64,000 nt of DNA. Source: a virus (lineage: Duplodnaviria > Caudoviricetes). The translations under genes were made by a program, and so were the position numbers. The notes under the pieces were generated by a model. That model saw only the letters and a list, made by a program, of their open reading frames with translations, was not told the DNA's origin and ran no database searches. Positions within the stretch are counted from its first letter, which is position 1. Every line of letters begins with the position of its first letter. Below are positions 1-64,000 of this stretch, piece by piece. Where the stretch lies: positions 64,001 to 128,000 of IMG/VR virus record IMGVR_UViG_2936514734_000001; one strand, 5' to 3'.

Positions 1-60
1 TTTTCAGTAGGGCAGTATACAACTCCTGTATTACGCCGCTACACATTGCAATTTAGTTAG
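1..60 (+). CDS. 3' end of upstream gene (…FSVGQYTTPVLRRYTLQFS*), partial
   Basis: Frame 1 is open to TAG at 58-60, followed by an SD-like GGGGA before the next ATG. Confidence 0.6.
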   Translation, partial: FSVGQYTTPVLRRYTLQFS

Positions 61-73
61 GGGATGAAAGTCT

Positions 74-847
74 ATGATAATTGAAAAGAAATACAAGCCT
101 TCTTTTCATAAAGCAAATGCTCGGTATCGTGGGGTTACTGAGCTTTCCCAATATACAAACTTTGTTCTTGAATCCGCTCACGACTTGCTATTATTAAGCC
201 AAATAACAACAGGTAGTGAAGCTGTAAATAAAAAGGGCCACGAGAAAGAACTTTATGATAACTTTGTATCGGTTATGACAGGTGATCAAGAGGTAGCTAA
301 ATCTAATCTCTTTACCGCTTCAACTCTTCAAAAAATAGACCATTCTAGAACCGTACCTGTTCCTGCATTATCTAGTTGGAGTGCATTAAACGGATGTACA
401 CTGTCTCAGGCAAACGGGATTTACAAATTAACTTCAAACGGATTGAAAGATCCTGTGGGAATGTATACAACATTGTATGTAGAACCCGGAGATAAAATCT
501 ATATTCGACTATCAGTTAGAAGTAGTGGCGGTGCACCTGATTTTACTTTTGGTTCAAACAACATGAGACTTGGACCAGGAGAGAACGGTGACACCAAAAA
601 GGTAGCTGTTCCTAATAACAATCAATTTATTATGGTGGATCATGTATTGAGATTTCAATATGCTGAATCCATTTCACTTAATTTAAATGTTCATCAAAAC
701 CCCAATGTATTAGCAGCTTCTTCAGTAGAAGTAAAGGATTTAGAAATATTCTATTTTAAAGAAACACCTGTGCAGGTATCCTCATTCGATACAATTATTA
801 AGCCATCTATAGATGAACTAGAAGAAAAAATAAATTCAATACGATAA
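74..847 (+). CDS. Hypothetical, probable virion (tail/baseplate) protein with beta-sandwich C-terminal half
   Basis: Operonic ORF; N-terminal RYRG…(F/Y)N helix resembles that of the next ORF; structural role is inference. Confidence 0.5.
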   Translation: MIIEKKYKPSFHKANARYRGVTELSQYTNFVLESAHDLLLLSQITTGSEAVNKKGHEKELYDNFVSVMTGDQEVAKSNLFTASTLQKIDHSRTVPVPALSSWSALNGCTLSQANGIYKLTSNGLKDPVGMYTTLYVEPGDKIYIRLSVRSSGGAPDFTFGSNNMRLGPGENGDTKKVAVPNNNQFIMVDHVLRFQYAESISLNLNVHQNPNVLAASSVEVKDLEIFYFKETPVQVSSFDTIIKPSIDELEEKINSIR

Positions 848-858
848 GGAGTGAGTAT

Positions 859-2106
859 ATGCGCCCAATTACTTTAAAGAATCCAAGTCTGCAAAAGGGG
901 CCAAGCTCTTCTGAGGATTTTAATAAGTTACGTAATGACATTCAAACAGATATTACTACCTTATTTAATGTGGTGAATGATCATGAAGATGCAATTGCAA
1001 CTAACATGGACCATGTGATTCGTGAAAATTACTTTTTACAAAACCGCTTGTTAAAACTTCAGGAAAGAGTGAAGGAATTAGAAAACGATTATCAAGCTAA
1101 CAGCATAACAGGAGAAAGTATTCTTAATCGCTCTTTTTACCACGCAAGTAGTATTGCCTCTATTAATGCAAATAACCCCGTAAACGTAGATACTCTTCAC
1201 GGAATTGTTACACCGGTTGTCGTAAATTCTCATGATAAAATTGCATACAAAAATGATCTTGGTCAATATATTTTACCAAGTACATTAGAAGTATCTGTTT
1301 ATGAATCAACTGACGTAGAGCCTGTAGACGAAACAACAAAACAGCTTCAGTATTATGCAATTGATTCAACAGGTATCAATAAAGCTTTTGATGGTGATAA
1401 GAATTCATTTTGGGTTCGTCAATCTGAAACAAATGAGAATAAGTGTGTAACAGAGGTGTATGGCTTAATCCACGTAAAAATACCACAAGAAATTTCTAAT
1501 AACGTGTATACGAACACTCTCTTGCTTCATCCATCTCCCGAGTACTCTATGAGTATCATGGATATTCAATACAAAAACCAGAACGGGGAATGGCGTAGAC
1601 TAGAAACGTACCCTACAAAAATCGTAAGTAATGTTGAGACACCTGTAGAGATTGAAGAAACAGGTAAACTTGTATTCTCATTTCCCAAAAGACAGGTAAC
1701 TGAATTACAAATTTTTATTAAGCAGCCATACTGGTTTAAGCATGACAACAAACGCATTTTTATGTATGGATTTCAAGACATTGTAGTGGAGTACCGTGAG
1801 TATTCGCAAGACACTGCGGAATTTGTAACGAAGTTTTCATTAGAGGGTACGGATCGTCGCTTTGCTAATGTGGAAGCACCGCTGATTACAACACCTATAG
1901 GCTGTCCACCTTTTAATGACTACACAGTTAAACATGAGTTGTATTTCGATGAAGGATTAACTGAGCAGTTTGATTTCTCAACAGATATCTTTCAAACAGT
2001 ACAAGCTGTATATGTAAAGACTATTTTAAAAGTAGCAGGGGATCAGGTACCAATCCTAAGAGAAATTGAGTTACCTTATCGCTATGAAGAAATAGAACCC
2101 ATATAA
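859..2106 (+). CDS. Probable virion structural protein (coiled coil plus discoidin-like AFDGDKNSFW motif)
   Basis: SD AAGGAG; AFDGD…SFW motif typical of F5/8-like folds; ends at a terminator. Confidence 0.5.
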   Translation: MRPITLKNPSLQKGPSSSEDFNKLRNDIQTDITTLFNVVNDHEDAIATNMDHVIRENYFLQNRLLKLQERVKELENDYQANSITGESILNRSFYHASSIASINANNPVNVDTLHGIVTPVVVNSHDKIAYKNDLGQYILPSTLEVSVYESTDVEPVDETTKQLQYYAIDSTGINKAFDGDKNSFWVRQSETNENKCVTEVYGLIHVKIPQEISNNVYTNTLLLHPSPEYSMSIMDIQYKNQNGEWRRLETYPTKIVSNVETPVEIEETGKLVFSFPKRQVTELQIFIKQPYWFKHDNKRIFMYGFQDIVVEYREYSQDTAEFVTKFSLEGTDRRFANVEAPLITTPIGCPPFNDYTVKHELYFDEGLTEQFDFSTDIFQTVQAVYVKTILKVAGDQVPILREIELPYRYEEIEPI

Positions 2107-2143
2107 AAAAGGGGAGCATACCATAACGGCTATGCTCCTTTTT
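2107..2143. terminator. Bidirectional intrinsic terminator
   Basis: AAAA-GGGGAGCATA…TATGCTCC-TTTTTT between convergent genes. Confidence 0.8.
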
Positions 2144-2145
2144 TA

Positions 2146-2346
2146 TTATGAAATCAGAACAATCATACCAATTAATACTGCTGCAAATAACAAACCTAGA
2201 AAAGCACCTATTATCATTTTACCAAGAGTACCTGTTACAATTTCATGTTGCATTTCCTTGGCTTTTTGTTGGGAGTTTCCCGTTAAAATAAATGCCAAAA
2301 TAGAAACAATGATTAATAATAGTATAGCAATAATTACATAACTCAT
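2146..2346 (-). CDS. Small two-TM membrane protein
   Basis: SD AAGGAGA, two hydrophobic segments, TGGTATAAT upstream on the - strand. Confidence 0.7.
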   Translation of the reverse strand: MSYVIIAILLLIIVSILAFILTGNSQQKAKEMQHEIVTGTLGKMIIGAFLGLLFAAVLIGMIVLIS

Positions 2347-2438
2347 AGTACATTTATCTCCTTATACACTGTTATTTCATGAATATTATACCAATTAAAG
2401 TTCTTTTTGGGTGGCTATTTTTATGTTATAATATTATT

Positions 2439-2503
2439 GTTTCGCGTTATTAGCTCTATGCTAGTAATAAAAAAGAGTAGCTTTCCGAGGGCTACTCTTT
2501 TTG
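2439..2503 (+). ncRNA. Candidate ~65-nt sRNA (hairpin plus terminator)
   Basis: TGTTATAAT at 2424-2432; TTATTAGC/GCTAGTAATAA hairpin; GAGTAGC/GCTACTC-T5 terminator; no ORF. Confidence 0.4.
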
Positions 2504-2651
2504 TATATATTCTTCTATAAATTCATTATTAAGTCTCCATAAAAAAAACAAATTCCTACATAAATATGGTATAATTGTTATATAACTATGTTTTCGGGTG
2601 GGCGGTTGCTCTTTTCCTTGCTCTATTTTATAGAGGAAGGAGGTGACCGCT

Positions 2652-2816
2652 ATGGATGTTTTAAAAACTATTTTAGTAGAAATAGCAAAAGTAGTAACTC
2701 ATACTCTAATTAACTACCTAATAAGTCTCATTCCTACTAAAAAACACAAAAAGAAAACCTCCCGCAAAAAGTCATGGGCGACTAAAGGGAGGTCTTCTAA
2801 AAGATATAGAGCTTAA
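2652..2816 (+). CDS. Type I toxin-like 54-aa peptide MDVLKTILVEIAKVVTHTLINYLISLIPTKKHKKKTSRKKSWATKGRSSKRYRA
   Basis: Strong SD GGAGGTGA sequestered by GCGGTTGCTCTTTTCC; hydrophobic N-terminus and basic tail; TGGTATAAT at 2567-2575; terminator at 2851-2883. Confidence 0.75.
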   Translation: MDVLKTILVEIAKVVTHTLINYLISLIPTKKHKKKTSRKKSWATKGRSSKRYRA

Positions 2817-2888
2817 ATTGCAATCTTCCACCTGAATGTAGTAGTTGCTAAAGGCGAGATGTTACCAGCATCTCGTCTTTTTTATGTA
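2740..2888 (-). ncRNA. Convergent antisense antitoxin RNA
   Basis: Minus-strand TGGTATAAT at 2895-2903; hairpin AGAAAACCTCCC/GGGAGGTCTTCT (2752-2798) followed by a U-rich run on the - strand. Confidence 0.65.
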
Positions 2889-3084
2889 TAAACAATTATA
2901 CCAAATTTCCAAAAAAAAATATATAGGTAAAAACATAAAGGAGGAATTTAAACCCTTGATACTAAAGGGTTTATTTGCTTTTGAAATTCTTAAATTTAAA
3001 GATAAATACCCATAAATGAACAATATTATACATAAATATGGTACATTTGTTTAGTAGTTACATTTGAAAATAGGAGAGATGGGA

Positions 3085-3573
3085 ATGAGTTTTCAGTACA
3101 AAATAACAGATCAGAGTTATGATAAGGAATACAAAGTTTGGGAATATGATAAGATGAGAAAGGAATGTGCTCAACCGGGCGTATATATAATTACTGATAT
3201 TGCTCAAGAAATTCTTTATGTCGGTGAAAGTGAAAATGTTGGACAACGTGTTCGTGATCATATAACTGGAACTGAACAATCAAAACGTGGATTTATAAAA
3301 AGAATTTGCAATATAAGGATTTACCTTTTCGGTACATTAAATCGTGATATAACTGACATGAAAATGTGCGAACATTGGGCTAAAAGAGAATATCCACCAC
3401 TCTTTTCAAAAGATAGCATTGAGTACGATGGAGGAGATACTATTGAGTATTTATCTGACAGCTATACAGTCTGGGAGAATTGGCACAAATATTATGCTAC
3501 AGTAGATGACGAAGTAGTAGATGGAAAAGAATATCAAGAAAAACTTAAAGCAGCTAATTTGAAGCTAAAATAA
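3085..3573 (+). CDS. GIY-YIG nuclease family protein
   Basis: PGVYII…LYVGES…QRVRDH motif; SD AGGAGA favours ATG 3085. Confidence 0.8.
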   Translation: MSFQYKITDQSYDKEYKVWEYDKMRKECAQPGVYIITDIAQEILYVGESENVGQRVRDHITGTEQSKRGFIKRICNIRIYLFGTLNRDITDMKMCEHWAKREYPPLFSKDSIEYDGGDTIEYLSDSYTVWENWHKYYATVDDEVVDGKEYQEKLKAANLKLK

Positions 3574-3618
3574 AGGATTTTGTTTGACATCTTCTTTTAT
3601 AAGTGCAAAACTGTAGTA

Positions 3619-3690
3619 TATATTGGCTACTACTCATAGATTTTTTCTAGAGTAGGAAAAAGAGCAGACCTTTTGGCTTGCTCTTTTTTA
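3619..3690 (+). ncRNA. Candidate ~70-nt sRNA (hairpin plus terminator)
   Basis: TTGACA 3584-3589, 17 bp, TGnAAAACT (imperfect -10); CTACTC/GAGTAG hairpin; AAAAGAGCA/TGCTCTTTT terminator. Confidence 0.35.
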
Positions 3691-3867
3691 TATATTCTTC
3701 TTCATACCACAATTGATACATTCACGCAGGAATTTACCGTTACCTACGCTACTTTTAAACTTTACTCCGTTACAATTATCGCAACGGCCGCTGACTTTAT
3801 CAGGCATCTCACTGTATTCATAAATCTTTGTTAGATCAATATTTGCGTATTTATCTTCTTGTTCCAT
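3688..3867 (-). CDS. 59-aa zinc-ribbon protein (…GRCDNC…LRECINCGMKKNI), absent from the ORF track
   Basis: SD GAGGGA, two CxxC pairs, ends at a terminator. Confidence 0.75.
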   Translation of the reverse strand: MEQEDKYANIDLTKIYEYSEMPDKVSGRCDNCNGVKFKSSVGNGKFLRECINCGMKKNI

Positions 3868-3957
3868 CTTAATCCCTCACATTCTTTGCTTATCATAGCA
3901 ATATACATAATAAAAAGAAAGGTACTCGAATATATATGACGTAAAACTTTTTAATAC

Positions 3958-4056
3958 AAGAAAAACCCCCGACAATACTTTCATTGCCGAGGGCTTTTCG
4001 CTGTTGAGTAATTTGAATTTAATAAAGTAGTGGTAACGAGTTAGTGAGGCTCGTTA
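3958..4056 (-). ncRNA. Candidate ~100-nt sRNA
   Basis: Minus-strand TATAAT upstream; TAACGAG-CCTCACTAA-CTCGTTA hairpin; strong terminator at 3961-3998; no ORF. Confidence 0.45.
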
Positions 4057-4095
4057 AAATTATTATAGACATTTTTCTACATTATATTCTAACAG

Positions 4096-4410
4096 TTACC
4101 ATTTAGGTCCTTTAGGTAAATCCTCAAGCATCATCATGTGTTTTACTTTAGTCTTAGCATGTTTAACTTCTTTTTCAGCCTTTTCCAGATTGTCAATCTT
4201 TTTAGTAAATGTATCAAAATAGGACCCCATCTCCTGTTGGAAAGCATCCTTCGCGTTACCTGATTTCCACGTAGTTAATTCTTCAACTTTGTTTTTAACA
4301 AGTAACTGTTCGGCTCGCAAATCGGAAATGAGGGAGTCTAACTTGCTACTCAAACGGTCAAGATCATCTAATTCTCTTTTATATTTCTCTAAGTTTTTTT
4401 CATCCATCAT
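4096..4410 (-). CDS. Small helical WXG100-like partner of a T7SS substrate
   Basis: ~100 aa, helical, central W-K-S-G; overlaps the lipase stop codon. Confidence 0.65.
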   Translation of the reverse strand: MMDEKNLEKYKRELDDLDRLSSKLDSLISDLRAEQLLVKNKVEELTTWKSGNAKDAFQQEMGSYFDTFTKKIDNLEKAEKEVKHAKTKVKHMMMLEDLPKGPKW

Positions 4411-5546
4411 TTTAAAACATCAGCCTCCACAAACGATGCCGCTGCAGCATTCAAGTTATTTGCCATTCGAGAGGTATCCTCGGCAAACCAACTACTAAGA
4501 TTATGCGCTTGTCCAATTACATCGTTTACGACACCTTCAGATATTTGAATACCATCCAACATTGTTGCATCTCGTTTAAAGGAAGAACAAAGCTCTTCCA
4601 CCCGTGACACATAGCCTTCCAGTTCACTCGCTAAATTAATTAGATGTTCTGGCATAACATTGATTGTTGCCATTTCTCCAGAAGCATATCTAGGGGACTG
4701 TGCTAAAGACTGACCAGTTAGAATGTTTGTTAGAATAGGGTTGTTTAAATTACCTACACCATCAAATTTGAAGTGTTTCATATTATGATAACTTTCTCCA
4801 GCTAGTGAACCCCAAGCTCTTGAAACAGGGTTGTATCTATTCTTTGAGTTCTCAAGATCAAAGGAAGAACCGATGTAGTATGCGGAACCAATATATCTTT
4901 TATAAGGATTAACAGCTCCAGAACTTATAGAATCTTTAGGGTGAATGTAATTTACGATTTGTTTATCAAACTCACCCTTAACTGCTTTCTCTTTTAGATC
5001 TTTAGGAAGCAAGTTGATAACACTTGGTCCGTTAAACGTAACAGCTTCTACATTATTTTTAGCAGCTGCATAAGATGCAATGGACCCAGCCAAAGAGTGT
5101 CCTGTTAATTTAATATTGTAATCAGGATATTCTTTCTTTACATCTTGAACAAGTTTATCTCCCTGACGAAATTGATTCTTCTGATGGAAATCAACGGACA
5201 ACTTCCCGCTATCATATTCAATGTTTAAACCAAGACGATCAACCTTCTTGCCGCGTACAATATAAGTAGCATCGGTTTTTACGTCCGGCCATGCGCGTCC
5301 TTGTGTAACATTCTCTACTGAGTTGGCTTCAGTACCACGATAAGCAATAACTATATTCTTTTTGTTCTTTAAAACCAAGGCATCAAAACCAGTCTCTGCA
5401 TCATGAACTTTAAACTTTTTACTTTTTATAGTTGTCCATTTTTCATTACCATCTTCATAATGGATAGTATAAGATTTTCTAGGTTTGATATCGTAGGCAA
5501 AGCCACTTAGCTCACGAAACGTTCTATCCCTTACATCTGTAATCAT
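4407..5546 (-). CDS. Lipase (class 3/Mbeg1-like) with C-terminal WXG/LXG-like domain; probable T7SS toxin
   Basis: IAYRGTE, GHSLAG, TFNGP motifs; C-terminal INVMPEHL…FVEAD helical domain. Confidence 0.8.
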   Translation of the reverse strand: MITDVRDRTFRELSGFAYDIKPRKSYTIHYEDGNEKWTTIKSKKFKVHDAETGFDALVLKNKKNIVIAYRGTEANSVENVTQGRAWPDVKTDATYIVRGKKVDRLGLNIEYDSGKLSVDFHQKNQFRQGDKLVQDVKKEYPDYNIKLTGHSLAGSIASYAAAKNNVEAVTFNGPSVINLLPKDLKEKAVKGEFDKQIVNYIHPKDSISSGAVNPYKRYIGSAYYIGSSFDLENSKNRYNPVSRAWGSLAGESYHNMKHFKFDGVGNLNNPILTNILTGQSLAQSPRYASGEMATINVMPEHLINLASELEGYVSRVEELCSSFKRDATMLDGIQISEGVVNDVIGQAHNLSSWFAEDTSRMANNLNAAAASFVEADVLK

Positions 5547-5618
5547 AATTGAAGCCTCTCTCCTTATTAGTGTATAATTCTATTATATAAGAATTTCCAA
5601 GAATTTGGAGAGATATGG

Positions 5619-5918
5619 ATGATTAATAAGAAATTGTTTGGCTTTATTTTTATTATTGGAATACTACTTTTAACAGGGTGCGGCAAGGAGGACGACATGG
5701 ATAAGAAAGAGATAGAGAAAACCGCTTCACATGTAGCATCGGAATATATGAAAGTGGAAGAGGATATGGATTTTGTTGTTACTGGTGTAGACTTTTTCGA
5801 TGGTCAAGGAGTAACAACTGTAGCTGTTAATGGACATGAAAAAGGAAAGAAAAAAGAACTAGCAGTTATCATCGATTATGGTGATGATTATAGAGTGCAA
5901 GGGACAGCGGAAAATTAA
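5619..5918 (+). CDS. Small lipoprotein, probable immunity protein
   Basis: Lipobox LLTGC; divergent from the lipase toxin. Confidence 0.65.
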   Translation: MINKKLFGFIFIIGILLLTGCGKEDDMDKKEIEKTASHVASEYMKVEEDMDFVVTGVDFFDGQGVTTVAVNGHEKGKKKELAVIIDYGDDYRVQGTAEN

Positions 5919-6092
5919 TAAGAATAAACGAAAAAAGAACCTTTAGATATTGTATCTTTAGGTTCTTTTTTACTAATAAGAGAGCTGAGTTTATACGAGT
6001 TGGATATTGGAGTTTGCCATGTGTTGTAGTACCTTATCAAATATCCATCCATAATTGTATCCAGTTTTTTAAATAATATACATGGTTATGAA

Positions 6093-6400
6093 TCATTGTT
6101 TTTTACAATTATCGCAAGTTACAGGTATGATCTTTCCCGTACTTGTCATCATCGTACCGCTATTATTGTCTAATATAGATAAAGAGGTAATCACTCCGCT
6201 GATATTATTATATCTAACTGAGTCTCCAATATTTAAACCATACCAATCATTCATCAATACAGTTCACCTCTTTTAAATTTTTTACGACTATAGGAGCCTT
6301 TTCCTTTTTTATTCTTTACTACACGAGTTGAAGCATTAAAAGCCCATGTACCTCGAGTATTAGTCATCTCACCAATTGTTTTTAATTCTCTTTTACTCAT
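6093..6400 (-). other. Two short - strand ORFs (~50 aa each; MSKRELKT… from 6400, MNDWYGLN… 6093-6254)
   Basis: SD-like sequences upstream of both; below the track length cut-off. Confidence 0.45.
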
Positions 6401-6751
6401 ACCCAAACCTTCTTTCTTTACTATTAGTTAAATATCTTATATATAATTTCTGCATATCTATTAATAGAGAGTTTAATTACCTTACTTAATTGCTCACAAA
6501 TAAACCATAATAAGAATAAAGGTAACATTGGTATAATTACTAATATTGTTAGTAAAAGAGTTAACCAAGAAATGCTTGGTACACCCATCAAACTTATCAC
6601 CACCAGTTAAGTAAATAGTAAATTACTTTAGTAAATATGTTTTATCATTTACCTAGTTTGTAGAAAAAGTGCGTATTTGTCGTCACCTAGAGTAATACCT
6701 GTAACTTTAAAATTCGAACAGACTTATAATATTTACTTCATTAAGTTGATA

Positions 6752-6898
6752 CAAAGAAAAAGACAGTCGGGGGATGACTGCCTTCTTCAAGTGAGGGAGG
6801 AATGATAATAATGAAGTAAGTAATATTAAGAAAGGTTAAAACAAGTTCGTATTCACGGGGAGTGTGAAGAGATAAAACTTGTGAGGTAACTTACATTC
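6752..6898 (-). ncRNA. Candidate ~145-nt C-rich sRNA
   Basis: CUCCCC, UCCUCCCU and AUCCCCC motifs; terminator AGGCAGTC/GACTGTCT plus U-run whose G-U pair indicates the - strand. Confidence 0.55.
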
Positions 6899-6998
6899 TT
6901 AATAAAACCTTTTCATTTATAAAATGCAAACATTAATTTATACAAAATAAAAACGACTACCAAAGAGGGAGCCGCTTGTATTTATTCCTAATATTAAA

Positions 6999-7301
6999 TT
7001 ATAGCTTCATAAAGAAATCATTAACTGTATAATTAGTTTCGTATTTCTTATTAACCATTTCAATTGCCGCTTTAAACCTAAACATCGCATGCCTATCTTC
7101 ATAGTTATCGCCATATAGAAGGTAATTACAGAATGATATCTTGGTTAAGCTTATAACCATCAAATCTTTAAGATCTGGTTCATCAAAGTTTTCATATATT
7201 AACTTATAAAAGTTATCTAGTCGATTAAGCAGAGATTTTTCTGTAACCAAAATTGAATTCTCAACTTTCGTCCTTCCCATATGTACATCACTCGCTTTCA
7301 T
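6999..7301 (-). CDS. Hypothetical protein (start may be 7280)
   Basis: ORF with a downstream terminator at ~6948-6978. Confidence 0.55.
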   Translation of the reverse strand: MKASDVHMGRTKVENSILVTEKSLLNRLDNFYKLIYENFDEPDLKDLMVISLTKISFCNYLLYGDNYEDRHAMFRFKAAIEMVNKKYETNYTVNDFFMKL

Positions 7302-7321
7302 CTTTGTATATACAATAGAAA

Positions 7322-7435
7322 ATAGAAAAAAGTTAGTTTTACTATCATCCGGTTGCTAACGTTAAGGATTCATCACTACACTAGAAGAAGAATGGTATCG
7401 ATATCCGGATAATAATTTAACTAACTTTTTTCTAT
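7322..7435 (-). ncRNA. Long irregular hairpin, candidate structured RNA
   Basis: Perfect 17-bp arms at 7322-7338/7419-7435 plus an inner stem whose two C-A mismatches become G-U on the - strand. Confidence 0.45.
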
Positions 7436-7550
7436 CAATCAATAGTCGGCTTTTGCAAAATACAGGTGTGTTGCTTTTTTCACATTTTCATTTTTACCAA
7501 ATAAATGACTTATATACATTTTATAGAATTTTATTTTGAAATATATGAGT

Positions 7551-7700
7551 ATTATGGGGCAAGGGATAGTACCACTATCATTTAGTTGCGTAACAGAAGA
7601 ACAAGCTTACAGCTACAGGGTTAATTGTGCCACTAAATTTAAGATCGACTATCCGTTGCCTTGGACCTTACATAATACCAGAAGTACGGTGAAACACCGT
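7551..7700 (+). ncRNA. Long irregular hairpin, candidate structured RNA
   Basis: GGCAA-GGATAGT/ACTATCC-TTGCC, ATTTAGT/ACTAAAT, GCGTAA/TTGTGC (G-U on +); short hairpin at 7686-7700. Confidence 0.45.
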
Positions 7701-7809
7701 TGAATTCCACCGCATTTTTATTATTACTAATTAACTGGATATATATTCATCTTTTTCTTACAGAATAGTCCAATACATGGTAAAATCAGGTTAGATACAA
7801 ACAGAAAAA

Positions 7810-8586
7810 TTGAATATAGGAGAGTGGCCGGGGATGAGCTTAAGCATTAATGAGATAATAAAAAACAAAAGAATTTTTGAAATAGACGACGATTGCAATT
7901 ACTTCATCTTAGACGAGGACAAGATCAAAAAATGCATGTATTTTGACTACGTTATTGCTATAAAACATGGCGATTTACCTTACCCTAAAAAGTGGTTAAG
8001 GTTCTTTGATGTCGAACATCCCATAAAGGGACAGGTAATACCTATTGAAGAATACAATAGCGATGACTATGAATATGTTTTTATGCCGTACTTTAAATTT
8101 CCTGATGAACTCAAAAAGCCGCTTGAAGAATTAGGATATACTATAGATAAGGATTATAAAGCTGAAAATTTTTTAATTGAACTAGATAAAATTCCAGAAC
8201 AACTTCTACCTGTTGTTAAGAATATGATCATTGAGAATCAAGAACATAGTAGTGGACCAGAACAAAACGACTTTTATGTTTATGAGAAAGACGGTGAATT
8301 AGTTTATTTTTTAGTGGGCAAAGAGGAGGGTTTTGTTAATACTATTACCGATGAAGTAACAACTAAATTCCAAGATATAAAAACTTTAGAGGCATATGAA
8401 ACTCCATCTAAAGATACTTATTTATTTAAAACTAAAGACCCGCTTAGCAGCTATAGTTCTGAACGTTGGTTCGTATATCTAACTGCAGATCCAAATTTTC
8501 CGCGCCTTAAAGAAGTGGATGAAGTAGCAGACATGTTACCATATACATCTTTTAAAGCAACTGAACCAAAAGTTGAAGTTAAATAA
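7810..8586 (+). CDS. Hypothetical acidic protein (start may be 7834)
   Basis: Long ORF, TGGTAAAAT upstream, terminator at ~8605-8632. Confidence 0.7.
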   Translation: MNIGEWPGMSLSINEIIKNKRIFEIDDDCNYFILDEDKIKKCMYFDYVIAIKHGDLPYPKKWLRFFDVEHPIKGQVIPIEEYNSDDYEYVFMPYFKFPDELKKPLEELGYTIDKDYKAENFLIELDKIPEQLLPVVKNMIIENQEHSSGPEQNDFYVYEKDGELVYFLVGKEEGFVNTITDEVTTKFQDIKTLEAYETPSKDTYLFKTKDPLSSYSSERWFVYLTADPNFPRLKEVDEVADMLPYTSFKATEPKVEVK

Positions 8587-8684
8587 AATAGGTGAGAATT
8601 ATTTAGCAGACAGGTTAAACTGTCTGTTTTATTTTTCTTTTACATCTCGATATAATAAGTTGTTTTTTAGATATGAAGACATAG

Positions 8685-8792
8685 CAAAAGACGGCCGAAG
8701 CCGCCTTATACCATAAGTTTTATCTTATCTAAAACAAAACTAATAATGTAGAACCTATTAACAAGAGAAAATCTTTTTTCTATATATATATG
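8685..8792 (-). ncRNA. Candidate ~107-nt four-way-junction sRNA
   Basis: TTGACA(8821-8826)-17-TGnTAAATT promoter; enclosing ACCATA/TATGGT stem with three arms; UUCG terminator; no ORF. Confidence 0.6.
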
Positions 8793-8876
8793 GTGTTAAT
8801 TTACCATGAAAGTTCTATTTTGTCAATTTTTTTATTCTGTCTCAATAGGATAAGTATTCTTAAATAAATGAGATAT

Positions 8877-8903
8877 AAAAAAGAGCGACCGAAGTCGCCC
8901 AAA
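8877..8903 (-). terminator. UUCG-loop intrinsic terminator next to dif
   Basis: GGGCGAC-TTCG-GTCGCTC-TTTTTT on the - strand. Confidence 0.75.
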
Positions 8904-8980
8904 CGATTTTATTCTACCTATAAACTTAATGCACTCCTATTTTATTGTAGCATAAGCACCCCTCTTTCTTAAAATAAATT

Positions 8981-9008
8981 GGTTCCTATAATATATCTTA
9001 TGTAAACT
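8981..9008 (+). other. dif: dif site (CodV/RipX, XerC/XerD-type)
   Basis: GGTTCCTATAA-TATATC-TTATGTAAACT versus B. subtilis dif ACTTCCTAGAA-TATATA-TTATGTAAACT: 24/28, XerD arm identical. Confidence 0.85.
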
Positions 9009-9076
9009 AGAAAAAGAAATAAGAGAAAAGCTTACCCTTTTTTGAGTAAGCCTACATTATATAAATTCTATAAATT

Positions 9077-10240
9077 TTAATGTTTTACAACAGTTACATA
9101 AGTAAGTTTGCTGACATTATTTGAAGCATCCTTAGCAGTTACATTAATGGTAGTCCCTTTTTTTTGCACAGGGATGTTAACAGAAAATGATCCTTTTGAA
9201 TTTGCTTTTGCGTATCCAATTCTGTTTTTACCTACATTAACAGTTACAGTAGAATTAGCCTCAGCTTTACCAGTTACAACCTTATCATTATCATCTACTT
9301 TATTAACTGTTGGTTTATTAGGTGGAGTAACATCTGACTTTACAACAGTTACATACGTAAGTTTACTCACATTACCCGAACTGTCTTTAGCGGTTACATT
9401 TAGTGTAGTTCCTGCTTTTTGAACAGGAATACTAACCGAGAATGAACCATTTGAATTTGCTTTCGCATATCCAATTCGATTCTTCCCTACATTAACAGTG
9501 ACAGTTGAACCTGCTTCTGCTTTACCAGTTACAACTTTATCGTTATTGTCTACTTTGTTAACAGTAGGTTTATTTGGTGCCACTGTGTCTTTAGCAGCAG
9601 CTTCAAATAAAGTCGAGATTCCATATGCCTCACCAGTTTCACTACTATTTAAATCCATAACAGGTATGTAATATGTACCCGCTTTATTAACTTTATACTC
9701 TTGGACTTCTACTCCATCATCATATTCAGAACCTAAGTACTCTATATATCCATGATCTGAGTAATCATATTCAGTTGCCATAAATAATAAATCCATATCG
9801 GTAGGAGTATCTGTTACTCCACCTACTAATAGAGTACCTTTTCCAGATACGTATACCTTATAAAAATCTATATCGAAAGTATCATTAAATTGTCCAAATG
9901 TCATTCTATCATTTAGGAGTGTATCTGCTATTTTGAAATCATCATTAGGCTCACTCTCGTACATTGGCGACCCGCTACTACCACTAATACTAGCTGCATT
10001 AGATTTATTCGCTGAAAACGACTTTGGAGTTTTTAATGAGTTCAAAGTTTTCTCTTTAAAGTCATTCAGTACACTAGGGCTAATAACGTTATGATTGAGC
10101 GGTTTATCATTTTTCAATTGGCTTTCAATTGCTTTCTTTGAAGCCTCGTAATTGTTGCCTTCTGCTTGAGCTGTACCTACTGATAATGAGGAAGCTAGTA
10201 AACCTACGGACAATAATGAGATAATACCCTTTTTCTTCAT
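9077..10240 (-). CDS. Secreted protein with PPC-like domain and two tandem bacterial Ig-like repeats
   Basis: Signal peptide AQA-E; ESEPND and DIDFY motifs; duplicated DTVAPNKPTVN…VTGKAEA…TVV repeats. Confidence 0.8.
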   Translation of the reverse strand: MKKKGIISLLSVGLLASSLSVGTAQAEGNNYEASKKAIESQLKNDKPLNHNVISPSVLNDFKEKTLNSLKTPKSFSANKSNAASISGSSGSPMYESEPNDDFKIADTLLNDRMTFGQFNDTFDIDFYKVYVSGKGTLLVGGVTDTPTDMDLLFMATEYDYSDHGYIEYLGSEYDDGVEVQEYKVNKAGTYYIPVMDLNSSETGEAYGISTLFEAAAKDTVAPNKPTVNKVDNNDKVVTGKAEAGSTVTVNVGKNRIGYAKANSNGSFSVSIPVQKAGTTLNVTAKDSSGNVSKLTYVTVVKSDVTPPNKPTVNKVDDNDKVVTGKAEANSTVTVNVGKNRIGYAKANSKGSFSVNIPVQKKGTTINVTAKDASNNVSKLTYVTVVKH

Positions 10241-10382
10241 CGAATCTCTCCCCTTAGTTATATGTAACTATCCACTTGCTATGACTATGATACTACTAAA
10301 ATTCCAGCAGAACCACATATTCTCATATTCAAATTTCGACAAAAAAAAGAGCAGCTTAACGCTACTCTTCTTGTGTACACGA

Positions 10383-11213
10383 TTAAGGCATCGGTATAGC
10401 CTGAACCGCCTCTATAAATTGTGGTATAGTAGTTGCTAATGCTGTACCAGCACCAGCTAATCCTGTCACATTAGTTAATGCAGTTGTTGCTCTTCTAATT
10501 AATGAAGGCTTTACTTCCTCACCATTTTCAACTTTTTTAGCTATTTCCTCTACATGATCAATAGCATCTTCTTTCAGCTCTGCATTATCAATATTAGAAT
10601 CTTTTAAAAGCTGAATAAGTTCTTTTGCAATTGATTGTATACCTTCACCTTCATGATTATTATTAGTTTGATTTAATGTAGTATCCCCATATACATCTCC
10701 TTCGTTAGACAGAAAGTTTCCTACAGAAGAATTATTGAATACGTATTTTGCATTTTGTTTTCCTTCAATACCCATTTTTATCGCTTTCTCCTCTAAATAA
10801 GACGTAATATGATCAACTAGTAGATTAACTACTTCTCTATTGAAATTTTTAATCATGTTAACTATCTTTCTGCCCTCACGATATGGAAAAGCAAAATCAT
10901 AATACGACAGATTATTCTCTGTAATATGCTTAAGAAGTTGATAGATATAACTAACTTCTTCATTTTCATCAAATGGAAGATCAAATTTATCTTCGCCATT
11001 TTTTTCTTCAATAATTTTATTAAAGTCATATACTCGCGTGTGGTTCTTTTCAATAAAATCTTTAATGATTGGTTCTTTATCTATTGTGCTAATAAATCTT
11101 TTGGTTAGTCGCAGCGCCTCGTCCATATCAGTTGCTCTGAGCATTTGACCAAAAGCTTTTCTAAAGTTTTTAGATAAAATTTTAAAATCTTCATATGACA
11201 TAACTATTTCCAT
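10383..11213 (-). CDS. Hypothetical protein, translationally coupled to the Zn-ribbon gene
   Basis: TAA-ATG junction at 11216-11211; hydrophobic C-terminal helix. Confidence 0.75.
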   Translation of the reverse strand: MEIVMSYEDFKILSKNFRKAFGQMLRATDMDEALRLTKRFISTIDKEPIIKDFIEKNHTRVYDFNKIIEEKNGEDKFDLPFDENEEVSYIYQLLKHITENNLSYYDFAFPYREGRKIVNMIKNFNREVVNLLVDHITSYLEEKAIKMGIEGKQNAKYVFNNSSVGNFLSNEGDVYGDTTLNQTNNNHEGEGIQSIAKELIQLLKDSNIDNAELKEDAIDHVEEIAKKVENGEEVKPSLIRRATTALTNVTGLAGAGTALATTIPQFIEAVQAIPMP

Positions 11214-11666
11214 TTAATTCACCCCACAATACGGACAGTATGGGCCCGCACTCGCCTTTATTAGAGTAGAAACCTTTGCTTTCTTTAAGCAGCATTGAAA
11301 CTCTACAATATCGTAGTCATTTTGCTCAAAAAGCGGTTGAGGACTGATGCTGGGCTTTAAAGGCTTTCCTGGTTTGAATGTGACATTTTTATTTCCCTTA
11401 AAGATTTTACCAATATCCTTAACGGCTTCATTAAGTAAGTCTATTGCATATTGTTCTGCTTCTGCGTTTGCATTCTCAATAATATCTTCAGTAAGGAACT
11501 CAGAAGGTTCTTGTGGAATTCCACAAGAAGGGCAGAAAATTTGCAGCACATGGTCTTCCTCCACGTCTCCTGGTACAAGCTTAAAACCCTCACTACACAG
11601 GCTACACTCGAAAGAAGAAAAACCATCGTGGTCAGTTTGCTTAGTTATTTCTATTCTTTTTTCCAC
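11214..11666 (-). CDS. Double zinc-ribbon protein
   Basis: CxxC, CPSC, CC, CPYC; SD AGAGGAG fits GTG 11666. Confidence 0.75.
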   Translation of the reverse strand: MEKRIEITKQTDHDGFSSFECSLCSEGFKLVPGDVEEDHVLQIFCPSCGIPQEPSEFLTEDIIENANAEAEQYAIDLLNEAVKDIGKIFKGNKNVTFKPGKPLKPSISPQPLFEQNDYDIVEFQCCLKKAKVSTLIKASAGPYCPYCGVN

Positions 11667-11842
11667 TAACATTTCTCCTCTCTTATACATCAAATATAGA
11701 TTTGCAAAAAGATGCTATATTTCTACAACCTTGGATATATTTACTTATAATTATAGCAAAAAAAAAGAGAGTAGTCGCGACGAACCACTCAAAAACTACC
11801 GATTAGATTAACTTGAGAAATTAATGTGTAGAATAGTATGAA

Positions 11843-11870
11843 CCACATTATGTCATATCTTATGTAAACT
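11843..11870 (+). other. Second, half-degenerate dif-like site
   Basis: CCACATTATGT-CATATC-TTATGTAAACT: XerD arm perfect, XerC arm degenerate. Confidence 0.65.
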
Positions 11871-11895
11871 AGAAAAGGAAATAAAGGAAACCTAC

Positions 11896-12659
11896 TCATT
11901 TCTGATTTAGGATTTCTAAGTGTTTTTGATAGTCTAGATAATATTCTAATGTTCTTTCATATTCATTTGCTTTATTAGCATACTCTAGGTTAATCTTCTT
12001 TTTAATATCATCATTAATGACTAATTCATCATTGTAAATATTTTTCTTTTTCATGTTATTTAGTCTGCTATGATATTGTTTAGCGGAGTTTTCTCCAATT
12101 TTAGTTTTAGTGTGTACATCTGTTAAGTAAGTTGGAAAATTCATAAGTAACCTCCTAGTTAACATAATGTAATTTAAAAAGGAAATCTTCCTGGTCCATT
12201 AACTCGCTGAGGTTCAGGTGCGTAAAAGCTACAATAACCGAAGTGGTAACATTTCATTTTATAAAGAATCACTAAAGCTTTTATTGTATTCATTTTGTCT
12301 TGAAGCCCTTTTCCCTCAGCATAAGAAAAAATATGGCTTTCGACTTCCTTGATCTCTGCTTCTAATTTGATTTTTATATTTTCTTGCATTTCCCTATCTT
12401 TTTTTAGGTACTCATACCATTCCTTCTCTGATTCCTCTTTTGGCTCAGGAGGCATTTCTCTTTTGTTCATAATTTCAGGTACACATATATCTTTTGCATT
12501 AGAATAAATCTTTGCTAAGCTTATTTCGATATACCTTTCGCTATCGACACCAAATTCATGAAAATACGAACATATATTGTCTCTATACTCATTAATTTCT
12601 TCTTTTAGTTTCCTTTTAACTGTTTCTACTATCTCTTTATCTGTATCAAAATCAATCAT
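11896..12659 (-). other. Two hypothetical CDSs (11896-~12144 and 12174-12659)
   Basis: SDs AGGAGG upstream of both. Confidence 0.65.
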
Positions 12660-12780
12660 AGCGAATCCCTCCTGTTACACTTATTTGTTTCTCCTAGATT
12701 AAAAAATGCATAACGTAAACATATTCTTCATCTAATTCAATAATCCTTCTTAATTAGAAAAAAATTCTTATTTTGACATA

Positions 12781-12862
12781 GAAAAAGCGGCTAACATAGT
12801 TAACCGCCTCTTCAAGCTTTTTAAATTGATTTCATTTTACGTTGTAATTGTTGAACATTGCT
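12781..12862 (-). ncRNA. Candidate ~80-nt sRNA
   Basis: TTGTTC(12891-96)-17-TGnTAAAAT(12868-73); GCGGTTAAC/GTTAGCCGC-T5 terminator; no SD-led ORF. Confidence 0.45.
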
Positions 12863-12938
12863 GTTTAATTTTAACATGGGTATTTTTGTGGAACAACGGT
12901 AATTGTTTCCTTCAAAGGAACATTAATCCTTTTGAGAC

Positions 12939-13124
12939 TCATAAGTCTTTTGGATATTCATAAACCATTTGCATTTGGAAAATATCATGCTCTGTAATGT
13001 TTAATTTCTTCAGTTCTCCTTGAAATGAACGCCATGGTTCGATACGAATTACTCTTTTAGTACCATTTCTAAGTGTGTATATCCTATACATAACTTCTGG
13101 TGGCTTTTCATAACGTTTAGACAT
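12939..13124 (-). CDS. Small hypothetical protein
   Basis: SD AGGAG; TGGTATAAT at 13206-13214 on the - strand. Confidence 0.65.
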   Translation of the reverse strand: MSKRYEKPPEVMYRIYTLRNGTKRVIRIEPWRSFQGELKKLNITEHDIFQMQMVYEYPKDL

Positions 13125-13151
13125 TTTTAACTCCTAATGATATAATTAAGT

Positions 13152-13205
13152 TTCTAGTTGTATTTTTGCTAAAGAGAGTATTACCTTTTGGTAATGCTCT
13201 TTTTT
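13152..13205 (+). ncRNA. Candidate antisense RNA over the 5' leader of 12939-13124
   Basis: TAGACA(13118-23)-17-TGATATAAT(13138-46); AGAGTATTACC/GGTAATGCTCT-T6 terminator. Confidence 0.5.
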
Positions 13206-13229
13206 ATTATACCAAAGATTTTAACAAAG

Positions 13230-13697
13230 CTAGGCAGCCACACTTACTTTTTCCTCCAATAGTTGATAAACCTTATCTAGTGATAATTTTTTAATTTCTC
13301 CATGATCAATCAAGTAAAAATACTTATTACATCTTACATAGTCTTTATATACAACCATGTCTTCAGCGGAGAAACTTTCTCCCATTTGAATAAAGTGAGT
13401 TCCGCTATCTCGTAATAACCACAGACCTTTCTTATCTCCTTCTAAATATGAATATAGATCATGAAGGTAAAAGTCATTTTGATAATGAGATAAATGCCTA
13501 CTAACAACCTTCTCCATTTCAAGTAGTTCAGGATAATTAGCAGGATCATGTCCTTCTGGAATAGCCCAGTTTTTTGTTTTATACTTCTCATTTAATTCAC
13601 TTACTTTATCGTATAACTCTGACAACAGCGGGTCTGTAAGCGTTTCTCGTTCAATCCATCTACCGTCTGTATATGTGTAAAAAATAATATCTGTCAT
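13230..13697 (-). CDS. Hypothetical protein
   Basis: SD AAGGAGAG, LLRDSGTH motif. Confidence 0.7.
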   Translation of the reverse strand: MTDIIFYTYTDGRWIERETLTDPLLSELYDKVSELNEKYKTKNWAIPEGHDPANYPELLEMEKVVSRHLSHYQNDFYLHDLYSYLEGDKKGLWLLRDSGTHFIQMGESFSAEDMVVYKDYVRCNKYFYLIDHGEIKKLSLDKVYQLLEEKVSVAA

Positions 13698-13764
13698 TGT
13701 TTTCTCTCCTTTTAGACAAAATAAAAAGAAGCCCTATAACTAAGGCTTCCTTCTGTTTGTATTC

Positions 13765-13950
13765 TTAACTATTTTTCAGTCCGGGTTGTGGGTAAGCAGT
13801 GTTGATTTCTGCTAAAGTTTTTAATACTTCATCACTAGAAAACTGTAGTCTCTTCATATACTCCTCAGTATATCTACGTCTCGCTGATGAAGGCTTAGAG
13901 GAAATAACTACAACTTTACCATTATCATACCGTTTTTTCTGAACAGTCAT
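13765..13950 (-). CDS. Small protein coupled to the DUF4062 gene
   Basis: ATGA overlap, SD AGGAGGG. Confidence 0.65.
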   Translation of the reverse strand: MTVQKKRYDNGKVVVISSKPSSARRRYTEEYMKRLQFSSDEVLKTLAEINTAYPQPGLKNS

Positions 13951-15134
13951 GATTGAATCCCTCCTATTAAATCAGCTACAAAGTTTATAAGCAGGATGTT
14001 ATTACTCATTATAGCATATTCCACTTCGTCCTTGTAAGAGTTAGCTTGTAGGTCTGTCCATTTTTTCTCAATTAACGGATAATGAAAACATAATACAAAC
14101 TCTTTGGACTTAATTGTATAGTAAAGCAATTCTTTTGCTTCAGAATAACCTATTTCTCCATTATCACTAGTATAACAATTCACTACATATGAAGTATCAT
14201 CAGACAAATCATACTCTTGAGTTGGTGTTGTTTCACCGCAACAGCCACAAAGCTTCATTTTTCCATTATCTTGTTTGTAAACAGTCATAGCATTACAACT
14301 ACCAATTGTATTTACTTTCTTTTGAGTTCTTGTACCTGGACGTATAAAAATTTCTCCGCCACTTAACTGAACTCTAGCTGTGTTTAAAAACTCTCCCCAG
14401 TCAACTACTTTTCCATTATCTATAAACGATAATAATGAAGTTGTATACTCCTGATACTGTCGCAAGACTTTTGCGGCATCTGCATTTACAGCCATGCTTT
14501 CTTTATGTGGAATCAGCTTGATTCCTTGACCTAAATGATCACTAAAGTAACCATTAATTTTCTGATAAAATTCTGGTGAACGGGATATGATAAGATCCTC
14601 TGTCCAAACTCGTGCACGCTGAACATCAAAAATAAACGCCCACAAAAAAGGATGAAATCTTTTCTCTTTCAACATATCTCTTTGTGCATCACCCAAATTG
14701 TTTTGAATTACTTCCTCAACTATATCCATTGTATAATTAGGTTCGCGATGATTTGTTTCCATATATTCTTTATAGCGTTTGTTTAAAGGTGTCTTAATAT
14801 GCTCGTCATAAACGCGTTTTATTTTTTCGTCAAAGAAAGCGATAACATACTTTTTCTCCTCAATTGCTGTAAAGAATTCTTCATATGTAGGTGTAGTTTT
14901 CGCCTCTTCCCAATACGTTCCAACATAGTTGTTTACAAGCAGGATAAAAATATCACATTCTTTAACCTTCTGTATACAAGTCTCCATTGTGTCATCAGCC
15001 CAAGGGTAAAAATTCTCCTCAAACAACAAAGGCTGATGGCCCGAAGATTCTAAATGTGCTTTTAAATCTTGTCTTAACGGTTTTAGATCGTCATCATATG
15101 CTGAGCTAACAAAAATCTTAGCTGGATTTGGCAT
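13947..15134 (-). CDS. DUF4062 (TIR/NDT-like) domain protein with unknown, possibly GAF-like, C-terminal domain
   Basis: KIFVSS…DL…R, C…VKECDIFILLV, TYEEF…A motifs. Confidence 0.75.
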   Translation of the reverse strand: MPNPAKIFVSSAYDDDLKPLRQDLKAHLESSGHQPLLFEENFYPWADDTMETCIQKVKECDIFILLVNNYVGTYWEEAKTTPTYEEFFTAIEEKKYVIAFFDEKIKRVYDEHIKTPLNKRYKEYMETNHREPNYTMDIVEEVIQNNLGDAQRDMLKEKRFHPFLWAFIFDVQRARVWTEDLIISRSPEFYQKINGYFSDHLGQGIKLIPHKESMAVNADAAKVLRQYQEYTTSLLSFIDNGKVVDWGEFLNTARVQLSGGEIFIRPGTRTQKKVNTIGSCNAMTVYKQDNGKMKLCGCCGETTPTQEYDLSDDTSYVVNCYTSDNGEIGYSEAKELLYYTIKSKEFVLCFHYPLIEKKWTDLQANSYKDEVEYAIMSNNILLINFVADLIGGIQS

Positions 15135-15199
15135 AATATTCCCCCTTTATATATGTATATAATATCATGAAAAAAGACAGCATAGTTGTACTAGCTGCC

Positions 15200-15831
15200 T
15201 CACCAAACATATTTAGGTAATTCATCAATTGAATCTATCTCATGATCAAACATAATCCATTGGCAACCCTTGCCCATAGCATAACCAATAACAAAAAGAA
15301 GAGAATCAGGAATGGTTTTTTCTTCATCAAACATTTCGTTATATAAAGGGATAAACCATCCATAGCTTCCTTTAGGATAAGTAATTAAATCCATTTCATT
15401 ATCCTGCGTTAATATAGCTTGTTTATCTAACCATTCTGATGCATCTTTTGTCACATGTGCAGTAGATAGTGAAAGCATTTGATTTATTTCCATATTTAAT
15501 TATTTCCCTTCTCTTCTATTAGTTTGTTTAACGGAATTTCTTCGAAACATCTAGGACACACATATGTATGCTCTGTTGCTACTGCAAATAGATCTCTTTT
15601 TGTATTTTGAATACGTGGAGCATCTTCTCCATTTGTTAACATGGTTGCAGCATTCCATTCAAATTCAGTACTATGTGCTTTGCAAGAAGGGCAGAAGTCA
15701 CCTAGAACTTCTGATCCCATATCCTCACTGTCACGAAAATTATCAAAATCTAAAATGTAAATACCTACATTTTTAGGCAAACTAACAGCTTCTGCTACTC
15801 CACCAGATACATGAACAACAACGTTACTCAT
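15200..15831 (-). other. Two phage-type hypothetical CDSs (15200-15493 with LSTAH motif; 15496-15831 with VSGGVA and CxxC)
   Basis: ORF track, operonic spacing. Confidence 0.65.
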
Positions 15832-15847
15832 AATTGGTTCCTCCTGA

Positions 15848-16612
15848 TTAATTTCGTTTTTTTAAATCTTCCATAACAGCTTCTTTTAGAACTGACTCAA
15901 CAAACTCTTTTGTTTTTAATCCTTCTTCTTCATCATAAGTAAAAACAACATCTAATAATTCTTGTTCTTTTTCTTTGACCATAGCTAGTGCATCTTCATA
16001 AGACATTTCTTCATTTCTAAATGCAAGAAGTTTTACTCTTTCTTCATCTGAATAAGTCATAGCGGCTTTGAAGTCTGTAAAGTCATTTTTGTAATAACGC
16101 ATAAAGAAATCTCCAATGCGGTAAGCACCCATCATTTCTTTTCCCCAAGGAGAGGCAATACCTTTAACAGTTAGAGGTTTTCCGCTTGCATCGTAGTGAG
16201 GAAGCCCATTTTCATAATTCCTTTGAGCAAGTCGTAGCTTTGTTCTGATCATTCCTAATGATGATTTGTGAAGATAAGGCAAATTCATTCGAGCAATTTC
16301 TTCTTTTTTCTCTAACAACTTTCTCACATACTTCTCTACTTCCGGAGAAAACACTAGATCGTTTGAAAATAAAACTTCAGTAAAGTTAACATTTGATTTC
16401 CACCATAGATAAGAAAGTTGTCGTGCATCTTTATATTCCACATCATCTCCATTATCAGCGGTAAATGATTTAGCAATGTCTCTATTAGCAAACATATCCT
16501 CAAACAATGGTAAGACAAAAAGCTTATAGTCCTTGTCTGATGAAGGAACTTGTAGGTTATAGTTATGTGAACCAACTAGGGCTTTTAAAAAAGGTGTTCT
16601 TTCATTGCTCAT
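15848..16612 (-). CDS. Pol-beta superfamily nucleotidyltransferase (RlaP/Nuc-transf-like)
   Basis: VGSHNYNL…SDKDY, KSNVNFTEVL; SD AGGAGG gives ATG 16612. Confidence 0.8.
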   Translation of the reverse strand: MSNERTPFLKALVGSHNYNLQVPSSDKDYKLFVLPLFEDMFANRDIAKSFTADNGDDVEYKDARQLSYLWWKSNVNFTEVLFSNDLVFSPEVEKYVRKLLEKKEEIARMNLPYLHKSSLGMIRTKLRLAQRNYENGLPHYDASGKPLTVKGIASPWGKEMMGAYRIGDFFMRYYKNDFTDFKAAMTYSDEERVKLLAFRNEEMSYEDALAMVKEKEQELLDVVFTYDEEEGLKTKEFVESVLKEAVMEDLKKRN

Positions 16613-16613
16613 A

Positions 16614-16994
16614 TTAAGCAGCCTCCTGTTTTGCTTTTTCTTCTTCTTTGATTTGTTCTGCAATAGCCGAAGCAACAGCGGCCACATGAATCAATTCTTC
16701 ATATAAATTGTCCGCATCCGTATCTTTAACACTCTTTAAACCTAAACGTCCTTGAGCGGCTTGACACACTTCTCCCCACTCTTCACCTAGGATAGCTAAC
16801 CATTTACCAATATCATGACGCTGGTATCCCCATAATCCATTCTGACGATAGCGTTCATTAAGGACTGCTCTATTTACATCGAGAACCAACAAGTGCTTTC
16901 CAAAGTCCTCCATGTCTAATTGTACTTTCTCTGCTAATTGCTCAAACCTAGATAGATTCTCCAATGCTTCTTCTTCTAATTTTTTAAGACTCAT
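16614..16994 (-). CDS. MazG-like NTP pyrophosphohydrolase
   Basis: ILGEEWGEV…EELIHVAAVA. Confidence 0.8.
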   Translation of the reverse strand: MSLKKLEEEALENLSRFEQLAEKVQLDMEDFGKHLLVLDVNRAVLNERYRQNGLWGYQRHDIGKWLAILGEEWGEVCQAAQGRLGLKSVKDTDADNLYEELIHVAAVASAIAEQIKEEEKAKQEAA

Positions 16995-17011
16995 TAAAAT
17001 ACTCCTTTACT

Positions 17012-17488
17012 TTATTGGCTTTCATCTATAAGAAGTTGTTTTATTCGTTCTATATTTTCTGCTATAACTTCATCTGGTTCTTCAAAACAATATGCTTCAA
17101 CTTTGAATTGTAAGTCTTCCAGTAACTCTGATTTAGGTGTAAATAAGTACTCACCCTTCTCCATAATCTCAGCATTTTTTACAACAGACATGATCTGGTA
17201 AGATGAATAAGCCCAATCCAACAATTCAGCTATTTCTTTTGAATAGTCATTTGTCTTAATTGCAAAGACATGATCATAGCTCTTCAAGTAGATTATGTAG
17301 ATATCGGTATCTTTTTTAGTTTCTAAATACATCTTTTTTAATTCCATAACCAAATCATAAATACCTCGAGGACAGGCAATTGCATACTCAATCATACCTT
17401 CAGGGAAGGTTACTCCATCTAAATCCCCTCGTAGCTTAACTAAGTAATGCTCACACTCTTTCATTAATTCTAAATCTGCTCTATTCAT
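17012..17488 (-). CDS. Hypothetical protein
   Basis: SD GGAGGAGG before ATG 17488. Confidence 0.65.
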   Translation of the reverse strand: MNRADLELMKECEHYLVKLRGDLDGVTFPEGMIEYAIACPRGIYDLVMELKKMYLETKKDTDIYIIYLKSYDHVFAIKTNDYSKEIAELLDWAYSSYQIMSVVKNAEIMEKGEYLFTPKSELLEDLQFKVEAYCFEEPDEVIAENIERIKQLLIDESQ

Positions 17489-17781
17489 GTTTCTTCCTCC
17501 TCTCCTTTTATGTAACATAAGCCTTTCAGATAAAACGTCAATAAGTAAAATAAAAAAAGAGCCCATTACAGGCTCCTTAATTTATGTATTTCATCTATTA
17601 AATTCAACAACTTATCGATAGCTTCCTTACTATTTACTTCTACTCTGGTAGGCGCAAGAGATTGTAGCTCGATTAGCATTTCAATTAAAATAGCTTCGTA
17701 CATTGAAACACTCCCCTTTTCTAACTAGTATAGAAAGTATTTAGTCGTTGTCAAGAAAGATGAAATAAAAGAAATATTTTA

Positions 17782-18036
17782 CTATGCCGCTTTATAAAGA
17801 TCAACGATCTCTTCAAGCTCAGCTGGATTATATTTAAGAGTACGCTTAATTTCCTTGTCACCATCCATAAGAATAACAACAGGAACACCATATCCAATTT
17901 TTAATTCAGCGGCTTTTTTAGCGCCTTCAGAATCCATTACATTATAAGATGTAACCTCTACACCTTGATCTTCTAAGTAATTACTTACAGGTACACAAGT
18001 AGTGCAACTCGGTTGATAAAATTTAAGAATTTCCAT
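17782..18036 (-). CDS. Thioredoxin/NrdH-like redoxin
   Basis: KFYQPSCTTC and cis-Pro GVPV; follows the RNR genes. Confidence 0.85.
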   Translation of the reverse strand: MEILKFYQPSCTTCVPVSNYLEDQGVEVTSYNVMDSEGAKKAAELKIGYGVPVVILMDGDKEIKRTLKYNPAELEEIVDLYKAA

Positions 18037-18063
18037 ATTAATACCGTCCTTATTTATTAAATC

Positions 18064-19113
18064 TTATAGATCGTCGAAGCCATTTGCTTCACTAGCTTTT
18101 GTATATTGGCGAGACTTTTGCTCAAAGAAATCTGTTTTACCTAAATCAACTTCTTGATAAGCAACAATCCAGCGTAAAGGATTTGTTGTTGGTGCATCAG
18201 GGAATACCAACATCTTTCCGAATCCCATTTGGTTGCAACGTAAGTTTGCAGTGAACTTAATATAGTTTGAAACATCTCTCATTGTAAGACCTGTGATCTT
18301 ATTGCCAATGATCTCTTCTGCCCATTCAATTTCAAGCTCAGCCGCTTTACGGAATGTTTGAACAGCAAATTCTTTTAATTCTGGTGTATTGTACTCAGGA
18401 TTTTCATTAAGTACTTCTTTGAAAATCTTTTCGAATAAACCAACATGCTGTTGCTCGTCACGGTTGATGTAGTTAATCATCGTAGAAGTACTTACCATCT
18501 TCTGATTACGAGCTAAGTTGTAGAAGAATGCAAAACCGCTGTAGAAGAATAAGCCTTCAAGAATTACGTCGTACACAATAGATTTCAACATATTTTCTAC
18601 ACTTGGGTTTTCAGCAAATTCTTGATAACCATTTGTGATAAATTCATTGCGAGCAATTAACTTAGGTTCTGTTTTCCAATATTCAAATACTTCATCTTGC
18701 TTACCTTTTGGTACAAGGCTAGAAAGTACATATGAATATGAATGGTTATGAACTACTTCTTGTTGAGCTAAGATAACCATAAGAGCATTAACACTAGAAT
18801 CTGTGATGTAGTCTGCCATTTTAGCTGCATAGTCCGTTTGGATGCTATCTAACAATGCTAGTAGACCGATGATTTTTAAGAATGTGTCTTGCTCTGCTTT
18901 TGATAATTGAGGGAACTGCTGAACGTCTTTACCCATGTTAATTTCAAATGGTGTCCAAAAGTTTGCTAACATTCGTTTATAGAGCGGGAATGCCCACTTA
19001 AAGCGGACATCATCCCAGTTTAATACGTTTGAAGACTCCCCGTTAACAATAGCCGTAGAACGGTTTGGTGCTGTTTTATCCATAATTTTTCTTGTTACTA
19101 ATTCTGTACTCAT
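18064..19113 (-). CDS. nrdB: Class I ribonucleotide reductase beta subunit
   Basis: EVVHNHSY, EGLFFYSGF, RDEQQH, KTDFFE motifs. Confidence 0.95.
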   Translation of the reverse strand: MSTELVTRKIMDKTAPNRSTAIVNGESSNVLNWDDVRFKWAFPLYKRMLANFWTPFEINMGKDVQQFPQLSKAEQDTFLKIIGLLALLDSIQTDYAAKMADYITDSSVNALMVILAQQEVVHNHSYSYVLSSLVPKGKQDEVFEYWKTEPKLIARNEFITNGYQEFAENPSVENMLKSIVYDVILEGLFFYSGFAFFYNLARNQKMVSTSTMINYINRDEQQHVGLFEKIFKEVLNENPEYNTPELKEFAVQTFRKAAELEIEWAEEIIGNKITGLTMRDVSNYIKFTANLRCNQMGFGKMLVFPDAPTTNPLRWIVAYQEVDLGKTDFFEQKSRQYTKASEANGFDDL

Positions 19114-19139
19114 TATTTATTCCTCCAAGGTGTTTTATA

Positions 19140-21452
19140 TTACGAATGACAAGATTCACAATCGTCGATTACTTCTTGAGAAGTCGAACGAACATAGTAA
19201 GTTGTTTTTAATTTTTCTTTCCATGCGTCTAGGTGTAAGCTTAGTAATTCACTAGCTCTTACATCGTTTGGTACATAGAAGTTAAAGCTGATTGCTTGGT
19301 CAATATGACGTTGACGACGAGCATTCTGTTTAATACTTTGATGCTGATCTACTACATATGCAGATGGATAGAACCATGTTGTTTGCTCGTTAAGGTCCGG
19401 CGCCGTTACAGGAATTTTATATGTTTTCTTTTCTTCTGAATAAAATTTACGGAAGATAGGATCAATACTAGCGGAAGATCCTGCAACGATTGATGTACTT
19501 GCATTAGGTGCAACTGCCATCAAGTAACCGTTACGAATACCTTCTTCTTGAACTTCAGCAGATAAAGTGTCCCAATCCAATAATGAAGGGATAGCATTTT
19601 CTCCTGTATAACTACGACGTTCAAAGTACATACCTGTATTAAACTCCGAACCTTCAAAATAAGGATAAGCGCCTTTTTCTTTTGCAAGTTCCTTAGATGC
19701 CTTAATTGTGTAGAAAGCAATGTGCTCATATAATTCATCAGCAAGCTCTACCGCTTCTTCTGAATCCCACATGATACCTTTAAGTGCTAATAAGTGGGCC
19801 CAACCAAATGTGCCAAGACCAATTGCACGGTAGTTTCCGTTTGTGATTTTAGCTTGGTATACTGGTAGGTCATTTAAATCAATAACGTTATCAAGCATAC
19901 GTACCTGAATGTTGATTAACTTTTCTAGAGCTTGATAGAAGTTATCCGGATTAGCTTTATAAATTGCTCCTAAGTTAATAGAAGAAAGGTTACATACAAC
20001 AAAATCACCTGGATTTTTTGTAATAATGATTTTGCCATCTTCTGTTTTTACCTCTTCTACTACTGTTACACTTTGATTTTGTGTAATTTCTGTACATAAG
20101 TTACTGCAGTAAATCATGCCTTTGTGCTTGTTTGCATTTTTGCGGTTTACTTCGTCGCGATAGAACATAAATGGAGAGCCAGTTTCTAGTTGAGAAATCA
20201 TAATTCGCTTAAAGACTTCAATTGCTTCTACTTTGTCCCATAGCAATCCCTTTTCTCCAAATTGTCCGTTTTCAGCCGCTTCAACAGCTATTGCGTAATG
20301 GTTGCGGAACGAACCGCTGCCTTCTTCTTCATCATAGAAATCTTCAAGACTAAATCCTAATTCTTTTCGAATTGTGTGAGGATCAAATGTGTACCAAGAA
20401 TCGCGTGCTTCTACCGCTTCCATGAAGATATCAGGTAATGTTACACCCATGAATAAATCATGTGTACGTTTGCGTTCGTCACCATTGTTTAGCTTCGCAT
20501 CTAAGAATGTGAAAATATCTTGGTGCCAAATATCTAAGTAAACTGCAATAGCACCTTGGCGTTGACCTAATTGATCTACGCTAACCGCTGTATTATTTAA
20601 TTGTTTCATCCATGGTAGAACACCTTGGGATACACCAGGGAAACCTTTAATGTCTGAACCACGACTACGAATATGTCCTAAGTAAACACCAATACCGCCA
20701 CCATTTTTAGATAGGTCAGCTAGATCACTGTTACTGTCATAAATACAACGTAAGTCATCACCAACGGTATCAATAAAGCAAGAAGATAGTTGTCCATAGC
20801 TCTTTCCTGCATTTGAAAAAGTAGGAGTAGCTACTGTCATATATCGTTTTGATAATACTTCATACGCTTCTTTAACTAAGTTAATACGTTTTGATTTATC
20901 TTCTAAACGCATTAAAGCCATTGCAATAATCATGAAACGTTCTTGTGGTAACTCACAAGTAGTTTTCTTATTGAATTTTGCTAAGTAACGTTCCGCCAAT
21001 GTAAGAAGACCAATATAAGTGAAGTCATTATCTCGTTCAGGGACAATAAGGCTCTCAAGTTGGTTCATTTCATCTTCTGTATAATCAGTTAAAATGTTTG
21101 TATGGTAAATGCCTTGCCCCACTAAAAGAGTTACTAATTCATATAAAGAACCGTATTTTTGCTTAGGATCATAACCACGGTTTTGAGCTGCTTCTTCATA
21201 TAGTTGCTCAGAGTATAAAGCGGACGCTACAAATGTCCAATCTGGACGATTATCTTCCATACCAAGCTCTTCTAAAGCTCGAAGAATTGCCTGTTGAGAA
21301 GCTTCTTGTAGAGTGATTTCTTCTCTACTCTCAATATAATTTTTCACGCTATCTAAGAAGTCTGCGCTATCTAAATGATTAAATGATTCTAATACTTTTG
21401 TAATTCTGCCTGTAATAATTTCTTGGACTGATGTAGTTGTTTCAGTTGACAA
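19140..21452 (-). CDS. nrdA: Class I ribonucleotide reductase alpha subunit
   Basis: ATPTFSNAG, SSCF, SNLCTE, CNLSS, APNASTS, C-terminal CESC; TTG start after GGGAGG. Confidence 0.95.
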   Translation of the reverse strand: MSTETTTSVQEIITGRITKVLESFNHLDSADFLDSVKNYIESREEITLQEASQQAILRALEELGMEDNRPDWTFVASALYSEQLYEEAAQNRGYDPKQKYGSLYELVTLLVGQGIYHTNILTDYTEDEMNQLESLIVPERDNDFTYIGLLTLAERYLAKFNKKTTCELPQERFMIIAMALMRLEDKSKRINLVKEAYEVLSKRYMTVATPTFSNAGKSYGQLSSCFIDTVGDDLRCIYDSNSDLADLSKNGGGIGVYLGHIRSRGSDIKGFPGVSQGVLPWMKQLNNTAVSVDQLGQRQGAIAVYLDIWHQDIFTFLDAKLNNGDERKRTHDLFMGVTLPDIFMEAVEARDSWYTFDPHTIRKELGFSLEDFYDEEEGSGSFRNHYAIAVEAAENGQFGEKGLLWDKVEAIEVFKRIMISQLETGSPFMFYRDEVNRKNANKHKGMIYCSNLCTEITQNQSVTVVEEVKTEDGKIIITKNPGDFVVCNLSSINLGAIYKANPDNFYQALEKLINIQVRMLDNVIDLNDLPVYQAKITNGNYRAIGLGTFGWAHLLALKGIMWDSEEAVELADELYEHIAFYTIKASKELAKEKGAYPYFEGSEFNTGMYFERRSYTGENAIPSLLDWDTLSAEVQEEGIRNGYLMAVAPNASTSIVAGSSASIDPIFRKFYSEEKKTYKIPVTAPDLNEQTTWFYPSAYVVDQHQSIKQNARRQRHIDQAISFNFYVPNDVRASELLSLHLDAWKEKLKTTYYVRSTSQEVIDDCESCHS

Positions 21453-21492
21453 GTAAATTCCTCCCTTAATGTTTTTTAAATTCCCGAGCGGC

Positions 21493-21508
21493 AAACTACA
21501 TATAGTAG
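21493..21508. promoter_or_regulatory. Probable NrdR box
   Basis: AAACTACATATAGTAG resembles acaCwAtATaTwGtg, immediately upstream of nrdA. Confidence 0.55.
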
Positions 21509-21640
21509 CTCGCTTCGTGAAAGGTCAGTTTTTAATACAACCATTAGATATTAAAAAGTCAAACTGATTTATGAACAAACTAATGTTCTAAATTTAGACA
21601 ATAAAAAAGACTCAGGGTTATATCCTCAGCCTTTAAATAC

Positions 21641-22027
21641 TTATCCAGTTTGTGTATTTCTTTCTGGTGTTTCTACAAGAAAAGATACATTCTCATAAAT
21701 TGTAGAGCCACTTCCAACGGTGCTAGTGCCATGGTTTATATGGCTAATAAGCCCTTCAAACTCTTCACCACTGAAAAATATGAGATGCACTTTGTTTTGC
21801 TTGCTCATATCTATTTCATTAGGAATAATAGCTTGATTAAAGTTTAAATTATACCCTAAGAATGGATGATGATCTCCTATCTTCATTGGCGAACCATCTT
21901 CATGAACAGGATTCCCCATTGTATACATAACAACTGTTCCCTCTGGTCCACCTATTGGACTAACATGACTATCTTGAAACTTGATTTGATGATGATTAAT
22001 CCAACAACTTTTTAAAGCTTTGTTCAT
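21641..22027 (-). CDS. Hypothetical protein
   Basis: ORF downstream of rtp with SD GGGGTG. Confidence 0.6.
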   Translation of the reverse strand: MNKALKSCWINHHQIKFQDSHVSPIGGPEGTVVMYTMGNPVHEDGSPMKIGDHHPFLGYNLNFNQAIIPNEIDMSKQNKVHLIFFSGEEFEGLISHINHGTSTVGSGSTIYENVSFLVETPERNTQTG

Positions 22028-22038
22028 TCTTTCACCCC

Positions 22039-22425
22039 TTATCTAACAGGGCCGTAATGATCCTCTAAAGCTTTATCCAATAACCCCCTACACCGTTCAA
22101 GCTCAACTTTCATTTGCTTCTTATAAAGGTCATATTCTTTCTTTCCTTCATCCGTAAGTGAGTATAGGATAATCTCTTGAAAATCAACGCCCTTCTCCCC
22201 TTTGATTTGGCGTTCCCTTTTGACTAACCCATCCCTAGTCAATTCGTGTAATACTTTATATGTTTCTGTATGAGTAGGTTCATACCCATACTGTTTAAAT
22301 TCTTTACGTAAATCCCCTAAATATTGAGACGCATACCCTTTATGCTTATCAATTGTCTTGTATATGTATAGCTTCAAAAATGCACGTTGCTTTAATAAGA
22401 AACCTCTATTTTTAAACTCACTCAT
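22039..22425 (-). CDS. rtp: Replication terminator protein (winged helix)
   Basis: GFLLKQRAFLKLY…PTHTETY…LHEL…QEI…LYKKQMKVELERC…KAL closely matches B. subtilis RTP. Confidence 0.9.
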   Translation of the reverse strand: MSEFKNRGFLLKQRAFLKLYIYKTIDKHKGYASQYLGDLRKEFKQYGYEPTHTETYKVLHELTRDGLVKRERQIKGEKGVDFQEIILYSLTDEGKKEYDLYKKQMKVELERCRGLLDKALEDHYGPVR

Positions 22426-22449
22426 TATATACACACCTTTCGAAAGTGT

Positions 22450-22471
22450 AAAACCATGTTCTATTGATTCA
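22450..22471 (+). promoter_or_regulatory. Ter site (RTP-binding)
   Basis: AAAACCATGTTCTATTGATTCA versus B. subtilis TerI core AAAACTATGTACCAAATGTTCA. Confidence 0.65.
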
Positions 22472-22563
22472 TCTTATATTATTATACATTTATTAGGATT
22501 TACCTTCAAAAAATATACAGATTTGAATGAATCCGTCTTATAAGCTAACGTATTAATAACTAT

Positions 22564-22585
22564 TGAATATTTGGAACATGGTTTT
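22564..22585 (-). promoter_or_regulatory. Ter site (RTP-binding), inverted partner
   Basis: Reverse complement AAAACCATGTTCCAAATATTCA, 19/22 to the TerI core. Confidence 0.8.
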
Positions 22586-22768
22586 TGAGAAATATAATAG
22601 AGGTTATCTTCTAGATTGTCGCATGTAATGACTGCAACTTTCGCATCTGTAATCGCTATATGTACAAGGACATTTAGGACGTTTTTTCTCTACAGAATGC
22701 ACAGCGATCACGATGATAACTCCAATGGATAAACCAATAATTAGAGCTGTCATTCTATACCTACTTTC

Positions 22769-23422
22769 TTAAGAAGTTGTTTGAAGCCTTTTGTCTCTTA
22801 GACGTTTTAAACGCTTCTCTATTCCAGTAGAAGTCCTTCCCATTATTTCTGCAATCTTTTTCTGTGGCATATTCTCTTGATAATACAATCTCCACAGTTG
22901 GTCATCTTGCTCAGTTGTCCAAGGCTTTCTTTTATTTGCCCATCTATAAAAATCTTCCTTACGTCTTTCATCTAACCAATCAGGCTCAAAAGGTAGTGAA
23001 TATTGCGGAACATTATGCCAATTGATCAAGTGTTTATGTTCTTCAGCCCATTTCCAGAACTTCTTAGGGTTAATGTAATAAGAAAGTTGTTTTACATTAA
23101 CAGCTCCGTTTCTACCGTTTTTAACTCTTCTAATTCGGAAGTCTCTTTGTTTAGCCGGTAAACCGTGATTAGTAATCATTCGCTTAACCGCTTTATCATC
23201 TATGCATAAACATTTAGCAAGCTGTCGAACAGTTAACATTCCACACGCTATTTTTGTATTAGATATGCCTAATTTTTCAGCTTTGCTTAATACCGCTTCA
23301 GGTGTTCTGCCAAGCTTCTGAGCAATCGCACTCATAGACAGCGATCCAATATATGTTTCAAGATATTCAATTTCTTCTTCAGTCCAATGTTTACCACTAC
23401 GATCAGTCATAAAGTTGACCAC
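22769..23422 (-). CDS. Multi-HTH (WT..E Myb-like repeats) DNA-binding protein
   Basis: WTEEE…IAQKLGRT and WTTEQD…IAEIMGRT. Confidence 0.75.
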   Translation of the reverse strand: MVNFMTDRSGKHWTEEEIEYLETYIGSLSMSAIAQKLGRTPEAVLSKAEKLGISNTKIACGMLTVRQLAKCLCIDDKAVKRMITNHGLPAKQRDFRIRRVKNGRNGAVNVKQLSYYINPKKFWKWAEEHKHLINWHNVPQYSLPFEPDWLDERRKEDFYRWANKRKPWTTEQDDQLWRLYYQENMPQKKIAEIMGRTSTGIEKRLKRLRDKRLQTTS

Positions 23423-23547
23423 CTTTCATCTTGTATACACAATGCTAAAACAACATAAGCTTTTCATATCAAAAGTAAATATGTCATTAGTCTCAAATTC
23501 AAGCATTGAAAAATTTTTGTAATAAATCAGGAATATTTTTCTTTACA

Positions 23548-23559
23548 GAACATCTGTTC
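23548..23559. promoter_or_regulatory. LexA/DinR (SOS) box
   Basis: GAAC-ATCT-GTTC just downstream of a - strand TGATATAAT (23562-23570). Confidence 0.55.
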
Positions 23560-23580
23560 TTATTATATCATGTTATTATA

Positions 23581-23661
23581 GTTAAGAAACAGTTATAAAA
23601 CCTAAACCAAAAAACCTAAACCTCACTGAAGAAGCAGCTAACTACCATGGCTGCTTTTTCT
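23581..23661 (+). ncRNA. Candidate ~80-nt sRNA with tandem AAAACCTAAACC repeat
   Basis: TGTTATTAT at 23571-79; AAGCAGCT/GGCTGCTT-T terminator; no ORF. Confidence 0.4.
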
Positions 23662-23710
23662 CATGTTCTCATATTCTGAAACAAAAAAGCCACCCATAAG
23701 GGTGACTCAG

Positions 23711-24607
23711 TTATTGTTTCTGGATAAGTTTATAAATATTTATAAGACCATTTCCAAAGTTGTCATCGTCGCCTGCTTCTCCGAGATCAACAGAGCGGTC
23801 ATGAATTAATTGCATAATTTGGTCAGGTGATAGTTTTTGTCCTGATTTACGAGCAAGTGATTCAATAAGAGCAATAACTCCTGCAACCATAGGTGTTGCC
23901 ATTGAAGTACCGGATAGTTTTGCATAACTACCATTTTTATACGTACTATAAATGTCTACACCAGGAGCCGCTACATCTAATTCATTACCGAAGTTAGAGA
24001 AGTTTGCTTTTCCAAATGCTTGGTCAATTGCACCAACAGCAATTGTTTCTTCATACACTGCAGGCCAACCTACATGAGTATTTTCATTACCTGAAGCAGC
24101 TACAATAATAATACCTGCATCATGTGCACGTTTGAAAGCTTGATGGAATGCAGGGCCCGGATCAACAGGACAACCTAGACTCATAGAGATGATGTCCACT
24201 TGTTCTTCTATTGCCCAATCAATTCCTTTGATAATAGCATCAATAGAACCTGAACCATCATCACCTAGAACCTTAGCAATATATAATTGTGCTCGTGGTG
24301 CTACACCAACAACTCCTACCATATTGTCACAAGCAGCAATAATACCTGCACAGTGACTGCCATGACCTTGACGATCTACAAAGTCGGTAGGGTTTGAAGT
24401 AGTAAAGTTGATACCTTTTACAATGTTAGGTGCTAAATCTGGATGTTTAGGATCAATGCCTGTATCTAATACCGCTACTTTGATTCCTTCTCCTTTTGTA
24501 AGAGACCAGATTTGAGGAGCTTGAACTAGGCTTACACCCCAGTCAATAACTTGTTTTGGTGAAGTAGATTGAACCTCAAGTACTTCAGATTGGATTTTAA
24601 ATTCCAT
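23711..24607 (-). CDS. Intracellular subtilisin-family (S8) serine protease
   Basis: VLDTG, GHGSH, SGN, GTSMATP; no signal peptide. Confidence 0.9.
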   Translation of the reverse strand: MEFKIQSEVLEVQSTSPKQVIDWGVSLVQAPQIWSLTKGEGIKVAVLDTGIDPKHPDLAPNIVKGINFTTSNPTDFVDRQGHGSHCAGIIAACDNMVGVVGVAPRAQLYIAKVLGDDGSGSIDAIIKGIDWAIEEQVDIISMSLGCPVDPGPAFHQAFKRAHDAGIIIVAASGNENTHVGWPAVYEETIAVGAIDQAFGKANFSNFGNELDVAAPGVDIYSTYKNGSYAKLSGTSMATPMVAGVIALIESLARKSGQKLSPDQIMQLIHDRSVDLGEAGDDDNFGNGLINIYKLIQKQ

Positions 24608-24825
24608 AGGAACTCCTCCTTTAATCGATTACCAAAGAAAAATAACCATTTGATTAAAGGGGCTCAATCTTAAACTCTGTTGTCTCCCAACTTCATAACA
24701 ATAAAAAAAGGTGAGAACAATGTCCCACCCGTTTTACTTAGGACTAAATATGATTTCTAAGATTGCGGCTGTTAAATCCGCTAGTGCTTCAAAGAGACCA
24801 TGATGCCTCCTTTTTCTTCTTGCCA

Positions 24826-26007
24826 TTATAGGAACAGACCTACAATCGTCGCTGATAATACAGACGCCATTGTTGCTACTAATAGCATTTTCATACCAAA
24901 CTTAGCAACGCCCGCACCTTGTTCTTGAGAAAAACTTTGTACTGTTCCTTGAATGATTCCAATAGAAGAGAAGTTAGCAAAACTAATTAAGAATGTTGAA
25001 ACGATACCCACAGTTTTAGCAGATAATGCTCCCATAATTGGTCCAAAACCAAGCATAGCTACAAACTCATTCGCTACAATCTTTGTAGACATAACACTTC
25101 CTGCTTTAACCGCTTCATCCCAAGGCACACCCATGATCCATGCAACTGGAGATAAGATATAACCTAGGATAGTTTCAATCTTCATACCTACTAAACCTGT
25201 AACTGCCCAGTTAACCATTGCTAGTAATCCAACATAAGCGATAAGCATAGCAGCTACAATAGCGGCTACTTTTAATCCGTCAATTGCACCATTACCAACC
25301 GCTTCAAAGAATGTCTTTTCTTTCACCATATCTTTGATGTTAATATCAGCGTTGTCTTCTTTAACTGGTGCTACGATAGTAGAAAGGATTAATCCACTTA
25401 GAACATTCAATGGTAATGCAATTAAAACATATTCAGGCGGTACCATTTGCATGTAAGAGGCTACAATAGAAGCGCTTACACTAGTCATTGAAGCTGTAGT
25501 TGCTACGAATAGCTGATTACGGTTAAACGAAGGAATGTGGTTTTTAATCGCTAATAAAGCACCTGTATCTCCAAATACAGAAGATGCAATTGTACTAAAT
25601 GAAAGAACTCGTGGTAGTCCTGTAATCTTTGCAATTAATCCACCAAGATATTTAATAAGTAGCGGTAAAATTCTGATATAGTTTAAGATACTTAGAATAG
25701 TTGAAGTAAACACAATCAGTAATAATACGCTAATAACGAAAACAGATTTACCTTCAGGAACTAATCCACCAACTACAAAGTTGATACCTTCTGTCCCGAA
25801 AGTCATTAGCTTAGAGAACCCGTTTGCAATCGCCGTTAGGATTTTACCTCCAATGCTTGTGTGTAGCATAAATGCTGTAATAACCAACTGAAGTACGAAT
25901 AAAATACCTACCGCTCGATAATTGATATTCTTCTTATCATTTGATAGTAAGAACGCAACTCCAAACGTAATAACGATCCCTAAAATGCCTACTAAAATAC
26001 CTGTCAT
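24826..26007 (-). CDS. nupC: NupC/CNT-family nucleoside transporter
   Basis: EGINFV, SMTSVS, KIVANEFVAM, SFANFSSIG. Confidence 0.9.
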   Translation of the reverse strand: MTGILVGILGIVITFGVAFLLSNDKKNINYRAVGILFVLQLVITAFMLHTSIGGKILTAIANGFSKLMTFGTEGINFVVGGLVPEGKSVFVISVLLLIVFTSTILSILNYIRILPLLIKYLGGLIAKITGLPRVLSFSTIASSVFGDTGALLAIKNHIPSFNRNQLFVATTASMTSVSASIVASYMQMVPPEYVLIALPLNVLSGLILSTIVAPVKEDNADINIKDMVKEKTFFEAVGNGAIDGLKVAAIVAAMLIAYVGLLAMVNWAVTGLVGMKIETILGYILSPVAWIMGVPWDEAVKAGSVMSTKIVANEFVAMLGFGPIMGALSAKTVGIVSTFLISFANFSSIGIIQGTVQSFSQEQGAGVAKFGMKMLLVATMASVLSATIVGLFL

Positions 26008-26090
26008 TTTGAATCTCCTTCTTCTTATTTATTTGTCGGAAATTAAAATAAGCAGTTAACTTATCAAAGTCAACTGCCATTCTCAAATAT

Positions 26091-26603
26091 TTAACTGCAG
26101 ATTCTACTAAACTCTGAATCAACAATTTGTAGCTTGTCACATGCAATAAAGTCATGTGGATATATAACTCCATCTTTGTCAGGGAATAGTTCGATACCTA
26201 CTCGTCTGAATACTTCATCCACCAATTCGGTACAAATATAACTGTTCTTCCCATTTAGGTGTTTTAATAATTTTGTGTTTGGAAATTTTGTTTTCAGAAA
26301 CAGATTAATCAGCATAAGCCAATCATATCTATTTCCGGTCTTGTTAAACGCACAAGCATTAGAAGTAATGTTTACTTGTTGATTTGCTGTTAAAGGTTTT
26401 TTACTTCTTAACACAACATGCTCAAACTCACCAAACGTATAAGGATCTTTAACAAGTGTTGCTTTCGTGTTCCAATCAATTTCTAAAACATATCCACCGC
26501 CAACATAAAGGGCGACATGCGTCCATTTAGAGCCGACTGTCTTTTGAATTGCTTTAGAAATGATACTGTTACCACTAACAACAAAGATATCTCCAATTTT
26601 CAT
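26091..26603 (-). CDS. YiiX/YebB-like permuted NlpC/P60 (papain-like) hydrolase
   Basis: GD…WTHVALY…RYD…YICTEL. Confidence 0.8.
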   Translation of the reverse strand: MKIGDIFVVSGNSIISKAIQKTVGSKWTHVALYVGGGYVLEIDWNTKATLVKDPYTFGEFEHVVLRSKKPLTANQQVNITSNACAFNKTGNRYDWLMLINLFLKTKFPNTKLLKHLNGKNSYICTELVDEVFRRVGIELFPDKDGVIYPHDFIACDKLQIVDSEFSRICS

Positions 26604-26628
26604 AGAGGCATTACCACCTTTCCAAGTC

Positions 26629-26735
26629 GAAAAAAAGGGAGGCCTCTAATTAGAGACCCCCAAGAAGAGAGAGAAAGAAGTAAGAAGGAGAAATAACATA
26701 ACAAACACATAGGAGGATACATATCGTATGATGAA
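26629..26735 (-). ncRNA. Candidate ~105-nt pyrimidine-rich sRNA with anti-SD motifs
   Basis: TATAAT at 26742-47 (-); UCCUCCU, UUCUCCUU, (CU)n; GGGGGTCTCTA/TAGAGGCCTCC-T7 terminator. Confidence 0.5.
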
Positions 26736-26818
26736 CGCTACATTATATATATAATCTATTGATGTCGTATTAACAATCTTCTCGTCTACTATCTCTCGAC
26801 TGGATAACCAACCAATAC

Positions 26819-27118
26819 TTAAAGTGGAATGTCTTCGTATCCGGAAACATTTAACCAATCAGGTATTTCAGGTTCTTGCACAAATAATGGCTGTACAGGA
26901 GCTACATTAACCGGCATATGATCTATATCACCATAATCAACTCTGCAATAAAAATGACCATCATCACACGGCTTGTCTAACTTTAGATGAACAGGATAGA
27001 AATACTCACCATTAGCAATAAGATGTATTGTAGCGGTATCCCCTACATTAATTCCTGCTATTCCTATATCCCTAACAATATAAACTCTGTCTCCCTGCTT
27101 AAACTCTTTTTTAAGCAT
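26819..27118 (-). CDS. Hypothetical SH3-like protein
   Basis: FKQGDRV motif; overlaps the DHH gene. Confidence 0.6.
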   Translation of the reverse strand: MLKKEFKQGDRVYIVRDIGIAGINVGDTATIHLIANGEYFYPVHLKLDKPCDDGHFYCRVDYGDIDHMPVNVAPVQPLFVQEPEIPDWLNVSGYEDIPL

Positions 27119-28154
27119 GAGATGATTGAGGCAACAAACCTAATGCATTCTCTGTTAGGAATGTCATTTTTTCAGAGTCAAATTCGAAACCGGCAGCCTT
27201 GGGATGTCCTCCACCGCCTGCAATTGATTTAGCAATATTACCTACATGTACGTCTTCATGAATAGTTCGAAGACTTGCTTTACCAGAGTTCATATCAAGA
27301 ATAGCAACAAAATTCAGGTCAGGATTCAGAGTATTTAATGTATTACCTAATGTTGAATGATATTGATCAGCGAACACTACACCTACGTCATAACGCTTAC
27401 CATCGACATACCATTCATGTTTAGCCATTTTCTTAGAGCGGCCTTCAATGTATTTTTCTTCTCGTTTGTTTTCAATGTTGACCAATAATCGTTCTGTTTC
27501 ATTTAAAGAGAATAGATCAGGCAGTCTAACATTAGTGAAGATTTTAACGAATTTCGCTAACTGCATCTCAATAAACTGAGACGGTGTAAGAATATAAAGA
27601 ACAGAATTTAATTCTTTAGCAAGGTCATTACCTGTACGGTACCAGTCCCATGTGTCATAAGAACGAACCTGCTCTACAAAAGTGTTTACAGCGTATGATT
27701 CATACACATGAGTTAGGAAACAGTCTTTCTCTTTTAGGTATAGATAATATAATTCTGTAGCAGAAGTTAAGCGGTCATTAATTTTACTTGTAATAAAAGC
27801 CCACTCAGGATACTTTTCACTAATCCATTTAGCTGTGTCGTGATGATCTAGTAACACAATAGTAAGACCTGCAGTAAATAAATTGTTCAAGCGCTCTACA
27901 ATTTCTTCAGATGTAGGAGCAATATCTGTAATTAAAATAGCGGAAGTTACATATTTAGGTACGTTTTTGTCTTCTTCAAATGATGACATAACTTCATCAA
28001 GTTCTTCCTCAAACCGATCATAGCCGCAATGAATATGCTTAGCTATTTTTAATGTCGATAATTTAGAAATGACTTGGGGAGAATATCCGTCCAAGTCATT
28101 GTGTGAAAGATGATATACTGTTTTACCTTTTAATGATTGTAAGTTACCAAACAT
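27111..28154 (-). CDS. DHH/DHHA1 phosphoesterase (nanoRNase NrnB-like)
   Basis: HNDLDG, ITD, LDHH, YDTW, SLR, GGGGHPKAAG. Confidence 0.9.
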   Translation of the reverse strand: MFGNLQSLKGKTVYHLSHNDLDGYSPQVISKLSTLKIAKHIHCGYDRFEEELDEVMSSFEEDKNVPKYVTSAILITDIAPTSEEIVERLNNLFTAGLTIVLLDHHDTAKWISEKYPEWAFITSKINDRLTSATELYYLYLKEKDCFLTHVYESYAVNTFVEQVRSYDTWDWYRTGNDLAKELNSVLYILTPSQFIEMQLAKFVKIFTNVRLPDLFSLNETERLLVNIENKREEKYIEGRSKKMAKHEWYVDGKRYDVGVVFADQYHSTLGNTLNTLNPDLNFVAILDMNSGKASLRTIHEDVHVGNIAKSIAGGGGHPKAAGFEFDSEKMTFLTENALGLLPQSSHA

Positions 28155-28175
28155 CTTATTTCCCCCTTGTAGCGA

Positions 28176-28937
28176 TTATGCCGCTACTGTTTTATTTTTA
28201 CGTAATGCATGTACAACAAATGTTGCAGCAAACGTTAAGATTAAGATTCCAAAGAATAACCAGTGAGGAACATGAATTTCATGCATGTGGTATGAACCAT
28301 GAAATAATTTAGAAGCAAGGTTTACCATGCTATGAACAGTTCCTAGTAACATTTTTAAACCAATGATTACGATTAAAACGAAAGCTGTATGCTCCATTTC
28401 TGGTACTCTTTCAATAAGTCTAGTAAATAATTTTGCAACAAAACGCATCATGACAATACCAAGAATACCGCCAAGTGCTAATACCCAAAACTTATCACTA
28501 AGAGCCAATGCAGCAGTAATACTATCTACTGAGAAAGCTAAATCCATTAATTCAATTGAAATAACAACAGACCAGAAATGACTTACTCGAATGTTCATTT
28601 TACCTAGTAATTTATGAAGCCATGTTTTCGTATACTTATCTACTACTCCGCTTTCATCTGAATCTTCTTCTTTCTTAACAAAGTGCTCAATACCCATCTT
28701 TAATAAGTAAACCGCACCAATAACTTTAATAATCCAGAACTTAACGATAACTGTTCCAATCAAGATAAAGAATGCACGAAACGCAATTGCTCCTACCATA
28801 CCGTAATAAAGAACCTTGTCACGCTTAGCAGGATCTTTTACTTTGCTTGCCATCATTGATAGTACAAGGGCGTTATCTGCACTTAGTAAGCCCTCCATTA
28901 CAATCAATACAAAAACGATATATAAATTTTCTAACAC
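28176..28937 (-). CDS. terC: TerC-family membrane protein
   Basis: EGLLSADNALVL, DLAFSVDS. Confidence 0.9.
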   Translation of the reverse strand: MLENLYIVFVLIVMEGLLSADNALVLSMMASKVKDPAKRDKVLYYGMVGAIAFRAFFILIGTVIVKFWIIKVIGAVYLLKMGIEHFVKKEEDSDESGVVDKYTKTWLHKLLGKMNIRVSHFWSVVISIELMDLAFSVDSITAALALSDKFWVLALGGILGIVMMRFVAKLFTRLIERVPEMEHTAFVLIVIIGLKMLLGTVHSMVNLASKLFHGSYHMHEIHVPHWLFFGILILTFAATFVVHALRKNKTVAA

Positions 28938-28971
28938 GTAGTTTCCTCTTCCCTATAGATATTTTATTCTC

Positions 28972-29579
28972 TTAGCGGGGATCATCTGTATGTGCTAAGC
29001 ATCTTTTACATTCGAAAGACTTAGACGGGGTAATGAACGGAATAGAAATCCATCCCCCGCCAATAAACTTCCAATCATGACCTTGCACTGAACAAATTAG
29101 TAACCGCCTCCAAAGACCAATAAACAAAAAGTGACCAAAGATAATTATGCGGATTGCTATTCCAACTAAGTACGTCAGAATGATTATGCCTACCCCTTCC
29201 AGCATATCTATCAAGTAGGTTTTTCTAGACACTCTTACACCCCATTATTAGCGGTTTTTATTCATGATTGCTTTCTTTACGTCTTCACCAATATAATCCC
29301 AAACTATGCAACCTGCACAGAAACCAAAGATGAATAGAATTAAGCTCATTTACGTTTACCTCCATTAGGACAAATTGTTATTGCAATGAAAAATCCGACA
29401 ATAGCAAAAGCAATATGCTGACTAAAAGCCATAGCACCCGCTCCGAATTTTGTATATGGACGAACAACAAGTTCTATCCAAATCACACCTTTACATATAA
29501 AGAACATGATGACCTCTACTACTAGCAGGGTCATCATCAGTTTTACGTTATACCAAAAGTTCTTGATTTTTTGCTTCAT
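28972..29579 (-). other. Small membrane ORFs (28972-29232, ~29229-29348, 29346-29579)
   Basis: Hydrophobic short ORFs in tight operonic spacing. Confidence 0.55.
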
Positions 29580-29583
29580 AGGA

Positions 29584-30186
29584 TTAACCTACTTCTAAGC
29601 CGTACTCAACGATAAATGCTTCCATTCCTTTGTTGTAGCCTTTACCTTCAGCACTGAATCTCCAGTCGTTTTCTTTCAAGTAAAGACGGAATAAAAGAAC
29701 CGCTGTTTCAGTAGAGAAATCTTCTTCTAAGTCATATTGGTACATTGGCTCATTTGTTTCATCATTAACTAGAACAACTTTTGCATTGCGAACGTCTCCG
29801 AATTTCACGCCATCGTTTGTGCTGGCAATGAAGTGCATCTCGGTGATATGTGAAGGGACTTTTGTGAAATCAACTGAAATGATTTCATCAGCGCCACCTT
29901 TACCTCCTGTAGTTTCGTCTCCGCTATGTGCAATTGCTCCACTTGGATGAATAGCTAAGTTGTTACCATGATCGTCATAACCGAATGCTACAACAAAGTC
30001 ACGATCTTCACGGCATTTACCATTTGATTGTAGTGCTACAGCTACGATATCTAAATCGTGCTTACCACCTGTATCGAACTTGTTTTCATCCCAATAAATC
30101 TCTGCACGAAGTTTTGCAAGTCCTGGTTGCTCTTTTCGTAAGTTCACTTTTTTACCACGTTGAACTTTTTGTAATGTCACTGCCAT
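29584..30186 (-). CDS. terD: TerD-family protein
   Basis: DLD, HSGDETTG…DE, YDLEED, LY…WRF. Confidence 0.85.
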   Translation of the reverse strand: MAVTLQKVQRGKKVNLRKEQPGLAKLRAEIYWDENKFDTGGKHDLDIVAVALQSNGKCREDRDFVVAFGYDDHGNNLAIHPSGAIAHSGDETTGGKGGADEIISVDFTKVPSHITEMHFIASTNDGVKFGDVRNAKVVLVNDETNEPMYQYDLEEDFSTETAVLLFRLYLKENDWRFSAEGKGYNKGMEAFIVEYGLEVG

Positions 30187-30244
30187 AATTAATTCCTCCG
30201 ATTGTTTATAAGTTTTGTATTTTAATAAATGATTAAATAATTAA

Positions 30245-30898
30245 TTAACGAAGAATTGCATTTTCAATTGAATCAATAGAACCAGATTTAACACCTTGTC
30301 CTAGAGCTTTAAATTTCCATTCACTGTTATGCTTGTACAACTTACCTAGAACAACTCCACGCATTCCCTTGAATTCATCTAATTCGTAGCGGACTAACTC
30401 CTCGTTGGTATCTGAATTCAATAAGCGTACATAAGAACCACTTAAGCGGCTATCACTAAAGTCATTAGCACCTGTATAAATATTTGCAATTACATAAAGC
30501 TCTTTAACTGCTACATGAAGTTCTTCTAGTTTTACATAGATTTCTTCATTATCTTCTTTACCGAATTGGTTATTACCGCTGCGGTCATCACCTGCATGGT
30601 AAACACCTTGTGCATGTCGTTTAGCAAAATAAACACGATCCAACTTACGACCATCTGCATCTACCATAACAACAGCAGAATCTACATCTACTGGACTAGT
30701 AAGAGTTTGTGAGCTGCTAGAAGAACGTCGTCCTCCACCAAAGATAGCTGAAATAATACTTACTTTTTCAGGCTTTTCTTCTTTCTTTTCTACTAGGCCA
30801 CCCCAACGCAAACCTAAAGTTACATGACGTAAACCTGCATTTTCTTTTGTTAATTCAACTGATTCTCCTGCTTTAATCTTGTGCAAACTAATTGCCAT
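30245..30898 (-). CDS. terD: TerD/TerZ-family protein
   Basis: GLRW, DVDS, HAGDDRSG…DNE, LY…WKFKALG. Confidence 0.85.
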   Translation of the reverse strand: MAISLHKIKAGESVELTKENAGLRHVTLGLRWGGLVEKKEEKPEKVSIISAIFGGGRRSSSSSQTLTSPVDVDSAVVMVDADGRKLDRVYFAKRHAQGVYHAGDDRSGNNQFGKEDNEEIYVKLEELHVAVKELYVIANIYTGANDFSDSRLSGSYVRLLNSDTNEELVRYELDEFKGMRGVVLGKLYKHNSEWKFKALGQGVKSGSIDSIENAILR

Positions 30899-30911
30899 AT
30901 TAAAATCCTCC

Positions 30912-31458
30912 TCATTTTTCCTTCATTGATGTTTTAAATAAATGCAACACAACAAACCATGTAAAGAAAGCCCACAAGTCAAACCATGTTGTGAACCCAC
31001 CTAGTTCAAAAATACCTTTACTGATTTCTAAAGATGTTGCTAAGACTGCAAGTAATAGCACGCAAGTCCAAATAGCTAGTGTTTTGCCTTCTGTAAAATC
31101 AAAAAGTAAAGAATCTATTTTTTTAATCATGTTAAACCTTCCTTATGCCTTACCTGTTTTTAATAAATGTTTTAATGTATTTTGAAATCCATACACCAGT
31201 TAATAAAACAGAAATAGAAGTCATAACTATCCAAATCCATGGCTGGTAAATCCAATGATCCCTGTATGCTGATAGTGGAGTAGATAATCCTCTAAGAATA
31301 GAGACACTATCTAACGCAATAAGTAGCCACACAGCAATATTTAAAATGTGAAACCCTTTAGTTCCATATATTTTTTTCAATTTTTTATCGAACTTATCAA
31401 GTTTTTTATCAAACCTGTCTAACTTTGATTCACTTACATTATTTTTTAGCTCCATCAA
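30912..31458 (-). other. Two small two-TM proteins (30912-31130, 31150-31458)
   Basis: ORF track, hydrophobic segments. Confidence 0.55.
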
Positions 31459-31577
31459 TCCAACACGCCCTTTATTTATAAATAAGTAACATCCATTAAA
31501 AAAGACTGAACTCTATTTAAGAATTCAGCCTACTTAATGCAACCTGTTGATATTGATTTGTCAAGGGGTCTAGCGAA

Positions 31578-34555
31578 TTATGCTGCAACTTTTTTACTAG
31601 AAGAAGATAAGATATCGCGAATTTCCGCTAGAGATTGGTCACGAACTAATTCACCATTTACGAATACATCTTCTAGTTGATCAATATCTGCGTAGTGTGC
31701 ATCATATTCCGCTTGGTTTAATCCATCACGGAATTGTAGTTCACCATCTACTTCTACTACAGCAACAAGACCTCTTAAGCTACGTTTAGTACCATCATCT
31801 GTTTTAGGATCTTTGAATAGGAAACGCTCTTCGCCATTCACTACAGCATATGTAGCTTTCATAGCAAATCCAAACGTATCGCGTGTATTGTACTGATAAC
31901 TAAATGCTCTTGATTTTTATAAGTCACTAAGAAGTTTGTCCGGTAAGATATCCTTACTAAACAATTCTGTTGACCAATTTGTTCTAACTCGGAATGTTTT
32001 GTACTCTTCTAAAATACGAGACTCTAATTTGTACGAATCAATTAGTGGAAGTTTTACAGTTTGCAATACTTCTACAACTGACTTTGAACTACTACGTAAA
32101 GCGCGAATTCTACTACCTAGATTGGTTGTAATTCCTATTTTGTAATAAGAACCGATTTTCATGTAATAAACAAGACTATCTCTTTGAGCAATTTCAGGTT
32201 CTCTCTCGAACAACTTATCATTATATCCTCCACACAGAATGCCTGTATCTATAAGTTCCTCTACTTTACACTCAAAACAACCTTGCCCAGATAAATGTTT
32301 CTGAGCGGTTTTCTTAAATGGCCCATGAGTAGGACAGATTATATCGATTACAGTTTTTCTATTTATATAAATAGATGAATTCGTTTCTGGATAGGTATAA
32401 AAGTCATTGTGTTTGATTTTAGATTTCTCTATAAAATCTTCATATGGTTTTGTTTTAGAACTATTCTTTCGTTCCATTCCACAAAACTTACAACCACAAT
32501 TACTTACAAGTATTGAACGCGGAACGTAATCACTCGGTCCGTGTTTTGGACAGGTCAGAGTAACAGTACCCTTTGTTAAACCTTCATAGTTTGTAAGGTC
32601 TATAGTGAACTTGTCTCCGTATTTTTCTTTAACTTGGTCCATGTAATCTTCTGGAGAAACCGGTGGTCTTTCCACATTCTTTTTCGGTCTATAAGCTGCC
32701 TTAAAGATAGCTGTACAAACCGGACAAGGAATCTTACCATTCAAGTGCTTGTCAGGAGTTTGCTCAAAAGGACCATGTTCATCACATATGATAATAGATT
32801 TTGTTTTTGCATTTACATATTTAAAGTTAGAGTAATCAAATTTATCCCCATATTTATCTTTCGCTTTTTGTATAAAACGTTCTTTATTAATTTCCTTGTT
32901 ATTGGTCTTCTTCATTTTTCTTCCTCCGATACGATTTATGTATATAACATAACCATACCCGTGACAATAATCAAGCCGGACTATATCATCATCCTGTATT
33001 TTTCATACAGGAGCCTCCCTTTTCGATTTAAGGGGATCTCACCCACTTGTTCTAATAAACAAGCCCTACTCCTATAGCGGACTTACACCGCACCAATTGG
33101 ATAGTCTCTGAACCTTCTCCCTCGCCTTATACGTTAGGGGCTTGGATGCGTTTAGATGATTGCTCAAGTATTTTGCGTTGTTACCATACCAAAGGCGTTA
33201 CCCTTTGCCATATAATTGTTTCCAATTATACTTGGTAGCAAAACCCTATATGAACGTCCCCGCAATTAAGGAGAGTGGTCATTTACCTATTACTAGGCAA
33301 CGGGGCCATAAGTTAACCCGATTCCAAATACAATGTTTGTACTAGCGAAGCCTTTAGCTTTTAACTTCTCACAAATTTGAGTGATACGTTCTAGATTCAT
33401 AGAGTCACCATAGATAGCGCCGATATGGGTATCAAGAACTTTATATCCTTGCTTAGAAACCGTACCACCAAAGATATCCCATAGGGCTTCAATTAAGCCT
33501 TTGCGCTCTAATTCCGTTTTCCCATCTGGTGTACCGCAAACGATATCTACAGGATCACCACTATCAGGACGGATAACAACTCGTCCATCACGATTCAAGA
33601 TTGTTTCTTTCAATGCAGGTAAATACTCGCCTACAACCTTCCAGAAATCCCACGTATCAGATACTACAGAGAAGAATCCAGTAGGATATACATTAGTCAT
33701 AAGGTGTTTGAACAATTCAAATTCATCCGTTTGACCATATGAGCACATTACTGAATGTTCAGTCGCGCTGATAGAAGTACCCACTAATTCTTTTTCTACG
33801 TTTGCATTGTAGAATTCTTCTAGGTGGAAGATTGCAGGAATAGTATCTGTACCAACAAATGATAATAGATGTCCTGCACCAGAAGCTTTTGAAGCGTCTA
33901 ATGAAGCCATACCGCGCATTGAGAAATCGTGTCCTTGATATGGAACACCTTCAGTAGTACCTACTGTTTCTAAAGCATACTTATCTAATAGCTTACGGTA
34001 CGTATGAGCAATCGTAGCACTTGTCATTGGCAACCAAACTTCATTAGAGATAAGAGTTTCTAAGTAGTTTGTAATCCAAAAAGTTGCAGCCATATCAGGT
34101 CTTGTATTCACTACTGTTAATACAGGGACTTTAATTGGTGCTAGCGTACCTTCTTTTAAGGCTTTTAATTTCACCGGAAGATACCCTAAATCGTGTAGTT
34201 CCTCAATATGATTGATACGTGGATTTTTTACACCTAAAGTGTTAGTAACAAAACGTACATACTCTTCAACAACTTCCGCTTTCGGACGGCTAAAGAAATG
34301 AGTGTTGAAGTGATCAATTAAGTATTTCTTCACAAAAGCTTGAATACCAAATACAACTACTTCATTAGCGGCAGGGTAATACTTGTTGCTACGTGGAATG
34401 AATGTTGAATAAATAGTTTCAGTACCTTCTGGATATTGGTCATAGTGTCCTAGTTTATAGTAGTCACATAGTAAAGGTGATGGATTAGATGTTTTGTTAG
34501 TCTTTTTAATATAAGCAATTAATTCTTCTTGAGTCATAGTATCGAAATGAGACAT
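31578..34555 (-). CDS. NAMPT/NadV-like protein (probable Namat), join(33316..34555, 31578..31906), ~522 aa after splicing
   Basis: DYYKLGH, HDFSMRG, EHS, VSDTWD, RPDSG, GAIYGD; splicing restores FGIG-SFSYQYNTRDTFGFAMKAT. Confidence 0.9.
31907..33315 (-). mobile_element. Group I intron (1409 nt) carrying a homing endonuclease gene
   Basis: Exon ends GGGU pairing with IGS GCCC; P (33257-67), R GTTCAGAGACTAT (33101-13), S GATATAGTCC (32978-87); terminal G at 31907. Confidence 0.9.
31917..32915 (-). CDS. Intron-encoded endonuclease: three CxxHG…CxxC (DUF723-like) repeats plus C-terminal GIY-YIG/T5orf172-like domain
   Basis: ICDEHG, TCPKHG, ICPTHG repeats; VYYMKIG-YYKIGIT…R…LE. Confidence 0.8.
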   Translation of the reverse strand: MKKTNNKEINKERFIQKAKDKYGDKFDYSNFKYVNAKTKSIIICDEHGPFEQTPDKHLNGKIPCPVCTAIFKAAYRPKKNVERPPVSPEDYMDQVKEKYGDKFTIDLTNYEGLTKGTVTLTCPKHGPSDYVPRSILVSNCGCKFCGMERKNSSKTKPYEDFIEKSKIKHNDFYTYPETNSSIYINRKTVIDIICPTHGPFKKTAQKHLSGQGCFECKVEELIDTGILCGGYNDKLFEREPEIAQRDSLVYYMKIGSYYKIGITTNLGSRIRALRSSSKSVVEVLQTVKLPLIDSYKLESRILEEYKTFRVRTNWSTELFSKDILPDKLLSDL

Positions 34556-34593
34556 TATAATTCCTCCGGTTGTAAGTTAATTTTTTAGTTTGA

Positions 34594-35448
34594 TTAAGCT
34601 ACTTCAGTTACTTCATTTTCTTCTTTTTGCATCCATCCAAGACTTGAGATAATTTCTACTTTCTCATGTTTGGACTCATTAATAATTGAATCTGTTGTAA
34701 ATACTTTTGTGATTAAATCAGAACCAGGGATTTTTCCTTTAAAGATGCTGTCTTCACAATGAGTTACAGCAAGGAAAATATCTCCCGCTCCTAGTTCTTT
34801 GAGCTTTTCTGCACTCGCCATGAACGTTCCACCATAGCTGCTAAGATCATCAAGGATAACTACTTTGCGACCGGGTTCGATGTTGCCAACAACTTGCAAA
34901 CTATCAATCTTACCTGTCTCAGTATTACGCTTCTTAAATCCTACTAGCTCATTTGGAATTCCTAGCTTGCCGTAACGTTTTTGAGCGCCGGCATCCGGAT
35001 AAAAGATATAGTCTTTCTCTTTATCAAACCCAATCTTTTCTGAAACAAGCTCAAATAATTTACGGCCAGTTTCTAAAGCGTAGCAATTGTCCAATAAGGC
35101 AAGAGTTACATCTGAATGGGATTCGACTACATATACGCTGTGAAATTTAAGTGAATTGATAAAATCACATACATATTTCAGCGTAAATACATCAGTACCC
35201 ACTCGTCTGTCCATACGGCTATATGGCATATAAGAAATGTATAAAACAGTTTCCTTATCTGTTGTTTCATCTAAGAATCGTTTAACAAGCATAAGCTGGA
35301 TAAGATCAGCATCAGATTCATATTTAAATTCAACTTCATTGCTATCTCCAATCAAATTCCAAGAATCTAATAATTGTTGCCCATTTAGGTGTGTCTCGCC
35401 ATTTGGAAACTTCTTAAATTCAATTAACTCATGATTTAACTTAATCAT
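34594..35448 (-). CDS. Ribose-phosphate pyrophosphokinase-like protein (probable Adps)
   Basis: FPNGE, YMPYSRMDR, PDAGAQKRY, LDDLSSYGGTF, AVTH. Confidence 0.85.
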   Translation of the reverse strand: MIKLNHELIEFKKFPNGETHLNGQQLLDSWNLIGDSNEVEFKYESDADLIQLMLVKRFLDETTDKETVLYISYMPYSRMDRRVGTDVFTLKYVCDFINSLKFHSVYVVESHSDVTLALLDNCYALETGRKLFELVSEKIGFDKEKDYIFYPDAGAQKRYGKLGIPNELVGFKKRNTETGKIDSLQVVGNIEPGRKVVILDDLSSYGGTFMASAEKLKELGAGDIFLAVTHCEDSIFKGKIPGSDLITKVFTTDSIINESKHEKVEIISSLGWMQKEENEVTEVA

Positions 35449-35466
35449 TCTTTTTCCCCCTGTAAT

Positions 35467-35682
35467 TTACTCAACATATATGAGTTCTGTTTTTCCTTTG
35501 TGAGCATGCAGTACCTGAATTTCATCTATGCTGTCATAGATGGCAATGGACCGATACTTCGTAGTCCATTCCATCACCGCTCTCCCACTAGGAAGAATAA
35601 CGCCATGACCAATTATTCCAGTTCCACTTACCCCTGAAATGTCATCTTTTCTATTTAAATAAAACTGTTTAAGTCTTTCCAT
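35467..35682 (-). CDS. Conserved phage hypothetical protein (DISGVSGTG motif)
   Basis: SD-like upstream sequence; motif recognised from phage hypotheticals. Confidence 0.65.
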   Translation of the reverse strand: MERLKQFYLNRKDDISGVSGTGIIGHGVILPSGRAVMEWTTKYRSIAIYDSIDEIQVLHAHKGKTELIYVE

Positions 35683-35702
35683 GTTGTCTACACCAGTTTT
35701 AA

Positions 35703-36134
35703 TTAAGCAAAATGCTTTTGAATAACTTGCTTTGCAAAAGAGCTATCTACTTTACCTTTTTTATCTTTCATCAAGATACCCATAGTCGGGCCGACAGCTG
35801 CTCCCTTCTTAATACCTTTCTCAGTTAAGAATGCAATGATTTCTTCTTCAGTCATCATTTCTGGTAAATAAGATTCGATAATTTCAATCTTAGCTTGTTC
35901 AGCTTCTACGATGTCAGTACGTCCTGCTTTTTGTGCCTCAGCTAAGGAATCTTTTGTTTGCTTTAATTCACGTTGTACAATAAGTGTTTCTTCAACATCA
36001 GTAAGCGGTGCTTTCTTTTCTTTTTCAGCAGATGTTAAACCTGCACGTAGTAATGTGATAACTGCTTTTTTAACAGTATCCTTATTTTTCATTGCTTCTT
36101 TTAAATGGTTCATTAATTTTTGATTTAAAGTCAT
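35703..36134 (-). CDS. GatB/YqeY domain protein
   Basis: LKEAMK, GRTD…E…YLP, MG…KGKVD. Confidence 0.85.
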   Translation of the reverse strand: MTLNQKLMNHLKEAMKNKDTVKKAVITLLRAGLTSAEKEKKAPLTDVEETLIVQRELKQTKDSLAEAQKAGRTDIVEAEQAKIEIIESYLPEMMTEEEIIAFLTEKGIKKGAAVGPTMGILMKDKKGKVDSSFAKQVIQKHFA

Positions 36135-36148
36135 AGTCCTTACTCCTT

Positions 36149-37031
36149 TTAGTATTTTTCAACTCGATAAGTAAACTCTAGTTCAGCGGTGAAATCATCA
36201 AGTGTCTTCACTCGAACTTCTGGAGCATTCCAACCATATGAATCCTCCCAATAATGGGAGAAGGTTTCTCCTCGATGAACGATAACTACTCTACCCTTTG
36301 CATAGGTCCCGTTCTTCTTTCGGGGAATCTTATCAAAGATGTCTTTCCAGTCCCAATGTTTATACTCGAGAATAGCCTTAAATGCTTCTTCATCTTCTGC
36401 ACGTTCTTTTGCTGTATATCTGTCATCTTCATGCGAGTATGTTCTAGGGACATTGTTAATCCCATACTCTTCATCATCCGGATCTACATTTAAAAGAGGT
36501 TGGATATCCCGGGAAATACTTTCAAGGTCTCCAACAATATTAAAAGTGCGTCCTTTTGGATCTAGCTCTGCATATAAAATATCTTTCATATCTATCCCCC
36601 ATTATTCTTTTTCAAGGAAGTTATCAATAAAAATTAGTAGTACGCTAATAATTAAGCCTGCAACTAGGAAAAACCCAGGTACAGGCATTTCGTGACGCAA
36701 ATAAAGATGAATACAACACAAGTAAGCGGTCAGCATCATAATGATCTGAACAAATTCAACTAACCTTCTCATGTTAGATATCCTTCTCTTTCTTTAATCC
36801 AAAACCAAGAGGTAGAAAAGCAATAATTAAGGACAGGTCTACGTTAAACAAAAAAGCCCATAAGTTAATATCTTGTTGTGCGTACCCAATTATTGCTGTG
36901 TACATGATTAGTCCTCCGTAAGCAAACCAGAAGCCTCTTGTACTCCATAGCCACTCCCTATGAGGAACCATTCCTTTTTTAAACTCTTGTTTGAATTTCG
37001 CAAACTTTGTTTCTTTCTTTTCTTTCTTCAT
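36149..37031 (-). other. Hypothetical CDSs 36149-36589 and 36774-37031 (membrane), with a short TM ORF between
   Basis: ORF track with SDs. Confidence 0.6.
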
Positions 37032-37040
37032 GTTTTTCTC

Positions 37041-38237
37041 CTATCCATTAACCATCTGAGCATAGCGTTGTGCTCCCGCTTCTGAAACTTCACGACAGAA
37101 TGCCATCTCAGGAATAAACTCAAAGAATGCTCTACCTTTAAAACTACTAAACTTGTTTTTACCTATATGCACTTCATATACAGGTTGCTTATTAGGATTA
37201 TCAGCACGCATCCAATGCACAGTAGCTTGTTGTCCACGTATTGATACTTCGTTATAGCAAAGCATAACTGCTTTTGCTTCATATAAAATCTTTACTGATT
37301 CACGAATATCATCTACACCTGGACGTCTGTTTCCGTTTAACTTACGGAACTCAGCTGTACATACGATAGGGCAATCATATTTAGTTGCAATCTTTGTTAA
37401 TTGGTCAGCAATATGATCATATTTTTCTCCGCCCGTTTTACCACGAAGCTTTTCATCCCCAATCGTAATATCATGAAAGTTATCAATAAAAACAACTAGC
37501 TGATAAGTAGGATCTTCTTTCTGCAGTTCAACATGGTATTTTTCCATTGTTTCCTCAATGTACTCAATATCAGAACCGTTATTTACGTCCTGCATGTTAA
37601 TGTAATCTGCATTTTCTCGTAACTTTTGTACACCTTTAGCACGCTTTTCCATGTATGTAGCATTGTCTTTATATTTCTTAGGGTAACGAACAACATTAAT
37701 AGGAATACGTTGATCGATTGCTACTAAACGAGGTAATAACTCATTGTTGTTATCATCTAAAGAGAAGTACAGTACAAAAGCTTTTCTAGGTCTTTCTTTT
37801 GTGACAACTTGGTTTGATTCCGCCACCTGCCAAGCAACCTGCAGCATGAATGATGATTTACCAATGTTAGATTGACCAGCCACTAAGTGAACACCAGTAT
37901 TTAATCCTTCAAATGCATCATTCAGAGTTTTGAAACCCCAGTCCAAACCCCCTAGTTCACCACGATTCCATGAGTATTCTTCTACTGCATCAATCGTCTG
38001 TAACATCTTCGCTCGATAGAAAGGTTCAGTGTTACCCGCTACTTCACGAATTAAATCAGGGGTTATGGCATTAGGGTTATTTTCAACTGTTGGAGGGGTA
38101 GCCACTACATTGAATGGCGTATTATTACTTGCGTTTGAACCGGAGTTATCCGGCCAAAATATATCTCCTGCTACTGCAGAAGATGCGAATGGATCAACAA
38201 TTTCTTGTTGAATTGCTACGGGGGCATCTGCAAACAT
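37041..38237 (-). CDS. DnaB-like (SF4) replicative helicase
   Basis: AGQSNIGKS Walker A, FSLD, VFIDN, KNK…GR. Confidence 0.85.
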   Translation of the reverse strand: MFADAPVAIQQEIVDPFASSAVAGDIFWPDNSGSNASNNTPFNVVATPPTVENNPNAITPDLIREVAGNTEPFYRAKMLQTIDAVEEYSWNRGELGGLDWGFKTLNDAFEGLNTGVHLVAGQSNIGKSSFMLQVAWQVAESNQVVTKERPRKAFVLYFSLDDNNNELLPRLVAIDQRIPINVVRYPKKYKDNATYMEKRAKGVQKLRENADYINMQDVNNGSDIEYIEETMEKYHVELQKEDPTYQLVVFIDNFHDITIGDEKLRGKTGGEKYDHIADQLTKIATKYDCPIVCTAEFRKLNGNRRPGVDDIRESVKILYEAKAVMLCYNEVSIRGQQATVHWMRADNPNKQPVYEVHIGKNKFSSFKGRAFFEFIPEMAFCREVSEAGAQRYAQMVNG

Positions 38238-38262
38238 TTATTACAACTCCTTATTCATGGTG

Positions 38263-39381
38263 TTAGGTACTTTTGTAGAACTTACAATCATTTCTACACG
38301 TAGCCGGACAAGAAGCATACTGCTTAATCGTGTTACAACCATAAACATAGTGACCCTTAAAATTGGAGCGGAATAAAGTTTGTAGTTCTCTTTCAGGAAG
38401 ACTTCCATCATTCCAATCGATTAACATATCCCATGCTTCTTGTTCCGTATATCCCCTTTGTCTCCAAAAGGCTACTAACATACTAGCTACATGGTTTCTG
38501 GAACCTTTTGCTGGTCCAGTATCAATCATTTCTGCATAACAAGGCGGATCAAAATCAATCGTCTGTCCTTCAGAAGAATTGCTAAATACTTTTTTAAAAC
38601 GTTGAGCAAATTTATGTTCTGCTTCTTTGAAATACCGAGAAGCGTCTAAGATGACTCGCGGTTTATCATATTTAATCCATGAACCGTAGTTTGGATCTTT
38701 ACTTAATTGTTGAATATCCTTTTCAGTAAGAACTAATAAGTTTCTCAACTCCATAGGAACTTTATAAGAGCCTGTAGATGGATGTTGACTACCACGTAAG
38801 CGGAACAATCTACGTCTCTCATAAACTTTTAAATCCAATGTCTTATTAGGTGCAAAAGGAATTAATTCTTCCGCCATAATCTTGTACACCTTATCTAAGT
38901 GAGGGTGCCATTCAATACCAAAACATTGATAAGGTATCGTTACGTGGATTCCTTTCTTTCCACTAAAAAACACCTTAATCATGTTTGGCGGAATTCTGTA
39001 ATTCGGACTAATGGTTAAATGCTGAATAATACGTAACGCATCCTCTTGTGCATTCTTTATATTGTCTTCATCATCAAAGTCCAAATAGAAATCACCACGT
39101 AAATCAGCTGTATATGGATCCGTGGTACTGTACTGAAATGCTGTTGAATATAATCCCCATCCTGTATGTTTCGCAATATAATCCGCTACTGTCTTATGAA
39201 CATTTGTCCAGTTAACTTCCTTATATTCATTGCGAATAAAGATATTAGCACCGTCCTTATTCGGTTTATTTCTTCCGAATTCAATATAAAAAGGTCTTGG
39301 GTTTGCTAACGACTCCGGCATACTAGGAGTTTGTATCTGATCAATTACAGGATGGTTAGCTAATTGCCCTTGGAAGAACAC
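38263..39381 (-). CDS. Archaeo-eukaryotic primase with PriCT-like C-terminus
   Basis: LDFD, FSGKKGIH, D..VY…R.FRL, GSRN, Cys cluster. Confidence 0.85.
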   Translation of the reverse strand: MFFQGQLANHPVIDQIQTPSMPESLANPRPFYIEFGRNKPNKDGANIFIRNEYKEVNWTNVHKTVADYIAKHTGWGLYSTAFQYSTTDPYTADLRGDFYLDFDDEDNIKNAQEDALRIIQHLTISPNYRIPPNMIKVFFSGKKGIHVTIPYQCFGIEWHPHLDKVYKIMAEELIPFAPNKTLDLKVYERRRLFRLRGSQHPSTGSYKVPMELRNLLVLTEKDIQQLSKDPNYGSWIKYDKPRVILDASRYFKEAEHKFAQRFKKVFSNSSEGQTIDFDPPCYAEMIDTGPAKGSRNHVASMLVAFWRQRGYTEQEAWDMLIDWNDGSLPERELQTLFRSNFKGHYVYGCNTIKQYASCPATCRNDCKFYKST

Positions 39382-40078
39382 GGTCTAAACCCTCCTCATA
39401 ACATGTATTCTTTCTAGCTTCATAGACCGCTAAAGCTTCTTCTTCGAAATGCTGAATGTCTAATGGTGATTTAGGCATTGGTCTTCCGTTATCGAAAGAT
39501 ACAGCAAACGCTTCATCAATTAAGTACAGGATGAAATCTACATCCCAAAATCTCAGCATATGTTCAAAAGCTCCAATATCACGATTCAATGTAGCTGGTT
39601 GTGGCACAGCATTCATTTTGGAATAAAAGTACTCAACCAAATCTTTTTTCGTGATTTTATCAATGATCTCCAAAAAGAATGGTTCATCTTCATAAGAAGC
39701 ATTTATTGTTCCATCATCATTAATTTGCAACATAGGAGGTGGCGGAGTTACCTGCAACCTTGGATGGAAATAAAATTGCCCTAACACTAAAAGATTGTCA
39801 GGATCACTGTAAGGCTTTCTTATGAATTTAATTTTGTGACTCTCTAAAATGTTGCACGGTTTATAAAAAAGAGCTTTTTGAGGATTGTCTTTTTCCTTCT
39901 CAAATAAATCATTGAGCTGAGCAGCAGTTACAGATTGACCGGCTAGGATTTCTCCGATGTCATTGATAACTTCTTTTTTATAGTTGGGATCACAGTCAAT
40001 CTTTCCATGAGAGCCATATTCAAATTCCTTAATCTCATGTAAAAACTTAGAAGATAAAACAATCATGTGATTATTCAA
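39356..40078 (-). CDS. Hypothetical protein of the replication operon
   Basis: Overlaps the primase start; TTG start after AAGGAGAG. Confidence 0.65.
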   Translation of the reverse strand: MNNHMIVLSSKFLHEIKEFEYGSHGKIDCDPNYKKEVINDIGEILAGQSVTAAQLNDLFEKEKDNPQKALFYKPCNILESHKIKFIRKPYSDPDNLLVLGQFYFHPRLQVTPPPPMLQINDDGTINASYEDEPFFLEIIDKITKKDLVEYFYSKMNAVPQPATLNRDIGAFEHMLRFWDVDFILYLIDEAFAVSFDNGRPMPKSPLDIQHFEEEALAVYEARKNTCYEEGLDRVLPRAIS

Positions 40079-40109
40079 CTCAGTCTCTCCTTTCGAACTC
40101 CATAAAGAG

Positions 40110-40127
40110 TGAGGGCGTTAGCCCTCA
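40110..40127. repeat. Recurrent GGGC-TAAC-GCCC hairpin (also 43952-43972, 62309-62326; inverted 44275-44290)
   Basis: Same core with covarying outer stems. Confidence 0.6.
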
Positions 40128-40217
40128 ATCCCTTATAAAAAAATTCCGTTTCTAATTAGCGTTTGTAACATAACCCTTTGTTTAAGAAAGTCAAGATATA
40201 AAAAAACAAGCGGGTGT

Positions 40218-40682
40218 TTAACCCACTTGCTTCTGTTTTTTAGCTATAGCTTTTGGATTGACATAATATTTATCCATATCCATCTTTTCCTTTACCACAA
40301 GACCTTTACTGTACTTTTCAGAAGGTAAAGTAATGGCATTCGTTAAAATTGCCTTATACATCTCTACTTCCTCTTTATCAGCATGTCGAAGTAAGAAAGC
40401 AAATGCCTCTTTCTCAAGTTTTGAACCTGCGAACTTATCAATCGCTTCTACAAAGTCAAGAAAGTGACCTAGGCGAATACGTCCTTCATTCTTAGCTACA
40501 GCTTCTTTTAATGCAACGTCTGCTAAATGAATAGCTTCATCTTTTAATAGTTCTAACAATTTATCAGCAACTTCATTGTCTTTAATGTCATCTAATAGGG
40601 TTTGCTTAGCTTTACTTGTTGAAGCCTTTGCTAGTTCTTTAAAAAGACTAATTGCATCATTTATCTGTTTTATATAATCCAT
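40218..40682 (-). CDS. Stand-alone protein resembling the N-terminal DNA-binding domain of phage ATP-dependent DNA ligase
   Basis: ELAKASTSKAKQTLL…KDNE resembles the T4 ligase N-terminus; ends soon after the motif-I-like VVKEKMD. Confidence 0.5.
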   Translation of the reverse strand: MDYIKQINDAISLFKELAKASTSKAKQTLLDDIKDNEVADKLLELLKDEAIHLADVALKEAVAKNEGRIRLGHFLDFVEAIDKFAGSKLEKEAFAFLLRHADKEEVEMYKAILTNAITLPSEKYSKGLVVKEKMDMDKYYVNPKAIAKKQKQVG

Positions 40683-40828
40683 CTTTACACCACCTTTCAG
40701 CGTTAATTCATTAGAACCTTTTCATCTATAGGAAATCAATATCTAGCAGTTAGGAATTGGCAAAACAACTGTTTGACATATCCATCTTCTAAAGGTTTTT
40801 TTTAACATGTTAGAGAGGTGACAACAAG

Positions 40829-41500
40829 ATGAACAACCGAAAAAGAAGAAGATATGAACTCGCGGAAAAATGGGTTGAATGCCTTAATTGTTCCCAAGAA
40901 TATGTGATTGAAAATGTAATTGACGAGCGAGATACAAAAGGTTGCCCTGTATGTGGTTCCCATGCTTATGAGGATCCAATAACGAATTTTACGATTGGGG
41001 CGAATAGTTATGATCGAATATATTGAGAACGAGCAGCCAGAACAAAAACCGGTCAATGTATTCATTGGAGTCGAAGAATGGGCTAATTACTCATTCGAAA
41101 ACAAAGTCCGTCTCCTATATCGTTTACGTGGCTCTAAGAATGTGCTCGCAAAAGAGTTAGAAAAATCTATCTCACTATTAGTTGAAGAAGAACATAGAGA
41201 AAGACAAATCGATTACGAAGCAACTATAAGAAAAGCCGAAGAGGACGTGGATTAATGGCAGGAATAAAAAATATCTACCAACAGTATGGAGCAACTCCAT
41301 TTAGTCCAGTACAAGGTGATAATATCTTCGACAGACATATGCAGTTTCAACTCCAAGAATATACTCCCTATTGCCAATTCTGCGGAAGAGAAATTATTAG
41401 CTCTTCAAAAGACGAGCATGGACACAATGTAGACCCTGAATGGGAAAGACTTAATCGTGCTCATTATCGTTGCTACGCAATGCGATCAAGAGGCTACTAA
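40829..41500 (+). other. Three small CDSs (Zn-finger 40829-41026; ~41010-41255; Zn-finger 41255-41500)
   Basis: CxxC motifs, SDs, translational coupling. Confidence 0.65.
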
Positions 41501-41513
41501 GGAGTAAAATAAC

Positions 41514-42317
41514 ATGACAAAAATAGAAATAAGTATGGATGATGTTTATACGTTCATGCAATGCCCGCTCAAATATCAGCTCACTAAAATTCATGAGATT
41601 CCATCTGAAGATGATTATAAGAGTGCAGTGCTGTATTCAAAGGGTATTCACCAAACCATATCGTACTTCTACTATGAAGTAATGCAAGGAAGACTCCCCA
41701 CTCTAAGACAAATGCGTGATAAATGGGCTCACTACTATTACTCCATTTTTGAAGACGATAAACGAACAAAAGACAACTTCTTACTTGCTCGTACAGGTAC
41801 AGATCACCAACGAACGTCACAAATTTTAAACCGGGGCATGGAAGCTATCTATGCATTCTATGCTGAAAACAAGGACAACCCCGGTACCCCTATCGCCGTC
41901 AATTACCCATTCCGTATTGCAGTTCAAGACGACCTAATACTTACAGGTGAGTTTGAACTAATTCGCGAGTACACTGATTCAAATAATCAGCGAAAAATAG
42001 AAATCGTTGATTTTAAAACCAGTAACAATAAAACAGATGCATCATCTGGATTTTTCCTTCGTCACGATCTCCGTGCCACCGCTATGTTTTATGCCTTTCA
42101 AGAATTTTTCAATTCTACACCTGACCGATTTGTTTTTGACTACATCGGAACCGACAAAAGATTGTCTTTGTATAGAGACGAAAACGAAATTAAACGATTA
42201 AAAAGCGTATTAAAAGGAGTAAGTAACGGAATAAAGCAGGAGGATTTTTATCCAAGACAAAGTTTCATGTGCAAAAATTGCTCGATGATGAACTACTGCG
42301 ACAGATTACAATTTTAG
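41514..42317 (+). CDS. PD-(D/E)XK Cas4/AddB-like nuclease
   Basis: CP…, IVDFKT, CKNCSMMNYC. Confidence 0.85.
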   Translation: MTKIEISMDDVYTFMQCPLKYQLTKIHEIPSEDDYKSAVLYSKGIHQTISYFYYEVMQGRLPTLRQMRDKWAHYYYSIFEDDKRTKDNFLLARTGTDHQRTSQILNRGMEAIYAFYAENKDNPGTPIAVNYPFRIAVQDDLILTGEFELIREYTDSNNQRKIEIVDFKTSNNKTDASSGFFLRHDLRATAMFYAFQEFFNSTPDRFVFDYIGTDKRLSLYRDENEIKRLKSVLKGVSNGIKQEDFYPRQSFMCKNCSMMNYCDRLQF

Positions 42318-42340
42318 CTCCAGAAGGAGGTAGTCGCTGT

Positions 42341-42775
42341 ATGACTCCAGAAGATTTAAACAGTGCTCACAAAATAATTAATGGAATAACTGAAGGAGAT
42401 AAACCCTTCATGACACTCTTCTGTATCATCATGCTCTTTGTCATCTTCATGTCCGTTAAAGTAATGGCTTATGTACGTAGCGTTAGTGATAGCCACAAAG
42501 ACCAAATGACAGCCATGACTGAACATATGAAAGAACAAAGAGAAGATCATTATAGAATGGTAGCGGAAGATCGCTTACGTTCAGATAATCGTGAACGGGA
42601 ATTGTTCACTAACCTAGAAAAAAATACAGAACAACTCGAAGGCATTGCTACTACTCTAAAAGAAGTACAGTTTAACTTCACAAGTCTTGAAAATAAAGTT
42701 ACTCAAAACTTTAATTATCTTGAACGTGAAATTGAGAATGTCAAAGAGACCATTACAAAGAAAGACCGTGGCTAA
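42341..42775 (+). CDS. BhlA/UviB-like single-TM coiled-coil (holin-like) protein
   Basis: F..LF TM helix then RE..L…L motif; SD AGGAGGT. Confidence 0.5.
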   Translation: MTPEDLNSAHKIINGITEGDKPFMTLFCIIMLFVIFMSVKVMAYVRSVSDSHKDQMTAMTEHMKEQREDHYRMVAEDRLRSDNRERELFTNLEKNTEQLEGIATTLKEVQFNFTSLENKVTQNFNYLEREIENVKETITKKDRG

Positions 42776-42796
42776 TCCATGGTCTTTTTCTTATGC

Positions 42797-43633
42797 TTAA
42801 ATTTCAAAAGTTTTTATGCCAAATGATTTATATTCATCAATCTTACCCTCTGGTATTACATTTCTTTGAGGATAATTAGAATAGTCTTGAGCATATCCTA
42901 TTGCATTCATATGAAAGTTTACTCCATCTTTACTGAATTCTCTTTGCATATGATCATGGCCGCAAATCCAATGTTTTGCATTCATGAATGGAAGTGTAGT
43001 CATATAACACCCATTAGGCTCAAAAGGTGAAAAAGGATTGTGTATTGGTGGAACATGAGATACAAACACATCGATTTCTACATCTTCTATTGTGTCGTAC
43101 CAATCCATAGAATCCTTATATAGCTTTCTAGGTATATCATTTGCAGTATGCCCATTTATTTTAATGTACTCAGAATCATTAGATACTCCTCTATAAAAAT
43201 CCCAGTCCTTTTGTGTTTTAGGAAGATACCACATAGCATCTCCGGCGAACACTTTTCCTTTGAATGTATCAACATTCTTAATTAAAGGAATTACGTTAGG
43301 AATTTCAGAAGCTCTTGTAACAAGGTCATTTAATCGTCCTAGAGAATCTATATATTTCTTTCGTTGATTCTTAGAGATTAGGTACAAATCATGATTACCG
43401 AATGTAAAATAAACTCTCTCATATGACTTGGCCGCTTCATCTAATATCCATAAAGCTTGATTGTTCCATTCACTAAAATCACCAGGAAGGACCAATACCT
43501 CTCCATGTCCATTTTCTATTAATCTATTAGTTAATTGTCTTGTTCTGTATTCCCATTTCATCTGATTATTTGTCCAGGTCATCCAGTGATTAGCATGTAA
43601 ATCAGATGCATAATCTATCTTCATATATGTCAT
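42797..43633 (-). CDS. Calcineurin-like metallophosphoesterase
   Basis: SDLH, GD, GNHD, SH, GHDH. Confidence 0.9.
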
Positions 43634-43638
43634 TCCTT

Positions 43639-46600
43639 TTATTCTTCTAATCTATCAACAATAATTCTACACTTCTGTCTACGATACATATGGTTAGAAT
43701 CTTCTTCAGTGTAAAATGATATATCTCTTACAATGTAACTAGTCAGAACACCCTTGTCCTTAAACCCTCTTTGGTTAAATGTCATGTATTCAATTGTGGA
43801 ACCAACTGGTGGTAACACATAAAGAGGATTATTCCAGCCTCCATAGTAACTTTTGGTTGCATCACTGTGATTATTGATGATTTCTCCATCACAAATAATT
43901 TCCATCTTCATTTGTCCTAACCCCATATTAACCCTCCTTAAAATCAAAAAAGGTAGGGGCGTTAGCCCCACCCTCTCTCTTATTCAATCCAACTATCTAG
44001 AATATAAACAACGCCGTTTTTTGCATCAAAAGTGATATGTCCTGCGTAGCCCATAGGTTCGTCCATATCCTTAAATATGTCTGCTAAATCCTGAAGACTA
44101 TCGATTTCTACATCTTTTAAGATAAACCACTTTTTATTTTCATAGCTCATTTCCGCTAAATGACTATCCATATTGGCAATCTTGCCTCTGAGGTACTCCA
44201 TGTACGGCTCAAGCTCTCCTGCAAGCGAACGAATTTCTATTTTCATTTTTACCCCCTAACAATTCACAAGCAGAGGAGGCTAACGCCTCCACCCGTTTTC
44301 TTTGTTCTCTACGCTTCTTACGCCACATTGGTTTCCTTCCCCAACTATGACTGCTAGGTTTTCTTCCTTTTTCCCAGTACCAATCTCTAATATAAGGATT
44401 GTTTTTCTTGGGTTTAAAAGGAATAGGGTATACATCCCAAACCTTTGGCTGCTTAAGTTCATATTTCATGCACTCTTTAAAGGGAAGGTTATCGTAGTTT
44501 GTCACCATGTTAACCACCCGTATGTGTGATACTCTTTCTTTGGTGGATGATGAGCATCATCTTTAACCAGTCTGTATTTTGCACGAATGTGACGTTTCCA
44601 CTTCTTCTTGTTACTGTATGATTCTGTATAGCCACCGTACTTCATTGTGAAGTATTTACGTGCTTTAAATAAACGTTCTTTCTTTGGATCGAACAAGCGG
44701 GTGTTTTTAGCTGCACAATAACGACTGCTCACCTTTTCTACTTGTTCTTGTTCCCATAATTCGATTTCTTTTTGATTAAACAATACTATCCCTGAAAACT
44801 TGAGTAATATTTACGCTCGTCTTATTGGCGTAGGCTCATAGTTTTCAGAGTGTAGTAATTCCGATGGTTCCATATATCCAAAATACATACTATCTACCTC
44901 ACTTTTTTAATAAATTATCTAAAGCTTCTATTCTTGTATCCTTACATTCCTTAATTAATACAGGGATTAACTGCATTGCAAAATCAGCCATATCTTTTTT
45001 ATCCCCTTTGTCAACTTTACTGTTGAATTCGGCTTCGACTTTTTCTAAGTCTAATGCGTAGTTACTCACTTTTTTCCCACCCATCTTTTTGCTTAGCTCC
45101 ACCTTTAACTGCTTTATCTGCACATTTATTACAGATTAAAAGATTCTTCTTCTTAACAACAAATGCTAAGAAAGTATCATCTTCTTCCTTAAAATCTGTT
45201 TTACAAAGTTCACAGCTAGTAATATCTTTTCTTGTTCTAAAGAATGTTTTAAACTTCATAAAATTAAACATCACAGTAGTTATTTCAAAATCCTCAGTAT
45301 AATGCTGTGTGAATTTATAACTCATAAACTTCCCACCTTATAAACAAATAACTTGATTACTTTGAATCGTTATTATTTCCTGGTCAATAACACTACCTTT
45401 ATGTTTTAGCTTGTTATAGATACGTCTAGATCGCTCATTAAGAGTTTCATTCATTCCAATACTAAATTTACAGTAAGGAAGGTTTTGCTTGTCACATGCA
45501 ACGAACATTATGTTAGTACCTTTCTTATTACGTTTTACTAACATAGAAGCACAAGTTGGACAAGGAACTTTATTGAAAGCTAGTTCCTCGCCTGTCATGG
45601 TGTAATGATTCATTTTTATATGACTAAGATATTTAACCGCTTGAATATTCATTTACTAGCACTCCTTACCTAGTAATTTAAATAATTCACCAACTGATAA
45701 TTCTTTTACTGGTACACTAGATAAAGGTAGTTCTCTTTTATTAGTAATCTTTGAATAACTGTTATCAACTTCATAATCAGGATCTTTTAAATTTAATGAT
45801 TCTTCTAGCTTTGAATCACTTTCAGATAACACAATTGCTGTTGTGGATCTACCTGGCGTACGATAAAATACTCGAAATGCTCTCATATTATTTCTCCTCA
45901 CTTTTAATCAATCAAAAATATCAAAGTCGAAGTCGAAGCTTCCTCCTCCACCTCCACCAAATCGTGCGATTAGATAAAGAGTAGTAATAATAAATGCAAC
46001 TAACCATCCCCAATGATACTCAACAAACATCATGATGATGGAAATAACCCATAAAACAAAACAAAGAAACGAAAACACAGTCAACCCTCCTTTAAATTCT
46101 TTTCTTCTAATAACCTACTGAAATAATTCTTATGCTCTATCAATTTTTGTTCATAGGATTTTTTTCTCTCAGCACTTTCACCGTATAAATTCATAACACG
46201 AATAATGTTCTCCAATTGATTAATTTGAATTTCTTGTTCGGCTATTTTTTTGTTTATATTCACTTACTCCCACCAGAACCTTTCAGTTAGCCTTTTAAAG
46301 CCTTCATTGATGGAATCAGTAACATATTCTTCTTGAAATTGTTTAATAACTGTCCGCTTAGCATGGTCGTAAGACATACACCAGTCTTCTTCAAATATTT
46401 CATCTACTAACCTTGTATTTCTATATATAATCTCTTTTTCAACTTCTTCATCAGTGCCTTTGTATCCATAATTCATTTCTAACCACTGCTCAAAAGTTAA
46501 TGCCTTAGACAACTTTAGAACTGTCACTTTAATCTCTCCTTTACGATAAAGGTTCTATTGATTCAAAATCCTTAACCTTAACATAGATAATAGTTTCTTT

Positions 46601-47270
46601 CGGAGACTTATAATAATAGGACACGTCAGATACTGTTCCTTGGTATGTCCAATTACTTGGCTCATCATGAATCACTTTTTCATTGATGCGAGGAACCGTT
46701 ACTGGACCGCATACAATTTCTTGAGACATATAATTCTGACCGTTTTGTTCATTAATGAATTTAATTTGAAATAGCAACTTTCTCTTCTCCTTACTTATAT
46801 AATTTTTTGATTTTCAAATATAAGAGCATGTAATTTTTGTAGGCGTTCATTTTCCTCACGCAATTCCTTATTTTCTTTTAACAACTGTTCATGGCTTTTA
46901 TATACATGTTTAAAATCATCTTCTAATAACTGATACTTTAATGGTGTTTCCATAATCATTTCTCCTTTTTAATGTTCATTTGGGGAAAGGTTACATGGAC
47001 GATTTCAAAATCACTATCATAAGAAACATTTACAACCGTTCCTTTTTGTAAAGCTTCATATAGACCTTCATCATTAGAAGACAATTTCACTTTCTGGTCA
47101 TCCTTTTTAAATACAATGCTGTATTCATCCCAACAACCTTTCATACAGTGTTCTATTTTCTTTTTGTCTTCCACTACAACATTCTTGAAGGTGCCACTTA
47201 CTTTAGGTGGTTCACTTGAACAAGCGGTTAATAATGATAAAGATAAAAATAAAGTTATAAATTTTTTCAT
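43639..47270 (-). other. Run of about 13 small phage-type hypothetical CDSs, including Zn-ribbon 45062-45325 and 45338-45652 and lipoprotein 46956-47270
   Basis: Tightly packed - strand ORFs with SDs; lipobox LTAC. Confidence 0.6.
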
Positions 47271-47365
47271 ATTATTTTCCTCACGATTTCTATTCTTAAT
47301 AAGCTAATTCTCTCTAAATAACAAATAGAAGTGACAAGTTAACTTAGCCACTTCTATCTCTTTTG

Positions 47366-47992
47366 TCAAATGGAATTTGCTCTTCTAAGAATAGGTTTTA
47401 ATTCTTTCATACGTAATCGGTTTGCACCTGCAGCGGTAATGTATACCTCTGTTTCAACACGAATAGCACCTTTAATAGGATCTACATAAATCCGTGCCGG
47501 TTTCTCTTCATAAAAACCTTTAGATACAGAAGTTAAATATGGTTTGTAATCTTTCTTTAAAACCTTTTTCTCATGAAGCATTTGAAGTAATGAATCAACA
47601 GGGTTGTCCTTCATATATTCTTCTAATCCATTTTCATAAACATGAACAAAGTCATGTAGAAATTGACGTAAAGTTGTACGGTTGTTCTTATAAATACAAC
47701 GAATAAAACGATTAGAGTTTTGTCCTGTTTGCAAAAGAACAACATCTTTCTCTAATTTTGTTTTCATCAAATTCTCTACTTGTTCAATAAGTAGTTCTCT
47801 TTCTTTTCCTTTTAGTTCAATTTCTTCATTTTTAATATTGAGAAGTTTTGTTTTCTCTTCTTTTTGAACTCTTTGAGTTTCCATTTCCAATGCCTGTTCC
47901 GCTATTAGACGTCTTTGTTCTTTTAAGAAATCCTGTGCCATTAATAAGTTTGTTTTCACATTAGATGTTGATTTAATTAGACTTTTCCCCAT
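47366..47992 (-). CDS. Coiled-coil plus KilA-C-like antirepressor-related protein
   Basis: L…L.EKKVL…PY…GFYE…YITAAG. Confidence 0.55.
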   Translation of the reverse strand: MGKSLIKSTSNVKTNLLMAQDFLKEQRRLIAEQALEMETQRVQKEEKTKLLNIKNEEIELKGKERELLIEQVENLMKTKLEKDVVLLQTGQNSNRFIRCIYKNNRTTLRQFLHDFVHVYENGLEEYMKDNPVDSLLQMLHEKKVLKKDYKPYLTSVSKGFYEEKPARIYVDPIKGAIRVETEVYITAAGANRLRMKELKPILRRANSI

Positions 47993-48051
47993 ACTATTTC
48001 GCTCCTTTGTAAAATAAAAAAAGACAGAGGATTATCCTCTGTCTCATGTGT

Positions 48052-48867
48052 TTAAAGATTAAAATGTTTATCAAGTTCACCACATAAGTAATCAAAACCC
48101 TTTTTAGTGATAAAAACTTGATTCTTTAATACCTTTAAAATATTTCTTTTTACAAGTTGTTTATGCGGCATATTTCTTGTGTTCCCTTCAGAACCAAGCA
48201 TACGCTTATTACGCATCCATTTGAACAAGCGGTTGCGCCCTAGATTATATCTTGGATGCATAATTCGAGCAAAATCATCTATAGTCATCAAAGCATCTTC
48301 TGCTAAAAACTCTTTATATTTCTTGGCATATGGTTGTAATTCTTTAATTGTATTGTCAATTGAAGAAATCTCTTCTTTAATTTGTTCAGTTTGCTCATTC
48401 AACATATCTACTTCTAAATTAAGTTGAGCAATTTCTGATTCTTGTTGAAATAATAATTCATCTAATTTATTTAATAAAACAGATGTTTGTTGTTGAATAG
48501 TTAGATTTTGTCCAAGCGTTACCCCAGTAGTTCTAAGTTCTTTCATGTGTGCCTTCACAGCTTTCTTACACTCTTTAGCAACAGGTTTACGAGATTGAAA
48601 TAAAACCTCATATACTCCCTGTTCTGTTAAAAGCCATGATTCTTGGGCACCGCTTGGGGTCGGAACAATTCTCCGAACCTTTTCATCTTCATCTACATTC
48701 TTTAACATCTTATTAATAGATGAAAGATCATATTGAATCCAAATAGCTACGTCTTTTGCAAGGAATAATGGATTTTCATATGTCCCATATATTGAAATGG
48801 TGTGCCCCTCAAAGAGAACTTCTGAGATTGGAACTAAAATTTCTACATTCATTACTTCATTTGTCAT
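48052..48867 (-). CDS. BRO-N/KilA-C phage antirepressor
   Basis: PLFLAKDVA, LTEQGVYEVLFQSRKP, GRNRLFKWMR, ITKKG. Confidence 0.9.
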   Translation of the reverse strand: MTNEVMNVEILVPISEVLFEGHTISIYGTYENPLFLAKDVAIWIQYDLSSINKMLKNVDEDEKVRRIVPTPSGAQESWLLTEQGVYEVLFQSRKPVAKECKKAVKAHMKELRTTGVTLGQNLTIQQQTSVLLNKLDELLFQQESEIAQLNLEVDMLNEQTEQIKEEISSIDNTIKELQPYAKKYKEFLAEDALMTIDDFARIMHPRYNLGRNRLFKWMRNKRMLGSEGNTRNMPHKQLVKRNILKVLKNQVFITKKGFDYLCGELDKHFNL

Positions 48868-48883
48868 GTACAATCCTCCAAAT

Positions 48884-49077
48884 TAAAAAGAGACAACCGC
48901 GCTGTATATCTCTTCCTAAGAATCTAATTGGTCTAGGATAGAATACATATTAAGGAGAGTTTCTTTCCCTCTCCAAAAGACAAATAAAGATATAATATCA
49001 ATATTAAGTTGAATATTATTATGAATATCTAGAAGAACTACTTCTTGAAAAGAATAATCAAGAATACTCTCCTTAAT
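48884..49077 (-). promoter_or_regulatory. Structured leader with terminator upstream of the antirepressor
   Basis: 17-bp stem at 48949-65/49060-77, alternative GGAGAG/CTCTCC pairing, terminator at 48884-48911. Confidence 0.45.
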
Positions 49078-49469
49078 TAGTTTCCCCTACTTTCTAAAAA
49101 ATTATCATCACCCGGTGCAAACCTAGCTTCTAATAATATGTCGTTGATAATATTACCAACATTAAAATTCTCTTCCTCTAAATCTAAGTAGATGGGTCTA
49201 GCACCTAATTCTCTTTTAATATAAAGTTCATCCATATCTTCTACATTCTCATTGTCTAAAATATCTGGCCTATCTCTTTTAGGCTCAATTATTGCTATAC
49301 CAATGGTGGGGAAATATAGAAGAACCTCTGTGGAACCTATTTTTATATTCTCTTCATACATAAGATGAAAAAATGAGTTCCTAACAATCTCCAAAACCTC
49401 AGACTTGTTAATACAAAACACCTCCAAAAAACCATTAAACCTCAATTTATTTATACCACATAATAACAA
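49077..49469 (-). CDS. Hypothetical protein, possibly a degenerate Vsr/PD-(D/E)XK fold
   Basis: LLYFPTIGIAIIE…FNVGNIINDIL; start uncertain. Confidence 0.5.
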   Translation of the reverse strand: MLLCGINKLRFNGFLEVFCINKSEVLEIVRNSFFHLMYEENIKIGSTEVLLYFPTIGIAIIEPKRDRPDILDNENVEDMDELYIKRELGARPIYLDLEEENFNVGNIINDILLEARFAPGDDNFLESRGN

Positions 49470-49636
49470 AATCTAAAAGGTAATATGGCATAGTAACAGA
49501 AGATTTTCAGATTAATTTTATAGTAATTAAGGACTAGAAAACTAACCCATCTTTAAATATTTGAGCTTATTCTTTACAAGTAAATCCTTAATGGTTCAAA
49601 TACTTAAAGACAAGTTAGTTAAGAGGAGGAAATAAT

Positions 49637-49789
49637 ATGTTGAAGATTGTAGATAAGAATGGAAAAGTTGTAATGGAAATGCAAGATAGCGGTGCATTAA
49701 CATTCCATGATGCAAAGATTGAAAAATCTTTCAAAGAAAATCCTTTAAAAGAATCTAAAAGTTCTAAGGAGGAACCACAACATGACTAA
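49637..49789 (+). CDS. 50-aa hypothetical protein absent from the track
   Basis: SD GAGGAGG; overlaps the next gene. Confidence 0.65.
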   Translation: MLKIVDKNGKVVMEMQDSGALTFHDAKIEKSFKENPLKESKSSKEEPQHD

Positions 49790-51007
49790 TACTGTTGAGA
49801 AAACTGAACAAAAAGAAATGTTGGGAATTCTTATTACTAAAAATGAAGTATCAAATATGAACATGGAATATATTCATGTTGCTAACTTTGCTATTGAAAC
49901 TATCTTAAAAACTATTCGATTAAATGAATCTGCTCAAATAGAAGCGGTTCATAAATTAGTAGATCGTACACCTAACTGGATGGAGTTAGAACCAGAAGAA
50001 CAATCTTATAAAATCAAAACCGTTTTAACTATTGAAACTGTTATTGAATATCTTCGTTTAGAAAATTATATTCGTGAAGATATTGATATGATTGAAGTAG
50101 GTGTTGATCCGGAAGGAACAATTATTGTTTCTGCTTTCTATATTAAAAAGAATGAAATTACAGATAAAGTATTTAAAGAACAATATACAGAAGAACAAAT
50201 CGAAGAAATGGAAAAACAATTAAATATCTTAGATGGTTCTATTAATATCTACGAAGAAGCTAAGAAACGTGTTGAACAGATGAAAAAGAACAATGTAGTT
50301 CCTTTTCAAAATCGTGCTGCACGTCGTCTAGCTAAGAATGCTAAGAAAGTGAGGCTCCCACATAAATGAGTAAAGAACAAGTAAAACAAAATTCTATTCC
50401 TAACTATGTAGTTGAAGAAGAAAATGAGGAAGAAACTTTCACTTTAGATTTTAAAAATAAAACAGCATTTTCTAAAACTGAAGGTGTTATTATGAGTGAA
50501 AATATTAGTGCTTCAAATATTGACACTTCAAAAATTGTAGATGGTTCGAAAATTGTAGCTAACACAATTACATCTAATGAATTTAATAATGTATATCCAT
50601 TCCCAGGAACTCCTTATCCATATTCAGAAACACCAGTTAGACCTCTTCCTCACAATCCTTTACCAGTAGAATTAAAACCTGCTGAACCAACTTTCAAAGA
50701 TGAATTACAAGATTTATTGATTAATAGTGTAACTTCAAAAGCCATTGCTTCTCTTTTAAGCAAACATCGTGCTCTAGATAATGAATTGGATGAACTTATG
50801 AGCAAGCGTCGAATGGGTGAACTAGGAGATATTCTTGACCAAGAAATGGATGAAATGATGAATAAACGTCGCCAAGAATTACGTGCTTGTTATGTAGGTG
50901 GAGACGTTCGTTATGAAAAGATTCCAGAATGGGCTAAACGCTATGTTAAAGAATACATCGGAAACATGATTCACGGATTAGCTATTTTAGTAGAAGATGG
51001 GGAATAG
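49782..51007 (+). other. Two hypothetical CDSs (49782-50369, 50366-51007)
   Basis: Long ORFs with SDs, coupled. Confidence 0.7.
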
Positions 51008-51062
51008 TATTTTTTTCTAGGTTATTCCCCTAGATTTTGTTATAATATAGGAGAGGATACAT

Positions 51063-51545
51063 ATGTTTTTCTTAGGATTAGATCCCTCAACTAAGTGCAC
51101 AGGATACTGTGTCATGGATGAAAAATACGACATTATTGAAAGCGGAAAGATTAATATTCCTGAACATGAAGATGAAGCAGGTAAAATCTTTTATCAAATC
51201 GAACAGATTGAAGCTATTTTCAATAAATATAAAATTACAAAAGCATTATGTGAAGACCAATTTAGTAAATTAAACATCGATACTTTAAAGAAACTTACAA
51301 GAGTTTCTGGAACAATTCTTTACCTCGCCCGTAAACACAAGATTGATACTAGCCTCATATACCCTACAAGTTGGCGAAAAGTTTTTCACGGTTCCGGTAA
51401 AGCGAAAAAAGAAGATACCTTCCATAAAGTTCTCGCTCTTTATGACTTTGAGAATTTAGTTTTTAAGCATGATAACGATATGACAGATGCCATAGGTATT
51501 GCCTGGGCGTGTGTAGACTTACATAAGGAAGGTGTAGCTGCTTGA
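51063..51545 (+). CDS. ruvC: RuvC-like Holliday junction resolvase
   Basis: LGLDPS…TGY, CED, P.SW.K…G.G.AKK, D..DAIGI. Confidence 0.85.
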   Translation: MFFLGLDPSTKCTGYCVMDEKYDIIESGKINIPEHEDEAGKIFYQIEQIEAIFNKYKITKALCEDQFSKLNIDTLKKLTRVSGTILYLARKHKIDTSLIYPTSWRKVFHGSGKAKKEDTFHKVLALYDFENLVFKHDNDMTDAIGIAWACVDLHKEGVAA

Positions 51546-51811
51546 GGATATACCGTGGAAACATAGGTGTAGAACTAACTCTTGAAGAATTCTCCGATCT
51601 GATACAAGATGAAGATCAAATCGATGACTTACTTAACCTTATCTATGAAATGGAGATGGATGAAGTCATGAACTATGATACTAATGAAATTAAAGCATTT
51701 GAGCAAGACTTATATAAAGAAGTAGCAGAGTATCAACGAAAGCAAGATGCTAGTAATGATACGATCAAAATGGAACGTACTCTTGCCCGCTTAGAAAAGT
51801 ATGGACGATAA
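51542..51811 (+). CDS. Small acidic hypothetical protein
   Basis: Coupled ORF. Confidence 0.6.
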   Translation: MRIYRGNIGVELTLEEFSDLIQDEDQIDDLLNLIYEMEMDEVMNYDTNEIKAFEQDLYKEVAEYQRKQDASNDTIKMERTLARLEKYGR

Positions 51812-52613
51812 AGAACTTCAATATCAACGTATCGAAGAATTAGTATTTGAATATCAAGCAGGTTCTTCTAAGGCTGGGTTAGAAATAATCCAGTCTTTTG
51901 GTTATGATCCAGCAACAAAAGAACTGTCTAGGTATATAGGCAAATACTTTAATTTATTAAGATACGGCGTAATCAATTTTAAAGATAAAGATACTCGTCT
52001 GTTTATTAGAATGTTTGTATCAGAACAAGCGGTTAGAGATGGCCTTATCCCCTTCTACCAATATGCAGATATTAAAAAGGCTGCTCGTAAAAAAGTTCAA
52101 ATGATAAACTTCCGCTTGAGACATTTAACAGATGAAGAAATTATTAATGACCTCTGCTACATTCTCCTTAAACTTGCCAAACGATATAAGAAAAAGGGTT
52201 CTAAAAAGAATTTCTGTGGATTCGTCTATAACAAATCTTTTCGTGGGGAACTAAAAACTCACTATAAATATTTATTTGAGGATTTATTGTACTCAAAGGA
52301 TATTGAGCCATTAGAGGATTTTATAGATGAAGATAGTGAAATAACTATAGATGACAAATGGTATTTAGATTTATATTTTGAAAAAGAAACCCAAGAACTA
52401 GGATTCAATTGGATTCTAGGCAGAACCGCTACTTTTCCCTTCAATCAATTAACTCGATTTGAACGAACCCTCATATCACTCTATGACCATAAGGGTATGA
52501 CGTATGAAGAAGTAGGTGCTCAAATGGGCTACCATCGTGATACTATATGGAGCAAACGAAAACAAATCAAAAACAAAATTCAAGAATTATTAAAGAAACC
52601 TCCCTGTGATTAG
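51801..52613 (+). CDS. Sigma-70-like RNA polymerase sigma factor
   Basis: Region-2-like segment and C-terminal LT..ER…GMTYEEVG..MG HTH. Confidence 0.7.
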   Translation: MDDKELQYQRIEELVFEYQAGSSKAGLEIIQSFGYDPATKELSRYIGKYFNLLRYGVINFKDKDTRLFIRMFVSEQAVRDGLIPFYQYADIKKAARKKVQMINFRLRHLTDEEIINDLCYILLKLAKRYKKKGSKKNFCGFVYNKSFRGELKTHYKYLFEDLLYSKDIEPLEDFIDEDSEITIDDKWYLDLYFEKETQELGFNWILGRTATFPFNQLTRFERTLISLYDHKGMTYEEVGAQMGYHRDTIWSKRKQIKNKIQELLKKPPCD

Positions 52614-53418
52614 CAAGGAGGTTCTTTTTATTCTTCAATTATCTTTAATGTTAATGGACCTCCTCCTACTTTGTCCTTGTAACTAACCTCATACGTAATA
52701 CCTCTGTAGGAATAAGTACGCTTTTCTCTATCTTCAAGTGTTTTAAAGATTTTAAGTTTATCATTCATAATTGATTCTCTTTTTTTATGAGAGAGATTTG
52801 GATCTGCGGTAAGGATAGCCAACCCTAAAGCCAGTCGTACATTATCATTATTTTTTATAGCTTTCTTCGAATCCCCATACATTAGCCTGCCTGATACTGA
52901 TACGAAACCAAAATCTCCATCAGCATCTCGATTAGTATTCAGTCCTACATAGATATTGTCTTTAATTTTACCTATCTTTGTAGGGCCCATATTTGTTTGA
53001 TCTACAGCTTCATTTTTAATTTTCCCAAGGTTCCCTACACCCTTGTAGGAATTAGCTTCTTTTTTCCACCTTTTTTTGAACCCTTTCCATGTCAAAGCAA
53101 AGGATTTTTTCTTTTTCTCTTTAGCCTCTACTACACTGACAGTTGGATCAGCGACAAAATAACTTGTAACCGCTGACAAGGTAAATACCAAAACAATACT
53201 CACCAGTATTTTTTTCATCTTACTCCCCCTAAATTTCTTCGTAGCATTAATATATTACTAGGTATAGGAAAAATATTCTATAGTTCATGACATAATACCT
53301 GTACTTTTAACTCAAAAAATTTATTAACTAATTTAAGGAAGCATTTTTCGGTTTATAAAGAAATACATATTAGAAGAACCTACGAAGAAACCTCCCTGCG
53401 ACTGACAAGGAGGTTTTT
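52593..53418 (+). repeat. Direct repeat of the sigma-gene 3' end/terminator (52593-52628 and 53385-53418)
   Basis: AAGAAACCTCCCTG(T/C)GA(T/C)T(AG/GA)CAAGGAGGTT in both copies. Confidence 0.7.
52628..53218 (-). CDS. Secreted basic hypothetical protein
   Basis: Signal peptide, SD AGGGGGAG. Confidence 0.7.
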   Translation of the reverse strand: MKKILVSIVLVFTLSAVTSYFVADPTVSVVEAKEKKKKSFALTWKGFKKRWKKEANSYKGVGNLGKIKNEAVDQTNMGPTKIGKIKDNIYVGLNTNRDADGDFGFVSVSGRLMYGDSKKAIKNNDNVRLALGLAILTADPNLSHKKRESIMNDKLKIFKTLEDREKRTYSYRGITYEVSYKDKVGGGPLTLKIIEE

Positions 53419-53426
53419 CATATTAC

Positions 53427-53897
53427 TTAAGTAAGAATTGGTTTAAATTCCATGGCACATTTAATATGTCTGCTTAAATCATAATTAGCTGGACACCTAA
53501 AGATAAAAGCCCTAAGCTCATCAAAGTCACTATCTGTAAATAAACCCTTTAAAGGACTACATTTAAATACACCTACTAGAATCTTACTTATTTGTGTATG
53601 CACATTATTAAGAGGAATCTTCTCCAATCGTTGATTTTCCCATATCATTAAATTATCATAGACATTTGATAGCCTTCTATAGTTAATAACATGGGCAATT
53701 AAATTCCCAACAATACGATACTCCTCTTCATGATACGGTGGTATCTTAGAAAAAACTTTTAATACTTTATCAGGTATCTTAATAGCTAATTCCGCTTGTT
53801 CGTTTATCATATATTTTTCAATATCTTCCTCTGGTACCATAGACAACTTAATTGGCTTTAAAGGTTTATAATCTCTCATAGACCGGCTCCATTTCAC
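53427..53897 (-). CDS. Hypothetical protein
   Basis: ORF track. Confidence 0.55.
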   Translation of the reverse strand: MKWSRSMRDYKPLKPIKLSMVPEEDIEKYMINEQAELAIKIPDKVLKVFSKIPPYHEEEYRIVGNLIAHVINYRRLSNVYDNLMIWENQRLEKIPLNNVHTQISKILVGVFKCSPLKGLFTDSDFDELRAFIFRCPANYDLSRHIKCAMEFKPILT

Positions 53898-53958
53898 TTA
53901 ATATATTCCTTTAGGTTATATTTCGACGGAAAGAAACAAAATACCTTTTATTAATCTA

Positions 53959-54651
53959 TTAAGCGTATTTAACACCTTGTTCACCTTGAACATACTGTGC
54001 ATTCAATATTTCAAGTTCTTTAATACGAGCCTGCAACGCATCTACTTCTTCATAATGTTCTTTGATTTCAAGTAGATGTGGCTTAATAGCTGTCTTAGCT
54101 GAAAGGAAATAAGCTGAATATCTTGGATAACGCTTCATCGCTTCTTTAAAGAATGGGAAGAAGAACTTCTCAGTCTCGATAGCTTGTCTTAGTTTCTTTT
54201 CAGGTGTAGCACTACGTAAAGTGCTAAAGTTATGTTTTCTATCTCCCGCTTTTAATACGCAAGGATCTGGATTTTCTAACATTGGGTCTAAGTAAAGAAC
54301 TTTAATTAAATCACCTTGTTTATAATTCACACCAGGCTCTTTTGTAACTGCACCAACCATTTTTGCAACACGGGTATTGAATTTATCATCAATCATACGC
54401 AAAGTAATACCTGGTACATCTTCTACAGCGTCATGTAGTAGTGCACCTACAATGAGGTCTTCATCTCGAATACCATGATTCAATAAATCCTGTGCCACAT
54501 CAACTAAATGATTATAGTAATGACTACCATCATGACGAGCATAATTAGGTGCTGCCATTTCTTCCATCATCCAATCTAATGCTCGAAGGGCCTTATCATA
54601 CCCCATATCACTAATACGCTGTTCAAAGAATCTCACTCTGCTTTCACTCAT
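53959..54651 (-). CDS. HD-domain small alarmone hydrolase (Mesh1/SpoT-HD-like)
   Basis: R.DG..Y..H, ALLHDAVED, VTK, K.GDR.HN. Confidence 0.85.
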   Translation of the reverse strand: MSESRVRFFEQRISDMGYDKALRALDWMMEEMAAPNYARHDGSHYYNHLVDVAQDLLNHGIRDEDLIVGALLHDAVEDVPGITLRMIDDKFNTRVAKMVGAVTKEPGVNYKQGDLIKVLYLDPMLENPDPCVLKAGDRKHNFSTLRSATPEKKLRQAIETEKFFFPFFKEAMKRYPRYSAYFLSAKTAIKPHLLEIKEHYEEVDALQARIKELEILNAQYVQGEQGVKYA

Positions 54652-54671
54652 AATAAATTCCTCCCCAATTT

Positions 54672-55400
54672 TTATTTAGTAATAGAAACTACATTAAAGC
54701 CTAAATCTTTTGCTGTTTGTTCATTAAACTTTTCATCTAAATGCATGCAATAAACTTTATGTCTTAATTCATAAGGAATTAGTTTAGTTAGTTTACGTAG
54801 AGATAAGTGTACATTTCCTTCATAATCCGCTTGGCATGTATCTTGATAAAAATAATCGATATGTCCATTTTCTAAAGCTTTAAGAATATCTCCGGGAATC
54901 ATGTTAGAATCTCCACTATAATAGATTGTTTTGTCCTCAGAAAATAGAACATAGCCAAAGCAATTTAATTCTTCCGCATGTTCAACAGAGATTGGGCCTA
55001 ATCCTTTTAACCCTACTTGATCAAAATTAAAGTCATATGCTAAGCCTAACTCATAGCTGTCATAAGTATTTGATTCTACCCCTGTTAGTCTAAGAATTTC
55101 CCCAAGTTCTTCTACAATCTGTGTTGGTACAAGAACTTTCACTTTTCTTTCAAACATAGGAGCAATACTGTAATAGCTATAAAATATTAAATCTCCTAAT
55201 GAACCAACATGATCAGGATGTAAATGAGTAATTAATACAGTGATATTCTTTACTCCATCTAATAAGTTGGATTCTATTAAGCGGCTAAATGTCGAGCTAC
55301 CACAATCAATTAAAAGTAAATGCTCACCCTTCTTAATATAGGCACAGTTGTTACCTTCTTTTGTATTAAACGCACTACCTCTTCCAATAAAATTAAGCAT
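54672..55400 (-). CDS. MBL-fold phosphodiesterase (RNase Z/Apyc1-like)
   Basis: G.GSAF, LLIDCG, THLHPDH, YSGD, VHLS, MH. Confidence 0.8.
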   Translation of the reverse strand: MLNFIGRGSAFNTKEGNNCAYIKKGEHLLLIDCGSSTFSRLIESNLLDGVKNITVLITHLHPDHVGSLGDLIFYSYYSIAPMFERKVKVLVPTQIVEELGEILRLTGVESNTYDSYELGLAYDFNFDQVGLKGLGPISVEHAEELNCFGYVLFSEDKTIYYSGDSNMIPGDILKALENGHIDYFYQDTCQADYEGNVHLSLRKLTKLIPYELRHKVYCMHLDEKFNEQTAKDLGFNVVSITK

Positions 55401-55896
55401 TGTTTTCTCCTTCTGTCTTTTCAAAACTTAGATATTGTAAACCAAGTCCAAATTGAGTATTATCTATAATTACTCCTTTGATTTCTTGGGTCTGATAAAA
55501 GTCTCTATCGTAAATTTCCTCCCATTCGCCAACCATATGTTGTACGGTTTCTTGTGAATCTTTGCACCCTGATAAGAACTCCATTTGCTGTAAAATCTGC
55601 TTTCTCCAGTGTTCCTTGTAATTGGGTTGGAGAATGATTGTGTGGTCGATAATCATATCCGTATCATACTCAACTGGATCAAGCGGGTGATTACATTGAT
55701 AACTGTGTGGACGGAAAACAATTAGCACCTCTGAATCGTTTATGTGTTCATCAACATAATCTATTGAACTTCCACCCCATTTCAGTAGCTCCTCAATAAA
55801 ATCCTTTTGCTGGTCATCAGGATCATAAAGAGAATCCTCTATGACTTTTATGACTTTACCTTTATCACCAATAATTAAGCGTATATAAGCAGGCAT
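55393..55896 (-). CDS. Hypothetical protein
   Basis: SD AGGAGTG. Confidence 0.6.
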   Translation of the reverse strand: MPAYIRLIIGDKGKVIKVIEDSLYDPDDQQKDFIEELLKWGGSSIDYVDEHINDSEVLIVFRPHSYQCNHPLDPVEYDTDMIIDHTIILQPNYKEHWRKQILQQMEFLSGCKDSQETVQHMVGEWEEIYDRDFYQTQEIKGVIIDNTQFGLGLQYLSFEKTEGENNA

Positions 55897-55928
55897 GTTA
55901 TCACTCCTATATAATAGAAGCTCCCTAT

Positions 55929-56807
55929 TTAGGAAGCTTCAGGTTCTTCAAAATACATTTCTAGCCATTCTTCTTCACTAATAGGCGTATGGCATAGGTT
56001 ACGGAAATCACAATAACGACACATAATATCTAATGCATTTCCTTCTTTTTCAGGTAATTCTCGACGATCTACATAATCAAGAATTTCTTTTATATCTGAC
56101 TTAACTTGTTGTACTAATTCTTCGTCATAAAAGACATGAAAGAACTTAGACTCTTGTGTATCTTTATTTTCGTAATACACCATACCTCGTCTAATACCAG
56201 TTAGATAAAAATACAATTGCAACTGCATTTCGTGCTTTTTGTCGGGCTTAGACTTAGGAAGTTTTAGATAGTTCTTACTCTTAATTGACTTGAATTCTAC
56301 GATAAGGATATGATTAGCTGGACCTTGATAGATGATCTTTTCTTTATCGTTAGGGTCATAAAGAGTAATCTCTTCTGCATCCTCTTCATCATCGGACTTT
56401 AAAAAGTTCCAAATGATTGCATCGGATCGTCCGCTAATTCTAAGCTCTTCATCTTTTAAAGAAAGTTCAGGAGCAACTAGAATTCCCATCTTTTCAAAAA
56501 TATCTTCCATTCGATTATGAAAGCTTGTTCCATTCTCCATAATTAAAAGATTTTGTCCTGGTATTGGTTTAGTTGGATATCCCAACATTTGATAAACCAC
56601 AGAACGTTTACATCTTCCTATTGAAGATGGATAGAACTTTCCTAATCGTCCTTCTTCGATACGCTTTTGTTGGTTAGCAGCATTCTCAGTAGTGAGAAAC
56701 TGATGAACCATATCGATGATGTCAATATCCCCATAGCGGTCTTGAATTTGTTTTATTTTTGACACTTCAACTTCTTCGCTATTTTGATTTAGTTGAATTG
56801 TTGACAC
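55929..56807 (-). CDS. Solo Cas4-like exonuclease
   Basis: PSS…C, GTSFH, G..D, EFKS, QLQLY, CRYCDFRNLC. Confidence 0.85.
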   Translation of the reverse strand: MSTIQLNQNSEEVEVSKIKQIQDRYGDIDIIDMVHQFLTTENAANQQKRIEEGRLGKFYPSSIGRCKRSVVYQMLGYPTKPIPGQNLLIMENGTSFHNRMEDIFEKMGILVAPELSLKDEELRISGRSDAIIWNFLKSDDEEDAEEITLYDPNDKEKIIYQGPANHILIVEFKSIKSKNYLKLPKSKPDKKHEMQLQLYFYLTGIRRGMVYYENKDTQESKFFHVFYDEELVQQVKSDIKEILDYVDRRELPEKEGNALDIMCRYCDFRNLCHTPISEEEWLEMYFEEPEAS

Positions 56808-56837
56808 TTAATCACCTCTTTCGAAAGGAGTTTTCTC

Positions 56838-57281
56838 ATGGATAAAAAATATAATTTTGAAGACACAGACAATATACAAGGTCTGGTCAAAGAAGAAGAA
56901 ACCCATTGGAGCGAATTCGGAGAGCTCGCTCAAGAGACCTTTAAGAACTGGACCAAATACAATGATGGTACTTCTGGTGAAGTAGCTAAGTCATGGCAAG
57001 ATTCTGGTCGTGGTTGTATTCGTTGTGGTGGCTCACTCATGGTATTTGAGGAGTCAGATAACGGATATATTATGTTAGAGTGTAGAGATTGTGGTATGCA
57101 CCAATGGCATACTGATATTGAGCCTGACTCTAAAGAAAAGCTTAAGCAAATGGATAAAGAAGCTAAAGCAGCGGGAGCCGCTGGAGCTCGTCATTTGCCT
57201 GATGAAATGTACAGAACAATACCAGACCTTCTAGTCATTCAATACACTGAAATGAGGAACCGAAGTTTGCAGGGGAATTAA
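56838..57281 (+). CDS. Zinc-ribbon hypothetical protein
   Basis: CIRCGG, CRDCG; SD AAGGAG. Confidence 0.7.
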   Translation: MDKKYNFEDTDNIQGLVKEEETHWSEFGELAQETFKNWTKYNDGTSGEVAKSWQDSGRGCIRCGGSLMVFEESDNGYIMLECRDCGMHQWHTDIEPDSKEKLKQMDKEAKAAGAAGARHLPDEMYRTIPDLLVIQYTEMRNRSLQGN

Positions 57282-57295
57282 CCCCTGCTTTTTTA

Positions 57296-57970
57296 TTAAC
57301 ATGCATATGTTACTGTTTCCGGTCCAGAGGAACGAATATAACCAATATCTTTTAATGTCTTACCAATAAAAGCAAGTACAGATTCTTGGTCTTCCTTGTT
57401 GTTTGCAAAGTCTAAATTACCTACATTGATTAAGACTTTTGCAGAATGCTTGTAGTTTTCATACCAGTCACTATACTTTTGATTTAATCGTTCCCAATAA
57501 CTCATTTCTACTGTGCTTTCTAAACCTCGTCCACGGTTATCAATTCGCTGTTTAGCGACTTCTGGACTGCATTCTAAATAGATTAATAGATCAGGTGGCT
57601 GAGCATGTTCTAACATGTTATCAAGTAACGTATCATATGTACGATACTCTTCATATGTCATACCTTCTTCACCAGCTTCCCTATCTTCTGCTAACATTTC
57701 TGCGAAGATATTGTCACCGAAGATCGAGCGGTCTAAAATACCACGACCTTTTTTATGAATCTCCTTGATCATACGAAATCGCTCATTCAAAAAATGAATC
57801 TGAAGAGTAAAAGCCCATCTCGTCTTATTTGCATAAAAACGATTAAGCAAGTCTTCAGTATCTGCATTTGATAACTCCTCAAATAGAGGAATATTGAATC
57901 TCTCACTTAGTAGTTTAGCTAAAGTTGTCTTACCTACTCCTACTACACCATCCACCAGTATAATGGTCAT
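57296..57970 (-). CDS. Deoxynucleoside kinase
   Basis: DGVVGVGKTT, LDRSIFGD, PDLLIYL, RGR.LE. Confidence 0.9.
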   Translation of the reverse strand: MTIILVDGVVGVGKTTLAKLLSERFNIPLFEELSNADTEDLLNRFYANKTRWAFTLQIHFLNERFRMIKEIHKKGRGILDRSIFGDNIFAEMLAEDREAGEEGMTYEEYRTYDTLLDNMLEHAQPPDLLIYLECSPEVAKQRIDNRGRGLESTVEMSYWERLNQKYSDWYENYKHSAKVLINVGNLDFANNKEDQESVLAFIGKTLKDIGYIRSSGPETVTYAC

Positions 57971-58981
57971 CGCCCCACTCTCTTTTCACTGTTCTTTTTC
58001 TTAATTGAGAAATAATAATATGGCCAAAACACAAAGCTAAAAGAAAAAGTCTGAAGTAAATACTTCAATTGATTTTCTTTATAGAGAAGATATTCGTCGA
58101 TTGCATCTTTCTTACGAATGTGCAAATCTTGAAGCTTGGTATAATACTCAGCACCAGAAGGAGTTAATTCATACATTTTAATCATTTCTCTTAAATGTGT
58201 ATCCTCTCTTCCCGCTTCTTCAACTACTTTGACTATCTTGACCAAGTGCAGCACTCCATAAATTAAGCCTATTAGTAGGTATAAAAAAACAAAAGGCATG
58301 AGGTAGTTCATTACGCTACCCCTTTCTGTTCTAAATACTCGAACAACATATTCTCTTGTCCTGATAAGAACAATTGATATTGCTCCACATTTGAATGAAT
58401 TGGCTCTACTTTATAACCAAAGACCACTTGAAAAGGATTTTCTTCGTTAACAAAAATACCTATTAAGACTTTCATACCGTTATGGGTCATGACTTCTTCT
58501 TCATCAAATGATGCAAGAATTTCATGTCCGAATAGTTCAAACAGAAATTCATCTGAGATGGTAATGCCACGCTTTAATTTCTCATTCCATTTAATATGAA
58601 GCTCAGTTAGCTTTTTAAAATGTTTGAGGTTGTATTCGAAAAGTCTATTTCTTAGTTCATACACATCCATTAAAATGCCACCTCCATTACATGATCAGCA
58701 TATTTTTGTTCGTAGTATTTAATTTCTTCCGGGGTAATACATTCGATTTCTATCTTCACCATTCGAAAACCATGACCAGGTACTTCTCGTACTTCGCCAT
58801 ATACTTCATAGCAGCCATTTCCCATACCGGGAATAAAGGACACCATTTCATGCAGTTTTTGTTGTGAGCCAAAGATAAACATACGGTTTAATTTGACTTC
58901 TACAGCACCTAAATAAACACGCCCCGTTTTATTAAATTCAATGGGTTTAGGTGTCTGTAATTGGTTAGGATAAGAGTTCAT
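57967..58981 (-). other. Three hypothetical CDSs (57967-58311, 58311-58670, 58670-58981)
   Basis: Coupled ORFs. Confidence 0.65.
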
Positions 58982-59060
58982 AATATTGCTCCCCTTTCAC
59001 TTGTTAGAATGTATCCATTAGATTTTTAAATTTCAAGGTAAAAATAAAAAAGACTCAGGC

Positions 59061-60548
59061 TTATAAGCTCGAGTCTTTTAATGTTTTGGGTTCTCTTTGA
59101 AATACCAATGTAAAAGTTGTTAATCCTATTGGCTTGCTTATTACTTCAACATTTCCACCATAAAGGTCCATTACTTTCTTTGTAATAGTTAAACCTAAAC
59201 CAGATCCCTGTCTAGCGTTCGATTTCCCTCTGAAGTGTCTCTCAAATATATGCGGAATTTCTTCAGGTGGAATATAGTCGCCCCTGTTCCTAACAGATAT
59301 ACTAATGTCATTTGATTCCCATTTTGAACTTACAGAAATCAAAATCGTTTTAGATCTTTCAAAAGAATACTTAACGGCATTCTCTATAATTGGTTTTAAA
59401 GCAAGAAAGAAATGGTCTTTATCTATATTCATATCAGAATTAACCAGATTGTATTTCGTTATAAAAACAAATTCAGGATAAACTTTTCTATAATGATTTA
59501 TAAAAGCTTCAACAAGTTCTTTTGCAGAATGAGTTCTGATATCGGTTTTAATGCTACCCTGGTTAAGTTTTGCTAGGTCTAATATAGTACTCATAATACT
59601 CGACATTCGAATTATATTTGTATCAATTGAATTTAGCCTAGCCTCCAAAATCTGAGGGTTATTGTTACCATACAAGCGAATTACATCCACGGATTGCTTG
59701 ATAGATGTCAAATGAGTATTTACTTCATGAGAAACATCCTGTAATGTTTCAATATTCTTTTCAACAATTTCATTCATCTTTTCTAATATTTCATTTATCT
59801 TTAATTTCACGCTAGTTATCTCTTTTCCATACTTTCCTGTTATCGTAAATCTTGCTTCATAATTAGTTTCCTCTATCTCTCTAAACCCATTATCAAGTGC
59901 TCTCCCTAGCGGTCTAAAAGTTATTGACACCGCTACGTAACCTACAATACTACCAATCATTATATACCATATTAAGGATATATAGAGTGAATACATAAAT
60001 CCCTTTATTGGTTTAATAACTACACTTGAAACATTTCGAATCACTTTTACACTTACTTTGTGATTATTATGTTCAAATTCATAATTGAGTACTGCGTACT
60101 GATACTTATTGTTAGGATCTGTATATGTTGATAGACCTCTTTCTTTAAGTTCATGATTAAAAATCCCAGCCAATATACCAATAACAAAGGATGCAAATTT
60201 TCTTTCAAGCATACCTGCAGAATTTTTTACAGCCGTTGGATTTTTATATTCAATATATTTAGGTTCTGTTCTATCATAAATCTGAATTGTTTCATTTCTA
60301 GCCGTAGAAGCTCTTAAAAAATCTCTGTCTACTTTTGATACGTACTCAACTCTTCTAACCTCGTTCTCGATTTCTATAGTTCTATAAACCATATCTTCAT
60401 ATTTCGCATTGCCCTTTTCCATAATATTTGTATATAAAAAATATAAATTTATAGGCAGGCAAACGATTAGAATACCTGCTATAGTTAAAGCAGCTATTCT
60501 AATCCTCAGACGATTATCATGGTATCTCTTAACGATATTTTGCTTCAA
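59061..60548 (-). CDS. Sensor histidine kinase
   Basis: Two TMs, SHEVNT, ENAVKYS, F..FRG, GSGLGL. Confidence 0.9.
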   Translation of the reverse strand: MKQNIVKRYHDNRLRIRIAALTIAGILIVCLPINLYFLYTNIMEKGNAKYEDMVYRTIEIENEVRRVEYVSKVDRDFLRASTARNETIQIYDRTEPKYIEYKNPTAVKNSAGMLERKFASFVIGILAGIFNHELKERGLSTYTDPNNKYQYAVLNYEFEHNNHKVSVKVIRNVSSVVIKPIKGFMYSLYISLIWYIMIGSIVGYVAVSITFRPLGRALDNGFREIEETNYEARFTITGKYGKEITSVKLKINEILEKMNEIVEKNIETLQDVSHEVNTHLTSIKQSVDVIRLYGNNNPQILEARLNSIDTNIIRMSSIMSTILDLAKLNQGSIKTDIRTHSAKELVEAFINHYRKVYPEFVFITKYNLVNSDMNIDKDHFFLALKPIIENAVKYSFERSKTILISVSSKWESNDISISVRNRGDYIPPEEIPHIFERHFRGKSNARQGSGLGLTITKKVMDLYGGNVEVISKPIGLTTFTLVFQREPKTLKDSSL

Positions 60549-61239
60549 GAATATAACCTCTTCCCCTTACGGTCTTTATGTAATCTGAACCAATCTGTTG
60601 GCGTAATCTTTTTATATTAACCTCTAGGGTGTTAGTTAATTGACAGCTCGAAGGATCAAAGTTCCAAATATTTTTATACAACTCTTCCTTAGAAATTATT
60701 CTATTTTGATTAGACATAAAATAATGAAGTAATTCAAAAAGCTGGTTGCTTAATTGTACAGAACCTCCATCTACTTTAACTTTGTGAGTGTAGAGATCAA
60801 TTTGAATTCCATCAAACTCTAGTACAGAACTTGGTGCTTGTTCCTGAATTGTTTTCACCCTTCTTAAACAGGTACGAATCCTTGCAAGCAAAACTGTTAA
60901 ATCGTAAGGTTTAGTAATGTAATCTTCCGCTCCTGAATCTAATCCTTGCATAATATCAGTTGAGTCGCTTCTAGATGTCAGAAATATATATGGAGTATCA
61001 TTATGTTTTGATACAAACCTAGCCACTTCTATACCGTTGGTAAAGGCAGAGTTTATACTTGTAGATGTTTTCTTTAATGTTATATCTAAGATCATCAGAT
61101 GATATTTTGAATTAAGAGCGGCATCGACAGCCTCTTCACCTGATGTAAACCAATCTACCTCATATCCCTCCATTTTTAATACCATTTCAAGATTGCTACC
61201 AATTTCAAATTCATCTTCTAGCAATAAAAGCTTATACAT
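60529..61239 (-). CDS. OmpR/PhoB-family response regulator
   Basis: LLEDE, ILDI, GAEDYITKP, wHTH TVRGRGY. Confidence 0.9.
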   Translation of the reverse strand: MYKLLLLEDEFEIGSNLEMVLKMEGYEVDWFTSGEEAVDAALNSKYHLMILDITLKKTSTSINSAFTNGIEVARFVSKHNDTPYIFLTSRSDSTDIMQGLDSGAEDYITKPYDLTVLLARIRTCLRRVKTIQEQAPSSVLEFDGIQIDLYTHKVKVDGGSVQLSNQLFELLHYFMSNQNRIISKEELYKNIWNFDPSSCQLTNTLEVNIKRLRQQIGSDYIKTVRGRGYILEAKYR

Positions 61240-61313
61240 AAACATACCCTCCTAAAGGCTTCGCATGAACTAAAAGTTCGAATGCAACACAGTGCCTATA
61301 AGAGGGGTGTAAG

Positions 61314-62231
61314 TTAAACTACTTTAGTTTTTCCATAAACTTTCTTTTTGTACATGAGGTAGTCAATATCTGAAAACTGAACATTACGAGAATAATCACC
61401 AATTCTAAAAATGCCCCGGTCATTAGTTATTCTATTTTCCACTTTCATTTGACTACCATCTTTTTTTATAACGTTTATAGTCACTGCATTTTTAAGTTCA
61501 CTTTTTATTATCTTATATAATTCAACATTGCGTTGCATTTCTTCACTTTTGTCATACTCTTTGAATTTTTGTTCAACGTGAACCAGTATAGATGCCCTAC
61601 TGTCTGCGCTTAAATGCTCAAGCGCATCTTGCATAATGTCCTCGCCTCTTACGTATCTAATCATATAAGCAAGAATTTTATTTTCAATAGGTCTTATGCA
61701 ATCGGTATTTCTTACTACATAATCAATTGGAGATAAGCCTTTGATGTACCAATCAGCGACTGAGGACTCATGATACGGGTACTCTTCCTTTTCTTTATCA
61801 TCTATACCAAGTTCTTTGGATAAGATAATAGACTGTTTAAGCCCCACCAGAAAATGCTTCTGCATCTCTTCTCGAAGTTGGTCGCCTGTGAATATCTTTA
61901 TTGTAGATGTCAAACCATCAAAATACTTAGAGTCATAACTGCTTTTAAAGATCATGATTTCTTCGTCCACCAAATATACAGCGGTTACATCAACATTATA
62001 CATTTGCCCGAAATTGTCAACTTTGTAAACATCTCTATGGTAACTCATTACAATAAACGGAATTATCTTAGCACCTTCCTCCGCCAATTTTATAATAGTG
62101 ACATTTTCATGTTTTGGGGAAAATTTACTGTTTACGCTACACTCATATATGGAATGAGTGCTTTCACACATAAATTCCTTGAATCTGGATTCACAAAATA
62201 TAGAATACACGTTTGATTTAACCATTGCCAT
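61314..62231 (-). CDS. Hypothetical protein
   Basis: Long ORF with SD. Confidence 0.65.
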   Translation of the reverse strand: MAMVKSNVYSIFCESRFKEFMCESTHSIYECSVNSKFSPKHENVTIIKLAEEGAKIIPFIVMSYHRDVYKVDNFGQMYNVDVTAVYLVDEEIMIFKSSYDSKYFDGLTSTIKIFTGDQLREEMQKHFLVGLKQSIILSKELGIDDKEKEEYPYHESSVADWYIKGLSPIDYVVRNTDCIRPIENKILAYMIRYVRGEDIMQDALEHLSADSRASILVHVEQKFKEYDKSEEMQRNVELYKIIKSELKNAVTINVIKKDGSQMKVENRITNDRGIFRIGDYSRNVQFSDIDYLMYKKKVYGKTKVV

Positions 62232-62335
62232 AAGAAAAACCTACCACCTTTTCTATTTATTAATATAAAAAGGACAACTTGGAAGTTGTCCTTAAAATCC
62301 CAGTTTAGTAGGGGCGTTAGCCCCTAGAAAACGGT

Positions 62336-62947
62336 TTATAATGGGAGTGTATTTTTAATCGCCTGAGTGTAATTATAAAAATCTTGCGTCTGTGTATTTT
62401 GTCTATCTGCAGCTGTGTTTTTACCAAAGAAAACGTTGCGTTGAGCAGTACTAATCTCTAATTGAACGCCCATACCACGAGTTGTTTTATTGCAAATATT
62501 TTCTTCGTTACTGCCCGCCAGTGCTGTTCCTTCTTCAAGGATTTCAGCACTAAAACCATGTGCAACTAATGACTCGTACACTTTCTGTTTCAGTTCTTTG
62601 TCAGCACCGCCGATTTTTGTGTTCTTGTTAATTGAATCTGCGTAACCATGAATAGAGTATGCATAATCTGCTTTAGACACCATTTCTAATGCAGTAGGTT
62701 CATCAAAATTTGTTGAAGTAATATGAAGATCACCATTTCCTGAAGATTTCATTCCCTCAAATAAATAAAGAGACGTAATATCTCCAGCAATGCCAATAGC
62801 TACTTCTGATGTTCCTGTTTCTATACCTCCACCATGGATAGCCATAGTGATAATATTAGATGGGCGATTTGCAAAACGGATACGATAATCTACACCATAT
62901 TCTTCTGCTTCTGATAATTCTTCGAAATTCTTATATTTGTCTGACAC
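62336..62947 (-). CDS. Poly-gamma-glutamate hydrolase (PghP/DUF867 family)
   Basis: DKY..F.EL, AIHGGGIE.GTSE, LHITSTNFDEP, SIHG, GVQLEIS. Confidence 0.9.
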   Translation of the reverse strand: MSDKYKNFEELSEAEEYGVDYRIRFANRPSNIITMAIHGGGIETGTSEVAIGIAGDITSLYLFEGMKSSGNGDLHITSTNFDEPTALEMVSKADYAYSIHGYADSINKNTKIGGADKELKQKVYESLVAHGFSAEILEEGTALAGSNEENICNKTTRGMGVQLEISTAQRNVFFGKNTAADRQNTQTQDFYNYTQAIKNTLPL

Positions 62948-62979
62948 TCAAGGTTCCTCCTGTTTTTTGGATATATATA

Positions 62980-64000
62980 TTAAGCTGCTGATGCGCCTTC
63001 TTTTTTAATAGAAGAAATAAGTCTATTCATCATGCTTCTTTCCGATTGATTACGTTCAATTACCGCTTCTCCTAATTTCCGCTTTTCTTCTAATGTTTCT
63101 TGTATTTTTTCATCAATAGTACCCAATGTAACAAGGCTTATTATGTCTACTACATTATGTGTAGAACCTATTCTATGAACTCGCCCTGCTCGCTGTTCAA
63201 ATACAGCTGGATTCCATGGTGAATCATAATTAATCAAAGTATTAGCGAATTGAATGTTTAAGCCATAGTTTCCTGCGTCTGTTAAGATGAAAAACTTGTA
63301 GTCAGGATCATCTTTGAATGTGACTAACTGTTCCTGCCGCTGAGCTGAAGACATTGCTCCATTTAGTACAGCAACTTTTCCTATCTTACTTAACTCTTCA
63401 ACTATGAGACTTTGCATCTTTGCAAACTGAGTAAAGATAACGATCTTCTGCACCCCTGATTCAATTCGCTCTTTGCATATATCTACAAGCTCATTCAATT
63501 TAGGTGATTTGACCTTTTCAGGTATGAGATTTTGATAATGCTTAGACATACCGCCACCACCCATTGTTAATAGCAAAGGATGATCAGAAGATGCCACCAT
63601 CATATATAGATAACCTAGTACCTGATCTTCTTTTTTACGTTTTTCTTCAACCCAGTTTCCTTCTTCGTCATACCTTCCATTAACTTGTTGAGAAGACAGC
63701 TCTTCTAATAGAGCTAAGAAATCTTCCTGTATCTTGTTGTACAAAGCGGATTGGTCATTATTCATTTCAACATCTCGACGATGGAATATCATTGGCGGTA
63801 AGTCTTTTGCTACATCTTTCTTCAAACGACGTAACATATAAGGAGAAATGATACGGCGAAGTTCGCCTAATCGTTTTGGGCCAATAGGAACGTATCTACG
63901 CCCAAATTTAGAAGCATAAACAATGTATTTCTTACGAAACTCTGTTATCTTGCCTAAAAGACCGGGCTGAACCCATTCCATTAAGGCGTATAACTCTTCA
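62980..64000 (-). CDS. SNF2-family helicase, 5' truncated by the window edge
   Basis: MLRRLKKDV..DLP, SPKL, IFTQF, GLN, WNP…QR.GRVHRIG. Confidence 0.9.
   Translation of the reverse strand, partial: EELYALMEWVQPGLLGKITEFRKKYIVYASKFGRRYVPIGPKRLGELRRIISPYMLRRLKKDVAKDLPPMIFHRRDVEMNNDQSALYNKIQEDFLALLEELSSQQVNGRYDEEGNWVEEKRKKEDQVLGYLYMMVASSDHPLLLTMGGGGMSKHYQNLIPEKVKSPKLNELVDICKERIESGVQKIVIFTQFAKMQSLIVEELSKIGKVAVLNGAMSSAQRQEQLVTFKDDPDYKFFILTDAGNYGLNIQFANTLINYDSPWNPAVFEQRAGRVHRIGSTHNVVDIISLVTLGTIDEKIQETLEEKRKLGEAVIERNQSERSMMNRLISSIKKEGASAA

Follow-up and report, generated by a model that had tools for sequence, protein, structure and literature searches.

Phage RNAs such as lambda OOP, P22 Sar and P1 C4 act on regulators (cII, antirepressors) and are encoded opposite or near their targets. 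In Firmicutes, the sRNAs RoxS/RsaE, FsrA and RNAIII use unpaired C-rich motifs to seed pairing with Shine-Dalgarno (SD) sequences. An antisense RNA of lambda, aQ, is directed against the regulator Q (PMC12197685). SviR, a trans-acting sRNA of the Vibrio cholerae satellite PLE, is predicted to mask a ribosome-binding site within the capsid region of a phage and lowers the protein (bioRxiv 10.1101/2022.04.08.487710). Prophage SPbeta carries the type I toxin-antitoxin systems bsrG/SR4 and yonT/SR6 (PMC5848175). In pBtic235 of Bacillus thuringiensis israelensis, transcription is controlled by LexA/gp7 (PMC9700832), while the quiescence of jumbo plasmid prophages is poorly understood.

Here, we have analysed a window of 64,000 nucleotides from a 239-kb jumbo plasmid prophage that resembles pBtic235 (81-85% protein identity) and belongs to the same phage group. 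An initial annotation had proposed that the window encodes about a dozen ORF-less small RNAs. Only two of these units (named by position and strand), 26629- (sRNA-B) and 6752- (sRNA-A), are conserved or carry anti-SD motifs, and both are present in pBtic235, in whose records the loci are unannotated. In NZ_CP051859, sRNA-B lies at positions 92415-92542 and sRNA-A at 109454-109609. We consider it likely, from the sequence features below, that sRNA-B acts in trans as an antisense RNA on the major capsid mRNA of the phage itself.

26629..26737, minus strand: sRNA-B, about 108 nt from an inferred 5' end, with a 5' hairpin bearing an anti-SD loop, a C/U tract and an intrinsic terminator
26631-26661, minus strand: intrinsic terminator of sRNA-B
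26710..26724, minus strand: seed of sRNA-B, with complementarity to the major capsid gene at its SD and spacer
26742..26800, minus strand: conserved upstream block seen in alignments
26742-26747, minus strand: TATAAT-like box
26771-26776, minus strand: TTG box, at non-canonical spacing to the TATAAT-like box
26793-26800, minus strand: conserved GTCGAGAG motif
G000:224163-225269 (this genome, outside the window), plus strand: major capsid gene (PHROG 3922, E 5.6e-24; annotated so in relatives)

sRNA-B was found in seven replicons and is 80-92% conserved in pBtic235, G004, Cytobacillus pN497, B. velezensis pAD3, KBAB4 pBWB401 and H3 pH3-552; pBtic235 and G004 are near-identical at the seed and its target. 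The unit is non-coding, is conserved together with a terminator of its own and has a fold z of -4.2. A conserved ORF was seen on neither strand in the alignments, and an eight-codon reading of the strand opposite 26629 is not conserved. Covariation within its internal structure does not rise above shuffles. The upstream boxes are conserved, yet they are not a canonical sigma-A match and were not called by the sigma-70 scan. More distant phages yielded no sRNA-B, the RNA-model search in G732 and G733 having no positive control.

Conservation, complementarity, reciprocity and decay upon loss of the capsid gene were each computed for sRNA-B. Its 5' seed forms 14-16 contiguous base pairs with the SD region of the capsid gene, which is located 133 kb away. 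When about 250-285 translation starts were ranked, the capsid start took first place in three genomes (this one, G004 and pBtic235) and second place in Cytobacillus and pAD3. Conversely, a search from the capsid start region over both strands of the whole genome returned sRNA-B as the best site in all five capsid-bearing replicons, where the energies are -26.6 to -31.2 kcal/mol. The combined z is -7.0 for the capsid gene versus -4.4 for the next gene, and shuffles that kept the anti-SD core reached the capsid score in 0 of 462 and 1 of 442 cases. The loop of sRNA-B is predicted to be fully open, and opening the capsid target would cost 4.6 kcal/mol; the seed is conserved, accessible and complementary to a distant mRNA start. 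Since the match in this genome alone is unremarkable (z -3.5, with other units at -3.2 to -6.2), the anti-capsid case rests on conservation.

Among the capsid-bearing replicons, all four seed substitutions retain pairing as G-U. In pBWB401 and pH3-552, the capsid gene is missing and the sRNA-B seed has three pairing-breaking transversions. Net binding is -18 to -27 kcal/mol in the capsid-bearing replicons versus -6.5 to -15.5 in these two, and presence of the capsid gene is associated with seed pairing at a Fisher p of 0.029, with pBWB401 and pH3-552 being one lineage. Double-sided covariation between the seed and the capsid target was not seen; the target motif was not found in more distant phages, nor an analogous anti-capsid RNA in the distant relatives G732 and G733. 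The seed changes in pBWB401 and pH3-552 also weaken the hairpin of sRNA-B itself.

The transcription of sRNA-B, its timing, its repressive effect and its purpose are proposed here on the strength of the sequence. The 5' hairpin would present the anti-SD motif in an open loop that touches the SD of the capsid mRNA first, after which the weak, G-U-rich stem could unzip. The duplex of 14-16 bp, with 6-8 further pairs, would cover the SD and spacer, perhaps also the AUG, and could block ribosome loading. If made in the lysogen, sRNA-B might set a threshold that soaks up leaky capsid transcripts and is swamped after induction, and it could act on related superinfecting phages too. Published RNA-seq hints at transcription of the locus in uninduced lysogens of pBtic235: upon mitomycin C, the gene right behind sRNA-B rises by 0.96 log2 versus 4.2-4.7 for its neighbours (PMC9700832, Supplementary Data 1), as expected from a high uninduced baseline, other readings also being possible. 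With gp7 plus mitomycin C, that gene drops with its neighbours (-3.35; PMC9700832). We tentatively suggest that in pBtic235-like phages a lysogen-made trans RNA could shut off capsid translation of the phage itself and of related superinfecting phages, with a second conserved sRNA acting on induction.

This second RNA would be sRNA-A, which appears to be a structured sRNA with three C-rich motifs:

6752..6894, minus strand: sRNA-A, about 143 nt, with an invariant 5' motif, a nested stem with a C-rich loop, a C/U tract and a terminator
6899..6929, minus strand: conserved promoter-like block of sRNA-A, with a TTGCAT/TTGACG/TTGACA box, AAAAGGTTT and a weak -10
6254..6400, minus strand: ArfA-like gene (Pfam PF03889 above cut-off)

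sRNA-A is probably an SD-pairing regulator, as predicted from these motifs, and is perhaps made on induction. A covariance model placed it at 14 loci, which are not to be read as 13 distinct lineages. In the alignment, 94% of cells are paired and four pairs show double changes, counts that lean towards the model because the alignment was fitted to it; the fold z is -6.4. The structure is conserved independently of neighbouring genes. The ArfA-like gene lies directly 3' of sRNA-A in pBtic235, G004, pAD3 and probably G041, and 350 nt 3' here. No copy was found in the phage collection. The best phage target of sRNA-A has a combined z of -3.7, equal to the mean of the sRNA-B shuffle null. An ssb-like start was rejected as a conserved target: it pairs well here and in pBtic235, and not in Cytobacillus or pAD3.

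The dif-like site, its copies and the remaining units are as follows:

8981..9008, plus strand: dif-like site (24/28 to the Bacillus consensus; common to Priestia plasmids)
11843-11870: XerD-arm copy of dif
3920-3947: degenerate dif copy
2439..2503, plus strand: 2439+ unit, with an extended -10 and two hairpins
3630..3690, no strand: bidirectional terminator between convergent GIY-YIG and zinc-ribbon genes, with a second hairpin before it
3958..4060, minus strand: promoter-hairpin-terminator unit 3958-, with no homologue
7322..7435, no strand: inverted repeat with 30-bp arms
7551..7720, plus strand: long irregular hairpin with a terminator-like tail
8685..8960, minus strand: two terminators behind dif (8685-, 8877-)
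11757..11850, minus strand: terminator 105 nt 3' of gene 11896-12144, next to the second dif arm
12781..12870, minus strand: 3' UTR, with terminator, of the small gene 12939-13124, which is frameshifted
13118..13205, plus strand: strong sigma-A-type promoter (11/12 plus TG) and hairpin, with no homologue
23542..23665, plus strand: promoter, A/C-rich repeat and terminator (hairpin of 23581+ at 23633-23660), in DNA missing from pBtic235 and pAD3

The initial annotation was right about the hairpins, which are present at all positions and clustered close to dif. Fold z ranges from -3.4 to -6.8 for 2439+, 3619+, 3958-, 6752-, 8685-, 12781-, 13152+, 26629- and 7322-, is -2.2 for 7551+ and is weak for 8877- and 11757- (-1.1, -1.6). 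Terminator-like sites are about twice as frequent as in shuffles (13 vs 6.6+-2.9; 12 vs 6.8+-2.5). Promoter-like sites, however, are fewer (53 vs 73.6; 31 vs 49.8), so the individual promoter calls carry no weight. The local density of gaps holding both a promoter and a terminator is real, since a crude scan places eight of the ten cases in the genome at genome 60-100 kb; the same scan shows no comparable cluster at the terminus of three relatives and overlooks both conserved RNAs.

Judged by their sequence, these units appear to be terminators that adjoining genes use too, relics of imported plasmid DNA, or singletons. The 3619 hairpin lies 3 nt 3' of 3688-3867(-) and 87 nt 3' of the GIY-YIG gene; those of 3958- and 12781- lie 101 and 130 nt 3' of same-strand genes. 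That of 13152 is about 25 nt 3' of 13230-13697(-), and the predicted 55-nt transcript of 13118..13205 is almost wholly this hairpin behind the gene. Unit 3958- may be orphan-antitoxin-shaped or the 3' end of a lipase-WXG100 operon. Searches over 3575-4095 and 12660-13230 did not recover the proposed RNAs; their hits fall on the small genes and on bare terminators. The transcribed part of 2439+ has no homologue, and orthology of its promoter with a pBtic235 gene promoter is not supported, as the common 40 nt are the upstream region of a divergent gene. The repeat at 7322..7435 is probably a recent inverted duplication, since one arm occurs alone in the close relative L116; L116 also keeps the core of 7551+ at 87% and not its outer stem. 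Apart from this metagenome locus, no homologue of either was found in plasmids, 301 Bacilli genomes or viral contigs; a coding reading of 7551+ (55-aa ORF) is not conserved. Against the absence of SD-led ORFs, 8877- has an SD and an ATG, followed by 3 codons here and 14 in two Priestia plasmids, apparently an SD-led minigene remnant common to Priestia plasmids. Nor are all units unrelated in sequence: 8877- and 11757- each lie beside a copy of the same dif arm (83% across 53 nt). Cassette traffic near dif could have left such units as a by-product, in the form of neighbour-gene terminators, plasmid cassettes that have decayed and one pair resembling a type I toxin-antitoxin system.

2581..2883, plus strand: toxin-like mRNA, with an extended -10, an SD-sequestering leader and a terminator
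2652-2816, plus strand: its 54-aa ORF, with an apolar N-half and a basic tail
2746..2888, minus strand: convergent antisense RNA, antitoxin candidate, covering the toxin 3' end (fold z -4.6)
2895-2903, minus strand: extended -10 of the antisense RNA, kept in three homologues

This candidate pair at 2581-2900, absent from the initial list, combines a small hydrophobic ORF whose SD is sequestered with an antisense RNA that is convergent and has its own promoter and terminator. Homologues of the mRNA occur in Priestia, Peribacillus and B. cereus-group plasmids. The hydrophobicity of the ORF is modest (best 19-residue mean 1.38), and the mRNA gives a sub-threshold Rfam BsrG match at 2582-2876 (20.6 vs a cut-off of 55 bits).

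Could the two conserved RNAs be something else? Each might serve the gene behind it (YiiX-like or nupC; ArfA-like) as a 5' leader or attenuator, the capsid match being incidental. In most loci, only 20-35 nt separate the terminator from the next start codon, too little to hold a promoter, and the ArfA-like gene, which follows sRNA-A in pBtic235, G004, pAD3 and probably G041, is up 4.2 log2 when its upstream neighbours change by <=0.9 (PMC9700832). We find this unlikely, as sRNA-A stands before at least five different gene families, pAD3 retains sRNA-B with nupC behind it and no YiiX-like orthologue found, and the YiiX-like gene persists in the capsid-less plasmids, whose seed is lost. Both RNAs may have a dual role, by read-through into the gene behind. 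sRNA-B might also chiefly sponge host RoxS (RsaE family) or act on other mRNAs, e.g. the phage RuvC-like one: some of the host RoxS copies can pair with it in their 5' part over 9-12 contiguous positions (this genome, pBtic235, pAD3), and the RuvC-like start region can form 11-14 pairs with it (this genome, pBtic235). Such a role seems very unlikely; the RoxS lead is post hoc, drawn from surrogate hosts and without a match for Cytobacillus, the RuvC-like match is missing in Cytobacillus and pAD3, and both are weaker than the capsid duplex. Finally, the conserved blocks could be DNA sites or untranscribed remnants, with no functional RNA in the set. No unit reached the gathering threshold in an RNA-model search of Rfam (RsaE, BsrG, SR4-type, 6S, riboswitches), a check suggested in the initial annotation, relaxed thresholds gave nothing credible, and promoter motifs are below chance; but strand-specific terminators kept with pairing-preserving changes, a conservation of 80-92% that spans four host genera and a capsid match that is reciprocal make this reading hardly credible.

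The initial annotation itself proposed about a dozen stand-alone riboregulators, collected by the variable terminus region, that could reprogram host translation during lysogeny. The local gap density, strong hairpins and a very good promoter at 13118 would fit, and in a few Bacillales genomes the sRNA-A 5' motif matches dnaK, groEL, rpsR and trxA at their start regions. However, these matches are sporadic, each repeat being a near-identical genome pair; host genomes probed by pattern gave no conserved target for either sRNA, and the predicted target of sRNA-B is the phage's own capsid mRNA. For nine of the eleven units, the search of related replicons and collections gave no conserved RNA homologue, and these nine also lack an anti-SD motif, so that the "several" C/U-rich motifs come down to 6752- and 26629-. 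These two also behave like stand-alone sRNAs, whereas many other hairpins serve adjoining genes, several terminators being close 3' of stop codons, and relatives have no such cluster. The best-supported sRNA, 26629-, is 17.6 kb away from dif, in a conserved gene block outside the variable terminus region. We regard a host-directed repertoire as quite unlikely, and prefer an sRNA-B directed at the capsid mRNA.

Among the papers searched, we found none naming pBtic235 together with an sRNA and no description of a phage's own sRNA braking capsid translation; a phage-sRNA review mentions neither Bacillus nor capsid. If true, a conserved RNA at the capsid start would add post-transcriptional control of assembly to transcriptional control, and might also let the RNA interfere with related phages. 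The capsid-pairing prediction is nucleotide-precise.

Among known systems, the 2581-2900 pair shares with bsrG/SR4 and yonT/SR6 a small apolar ORF with a basic tail, whose SD is sequestered, and an antisense RNA that runs convergently over the 3' end; it differs from bsrG/SR4 in a BsrG match far below cut-off and an ORF of no Pfam or NCBIfam family. sRNA-A and sRNA-B resemble RoxS/RsaE, FsrA and RNAIII in their intrinsic terminator and length of 100-150 nt, but they are phage-encoded without an Rfam match, and sRNA-B would form one long dedicated duplex. Like lambda aQ, OOP, Sar and C4, sRNA-B is predicted to be a phage RNA that pairs down its own lytic programme, but from 133 kb away and on a structural gene rather than a regulator. 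With SviR it shares the character of a trans-acting sRNA predicted to cover a ribosome-binding site within the capsid region of a phage. SviR, however, is made by a satellite and aimed at gp120 of another phage, which is not the major capsid protein, whereas sRNA-B is the phage's own, and the two come from unrelated host groups.

The dozen or so stand-alone small RNA units that the initial annotation placed mostly near dif, and to which it gave a possible role in reprogramming host translation, come down to background and a pair of conserved putative sRNAs, together with one antitoxin-like RNA. The hairpins are present where they were annotated, and the majority fold far better than shuffled sequences. 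Terminator-like sites occur at about twice the chance level, whereas the promoter-like sites said to accompany them fall below chance. This genome has ten gaps that combine a promoter motif with a terminator, eight of them at genome 60-100 kb; no such clustering is seen in three relatives, and the scan is insensitive, missing both conserved RNAs. The proposed anti-SD motifs are found in 6752- and 26629- but in none of the other units. A complete search of four related replicons also gave homologues for these two alone, although a missing homologue is no proof of non-transcription, and 13152+, 2439+, 3958- and 7551+ may yet be transcribed. None of the units matched an Rfam family at threshold.

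Units of the initial annotation
3619: hairpin, a bidirectional terminator
3958 (-), 11757 (-), 12781 (-): units 100-130 nt behind same-strand genes
6752-6894 (-): conserved RNA, sRNA-A
7322: inverted repeat; a close relative, the metagenome locus L116, has one arm only
8877 (-): SD-led minigene remnant beside dif, common to Priestia plasmids
23581 (+): unit on DNA absent from pBtic235 and pAD3
26629-26737 (-): conserved RNA, sRNA-B

An A/C-rich tandem motif at 23595-23625 (+) precedes a terminator on private DNA.

Judged by its proteins, the source replicon, a virus record of 239,374 bp in which the window spans bases 64001-128000, is a pBtic235-like jumbo plasmid prophage: they match those of B. 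thuringiensis pBtic235 and of plasmids from Cytobacillus and B. velezensis at 77-86%. The GC skew turns near 3700. At genome 70-80 kb the content is mostly private, only 2 of 17 genes having orthologues in at least two relatives, and pieces of this region match Priestia plasmids, which suggests a Priestia host. We did not find xerS in this genome, while three relatives encode XerS and are without a site like its dif; the dif segment also matches Priestia plasmids. The pattern suggests that the replicon switched to host Xer resolution. The dif-like sites flank private gene cassettes, an arrangement resembling dif-module accretion.

Dif-like sites
3920-3947: partial
8981-9008: full, host-type
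11843-11870: partial

Other features of the window include a lipase-domain protein with a WXG100-like tail, its partner and a divergent small lipoprotein (4096-5918), which resemble an antibacterial effector secreted by a type VII system and its immunity protein; a DUF4062/TIR-like protein (13947-15134, -), possibly for anti-phage defence; a small gene (12871-13124, -) with an apparent frameshift near its 3' end and homologues on B. cereus-group plasmids; and a group I intron-like match to Rfam RF00028 (32959-33325, -; E 2.8e-7, under the cut-off), flanked by ORFs 31917-32915 and 33293-34555.

The antitoxin-like RNA belongs to a module that the initial annotation missed.

Module at 2581-2888
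2581-2883 (+): toxin-like mRNA with extended -10, leader folding over a strong SD, 54-aa ORF and terminator
2888-2746 (-): convergent unit with its own extended -10 and terminator

This layout, like that of a bsrG/SR4-type pair, recurs on plasmids of Priestia, Peribacillus and the B. cereus group, and a sub-threshold Rfam BsrG match spans exactly the predicted mRNA. The module is a candidate toxin-antitoxin pair that would work as the bsrG/SR4 type does.

A covariance model of sRNA-A matches 14 loci, several of them close kin, in pBtic235-like replicons, Peribacillus-group genomes and metagenomes. The conserved parts are an upstream promoter-like block, a 5' motif, a nested stem whose loop is C-rich, and the terminator; the adjoining genes vary over at least five families. 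In the alignment, which was fitted to the model, 94% of cells are paired and four pairs are changed on both sides. In several replicons the gene behind sRNA-A is ArfA-like; here it lies at 6254-6400 (-), a ribosome-rescue factor above the Pfam cut-off and common to pBtic235 and pAD3. Since mitomycin C induces this gene by 4.2 log2 in pBtic235 while upstream genes barely move (PMC9700832), sRNA-A could have a lytic promoter, with read-through perhaps supplying arfA transcripts. Among phage start regions no conserved target of sRNA-A rose above the null, and host pattern matches were sporadic. A non-coding segment (6602-6760) repeated in more than 100 Priestia plasmids, inserted along with a membrane ORF of 54 aa, separates sRNA-A from the ArfA-like gene.

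sRNA-B is kept at 80-92% across seven replicons. Scoring its seed, the 5' part with the anti-SD core, against all translation starts singled out one orthologue group, that of the major head protein gene (G000:224163-225269 in this genome), at rank 1 in three genomes and rank 2 in two. In the predicted duplex, 14-16 contiguous pairs cover the SD and the spacer, with another 6-8 pairs upstream; the anti-SD loop is predicted to be open, and the target to be single-stranded behind a conserved leader hairpin. An independent BLAST match connects the seed with that capsid site in pBtic235 (E 0.003), and in the reverse search from the capsid start region sRNA-B was the best partner genome-wide in all five capsid-bearing replicons. 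In column shuffles with the anti-SD core fixed, the combined score was reached by 0 of 462 and 1 of 442, roughly p of 0.01 after allowing for the handful of seeds tried; the single-genome score here is unremarkable. All four seed substitutions in capsid-bearing replicons convert Watson-Crick to G-U pairs, and no double-sided covariation with the target was seen among the few independent lineages. Two related megaplasmids carry a phage remnant lacking the capsid gene and keep sRNA-B with its terminator, but three pairing-breaking transversions in the seed roughly halve net binding. Neither sRNA-B nor the target motif was found in more distant phages of the family. Taken together, these comparisons argue that sRNA-B is probably a trans-encoded anti-capsid RNA.

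The capsid upstream region (L173:4960-5163, G000 about 224040-224162) has conserved motifs, and in four replicons the leader hairpin stem varies in sequence with pairing kept. The start region of a RuvC-like gene (51063-51545, +) pairs over 11-14 bp with the seed here and in pBtic235; no such pairing occurs in Cytobacillus or pAD3.

In RNA-seq after induction of pBtic235, the gene directly behind sRNA-B rises by 0.96 log2 versus 4.2-4.7 for neighbours on both sides, and these neighbours are in the list of GIL01-lowered genes while that gene is absent (PMC9700832). Both observations fit lysogen-active transcription at the locus, though indirectly. Judging by its structure and by the known behaviour of C-rich Firmicute sRNAs, the loop of sRNA-B would contact the capsid SD, its weak stem would unzip and the capsid ribosome-binding site would be occluded. 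Such an RNA could mop up late transcripts that leak in the lysogen, or postpone capsid production. The seed of this genome forms a predicted duplex of -35 kcal/mol with the pBtic235 capsid start region, so it might also act on related phages.

Antisense RNAs of phages that act on lytic regulators have been described. In literature with few subscription journals covered, we found no paper on pBtic235 sRNAs, and none on a trans-encoded RNA that a phage directs at the gene for its own major capsid protein. The satellite RNA SviR reduces the level of a protein encoded in the capsid region of a different phage (bioRxiv 10.1101/2022.04.08.487710). Whereas SviR is made by a satellite and acts on another phage, sRNA-B would be the phage's own RNA directed at its own major capsid gene.

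Follow-up and report, generated by a model that had tools for sequence, protein, structure and literature searches.

Do CodV and RipX, the Xer recombinases of Firmicutes, shuffle accessory genes, and does a site that retains only a RipX arm recombine? A small pair of dif-type sites in a jumbo phage-plasmid bears on both questions. Modules bounded by dif sites and the elements known as IMEX have been described for Proteobacteria, and the literature we searched, with incomplete coverage, contained none from Bacillaceae. The locus lies in a stretch of 64,000 nucleotides, referred to as the window in the following, which comprises positions 64,001–128,000 of a 239,374-bp element (G000). A preliminary description, made from the letters of the window alone, regarded it as a cassette captured by Xer between an intact and a hybrid dif. 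The locus connects the numerous dif-like sites of Priestia with a temperate jumbo phage and with genes of a candidate defence system. It is also relevant to dif-based marker excision in P. megaterium, where genomes can hold dozens of such sites.

The element and its host

G000 contains long structural-gene operons and, as read from its list of open reading frames, a ParM-like gene. It is syntenic with pBtic235 of Bacillus thuringiensis in the structural genes, in Rtp and in the place of a dif-like site. It is most closely related to contigs from Priestia megaterium (237.7, 241.3 and 188.3 kb) and P. flexa; therefore, its host is almost surely Priestia and not Bacillus sensu stricto, the genus first proposed. 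Among viral contigs, the relatives found were exclusively of the pBtic235 type, the DNA at 7–14 kb of the window had no match in the phage collection, and the matches in GTDB are chromosomal remnants in Peribacillus that lack the locus.

pBtic235 carries its own Xer-type recombinase (PMC8116677), a tyrosine recombinase of 372–375 aa that two relatives encode as well. By contrast, profile searches with PF00589 and PF00239 detected no tyrosine or serine recombinase in the whole of G000 and thus, as the preliminary description had stated, none between the two sites. At 86.0–87.3 kb of G000, the neighbours of the pBtic235 recombinase gene are retained in synteny, while the recombinase itself is missing. 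G000 therefore appears to have lost its own Xer-type recombinase and to depend on the CodV/RipX of its host.

In the dif-like sites of pBtic235-type elements (L005:14762, L008:15703 and L016:22244), the CodV-side arm is divergent, and the flank is conserved and partly palindromic. As these elements also encode an XerS-like recombinase of their own, they possibly possess a private Xer/site pair. Dif-like sites are also found at L006:10632 and in other large Bacillus phages (PJN02, 2S-4, PK-3 and FADO).

A complete dif and its surroundings

The left site (8981–9008, plus strand; GGTTCCTATAA TATATC TTATGTAAACT) has the anatomy of a dif. Its 28 bp consist of an 11-bp CodV arm (8981–8991), a 6-bp spacer (8992–8997) and an 11-bp RipX arm (8998–9008), and it lies near the terminus, at 72,981 of the genome, close to the turn of the cumulative GC skew at ~65–70 kb. 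It is identical to the chromosomal dif of Priestia in 26 of 28 positions and represents the sole match to the dif pattern with zero to two mismatches in G000, which bears out its initial description as near-canonical. It differs in four positions from the dif of B. subtilis, and the runner-up place in the 239-kb genome differs in seven; our conclusions are based on the Priestia dif sites. The RipX arm is unchanged in eight relatives. Judging from these sequence features, the left site is probably the dimer-resolution dif of a Priestia phage-plasmid, on which the CodV/RipX of the host would act.

To the left, the site is preceded by a conserved non-coding block (8826–8980, plus strand), which is common to the dif of Priestia rep_cluster_385 plasmids and to an island; it is 73–87% identical to the counterparts in L001, L004, L029 and L030, and 90–94% to those in phage relatives. 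To the right, it is followed by a flank (9009–9058, minus strand) with a 14-bp purine tract and a terminator-like hairpin (9028–9053; fold z −3.1) for the first gene of the cassette. As this tract recurs in the flank of the right site, it had been taken as evidence for the integration of a circle. However, it is a fixed part of dif in Priestia: it is found behind the chromosomal dif in three Priestia-type genomes (L057–L059), behind plasmid dif sites and at 19 metagenome loci. Because the chromosomal dif is followed by the tract as well, the shared tract is no proof of a circle; it follows Priestia dif generally, and therefore both ends can carry it.

Further upstream in the window, WXG100-like, lipase and lipoprotein genes (4093–5935) are 88% identical to DNA located 2–4 kb past a chromosomal dif of Priestia (L059, L037), which points to exchange between the two termini.

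The right site is a half-site

The right site (11843–11870, plus strand; CCACATTATGT CATATC TTATGTAAACT) has a perfect RipX (XerD) arm and five of six spacer bases. Positions 8993–9022 and 11855–11884 are identical in 29 of 30 bases and 2,862 bp apart, as initially noted, and the two sites share an exact run of 22 bases, which is longer than the runs obtained in all 60 order-3 Markov simulations (15–19). The XerC (CodV) arm, previously considered degenerate, is absent. When scored with a matrix built from 41 Priestia sites, the 11-mer in its place reaches −16.8, a value that 53% of random 11-mers attain as well, while the lowest-scoring true site reaches 1.7. Hence, the right site is a half-site, in which homology to dif begins at 11855 with the second spacer base, and the module is not bounded by two complete Xer sites, as pdif modules are.

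On the other side of the arm, the homology between the two ends is not confined to the 14 bp reported before, but extends over ~50 bp through the terminator-like hairpin. The right flank (11871–11920, minus strand) comprises the purine tract and a terminator-like stretch at the end of an 82-aa gene, with a weak fold (z −0.55). It matches the flank of plasmid dif sites in 41–44 of 51–52 columns, the left flank in 37–38 of 53. The terminator-like stretches at the two ends are homologous, each facing the incoming gene.

Among the four genomes with a junction of the window type, three have a damaged right RipX arm: L019 and L062 carry mutations in it, and L022 has lost it. Since the CodV arm is absent and the RipX arm is decaying in relatives, the right site is a relic and not a working hybrid dif; its polarity is the reverse of that in TLC and the gonococcal genetic island (GGI). 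The junction may also be read as two fused sites, namely the half-site and an overlapping decayed site with the spacer ACCACA; with poor scores (of 478,692 places, rank 754 for the window and rank 100 for L019), this reading was left as a weak lead. Furthermore, the junction (11840–11858) shares a motif of 16 in 19 bases with DNA at 10310–10328, upstream of the first cassette gene; this motif is missing from the other cassette borders.

Cargo genes and right-hand neighbours

The module holds three cargo genes, all on the minus strand, and no replication or transfer genes. It is not set apart by its composition (GC 33–34% versus 30–36%). The first gene (9077–10240) encodes a secreted-type protein of 387 aa with two Big_6 Ig domains (PF17936, E 1.6e-41). 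In several genomes, homologues with 81–83% DNA identity lie 1.7 kb behind the Priestia chromosomal dif, on its RipX side. The Big_6 domains (9084–9579) form a 255-bp tandem repeat of 81% identity, one copy of which is lost in L021. The other two genes are adjacent and match the PADLOC models for PDC-M14, a defence candidate in that collection: PDC-M14B (10383–11213; 276 aa; PDLC04449, E 4.4e-84), a candidate anti-phage defence protein with 28 homologues in Bacillaceae, and its partner PDC-M14A (11214–11693; PDLC04447, E 2.1e-50), a Zn-ribbon protein annotated with 150 aa in relatives. We found nothing relevant on PDC-M14 in the literature covered, from which most subscription papers are absent.

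The cargo genes recur in other combinations in Priestia plasmids and in an integrase-bearing island (L023, L029–L031), and on plasmids, an island and the chromosome they adjoin sites of the dif type. In L029 and L030 (4.5–12.4 kb), a tyrosine integrase is followed by eight co-oriented genes, including PDC-M14, Big_6, DUF6615 and a homologue of the 82-aa gene. This run closes on an inverted dif-like pair, in one case on a plasmid-like contig, in the other beside hut genes on a 4.8-Mb contig.

The 82-aa gene itself (11896–12144, minus strand) has a weak match to Phage_int_SAM_5 (E 0.011), and an alignment search with its protein found no match in metagenome contigs or plasmids. It is followed by a third, inverted dif-like relic (12157–12186, minus strand), with a perfect RipX arm of the plasmid type and a CodV arm that is good once two T are removed. 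This relic forms the left edge of a window-specific orphan gene of 161 aa (12174–12659), precisely where homology to the relatives breaks off; the orphan stands in place of their 129-aa gene. In total, the G000 genome thus has one full dif and two relics, rather than the many sites per replicon of pdif-type systems. A DUF4062/TIR-like protein of 395 aa, encoded at 13947–15134 and kept in relatives, may be a second defence gene near dif.

A slot with fixed borders and changing cargo

In relatives, the stretch from dif to the 82-aa gene proves to be a cargo slot. Its left border is constant, with the same left block and dif; its right border, where seen, consists of the RipX arm, the flank and the 82-aa gene. 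Between them, the cargo amounts to 0.67, 2.9, 3.2–3.5 or 4.4 kb. The three genes of the window are also present in L019, L022 and L062, of which the last shows the right part only, and L021, L025 and L027 have a 161-aa gene in addition to three genes of the window type. L024 has six genes, two more than the L021 type, and in L064 one 160-aa gene fills the slot (0.67 kb). In L036, a dif and an L021-type half-site enclose a 169-aa gene, with more cargo thereafter. In L020, other genes lie behind the same dif; a half-site was looked for there, and none was found. The relatives therefore do not always carry the same genes, which would have spoken against capture (one gene in L064, four in L021, six in L024), and the cargo varies with breakpoints at the sites (L064, L021, L024, L036 and L020), as in pdif modules without a recombinase inside. 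While the search for relatives with different cargo was thus successful, an empty dif was not found among the ~11 related loci.

Two unrelated sequences occur upstream of the right RipX arm, and in both cases dif homology takes over at, or within 1 bp of, the border between CodV arm and spacer. The sixth spacer base covaries between the two sites, with C/C in the window and G/G in L019, L021, L036 and L064. The left flanking block is never exchanged among relatives, in contrast to the DNA to the right of the arm, and the RipX arm is intact in all L021-type half-sites despite differing adjacent bases. Compared with the closest relative, the cargo of the window is 95–100% identical and both flanks 89–94%; window-specific alleles cluster just outside both sites, yet the backbone is mosaic elsewhere, too. 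Gene content also switches inside the slot (L021, L024 and L020), at joints that lack dif relics; homologous or illegitimate recombination is the best account of such later changes.

In rep_cluster_385 plasmids and in L030, the left block, dif and a right-type flank form one continuous piece, which in L030 includes a 28-bp dif core identical to that of the window. An empty site would have the same appearance. The contigs of four sequencing runs (X1, X3, X6 and X7), from which rare forms are dropped, contained neither a joint from ~9008 to 11871 nor the back-joint of a circle; a joint of 10457 to 12158 in the contigs of X1 was discarded, since it had only 30 letters on one side.

A pool of dif-like sites in Priestia

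Four Priestia plasmids contain 10–18 dif-like sites each, compared to none in reversed controls, and 14 Priestia genomes contain between 0 and 88. These sites are clustered in direct orientation, with 33 different spacers in 41 sites, and they lie wholly between annotated genes in 25 of 26 checked cases, usually one to three genes apart. Examples of such arrays are found in plasmids W01–W04 (e.g. NZ_CP140271.1, 97.7–101.5 kb) and in genomes G335, G399 and G404–G406, where the sites bound genes for a macrolide phosphotransferase, VanZ, ferritin, ftsW and GNAT, among others. The pool also includes half-sites, one with a spacer and arm as in the window (L061) and another in L094. The chromosomal dif regions of Priestia have a single site.

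By their sequence, the arrays resemble a pdif-like pool, and dif modules are present in Firmicutes, too; the literature searched, largely without subscription papers, contains no relevant report on pdif or IMEX, or on sites resembling dif, from Bacillus, Priestia or other Firmicutes. In Acinetobacter, only pairs with equal spacers recombined reversibly (PMC9947245). Given that the spacers differ, the same rule would explain the stability of direct arrays.

How the module may have arisen

We consider it probable that the module reflects gene capture by host Xer at the element's own dif, a claim limited by the fact that the module itself now looks frozen. The donors would be those plasmids, islands and chromosome termini of Priestia that bear dif. 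Their DNA would enter through host Xer recombination, either as a circle or through a cointegrate, and would supply a RipX arm, a flank and genes. The resident CodV arm would remain on the left, while the resident RipX arm and flank would be shifted to the right, behind DNA without a CodV arm. The right CodV arm may never have been present, if a RipX-first exchange was finished by replication or RecU, or it may have been deleted later. CodV makes the top-strand cut at the left half of dif, RipX binds both halves, and neither SftA nor SpoIIIE activates the two directly (PMC5357621). In B. subtilis, cassettes that lie between direct dif sites are excised by Xer (PMC4030025). Two complete direct sites would undergo such excision, so that only versions with a dead right site would persist, and the Legionella element LME-1 is stabilised by a damaged downstream dif (PMC9765430). 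The right site of the frozen module would then decay, with spread and reshuffling among relatives mainly by homologous recombination.

Capture is favoured by the only full dif near the skew turn, the lack of a recombinase, identical borders with different cargo, junctions at the border of CodV arm and spacer, the covariation of the sixth spacer base, the empty-type piece on plasmids and the presence of a donor pool. Against it stand the lack of an empty allele among the ~11 related loci and the random sequence in place of the right CodV arm, as ordinary two-step Xer recombination is unable to use the present site. In addition, the in-slot joints without dif relics and the mosaic genome outside the slot show that other recombination is clearly active, and the position of the junction represents two independent cases, biased because they were found through the RipX arm. 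The initial proposal of integrase-free capture at the element's own dif hence stands with respect to the missing integrase, the fixed borders and the junctions, whereas neither an empty site nor a circle was found.

Alternatively, Xer catalysis may have played no part, a reading that we regard as rather unlikely. Dif, flank and terminator together provide ~60 bp of short homology common to many Priestia replicons, so that cargo could have entered through two crossovers, one of them homologous and the other illegitimate, or the junction could have been duplicated, leaving the right copy as a passive terminator with a RipX arm. The extension of homology ~50 bp beyond the arm agrees with this, as do the cargo changes without dif relics, the mosaic backbone, the decay of the right arm and an unrelated island, in which an 82-aa homologue likewise terminates on the flank and RipX arm. 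However, such crossovers would not be expected to place the junctions of two unrelated half-sites at the same border, to make the sixth spacer base covary or to spare the left flanking block while the DNA right of the arm changes. Spacer covariation and the window-specific alleles just outside both sites would also suit a live, integrase-free, IMEX-like cassette: RipX alone would initiate at the half-site, replication or RecU would resolve the exchange, and a 2.86-kb circle would still cycle. The perfect RipX arm and near-complete spacer of the window and the intact arms of the L021 type fit a live cassette, but the damaged arms in most genomes with the window's own junction, the missing CodV arm and the lack of replication and transfer genes make it improbable. 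That the second site is a chance look-alike can practically be dismissed: although ~0.75 exact arms are expected per genome in such AT-rich DNA, the simulations did not reach 22 shared bases, the flank is homologous and the position is conserved in relatives.

Capture at this locus could, in a broader and more doubtful extension, be one instance of a genus-wide, integrase-free cassette system that runs on the dimer-resolution machinery. Direct arrays of dif-like sites, addressed by their spacers, would act together with half-sites that RipX alone can engage for lack of a CodV arm. Genes would thereby pass between plasmids, the chromosome terminus and a jumbo phage-plasmid, which would have abandoned its own Xer and would take up defence genes at its dif.

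Comparison with known systems

Although the module works much as dif modules or a minimal IMEX do, it belongs to neither class, because one site is incomplete, its polarity is reversed, its target is the dif of a phage-plasmid, it carries no genes for its own spread and no circle was found. As in the pdif modules of Acinetobacter plasmids, host Xer sites bound one or a few accessory genes without an integrase; there, the sites mediate replicon fusion and resolution, and spacer identity decides which pairs react (PMC9947245). Unlike these, the sites described here belong to the CodV/RipX system of a Firmicute, the checked Priestia arrays are direct with nearly all spacers different, and the window module combines a complete site with a half-site, at the terminus of a phage-plasmid.

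IMEX such as TLC phi, VGJ phi, GGI and EludIMEX-1 likewise lack an integrase and are bordered by an intact dif on one side and a damaged copy in direct orientation on the other (PMC5357621). However, in TLC and GGI it is the XerD arm that is lost and the XerC arm that remains, the opposite of the polarity seen here, and while IMEX enter the chromosomal dif, the window module consists of 2.9 kb of cargo and occupies the dif of a 239-kb phage-plasmid. As phages or islands, TLC, VGJ and GGI moreover possess their own genes for spread (PMC5357621); the window module has none, and no circle of it was found.

LME-1 of Legionella offers another parallel, with an intact upstream dif, a partial downstream dif and lowered excision, but it is a prophage that uses the single-recombinase XerL system and excises measurably, at ~1% (PMC9765430). 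Finally, the jumbo phage-plasmid pBtic235 (PMC8116677) belongs to the same element family as G000; its site has a different CodV-side arm and flank, whereas G000 combines a host-type dif with the apparent loss of its recombinase.

Follow-up and report, generated by a model that had tools for sequence, protein, structure and literature searches.

A predicted mobile group I intron encoding a putative homing endonuclease interrupts namat in a phage NARP1 operon

The window, i.e., the whole 64,000-nucleotide stretch that was analysed (positions 64,001 to 128,000 of IMG/VR record IMGVR_UViG_2936514734_000001), belongs to a virus record of 239,374 bases in which 18 tRNAs were called. The helicase encoded in this genome shares 60-64% identity with those of the Bacillus phages Edson, WH1, and KLEB27-3, suggesting a Bacillus-type host, and the sequencing runs holding half of the window's stretch were rhizosphere metagenomes. 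An operon containing namat and an intron lie on the minus strand of the window, with the following features:

34594..35448, minus strand: adps, first gene of the operon, encoding a PRPS-like ADPR-PP synthetase (Adps) of 284 aa; 49% identical to an SPbetaL1 gene (E 3e-66)
33316..34555, minus strand: namat exon 1, 413 codons plus the first base of a Ser codon; Pfam NAMPT_N and NAPRTase; PDB 9w5w/9w5x, E 1e-173
31907..33315, minus strand: group I intron, 1409 nt, with its terminal G at 31907; from splice test, Rfam, and covariation
31917..32915, minus strand: 332-aa putative homing endonuclease with three DUF723-type zinc repeats and, C-terminally, a T5orf172/MUG113 domain, all above the Pfam cut-off
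31578..31906, minus strand: namat exon 2, selectivity-clamp helix and loop and C-terminal strands; from the splice join, with residue roles from PMC12774641
31503..31531, minus strand: terminator-like hairpin at the operon end; a consensus match alone, with 3 such hairpins found in the region and 2.8 expected by chance

The upstream adps product matched canonical PRPS proteins weakly (E 1e-13 or worse). Since an Adps homologue stands upstream of namat, we read the locus as a NARP1 operon. Edson and WH1 (L238 and L239), the nearest cultured relatives, lack namat; they therefore offer no empty allele, and the NARP1 operon is itself accessory in this phage group. An accessory cluster downstream (window 24826-30898) holds two TerD genes, TerC, and a DHH phosphoesterase, together with what we take, by appearance, to be a permuted papain-like protein and a NupC-type nucleoside transporter.

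The first open reading frame of namat (34555..33293) contains NAMPT_N and NAPRTase domains and ends early, after 420 aa; the C-terminal part of the NAPRTase domain, missing from this ORF, follows the nuclease ORF. PDB matches of the exon-1 product were ranked SPbetaL1 Namat (E 1e-173), Bas63-type Namat (8e-134), and human NAMPT (1e-53). The Namat signature, G-S-aromatic-x-aromatic-x-aromatic-x-T-R-D, is the selectivity clamp of the enzyme and begins at G390-S391 (PMC12774641); the spliced product carries it as GSFSYQYNTRD. No PF01467 gene (the cytidylyltransferase family, Nmnat-like) was found in the whole genome. Because of the PDB ranking, the signature restored by splicing, the upstream Adps, and the lack of an Nmnat-like gene, the host gene is assigned to Namat rather than Nampt, and the anti-defence NAD gene that a sequence-only reading of this DNA had seen here holds. 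The catalytic core residues F189, R192, D215, His, R306, and D308 correspond to F211, R214, D237, H267, R329, and D331, and 20 of the 21 mapped ligand and catalytic positions are identical or allowed in comparison with SPbetaL1 and Bas63 Namat, A362 being Ser here. The R40 position is occupied by K58 followed by Y59, a K-then-Y replacement described as a variant in PMC12774641. The enzyme is predicted to synthesise NAD+ from ADPR-PP and may rescue the phage from NAD-depleting defence.

Joining 33316 to 31906 gave a frame of 522 aa without an internal stop. When 13 junction shifts were compared, the one predicted by the sequence-only reading (33316 and omega-G 31907) alone gave a U before the 5' splice site, a terminal G, and GIG-SFSY. 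The first base of the S391 codon is the last before the intron, which separates Gly390 from Ser391. The NAD contacts of Namat include S391, F392, Y396, T398, R399, and D400 (PMC12774641), and all six are encoded by exon 2. Since none of them lies in exon 1, the structure implies that an active enzyme would require splicing, and the splicing dependence proposed for the activity in that reading follows. The insertion itself is real DNA, common to close relatives, because its splice sites were bridged by contigs from three studies at 91-100% identity; these contigs also rule out an assembly chimera. An intein was ruled out by stop codons and the RNA core, and a group II intron by the lack of a reverse transcriptase and the presence of a group I core.

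The Rfam model Intron_gpI (RF00028) matched 33325..32959 over its full length with 41.8 bits (E 7.9e-9). The gathering score is 50, and a search at that threshold gave no match; large insertions lower the score. Along with the P, R, and S elements claimed previously, Q could also be located (P 33267-33258, Q 33153-33141, R 33114-33102, and S 32990-32978). The elements of the ribozyme are as follows:

33303..33319, minus strand: P1 helix, in which U33316.G33306 forms the U.G pair at the 5' splice site; pairing in 100% of cells across 11 introns
32978..33300, minus strand: ribozyme core; from RNAalifold, the hand-set alignment structure, and the located P, Q, R, and S
33300-33283, minus strand: P2, core helix
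33274-33268/33020-33014, minus strand: P3, core helix
within 32978..33300, minus strand: P4-P6, core helices
33108-33102/32983-32978, minus strand: P7 with a bulged A and the G-C guanosine site, the G-C being invariant (11/11)
33012-32992, minus strand: P8, core helix
32969..32975, minus strand: 5' strand of a P9.0-type long-range helix, pairing with 31915-31909 just before the terminal G

Covariation was assessed on 11 homologous cores. RNAalifold alone recovered P1, P2, P3, P4, P6, and P8, with double-sided changes at 25 of 44 pairs. The hand-set structure, which includes P7, is paired in 94% of cells, and 21 of its 37 pairs have changed on both sides, whereas slid controls for the same cores gave 38-50% pairing. 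Folding of the isolated core was no better than that of shuffled sequences (z -1.3). The U-G at the 5' splice site was present in all 11 aligned introns, and positions 33309-33307 can pair as P10 with the three bases that open exon 2, where L160 has a compensatory change. Subgroup IA is marked by additional hairpins between P7 and P3. Because ~80 nt (33101-33021) stand between these helices here, the results indicate an IA-type intron. The best DNA match of the core was the SPbeta bnrdF intron (71% over 140 nt). Taken together, junction, core, and covariation bear out the group I intron first noticed in this NAMPT/Namat-like gene.

The P9.0-type helix spans ~1 kb and loops out the entire nuclease gene. 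Across 13 introns, matched strands paired at a mean of -7.9 kcal/mol vs. -2.9 +/- 0.66 for permuted ones, and 0 of 100000 permutations were as good. The nuclease ORF occupies the P9 region; as described in the sequence-only reading and confirmed by the ORF at 32915..31917, it begins downstream of P7, and its stop codon ends 10 nt short of the terminal G. In 11 of 15 introns, the nuclease stop lies 0-3 nt from the terminal G (in four, the G of the stop is the terminal G itself) or the ORF runs into exon 2. No second group I intron or second nuclease copy was found elsewhere in the genome. At window 33013-33243, loose contig ends in runs X1, X2, and X6 contain P- and S-like elements from a different but related group I intron; further introns are thus present in relatives or in co-occurring phages.

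The T5orf172/MUG113 domain of the nuclease is classed in the GIY-YIG superfamily. Its Y250, Y251, K259, G261, R269, and E298, as well as the Cys/His ligands, are invariant in 30 homologues, K259 and G261 forming part of a conserved Lys-Ile-Gly. Foldseek returned no significant match for the nuclease domain; in a VIA fold comparison the best matches were GIY-YIG proteins but weak, the top four including Slx1 and HIGLE (Z 4.6-5.0, rmsd ~3, 73-82 aligned), with I-TevI at Z 3.8. No promoter for the nuclease passed a consensus scan of the window, and the L086 and L088 introns have a perfect -35 box at the equivalent place. A single-sequence nuclease query found nothing in scans of viral contigs, whereas alignment-based scans succeeded. 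All 12 nuclease homologues that were looked up stand beside a NAMPT-family gene, as do the full-length strong matches in the scanned loci, except two with contig ends close by; weaker or distant DUF723 proteins do not. Within INPHARED, only Lak-A1 has a close clade member (E 2e-55, the next best being 1e-37). The layouts in this clade comprise 16 loci with an intron-borne nuclease, 12 with a free-standing one, and 4 in which it splits the gene without an intron core. The intron-borne nucleases do not form a single clade (AU p 0.018), on a tree that is poorly resolved and has long branches.

A survey of homologues, suggested by the sequence-only reading, gave different answers depending on the query. 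No insertion was present at the intron site in the 80 closest viral homologues, but a nuclease-led search showed the same site to be occupied in 14 further distinct loci (L086, L087, L088, L094, L098, L100, L160, L163, L165, L171, L172, L176, L219, and L224), i.e., 15 with the window. L224 is the Lak-A1 megaphage, and L219 is from an assembly with a protein labelled Clostridium perfringens. No published report of this intron was found, but with at least 15 loci occupied it is not a one-off, which corrects the sequence-only reading. Thirteen introns with both ends share the junction, while L163 and L172 share it at the 3' end alone. GGG-T stands at the junction in every intron with a 5' end, and the GGG glycine codon occurs in just 4 of 69 empty alleles. 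In L175:302-1657, an independent group I intron that has a P1 of its own and a nuclease of the same clade stands 7 nt upstream of the site used in the window. A DNA pattern made of the exact P element and the exon end gave four unrelated matches, and a relaxed P-element pattern found only the two IMG/VR introns already known. For a nuclease-free intron at the site, a pattern scan covering short P9 regions alone gave ten chance matches.

To place the intron on the host-gene tree, 10 changes are required for 11 rows, at least 7 of these changes being forced by strong branches. The empty site is defined by Lak-A2 and Lak-C1, which are intronless and have exons 97% identical to those of Lak-A1. 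Lak-A1 differs from Lak-A2 at 25 positions between -1 and +89 of the junction and at 10 in the 1265 nt upstream, with no mismatch in the stretch from +90 to +325. This is likely a co-conversion tract with an exon-2 bias, as expected if the donor was distant. These observations bear on the idea that the intron splices while its nuclease is inactive or aimed elsewhere, the element being inherited vertically here. Relatives at 91-95% identity also carry the intron, the L152 nuclease copy is a remnant, and the L098 and L100 copies are shortened, as might be expected in that case. However, the window's nuclease keeps every invariant catalytic and zinc residue, the whole clade is tightly linked to namat/nampt, the Lak tract points to homing, and one loose contig end from run X2 can be read as an intronless allele whose serine codon is AGC. 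We consider this idea very unlikely.

The same distribution weighs on a regulatory role, in which splicing would respond to GTP, NAD+, or ADPR and so time or gate the anti-defence enzyme. Such a role is implied by the test of NAD/ADPR effects that the sequence-only reading proposed. The intron does stand in an anti-defence gene, and group I splicing requires a guanosine cofactor. Yet near-identical Lak phages differ in the intron, the site is empty in all 80 closest homologues, the intron is scattered on the host tree, and the peripheral domains are freely variable, without any visible conserved insertion resembling an aptamer. Nothing relevant was found in the literature on effects of NAD on group I splicing. 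Regulated splicing thus finds no support and is, in our estimate, very unlikely; what is seen is in keeping with selfish homing aimed at a conserved active-site motif.

In-frame TAG codons occur in two nuclease genes, 8 in L171:3501-4469 and 6 in L224:3501-4514, with none in namat exon 1. TAG recoding is known in Lak phages, with which these codons are consistent, and they may possibly confine nuclease expression to late infection. The Lak paper lists NAMPT in its table as two ORFs (433-aa and 108-aa for Lak-A1) and discusses introns in tRNAs alone.

In the four split loci without an intron core (L091, L152, L169, and L222), the nuclease gene separates two ORFs belonging to one enzyme. The first ORF ends in Y-Q-G-G plus two residues, within a Gly-rich C-terminal tail that is new and shared, and the second begins with M-A-x-T-R-D. 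G-S-x-x-Y-Q thus stays on the first piece and only Y396 is lost. The break is placed where, according to PMC12774641, the enzyme crosses over from domain B back to domain A and single clamp mutants cost 1.3-1.7-fold; it lies 15-20 nt from the site of the intron-borne nuclease. Such loci, along with an in-frame ATG in exon 2 at 31862, raise the question of whether the window's namat could do without splicing, either as a pseudogene or as two separately translated pieces. However, ATG 31862 comes after T-R-D and the exon-1 product lacks S391/F392, so that six contacts would be missing, whereas true split loci restart just before T-R-D. Moreover, the core is intact and covarying. Absence of splicing is therefore extremely unlikely.

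The 12 free-standing loci are L093, L096, L097, L099, L101, L102, L161, L164, L177, L220, L235, and L236. Among 11 alleles linked to a free-standing nuclease, 5 have indels in the motif and the other 6 differ from the consensus at 3-9 of 15 residues. Unlinked alleles keep the exact motif spacing in 79 of 80, with a mean of 2.9 differences among distinct ones; as these 80 were picked by similarity to the window gene, the comparison is biased and the indels carry its weight. Two intact genes beside a free-standing nuclease (L161:1390-1460 and L235:4047-5591) have Gly-rich in-frame insertions at the split point (+5 and +15 residues) and possibly are re-fused split genes. Other elements were seen in these loci as well. 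The first split-namat piece in L091:676-2937 holds an intein of ~305 aa directly after the catalytic R-P-D motif, and several kinds of mobile element are attracted to namat. NAMPT-family genes in L065:2804-4001, L072:3050-4001, and L101:124-1095 are split near residue 270-280, just past the catalytic His and at a site different from the window's, by inserts of 0.9-1.2 kb in which no group I motifs were found. An HNH gene lies between adps and namat in L094:911-1510, and an Acb2/Tad1-like hairpin gene and a Macro-domain gene adjoin namat loci (L091:4345-4623 and L235:5660-6196).

We therefore favour, as highly probable, an account in which a mobile group I intron homed into namat of a phage NARP1 operon. 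By group I chemistry, adps-namat would be transcribed and guanosine-dependent splicing at U33316 and G31907 would rejoin Gly390 to Ser391. The spliced message would give full Namat, making NAD+ from ADPR-PP and nicotinamide, and unspliced RNA would give a dead product of 420 aa. During co-infection, the nuclease would recognise sequence spanning the junction and cut intronless namat at the stretch coding for G-S-F-x-Y-Q-x-x-T-R-D, probably on the exon-2 side, judging from the co-conversion tract, the split position, and the indels alone. Repair would copy the intron with flanking exon, and homing would spread the intron. Self-protection could be achieved in three ways: interruption of the site by the intron, divergence or indels in the site beside a free nuclease, or an insertion that splits namat into two ORFs. 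Whether a single nuclease lineage specialised on namat has switched repeatedly among intron-borne, free-standing, and working two-chain split forms, with L161 and L235 as re-fused alleles, we regard as evenly balanced. If so, these loci would provide a natural series for the way in which mobile introns and genes-in-pieces originate at one and the same site, and the NAD counter-defence of a co-infecting rival could be damaged by the nuclease as well.

Each of the three arrangements (mobile intron, free-standing endonuclease, and gene-in-pieces) has been described before, but usually in separate genes and nuclease families. Here a single clade displays all of them within one 25-nt stretch, so the proposed route from a pre-adapted free endonuclease to a mobile intron can be tested on a single site. 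The results also show that homing can target an anti-defence gene as it does td or nrd, such a gene being sufficiently conserved and common. In addition, these Namat genes are mis-annotated as fragments, as with the two Lak-A1 ORFs, so that surveys of anti-defence may undercount NARP1.

In gene order and sequence, the operon resembles NARP1 of SPbetaL1 and Bas63 (Osterman et al., bioRxiv 10.1101/2024.02.11.579819; PMC12774641), but the window's namat is interrupted at the first residue pair of the signature; the discovery preprint (10.1101/2024.02.11.579819) says nothing of introns, inteins, or gene splitting. In the open literature, no description of an intron in namat, nampt, or nadV was found. 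The split loci, although not the window itself, are like nrdA-a/mobE/nrdA-b of Aeh1 (PMC3045599); they differ in enzyme and nuclease family and in that the same clade is also intron-borne 15-20 nt away, and an enzyme assembled from their pieces is putative. The pre-adaptation model (PMC2988022) fits the coexistence of free-standing and intron-borne nucleases at one conserved site, as well as L175, although the precursor it predicts, a nuclease-free intron at the site, is missing from these data. The nuclease shares its domain architecture with T5orf172 homing endonucleases that have CapR/DUF723 repeats, such as those of ICP1 (PMC10448857, PMC8096241). However, the ICP1 terL nuclease adjoins an intron whereas the window's lies inside one, and, unlike ICP1-type T5orf172 genes, its clade is tied to one host gene family. 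Finally, the mobile group I introns of phages (T4 td/I-TevI and nrdD/I-TevII, SPbeta bnrdF, and Bastillevirinae IA2/IA3; PMC11878797, PMC2988022) are alike in having an IA-type core extended between P7 and P3, a peripheral loop that houses the nuclease ORF, and insertion in a conserved active-site codon. The window's intron differs from them in its host gene, the anti-defence Namat, and in a nuclease with N-terminal zinc repeats and a C-terminal T5orf172 domain. The class of intron is thus known; namat as its host and the three-form system appear to be new.
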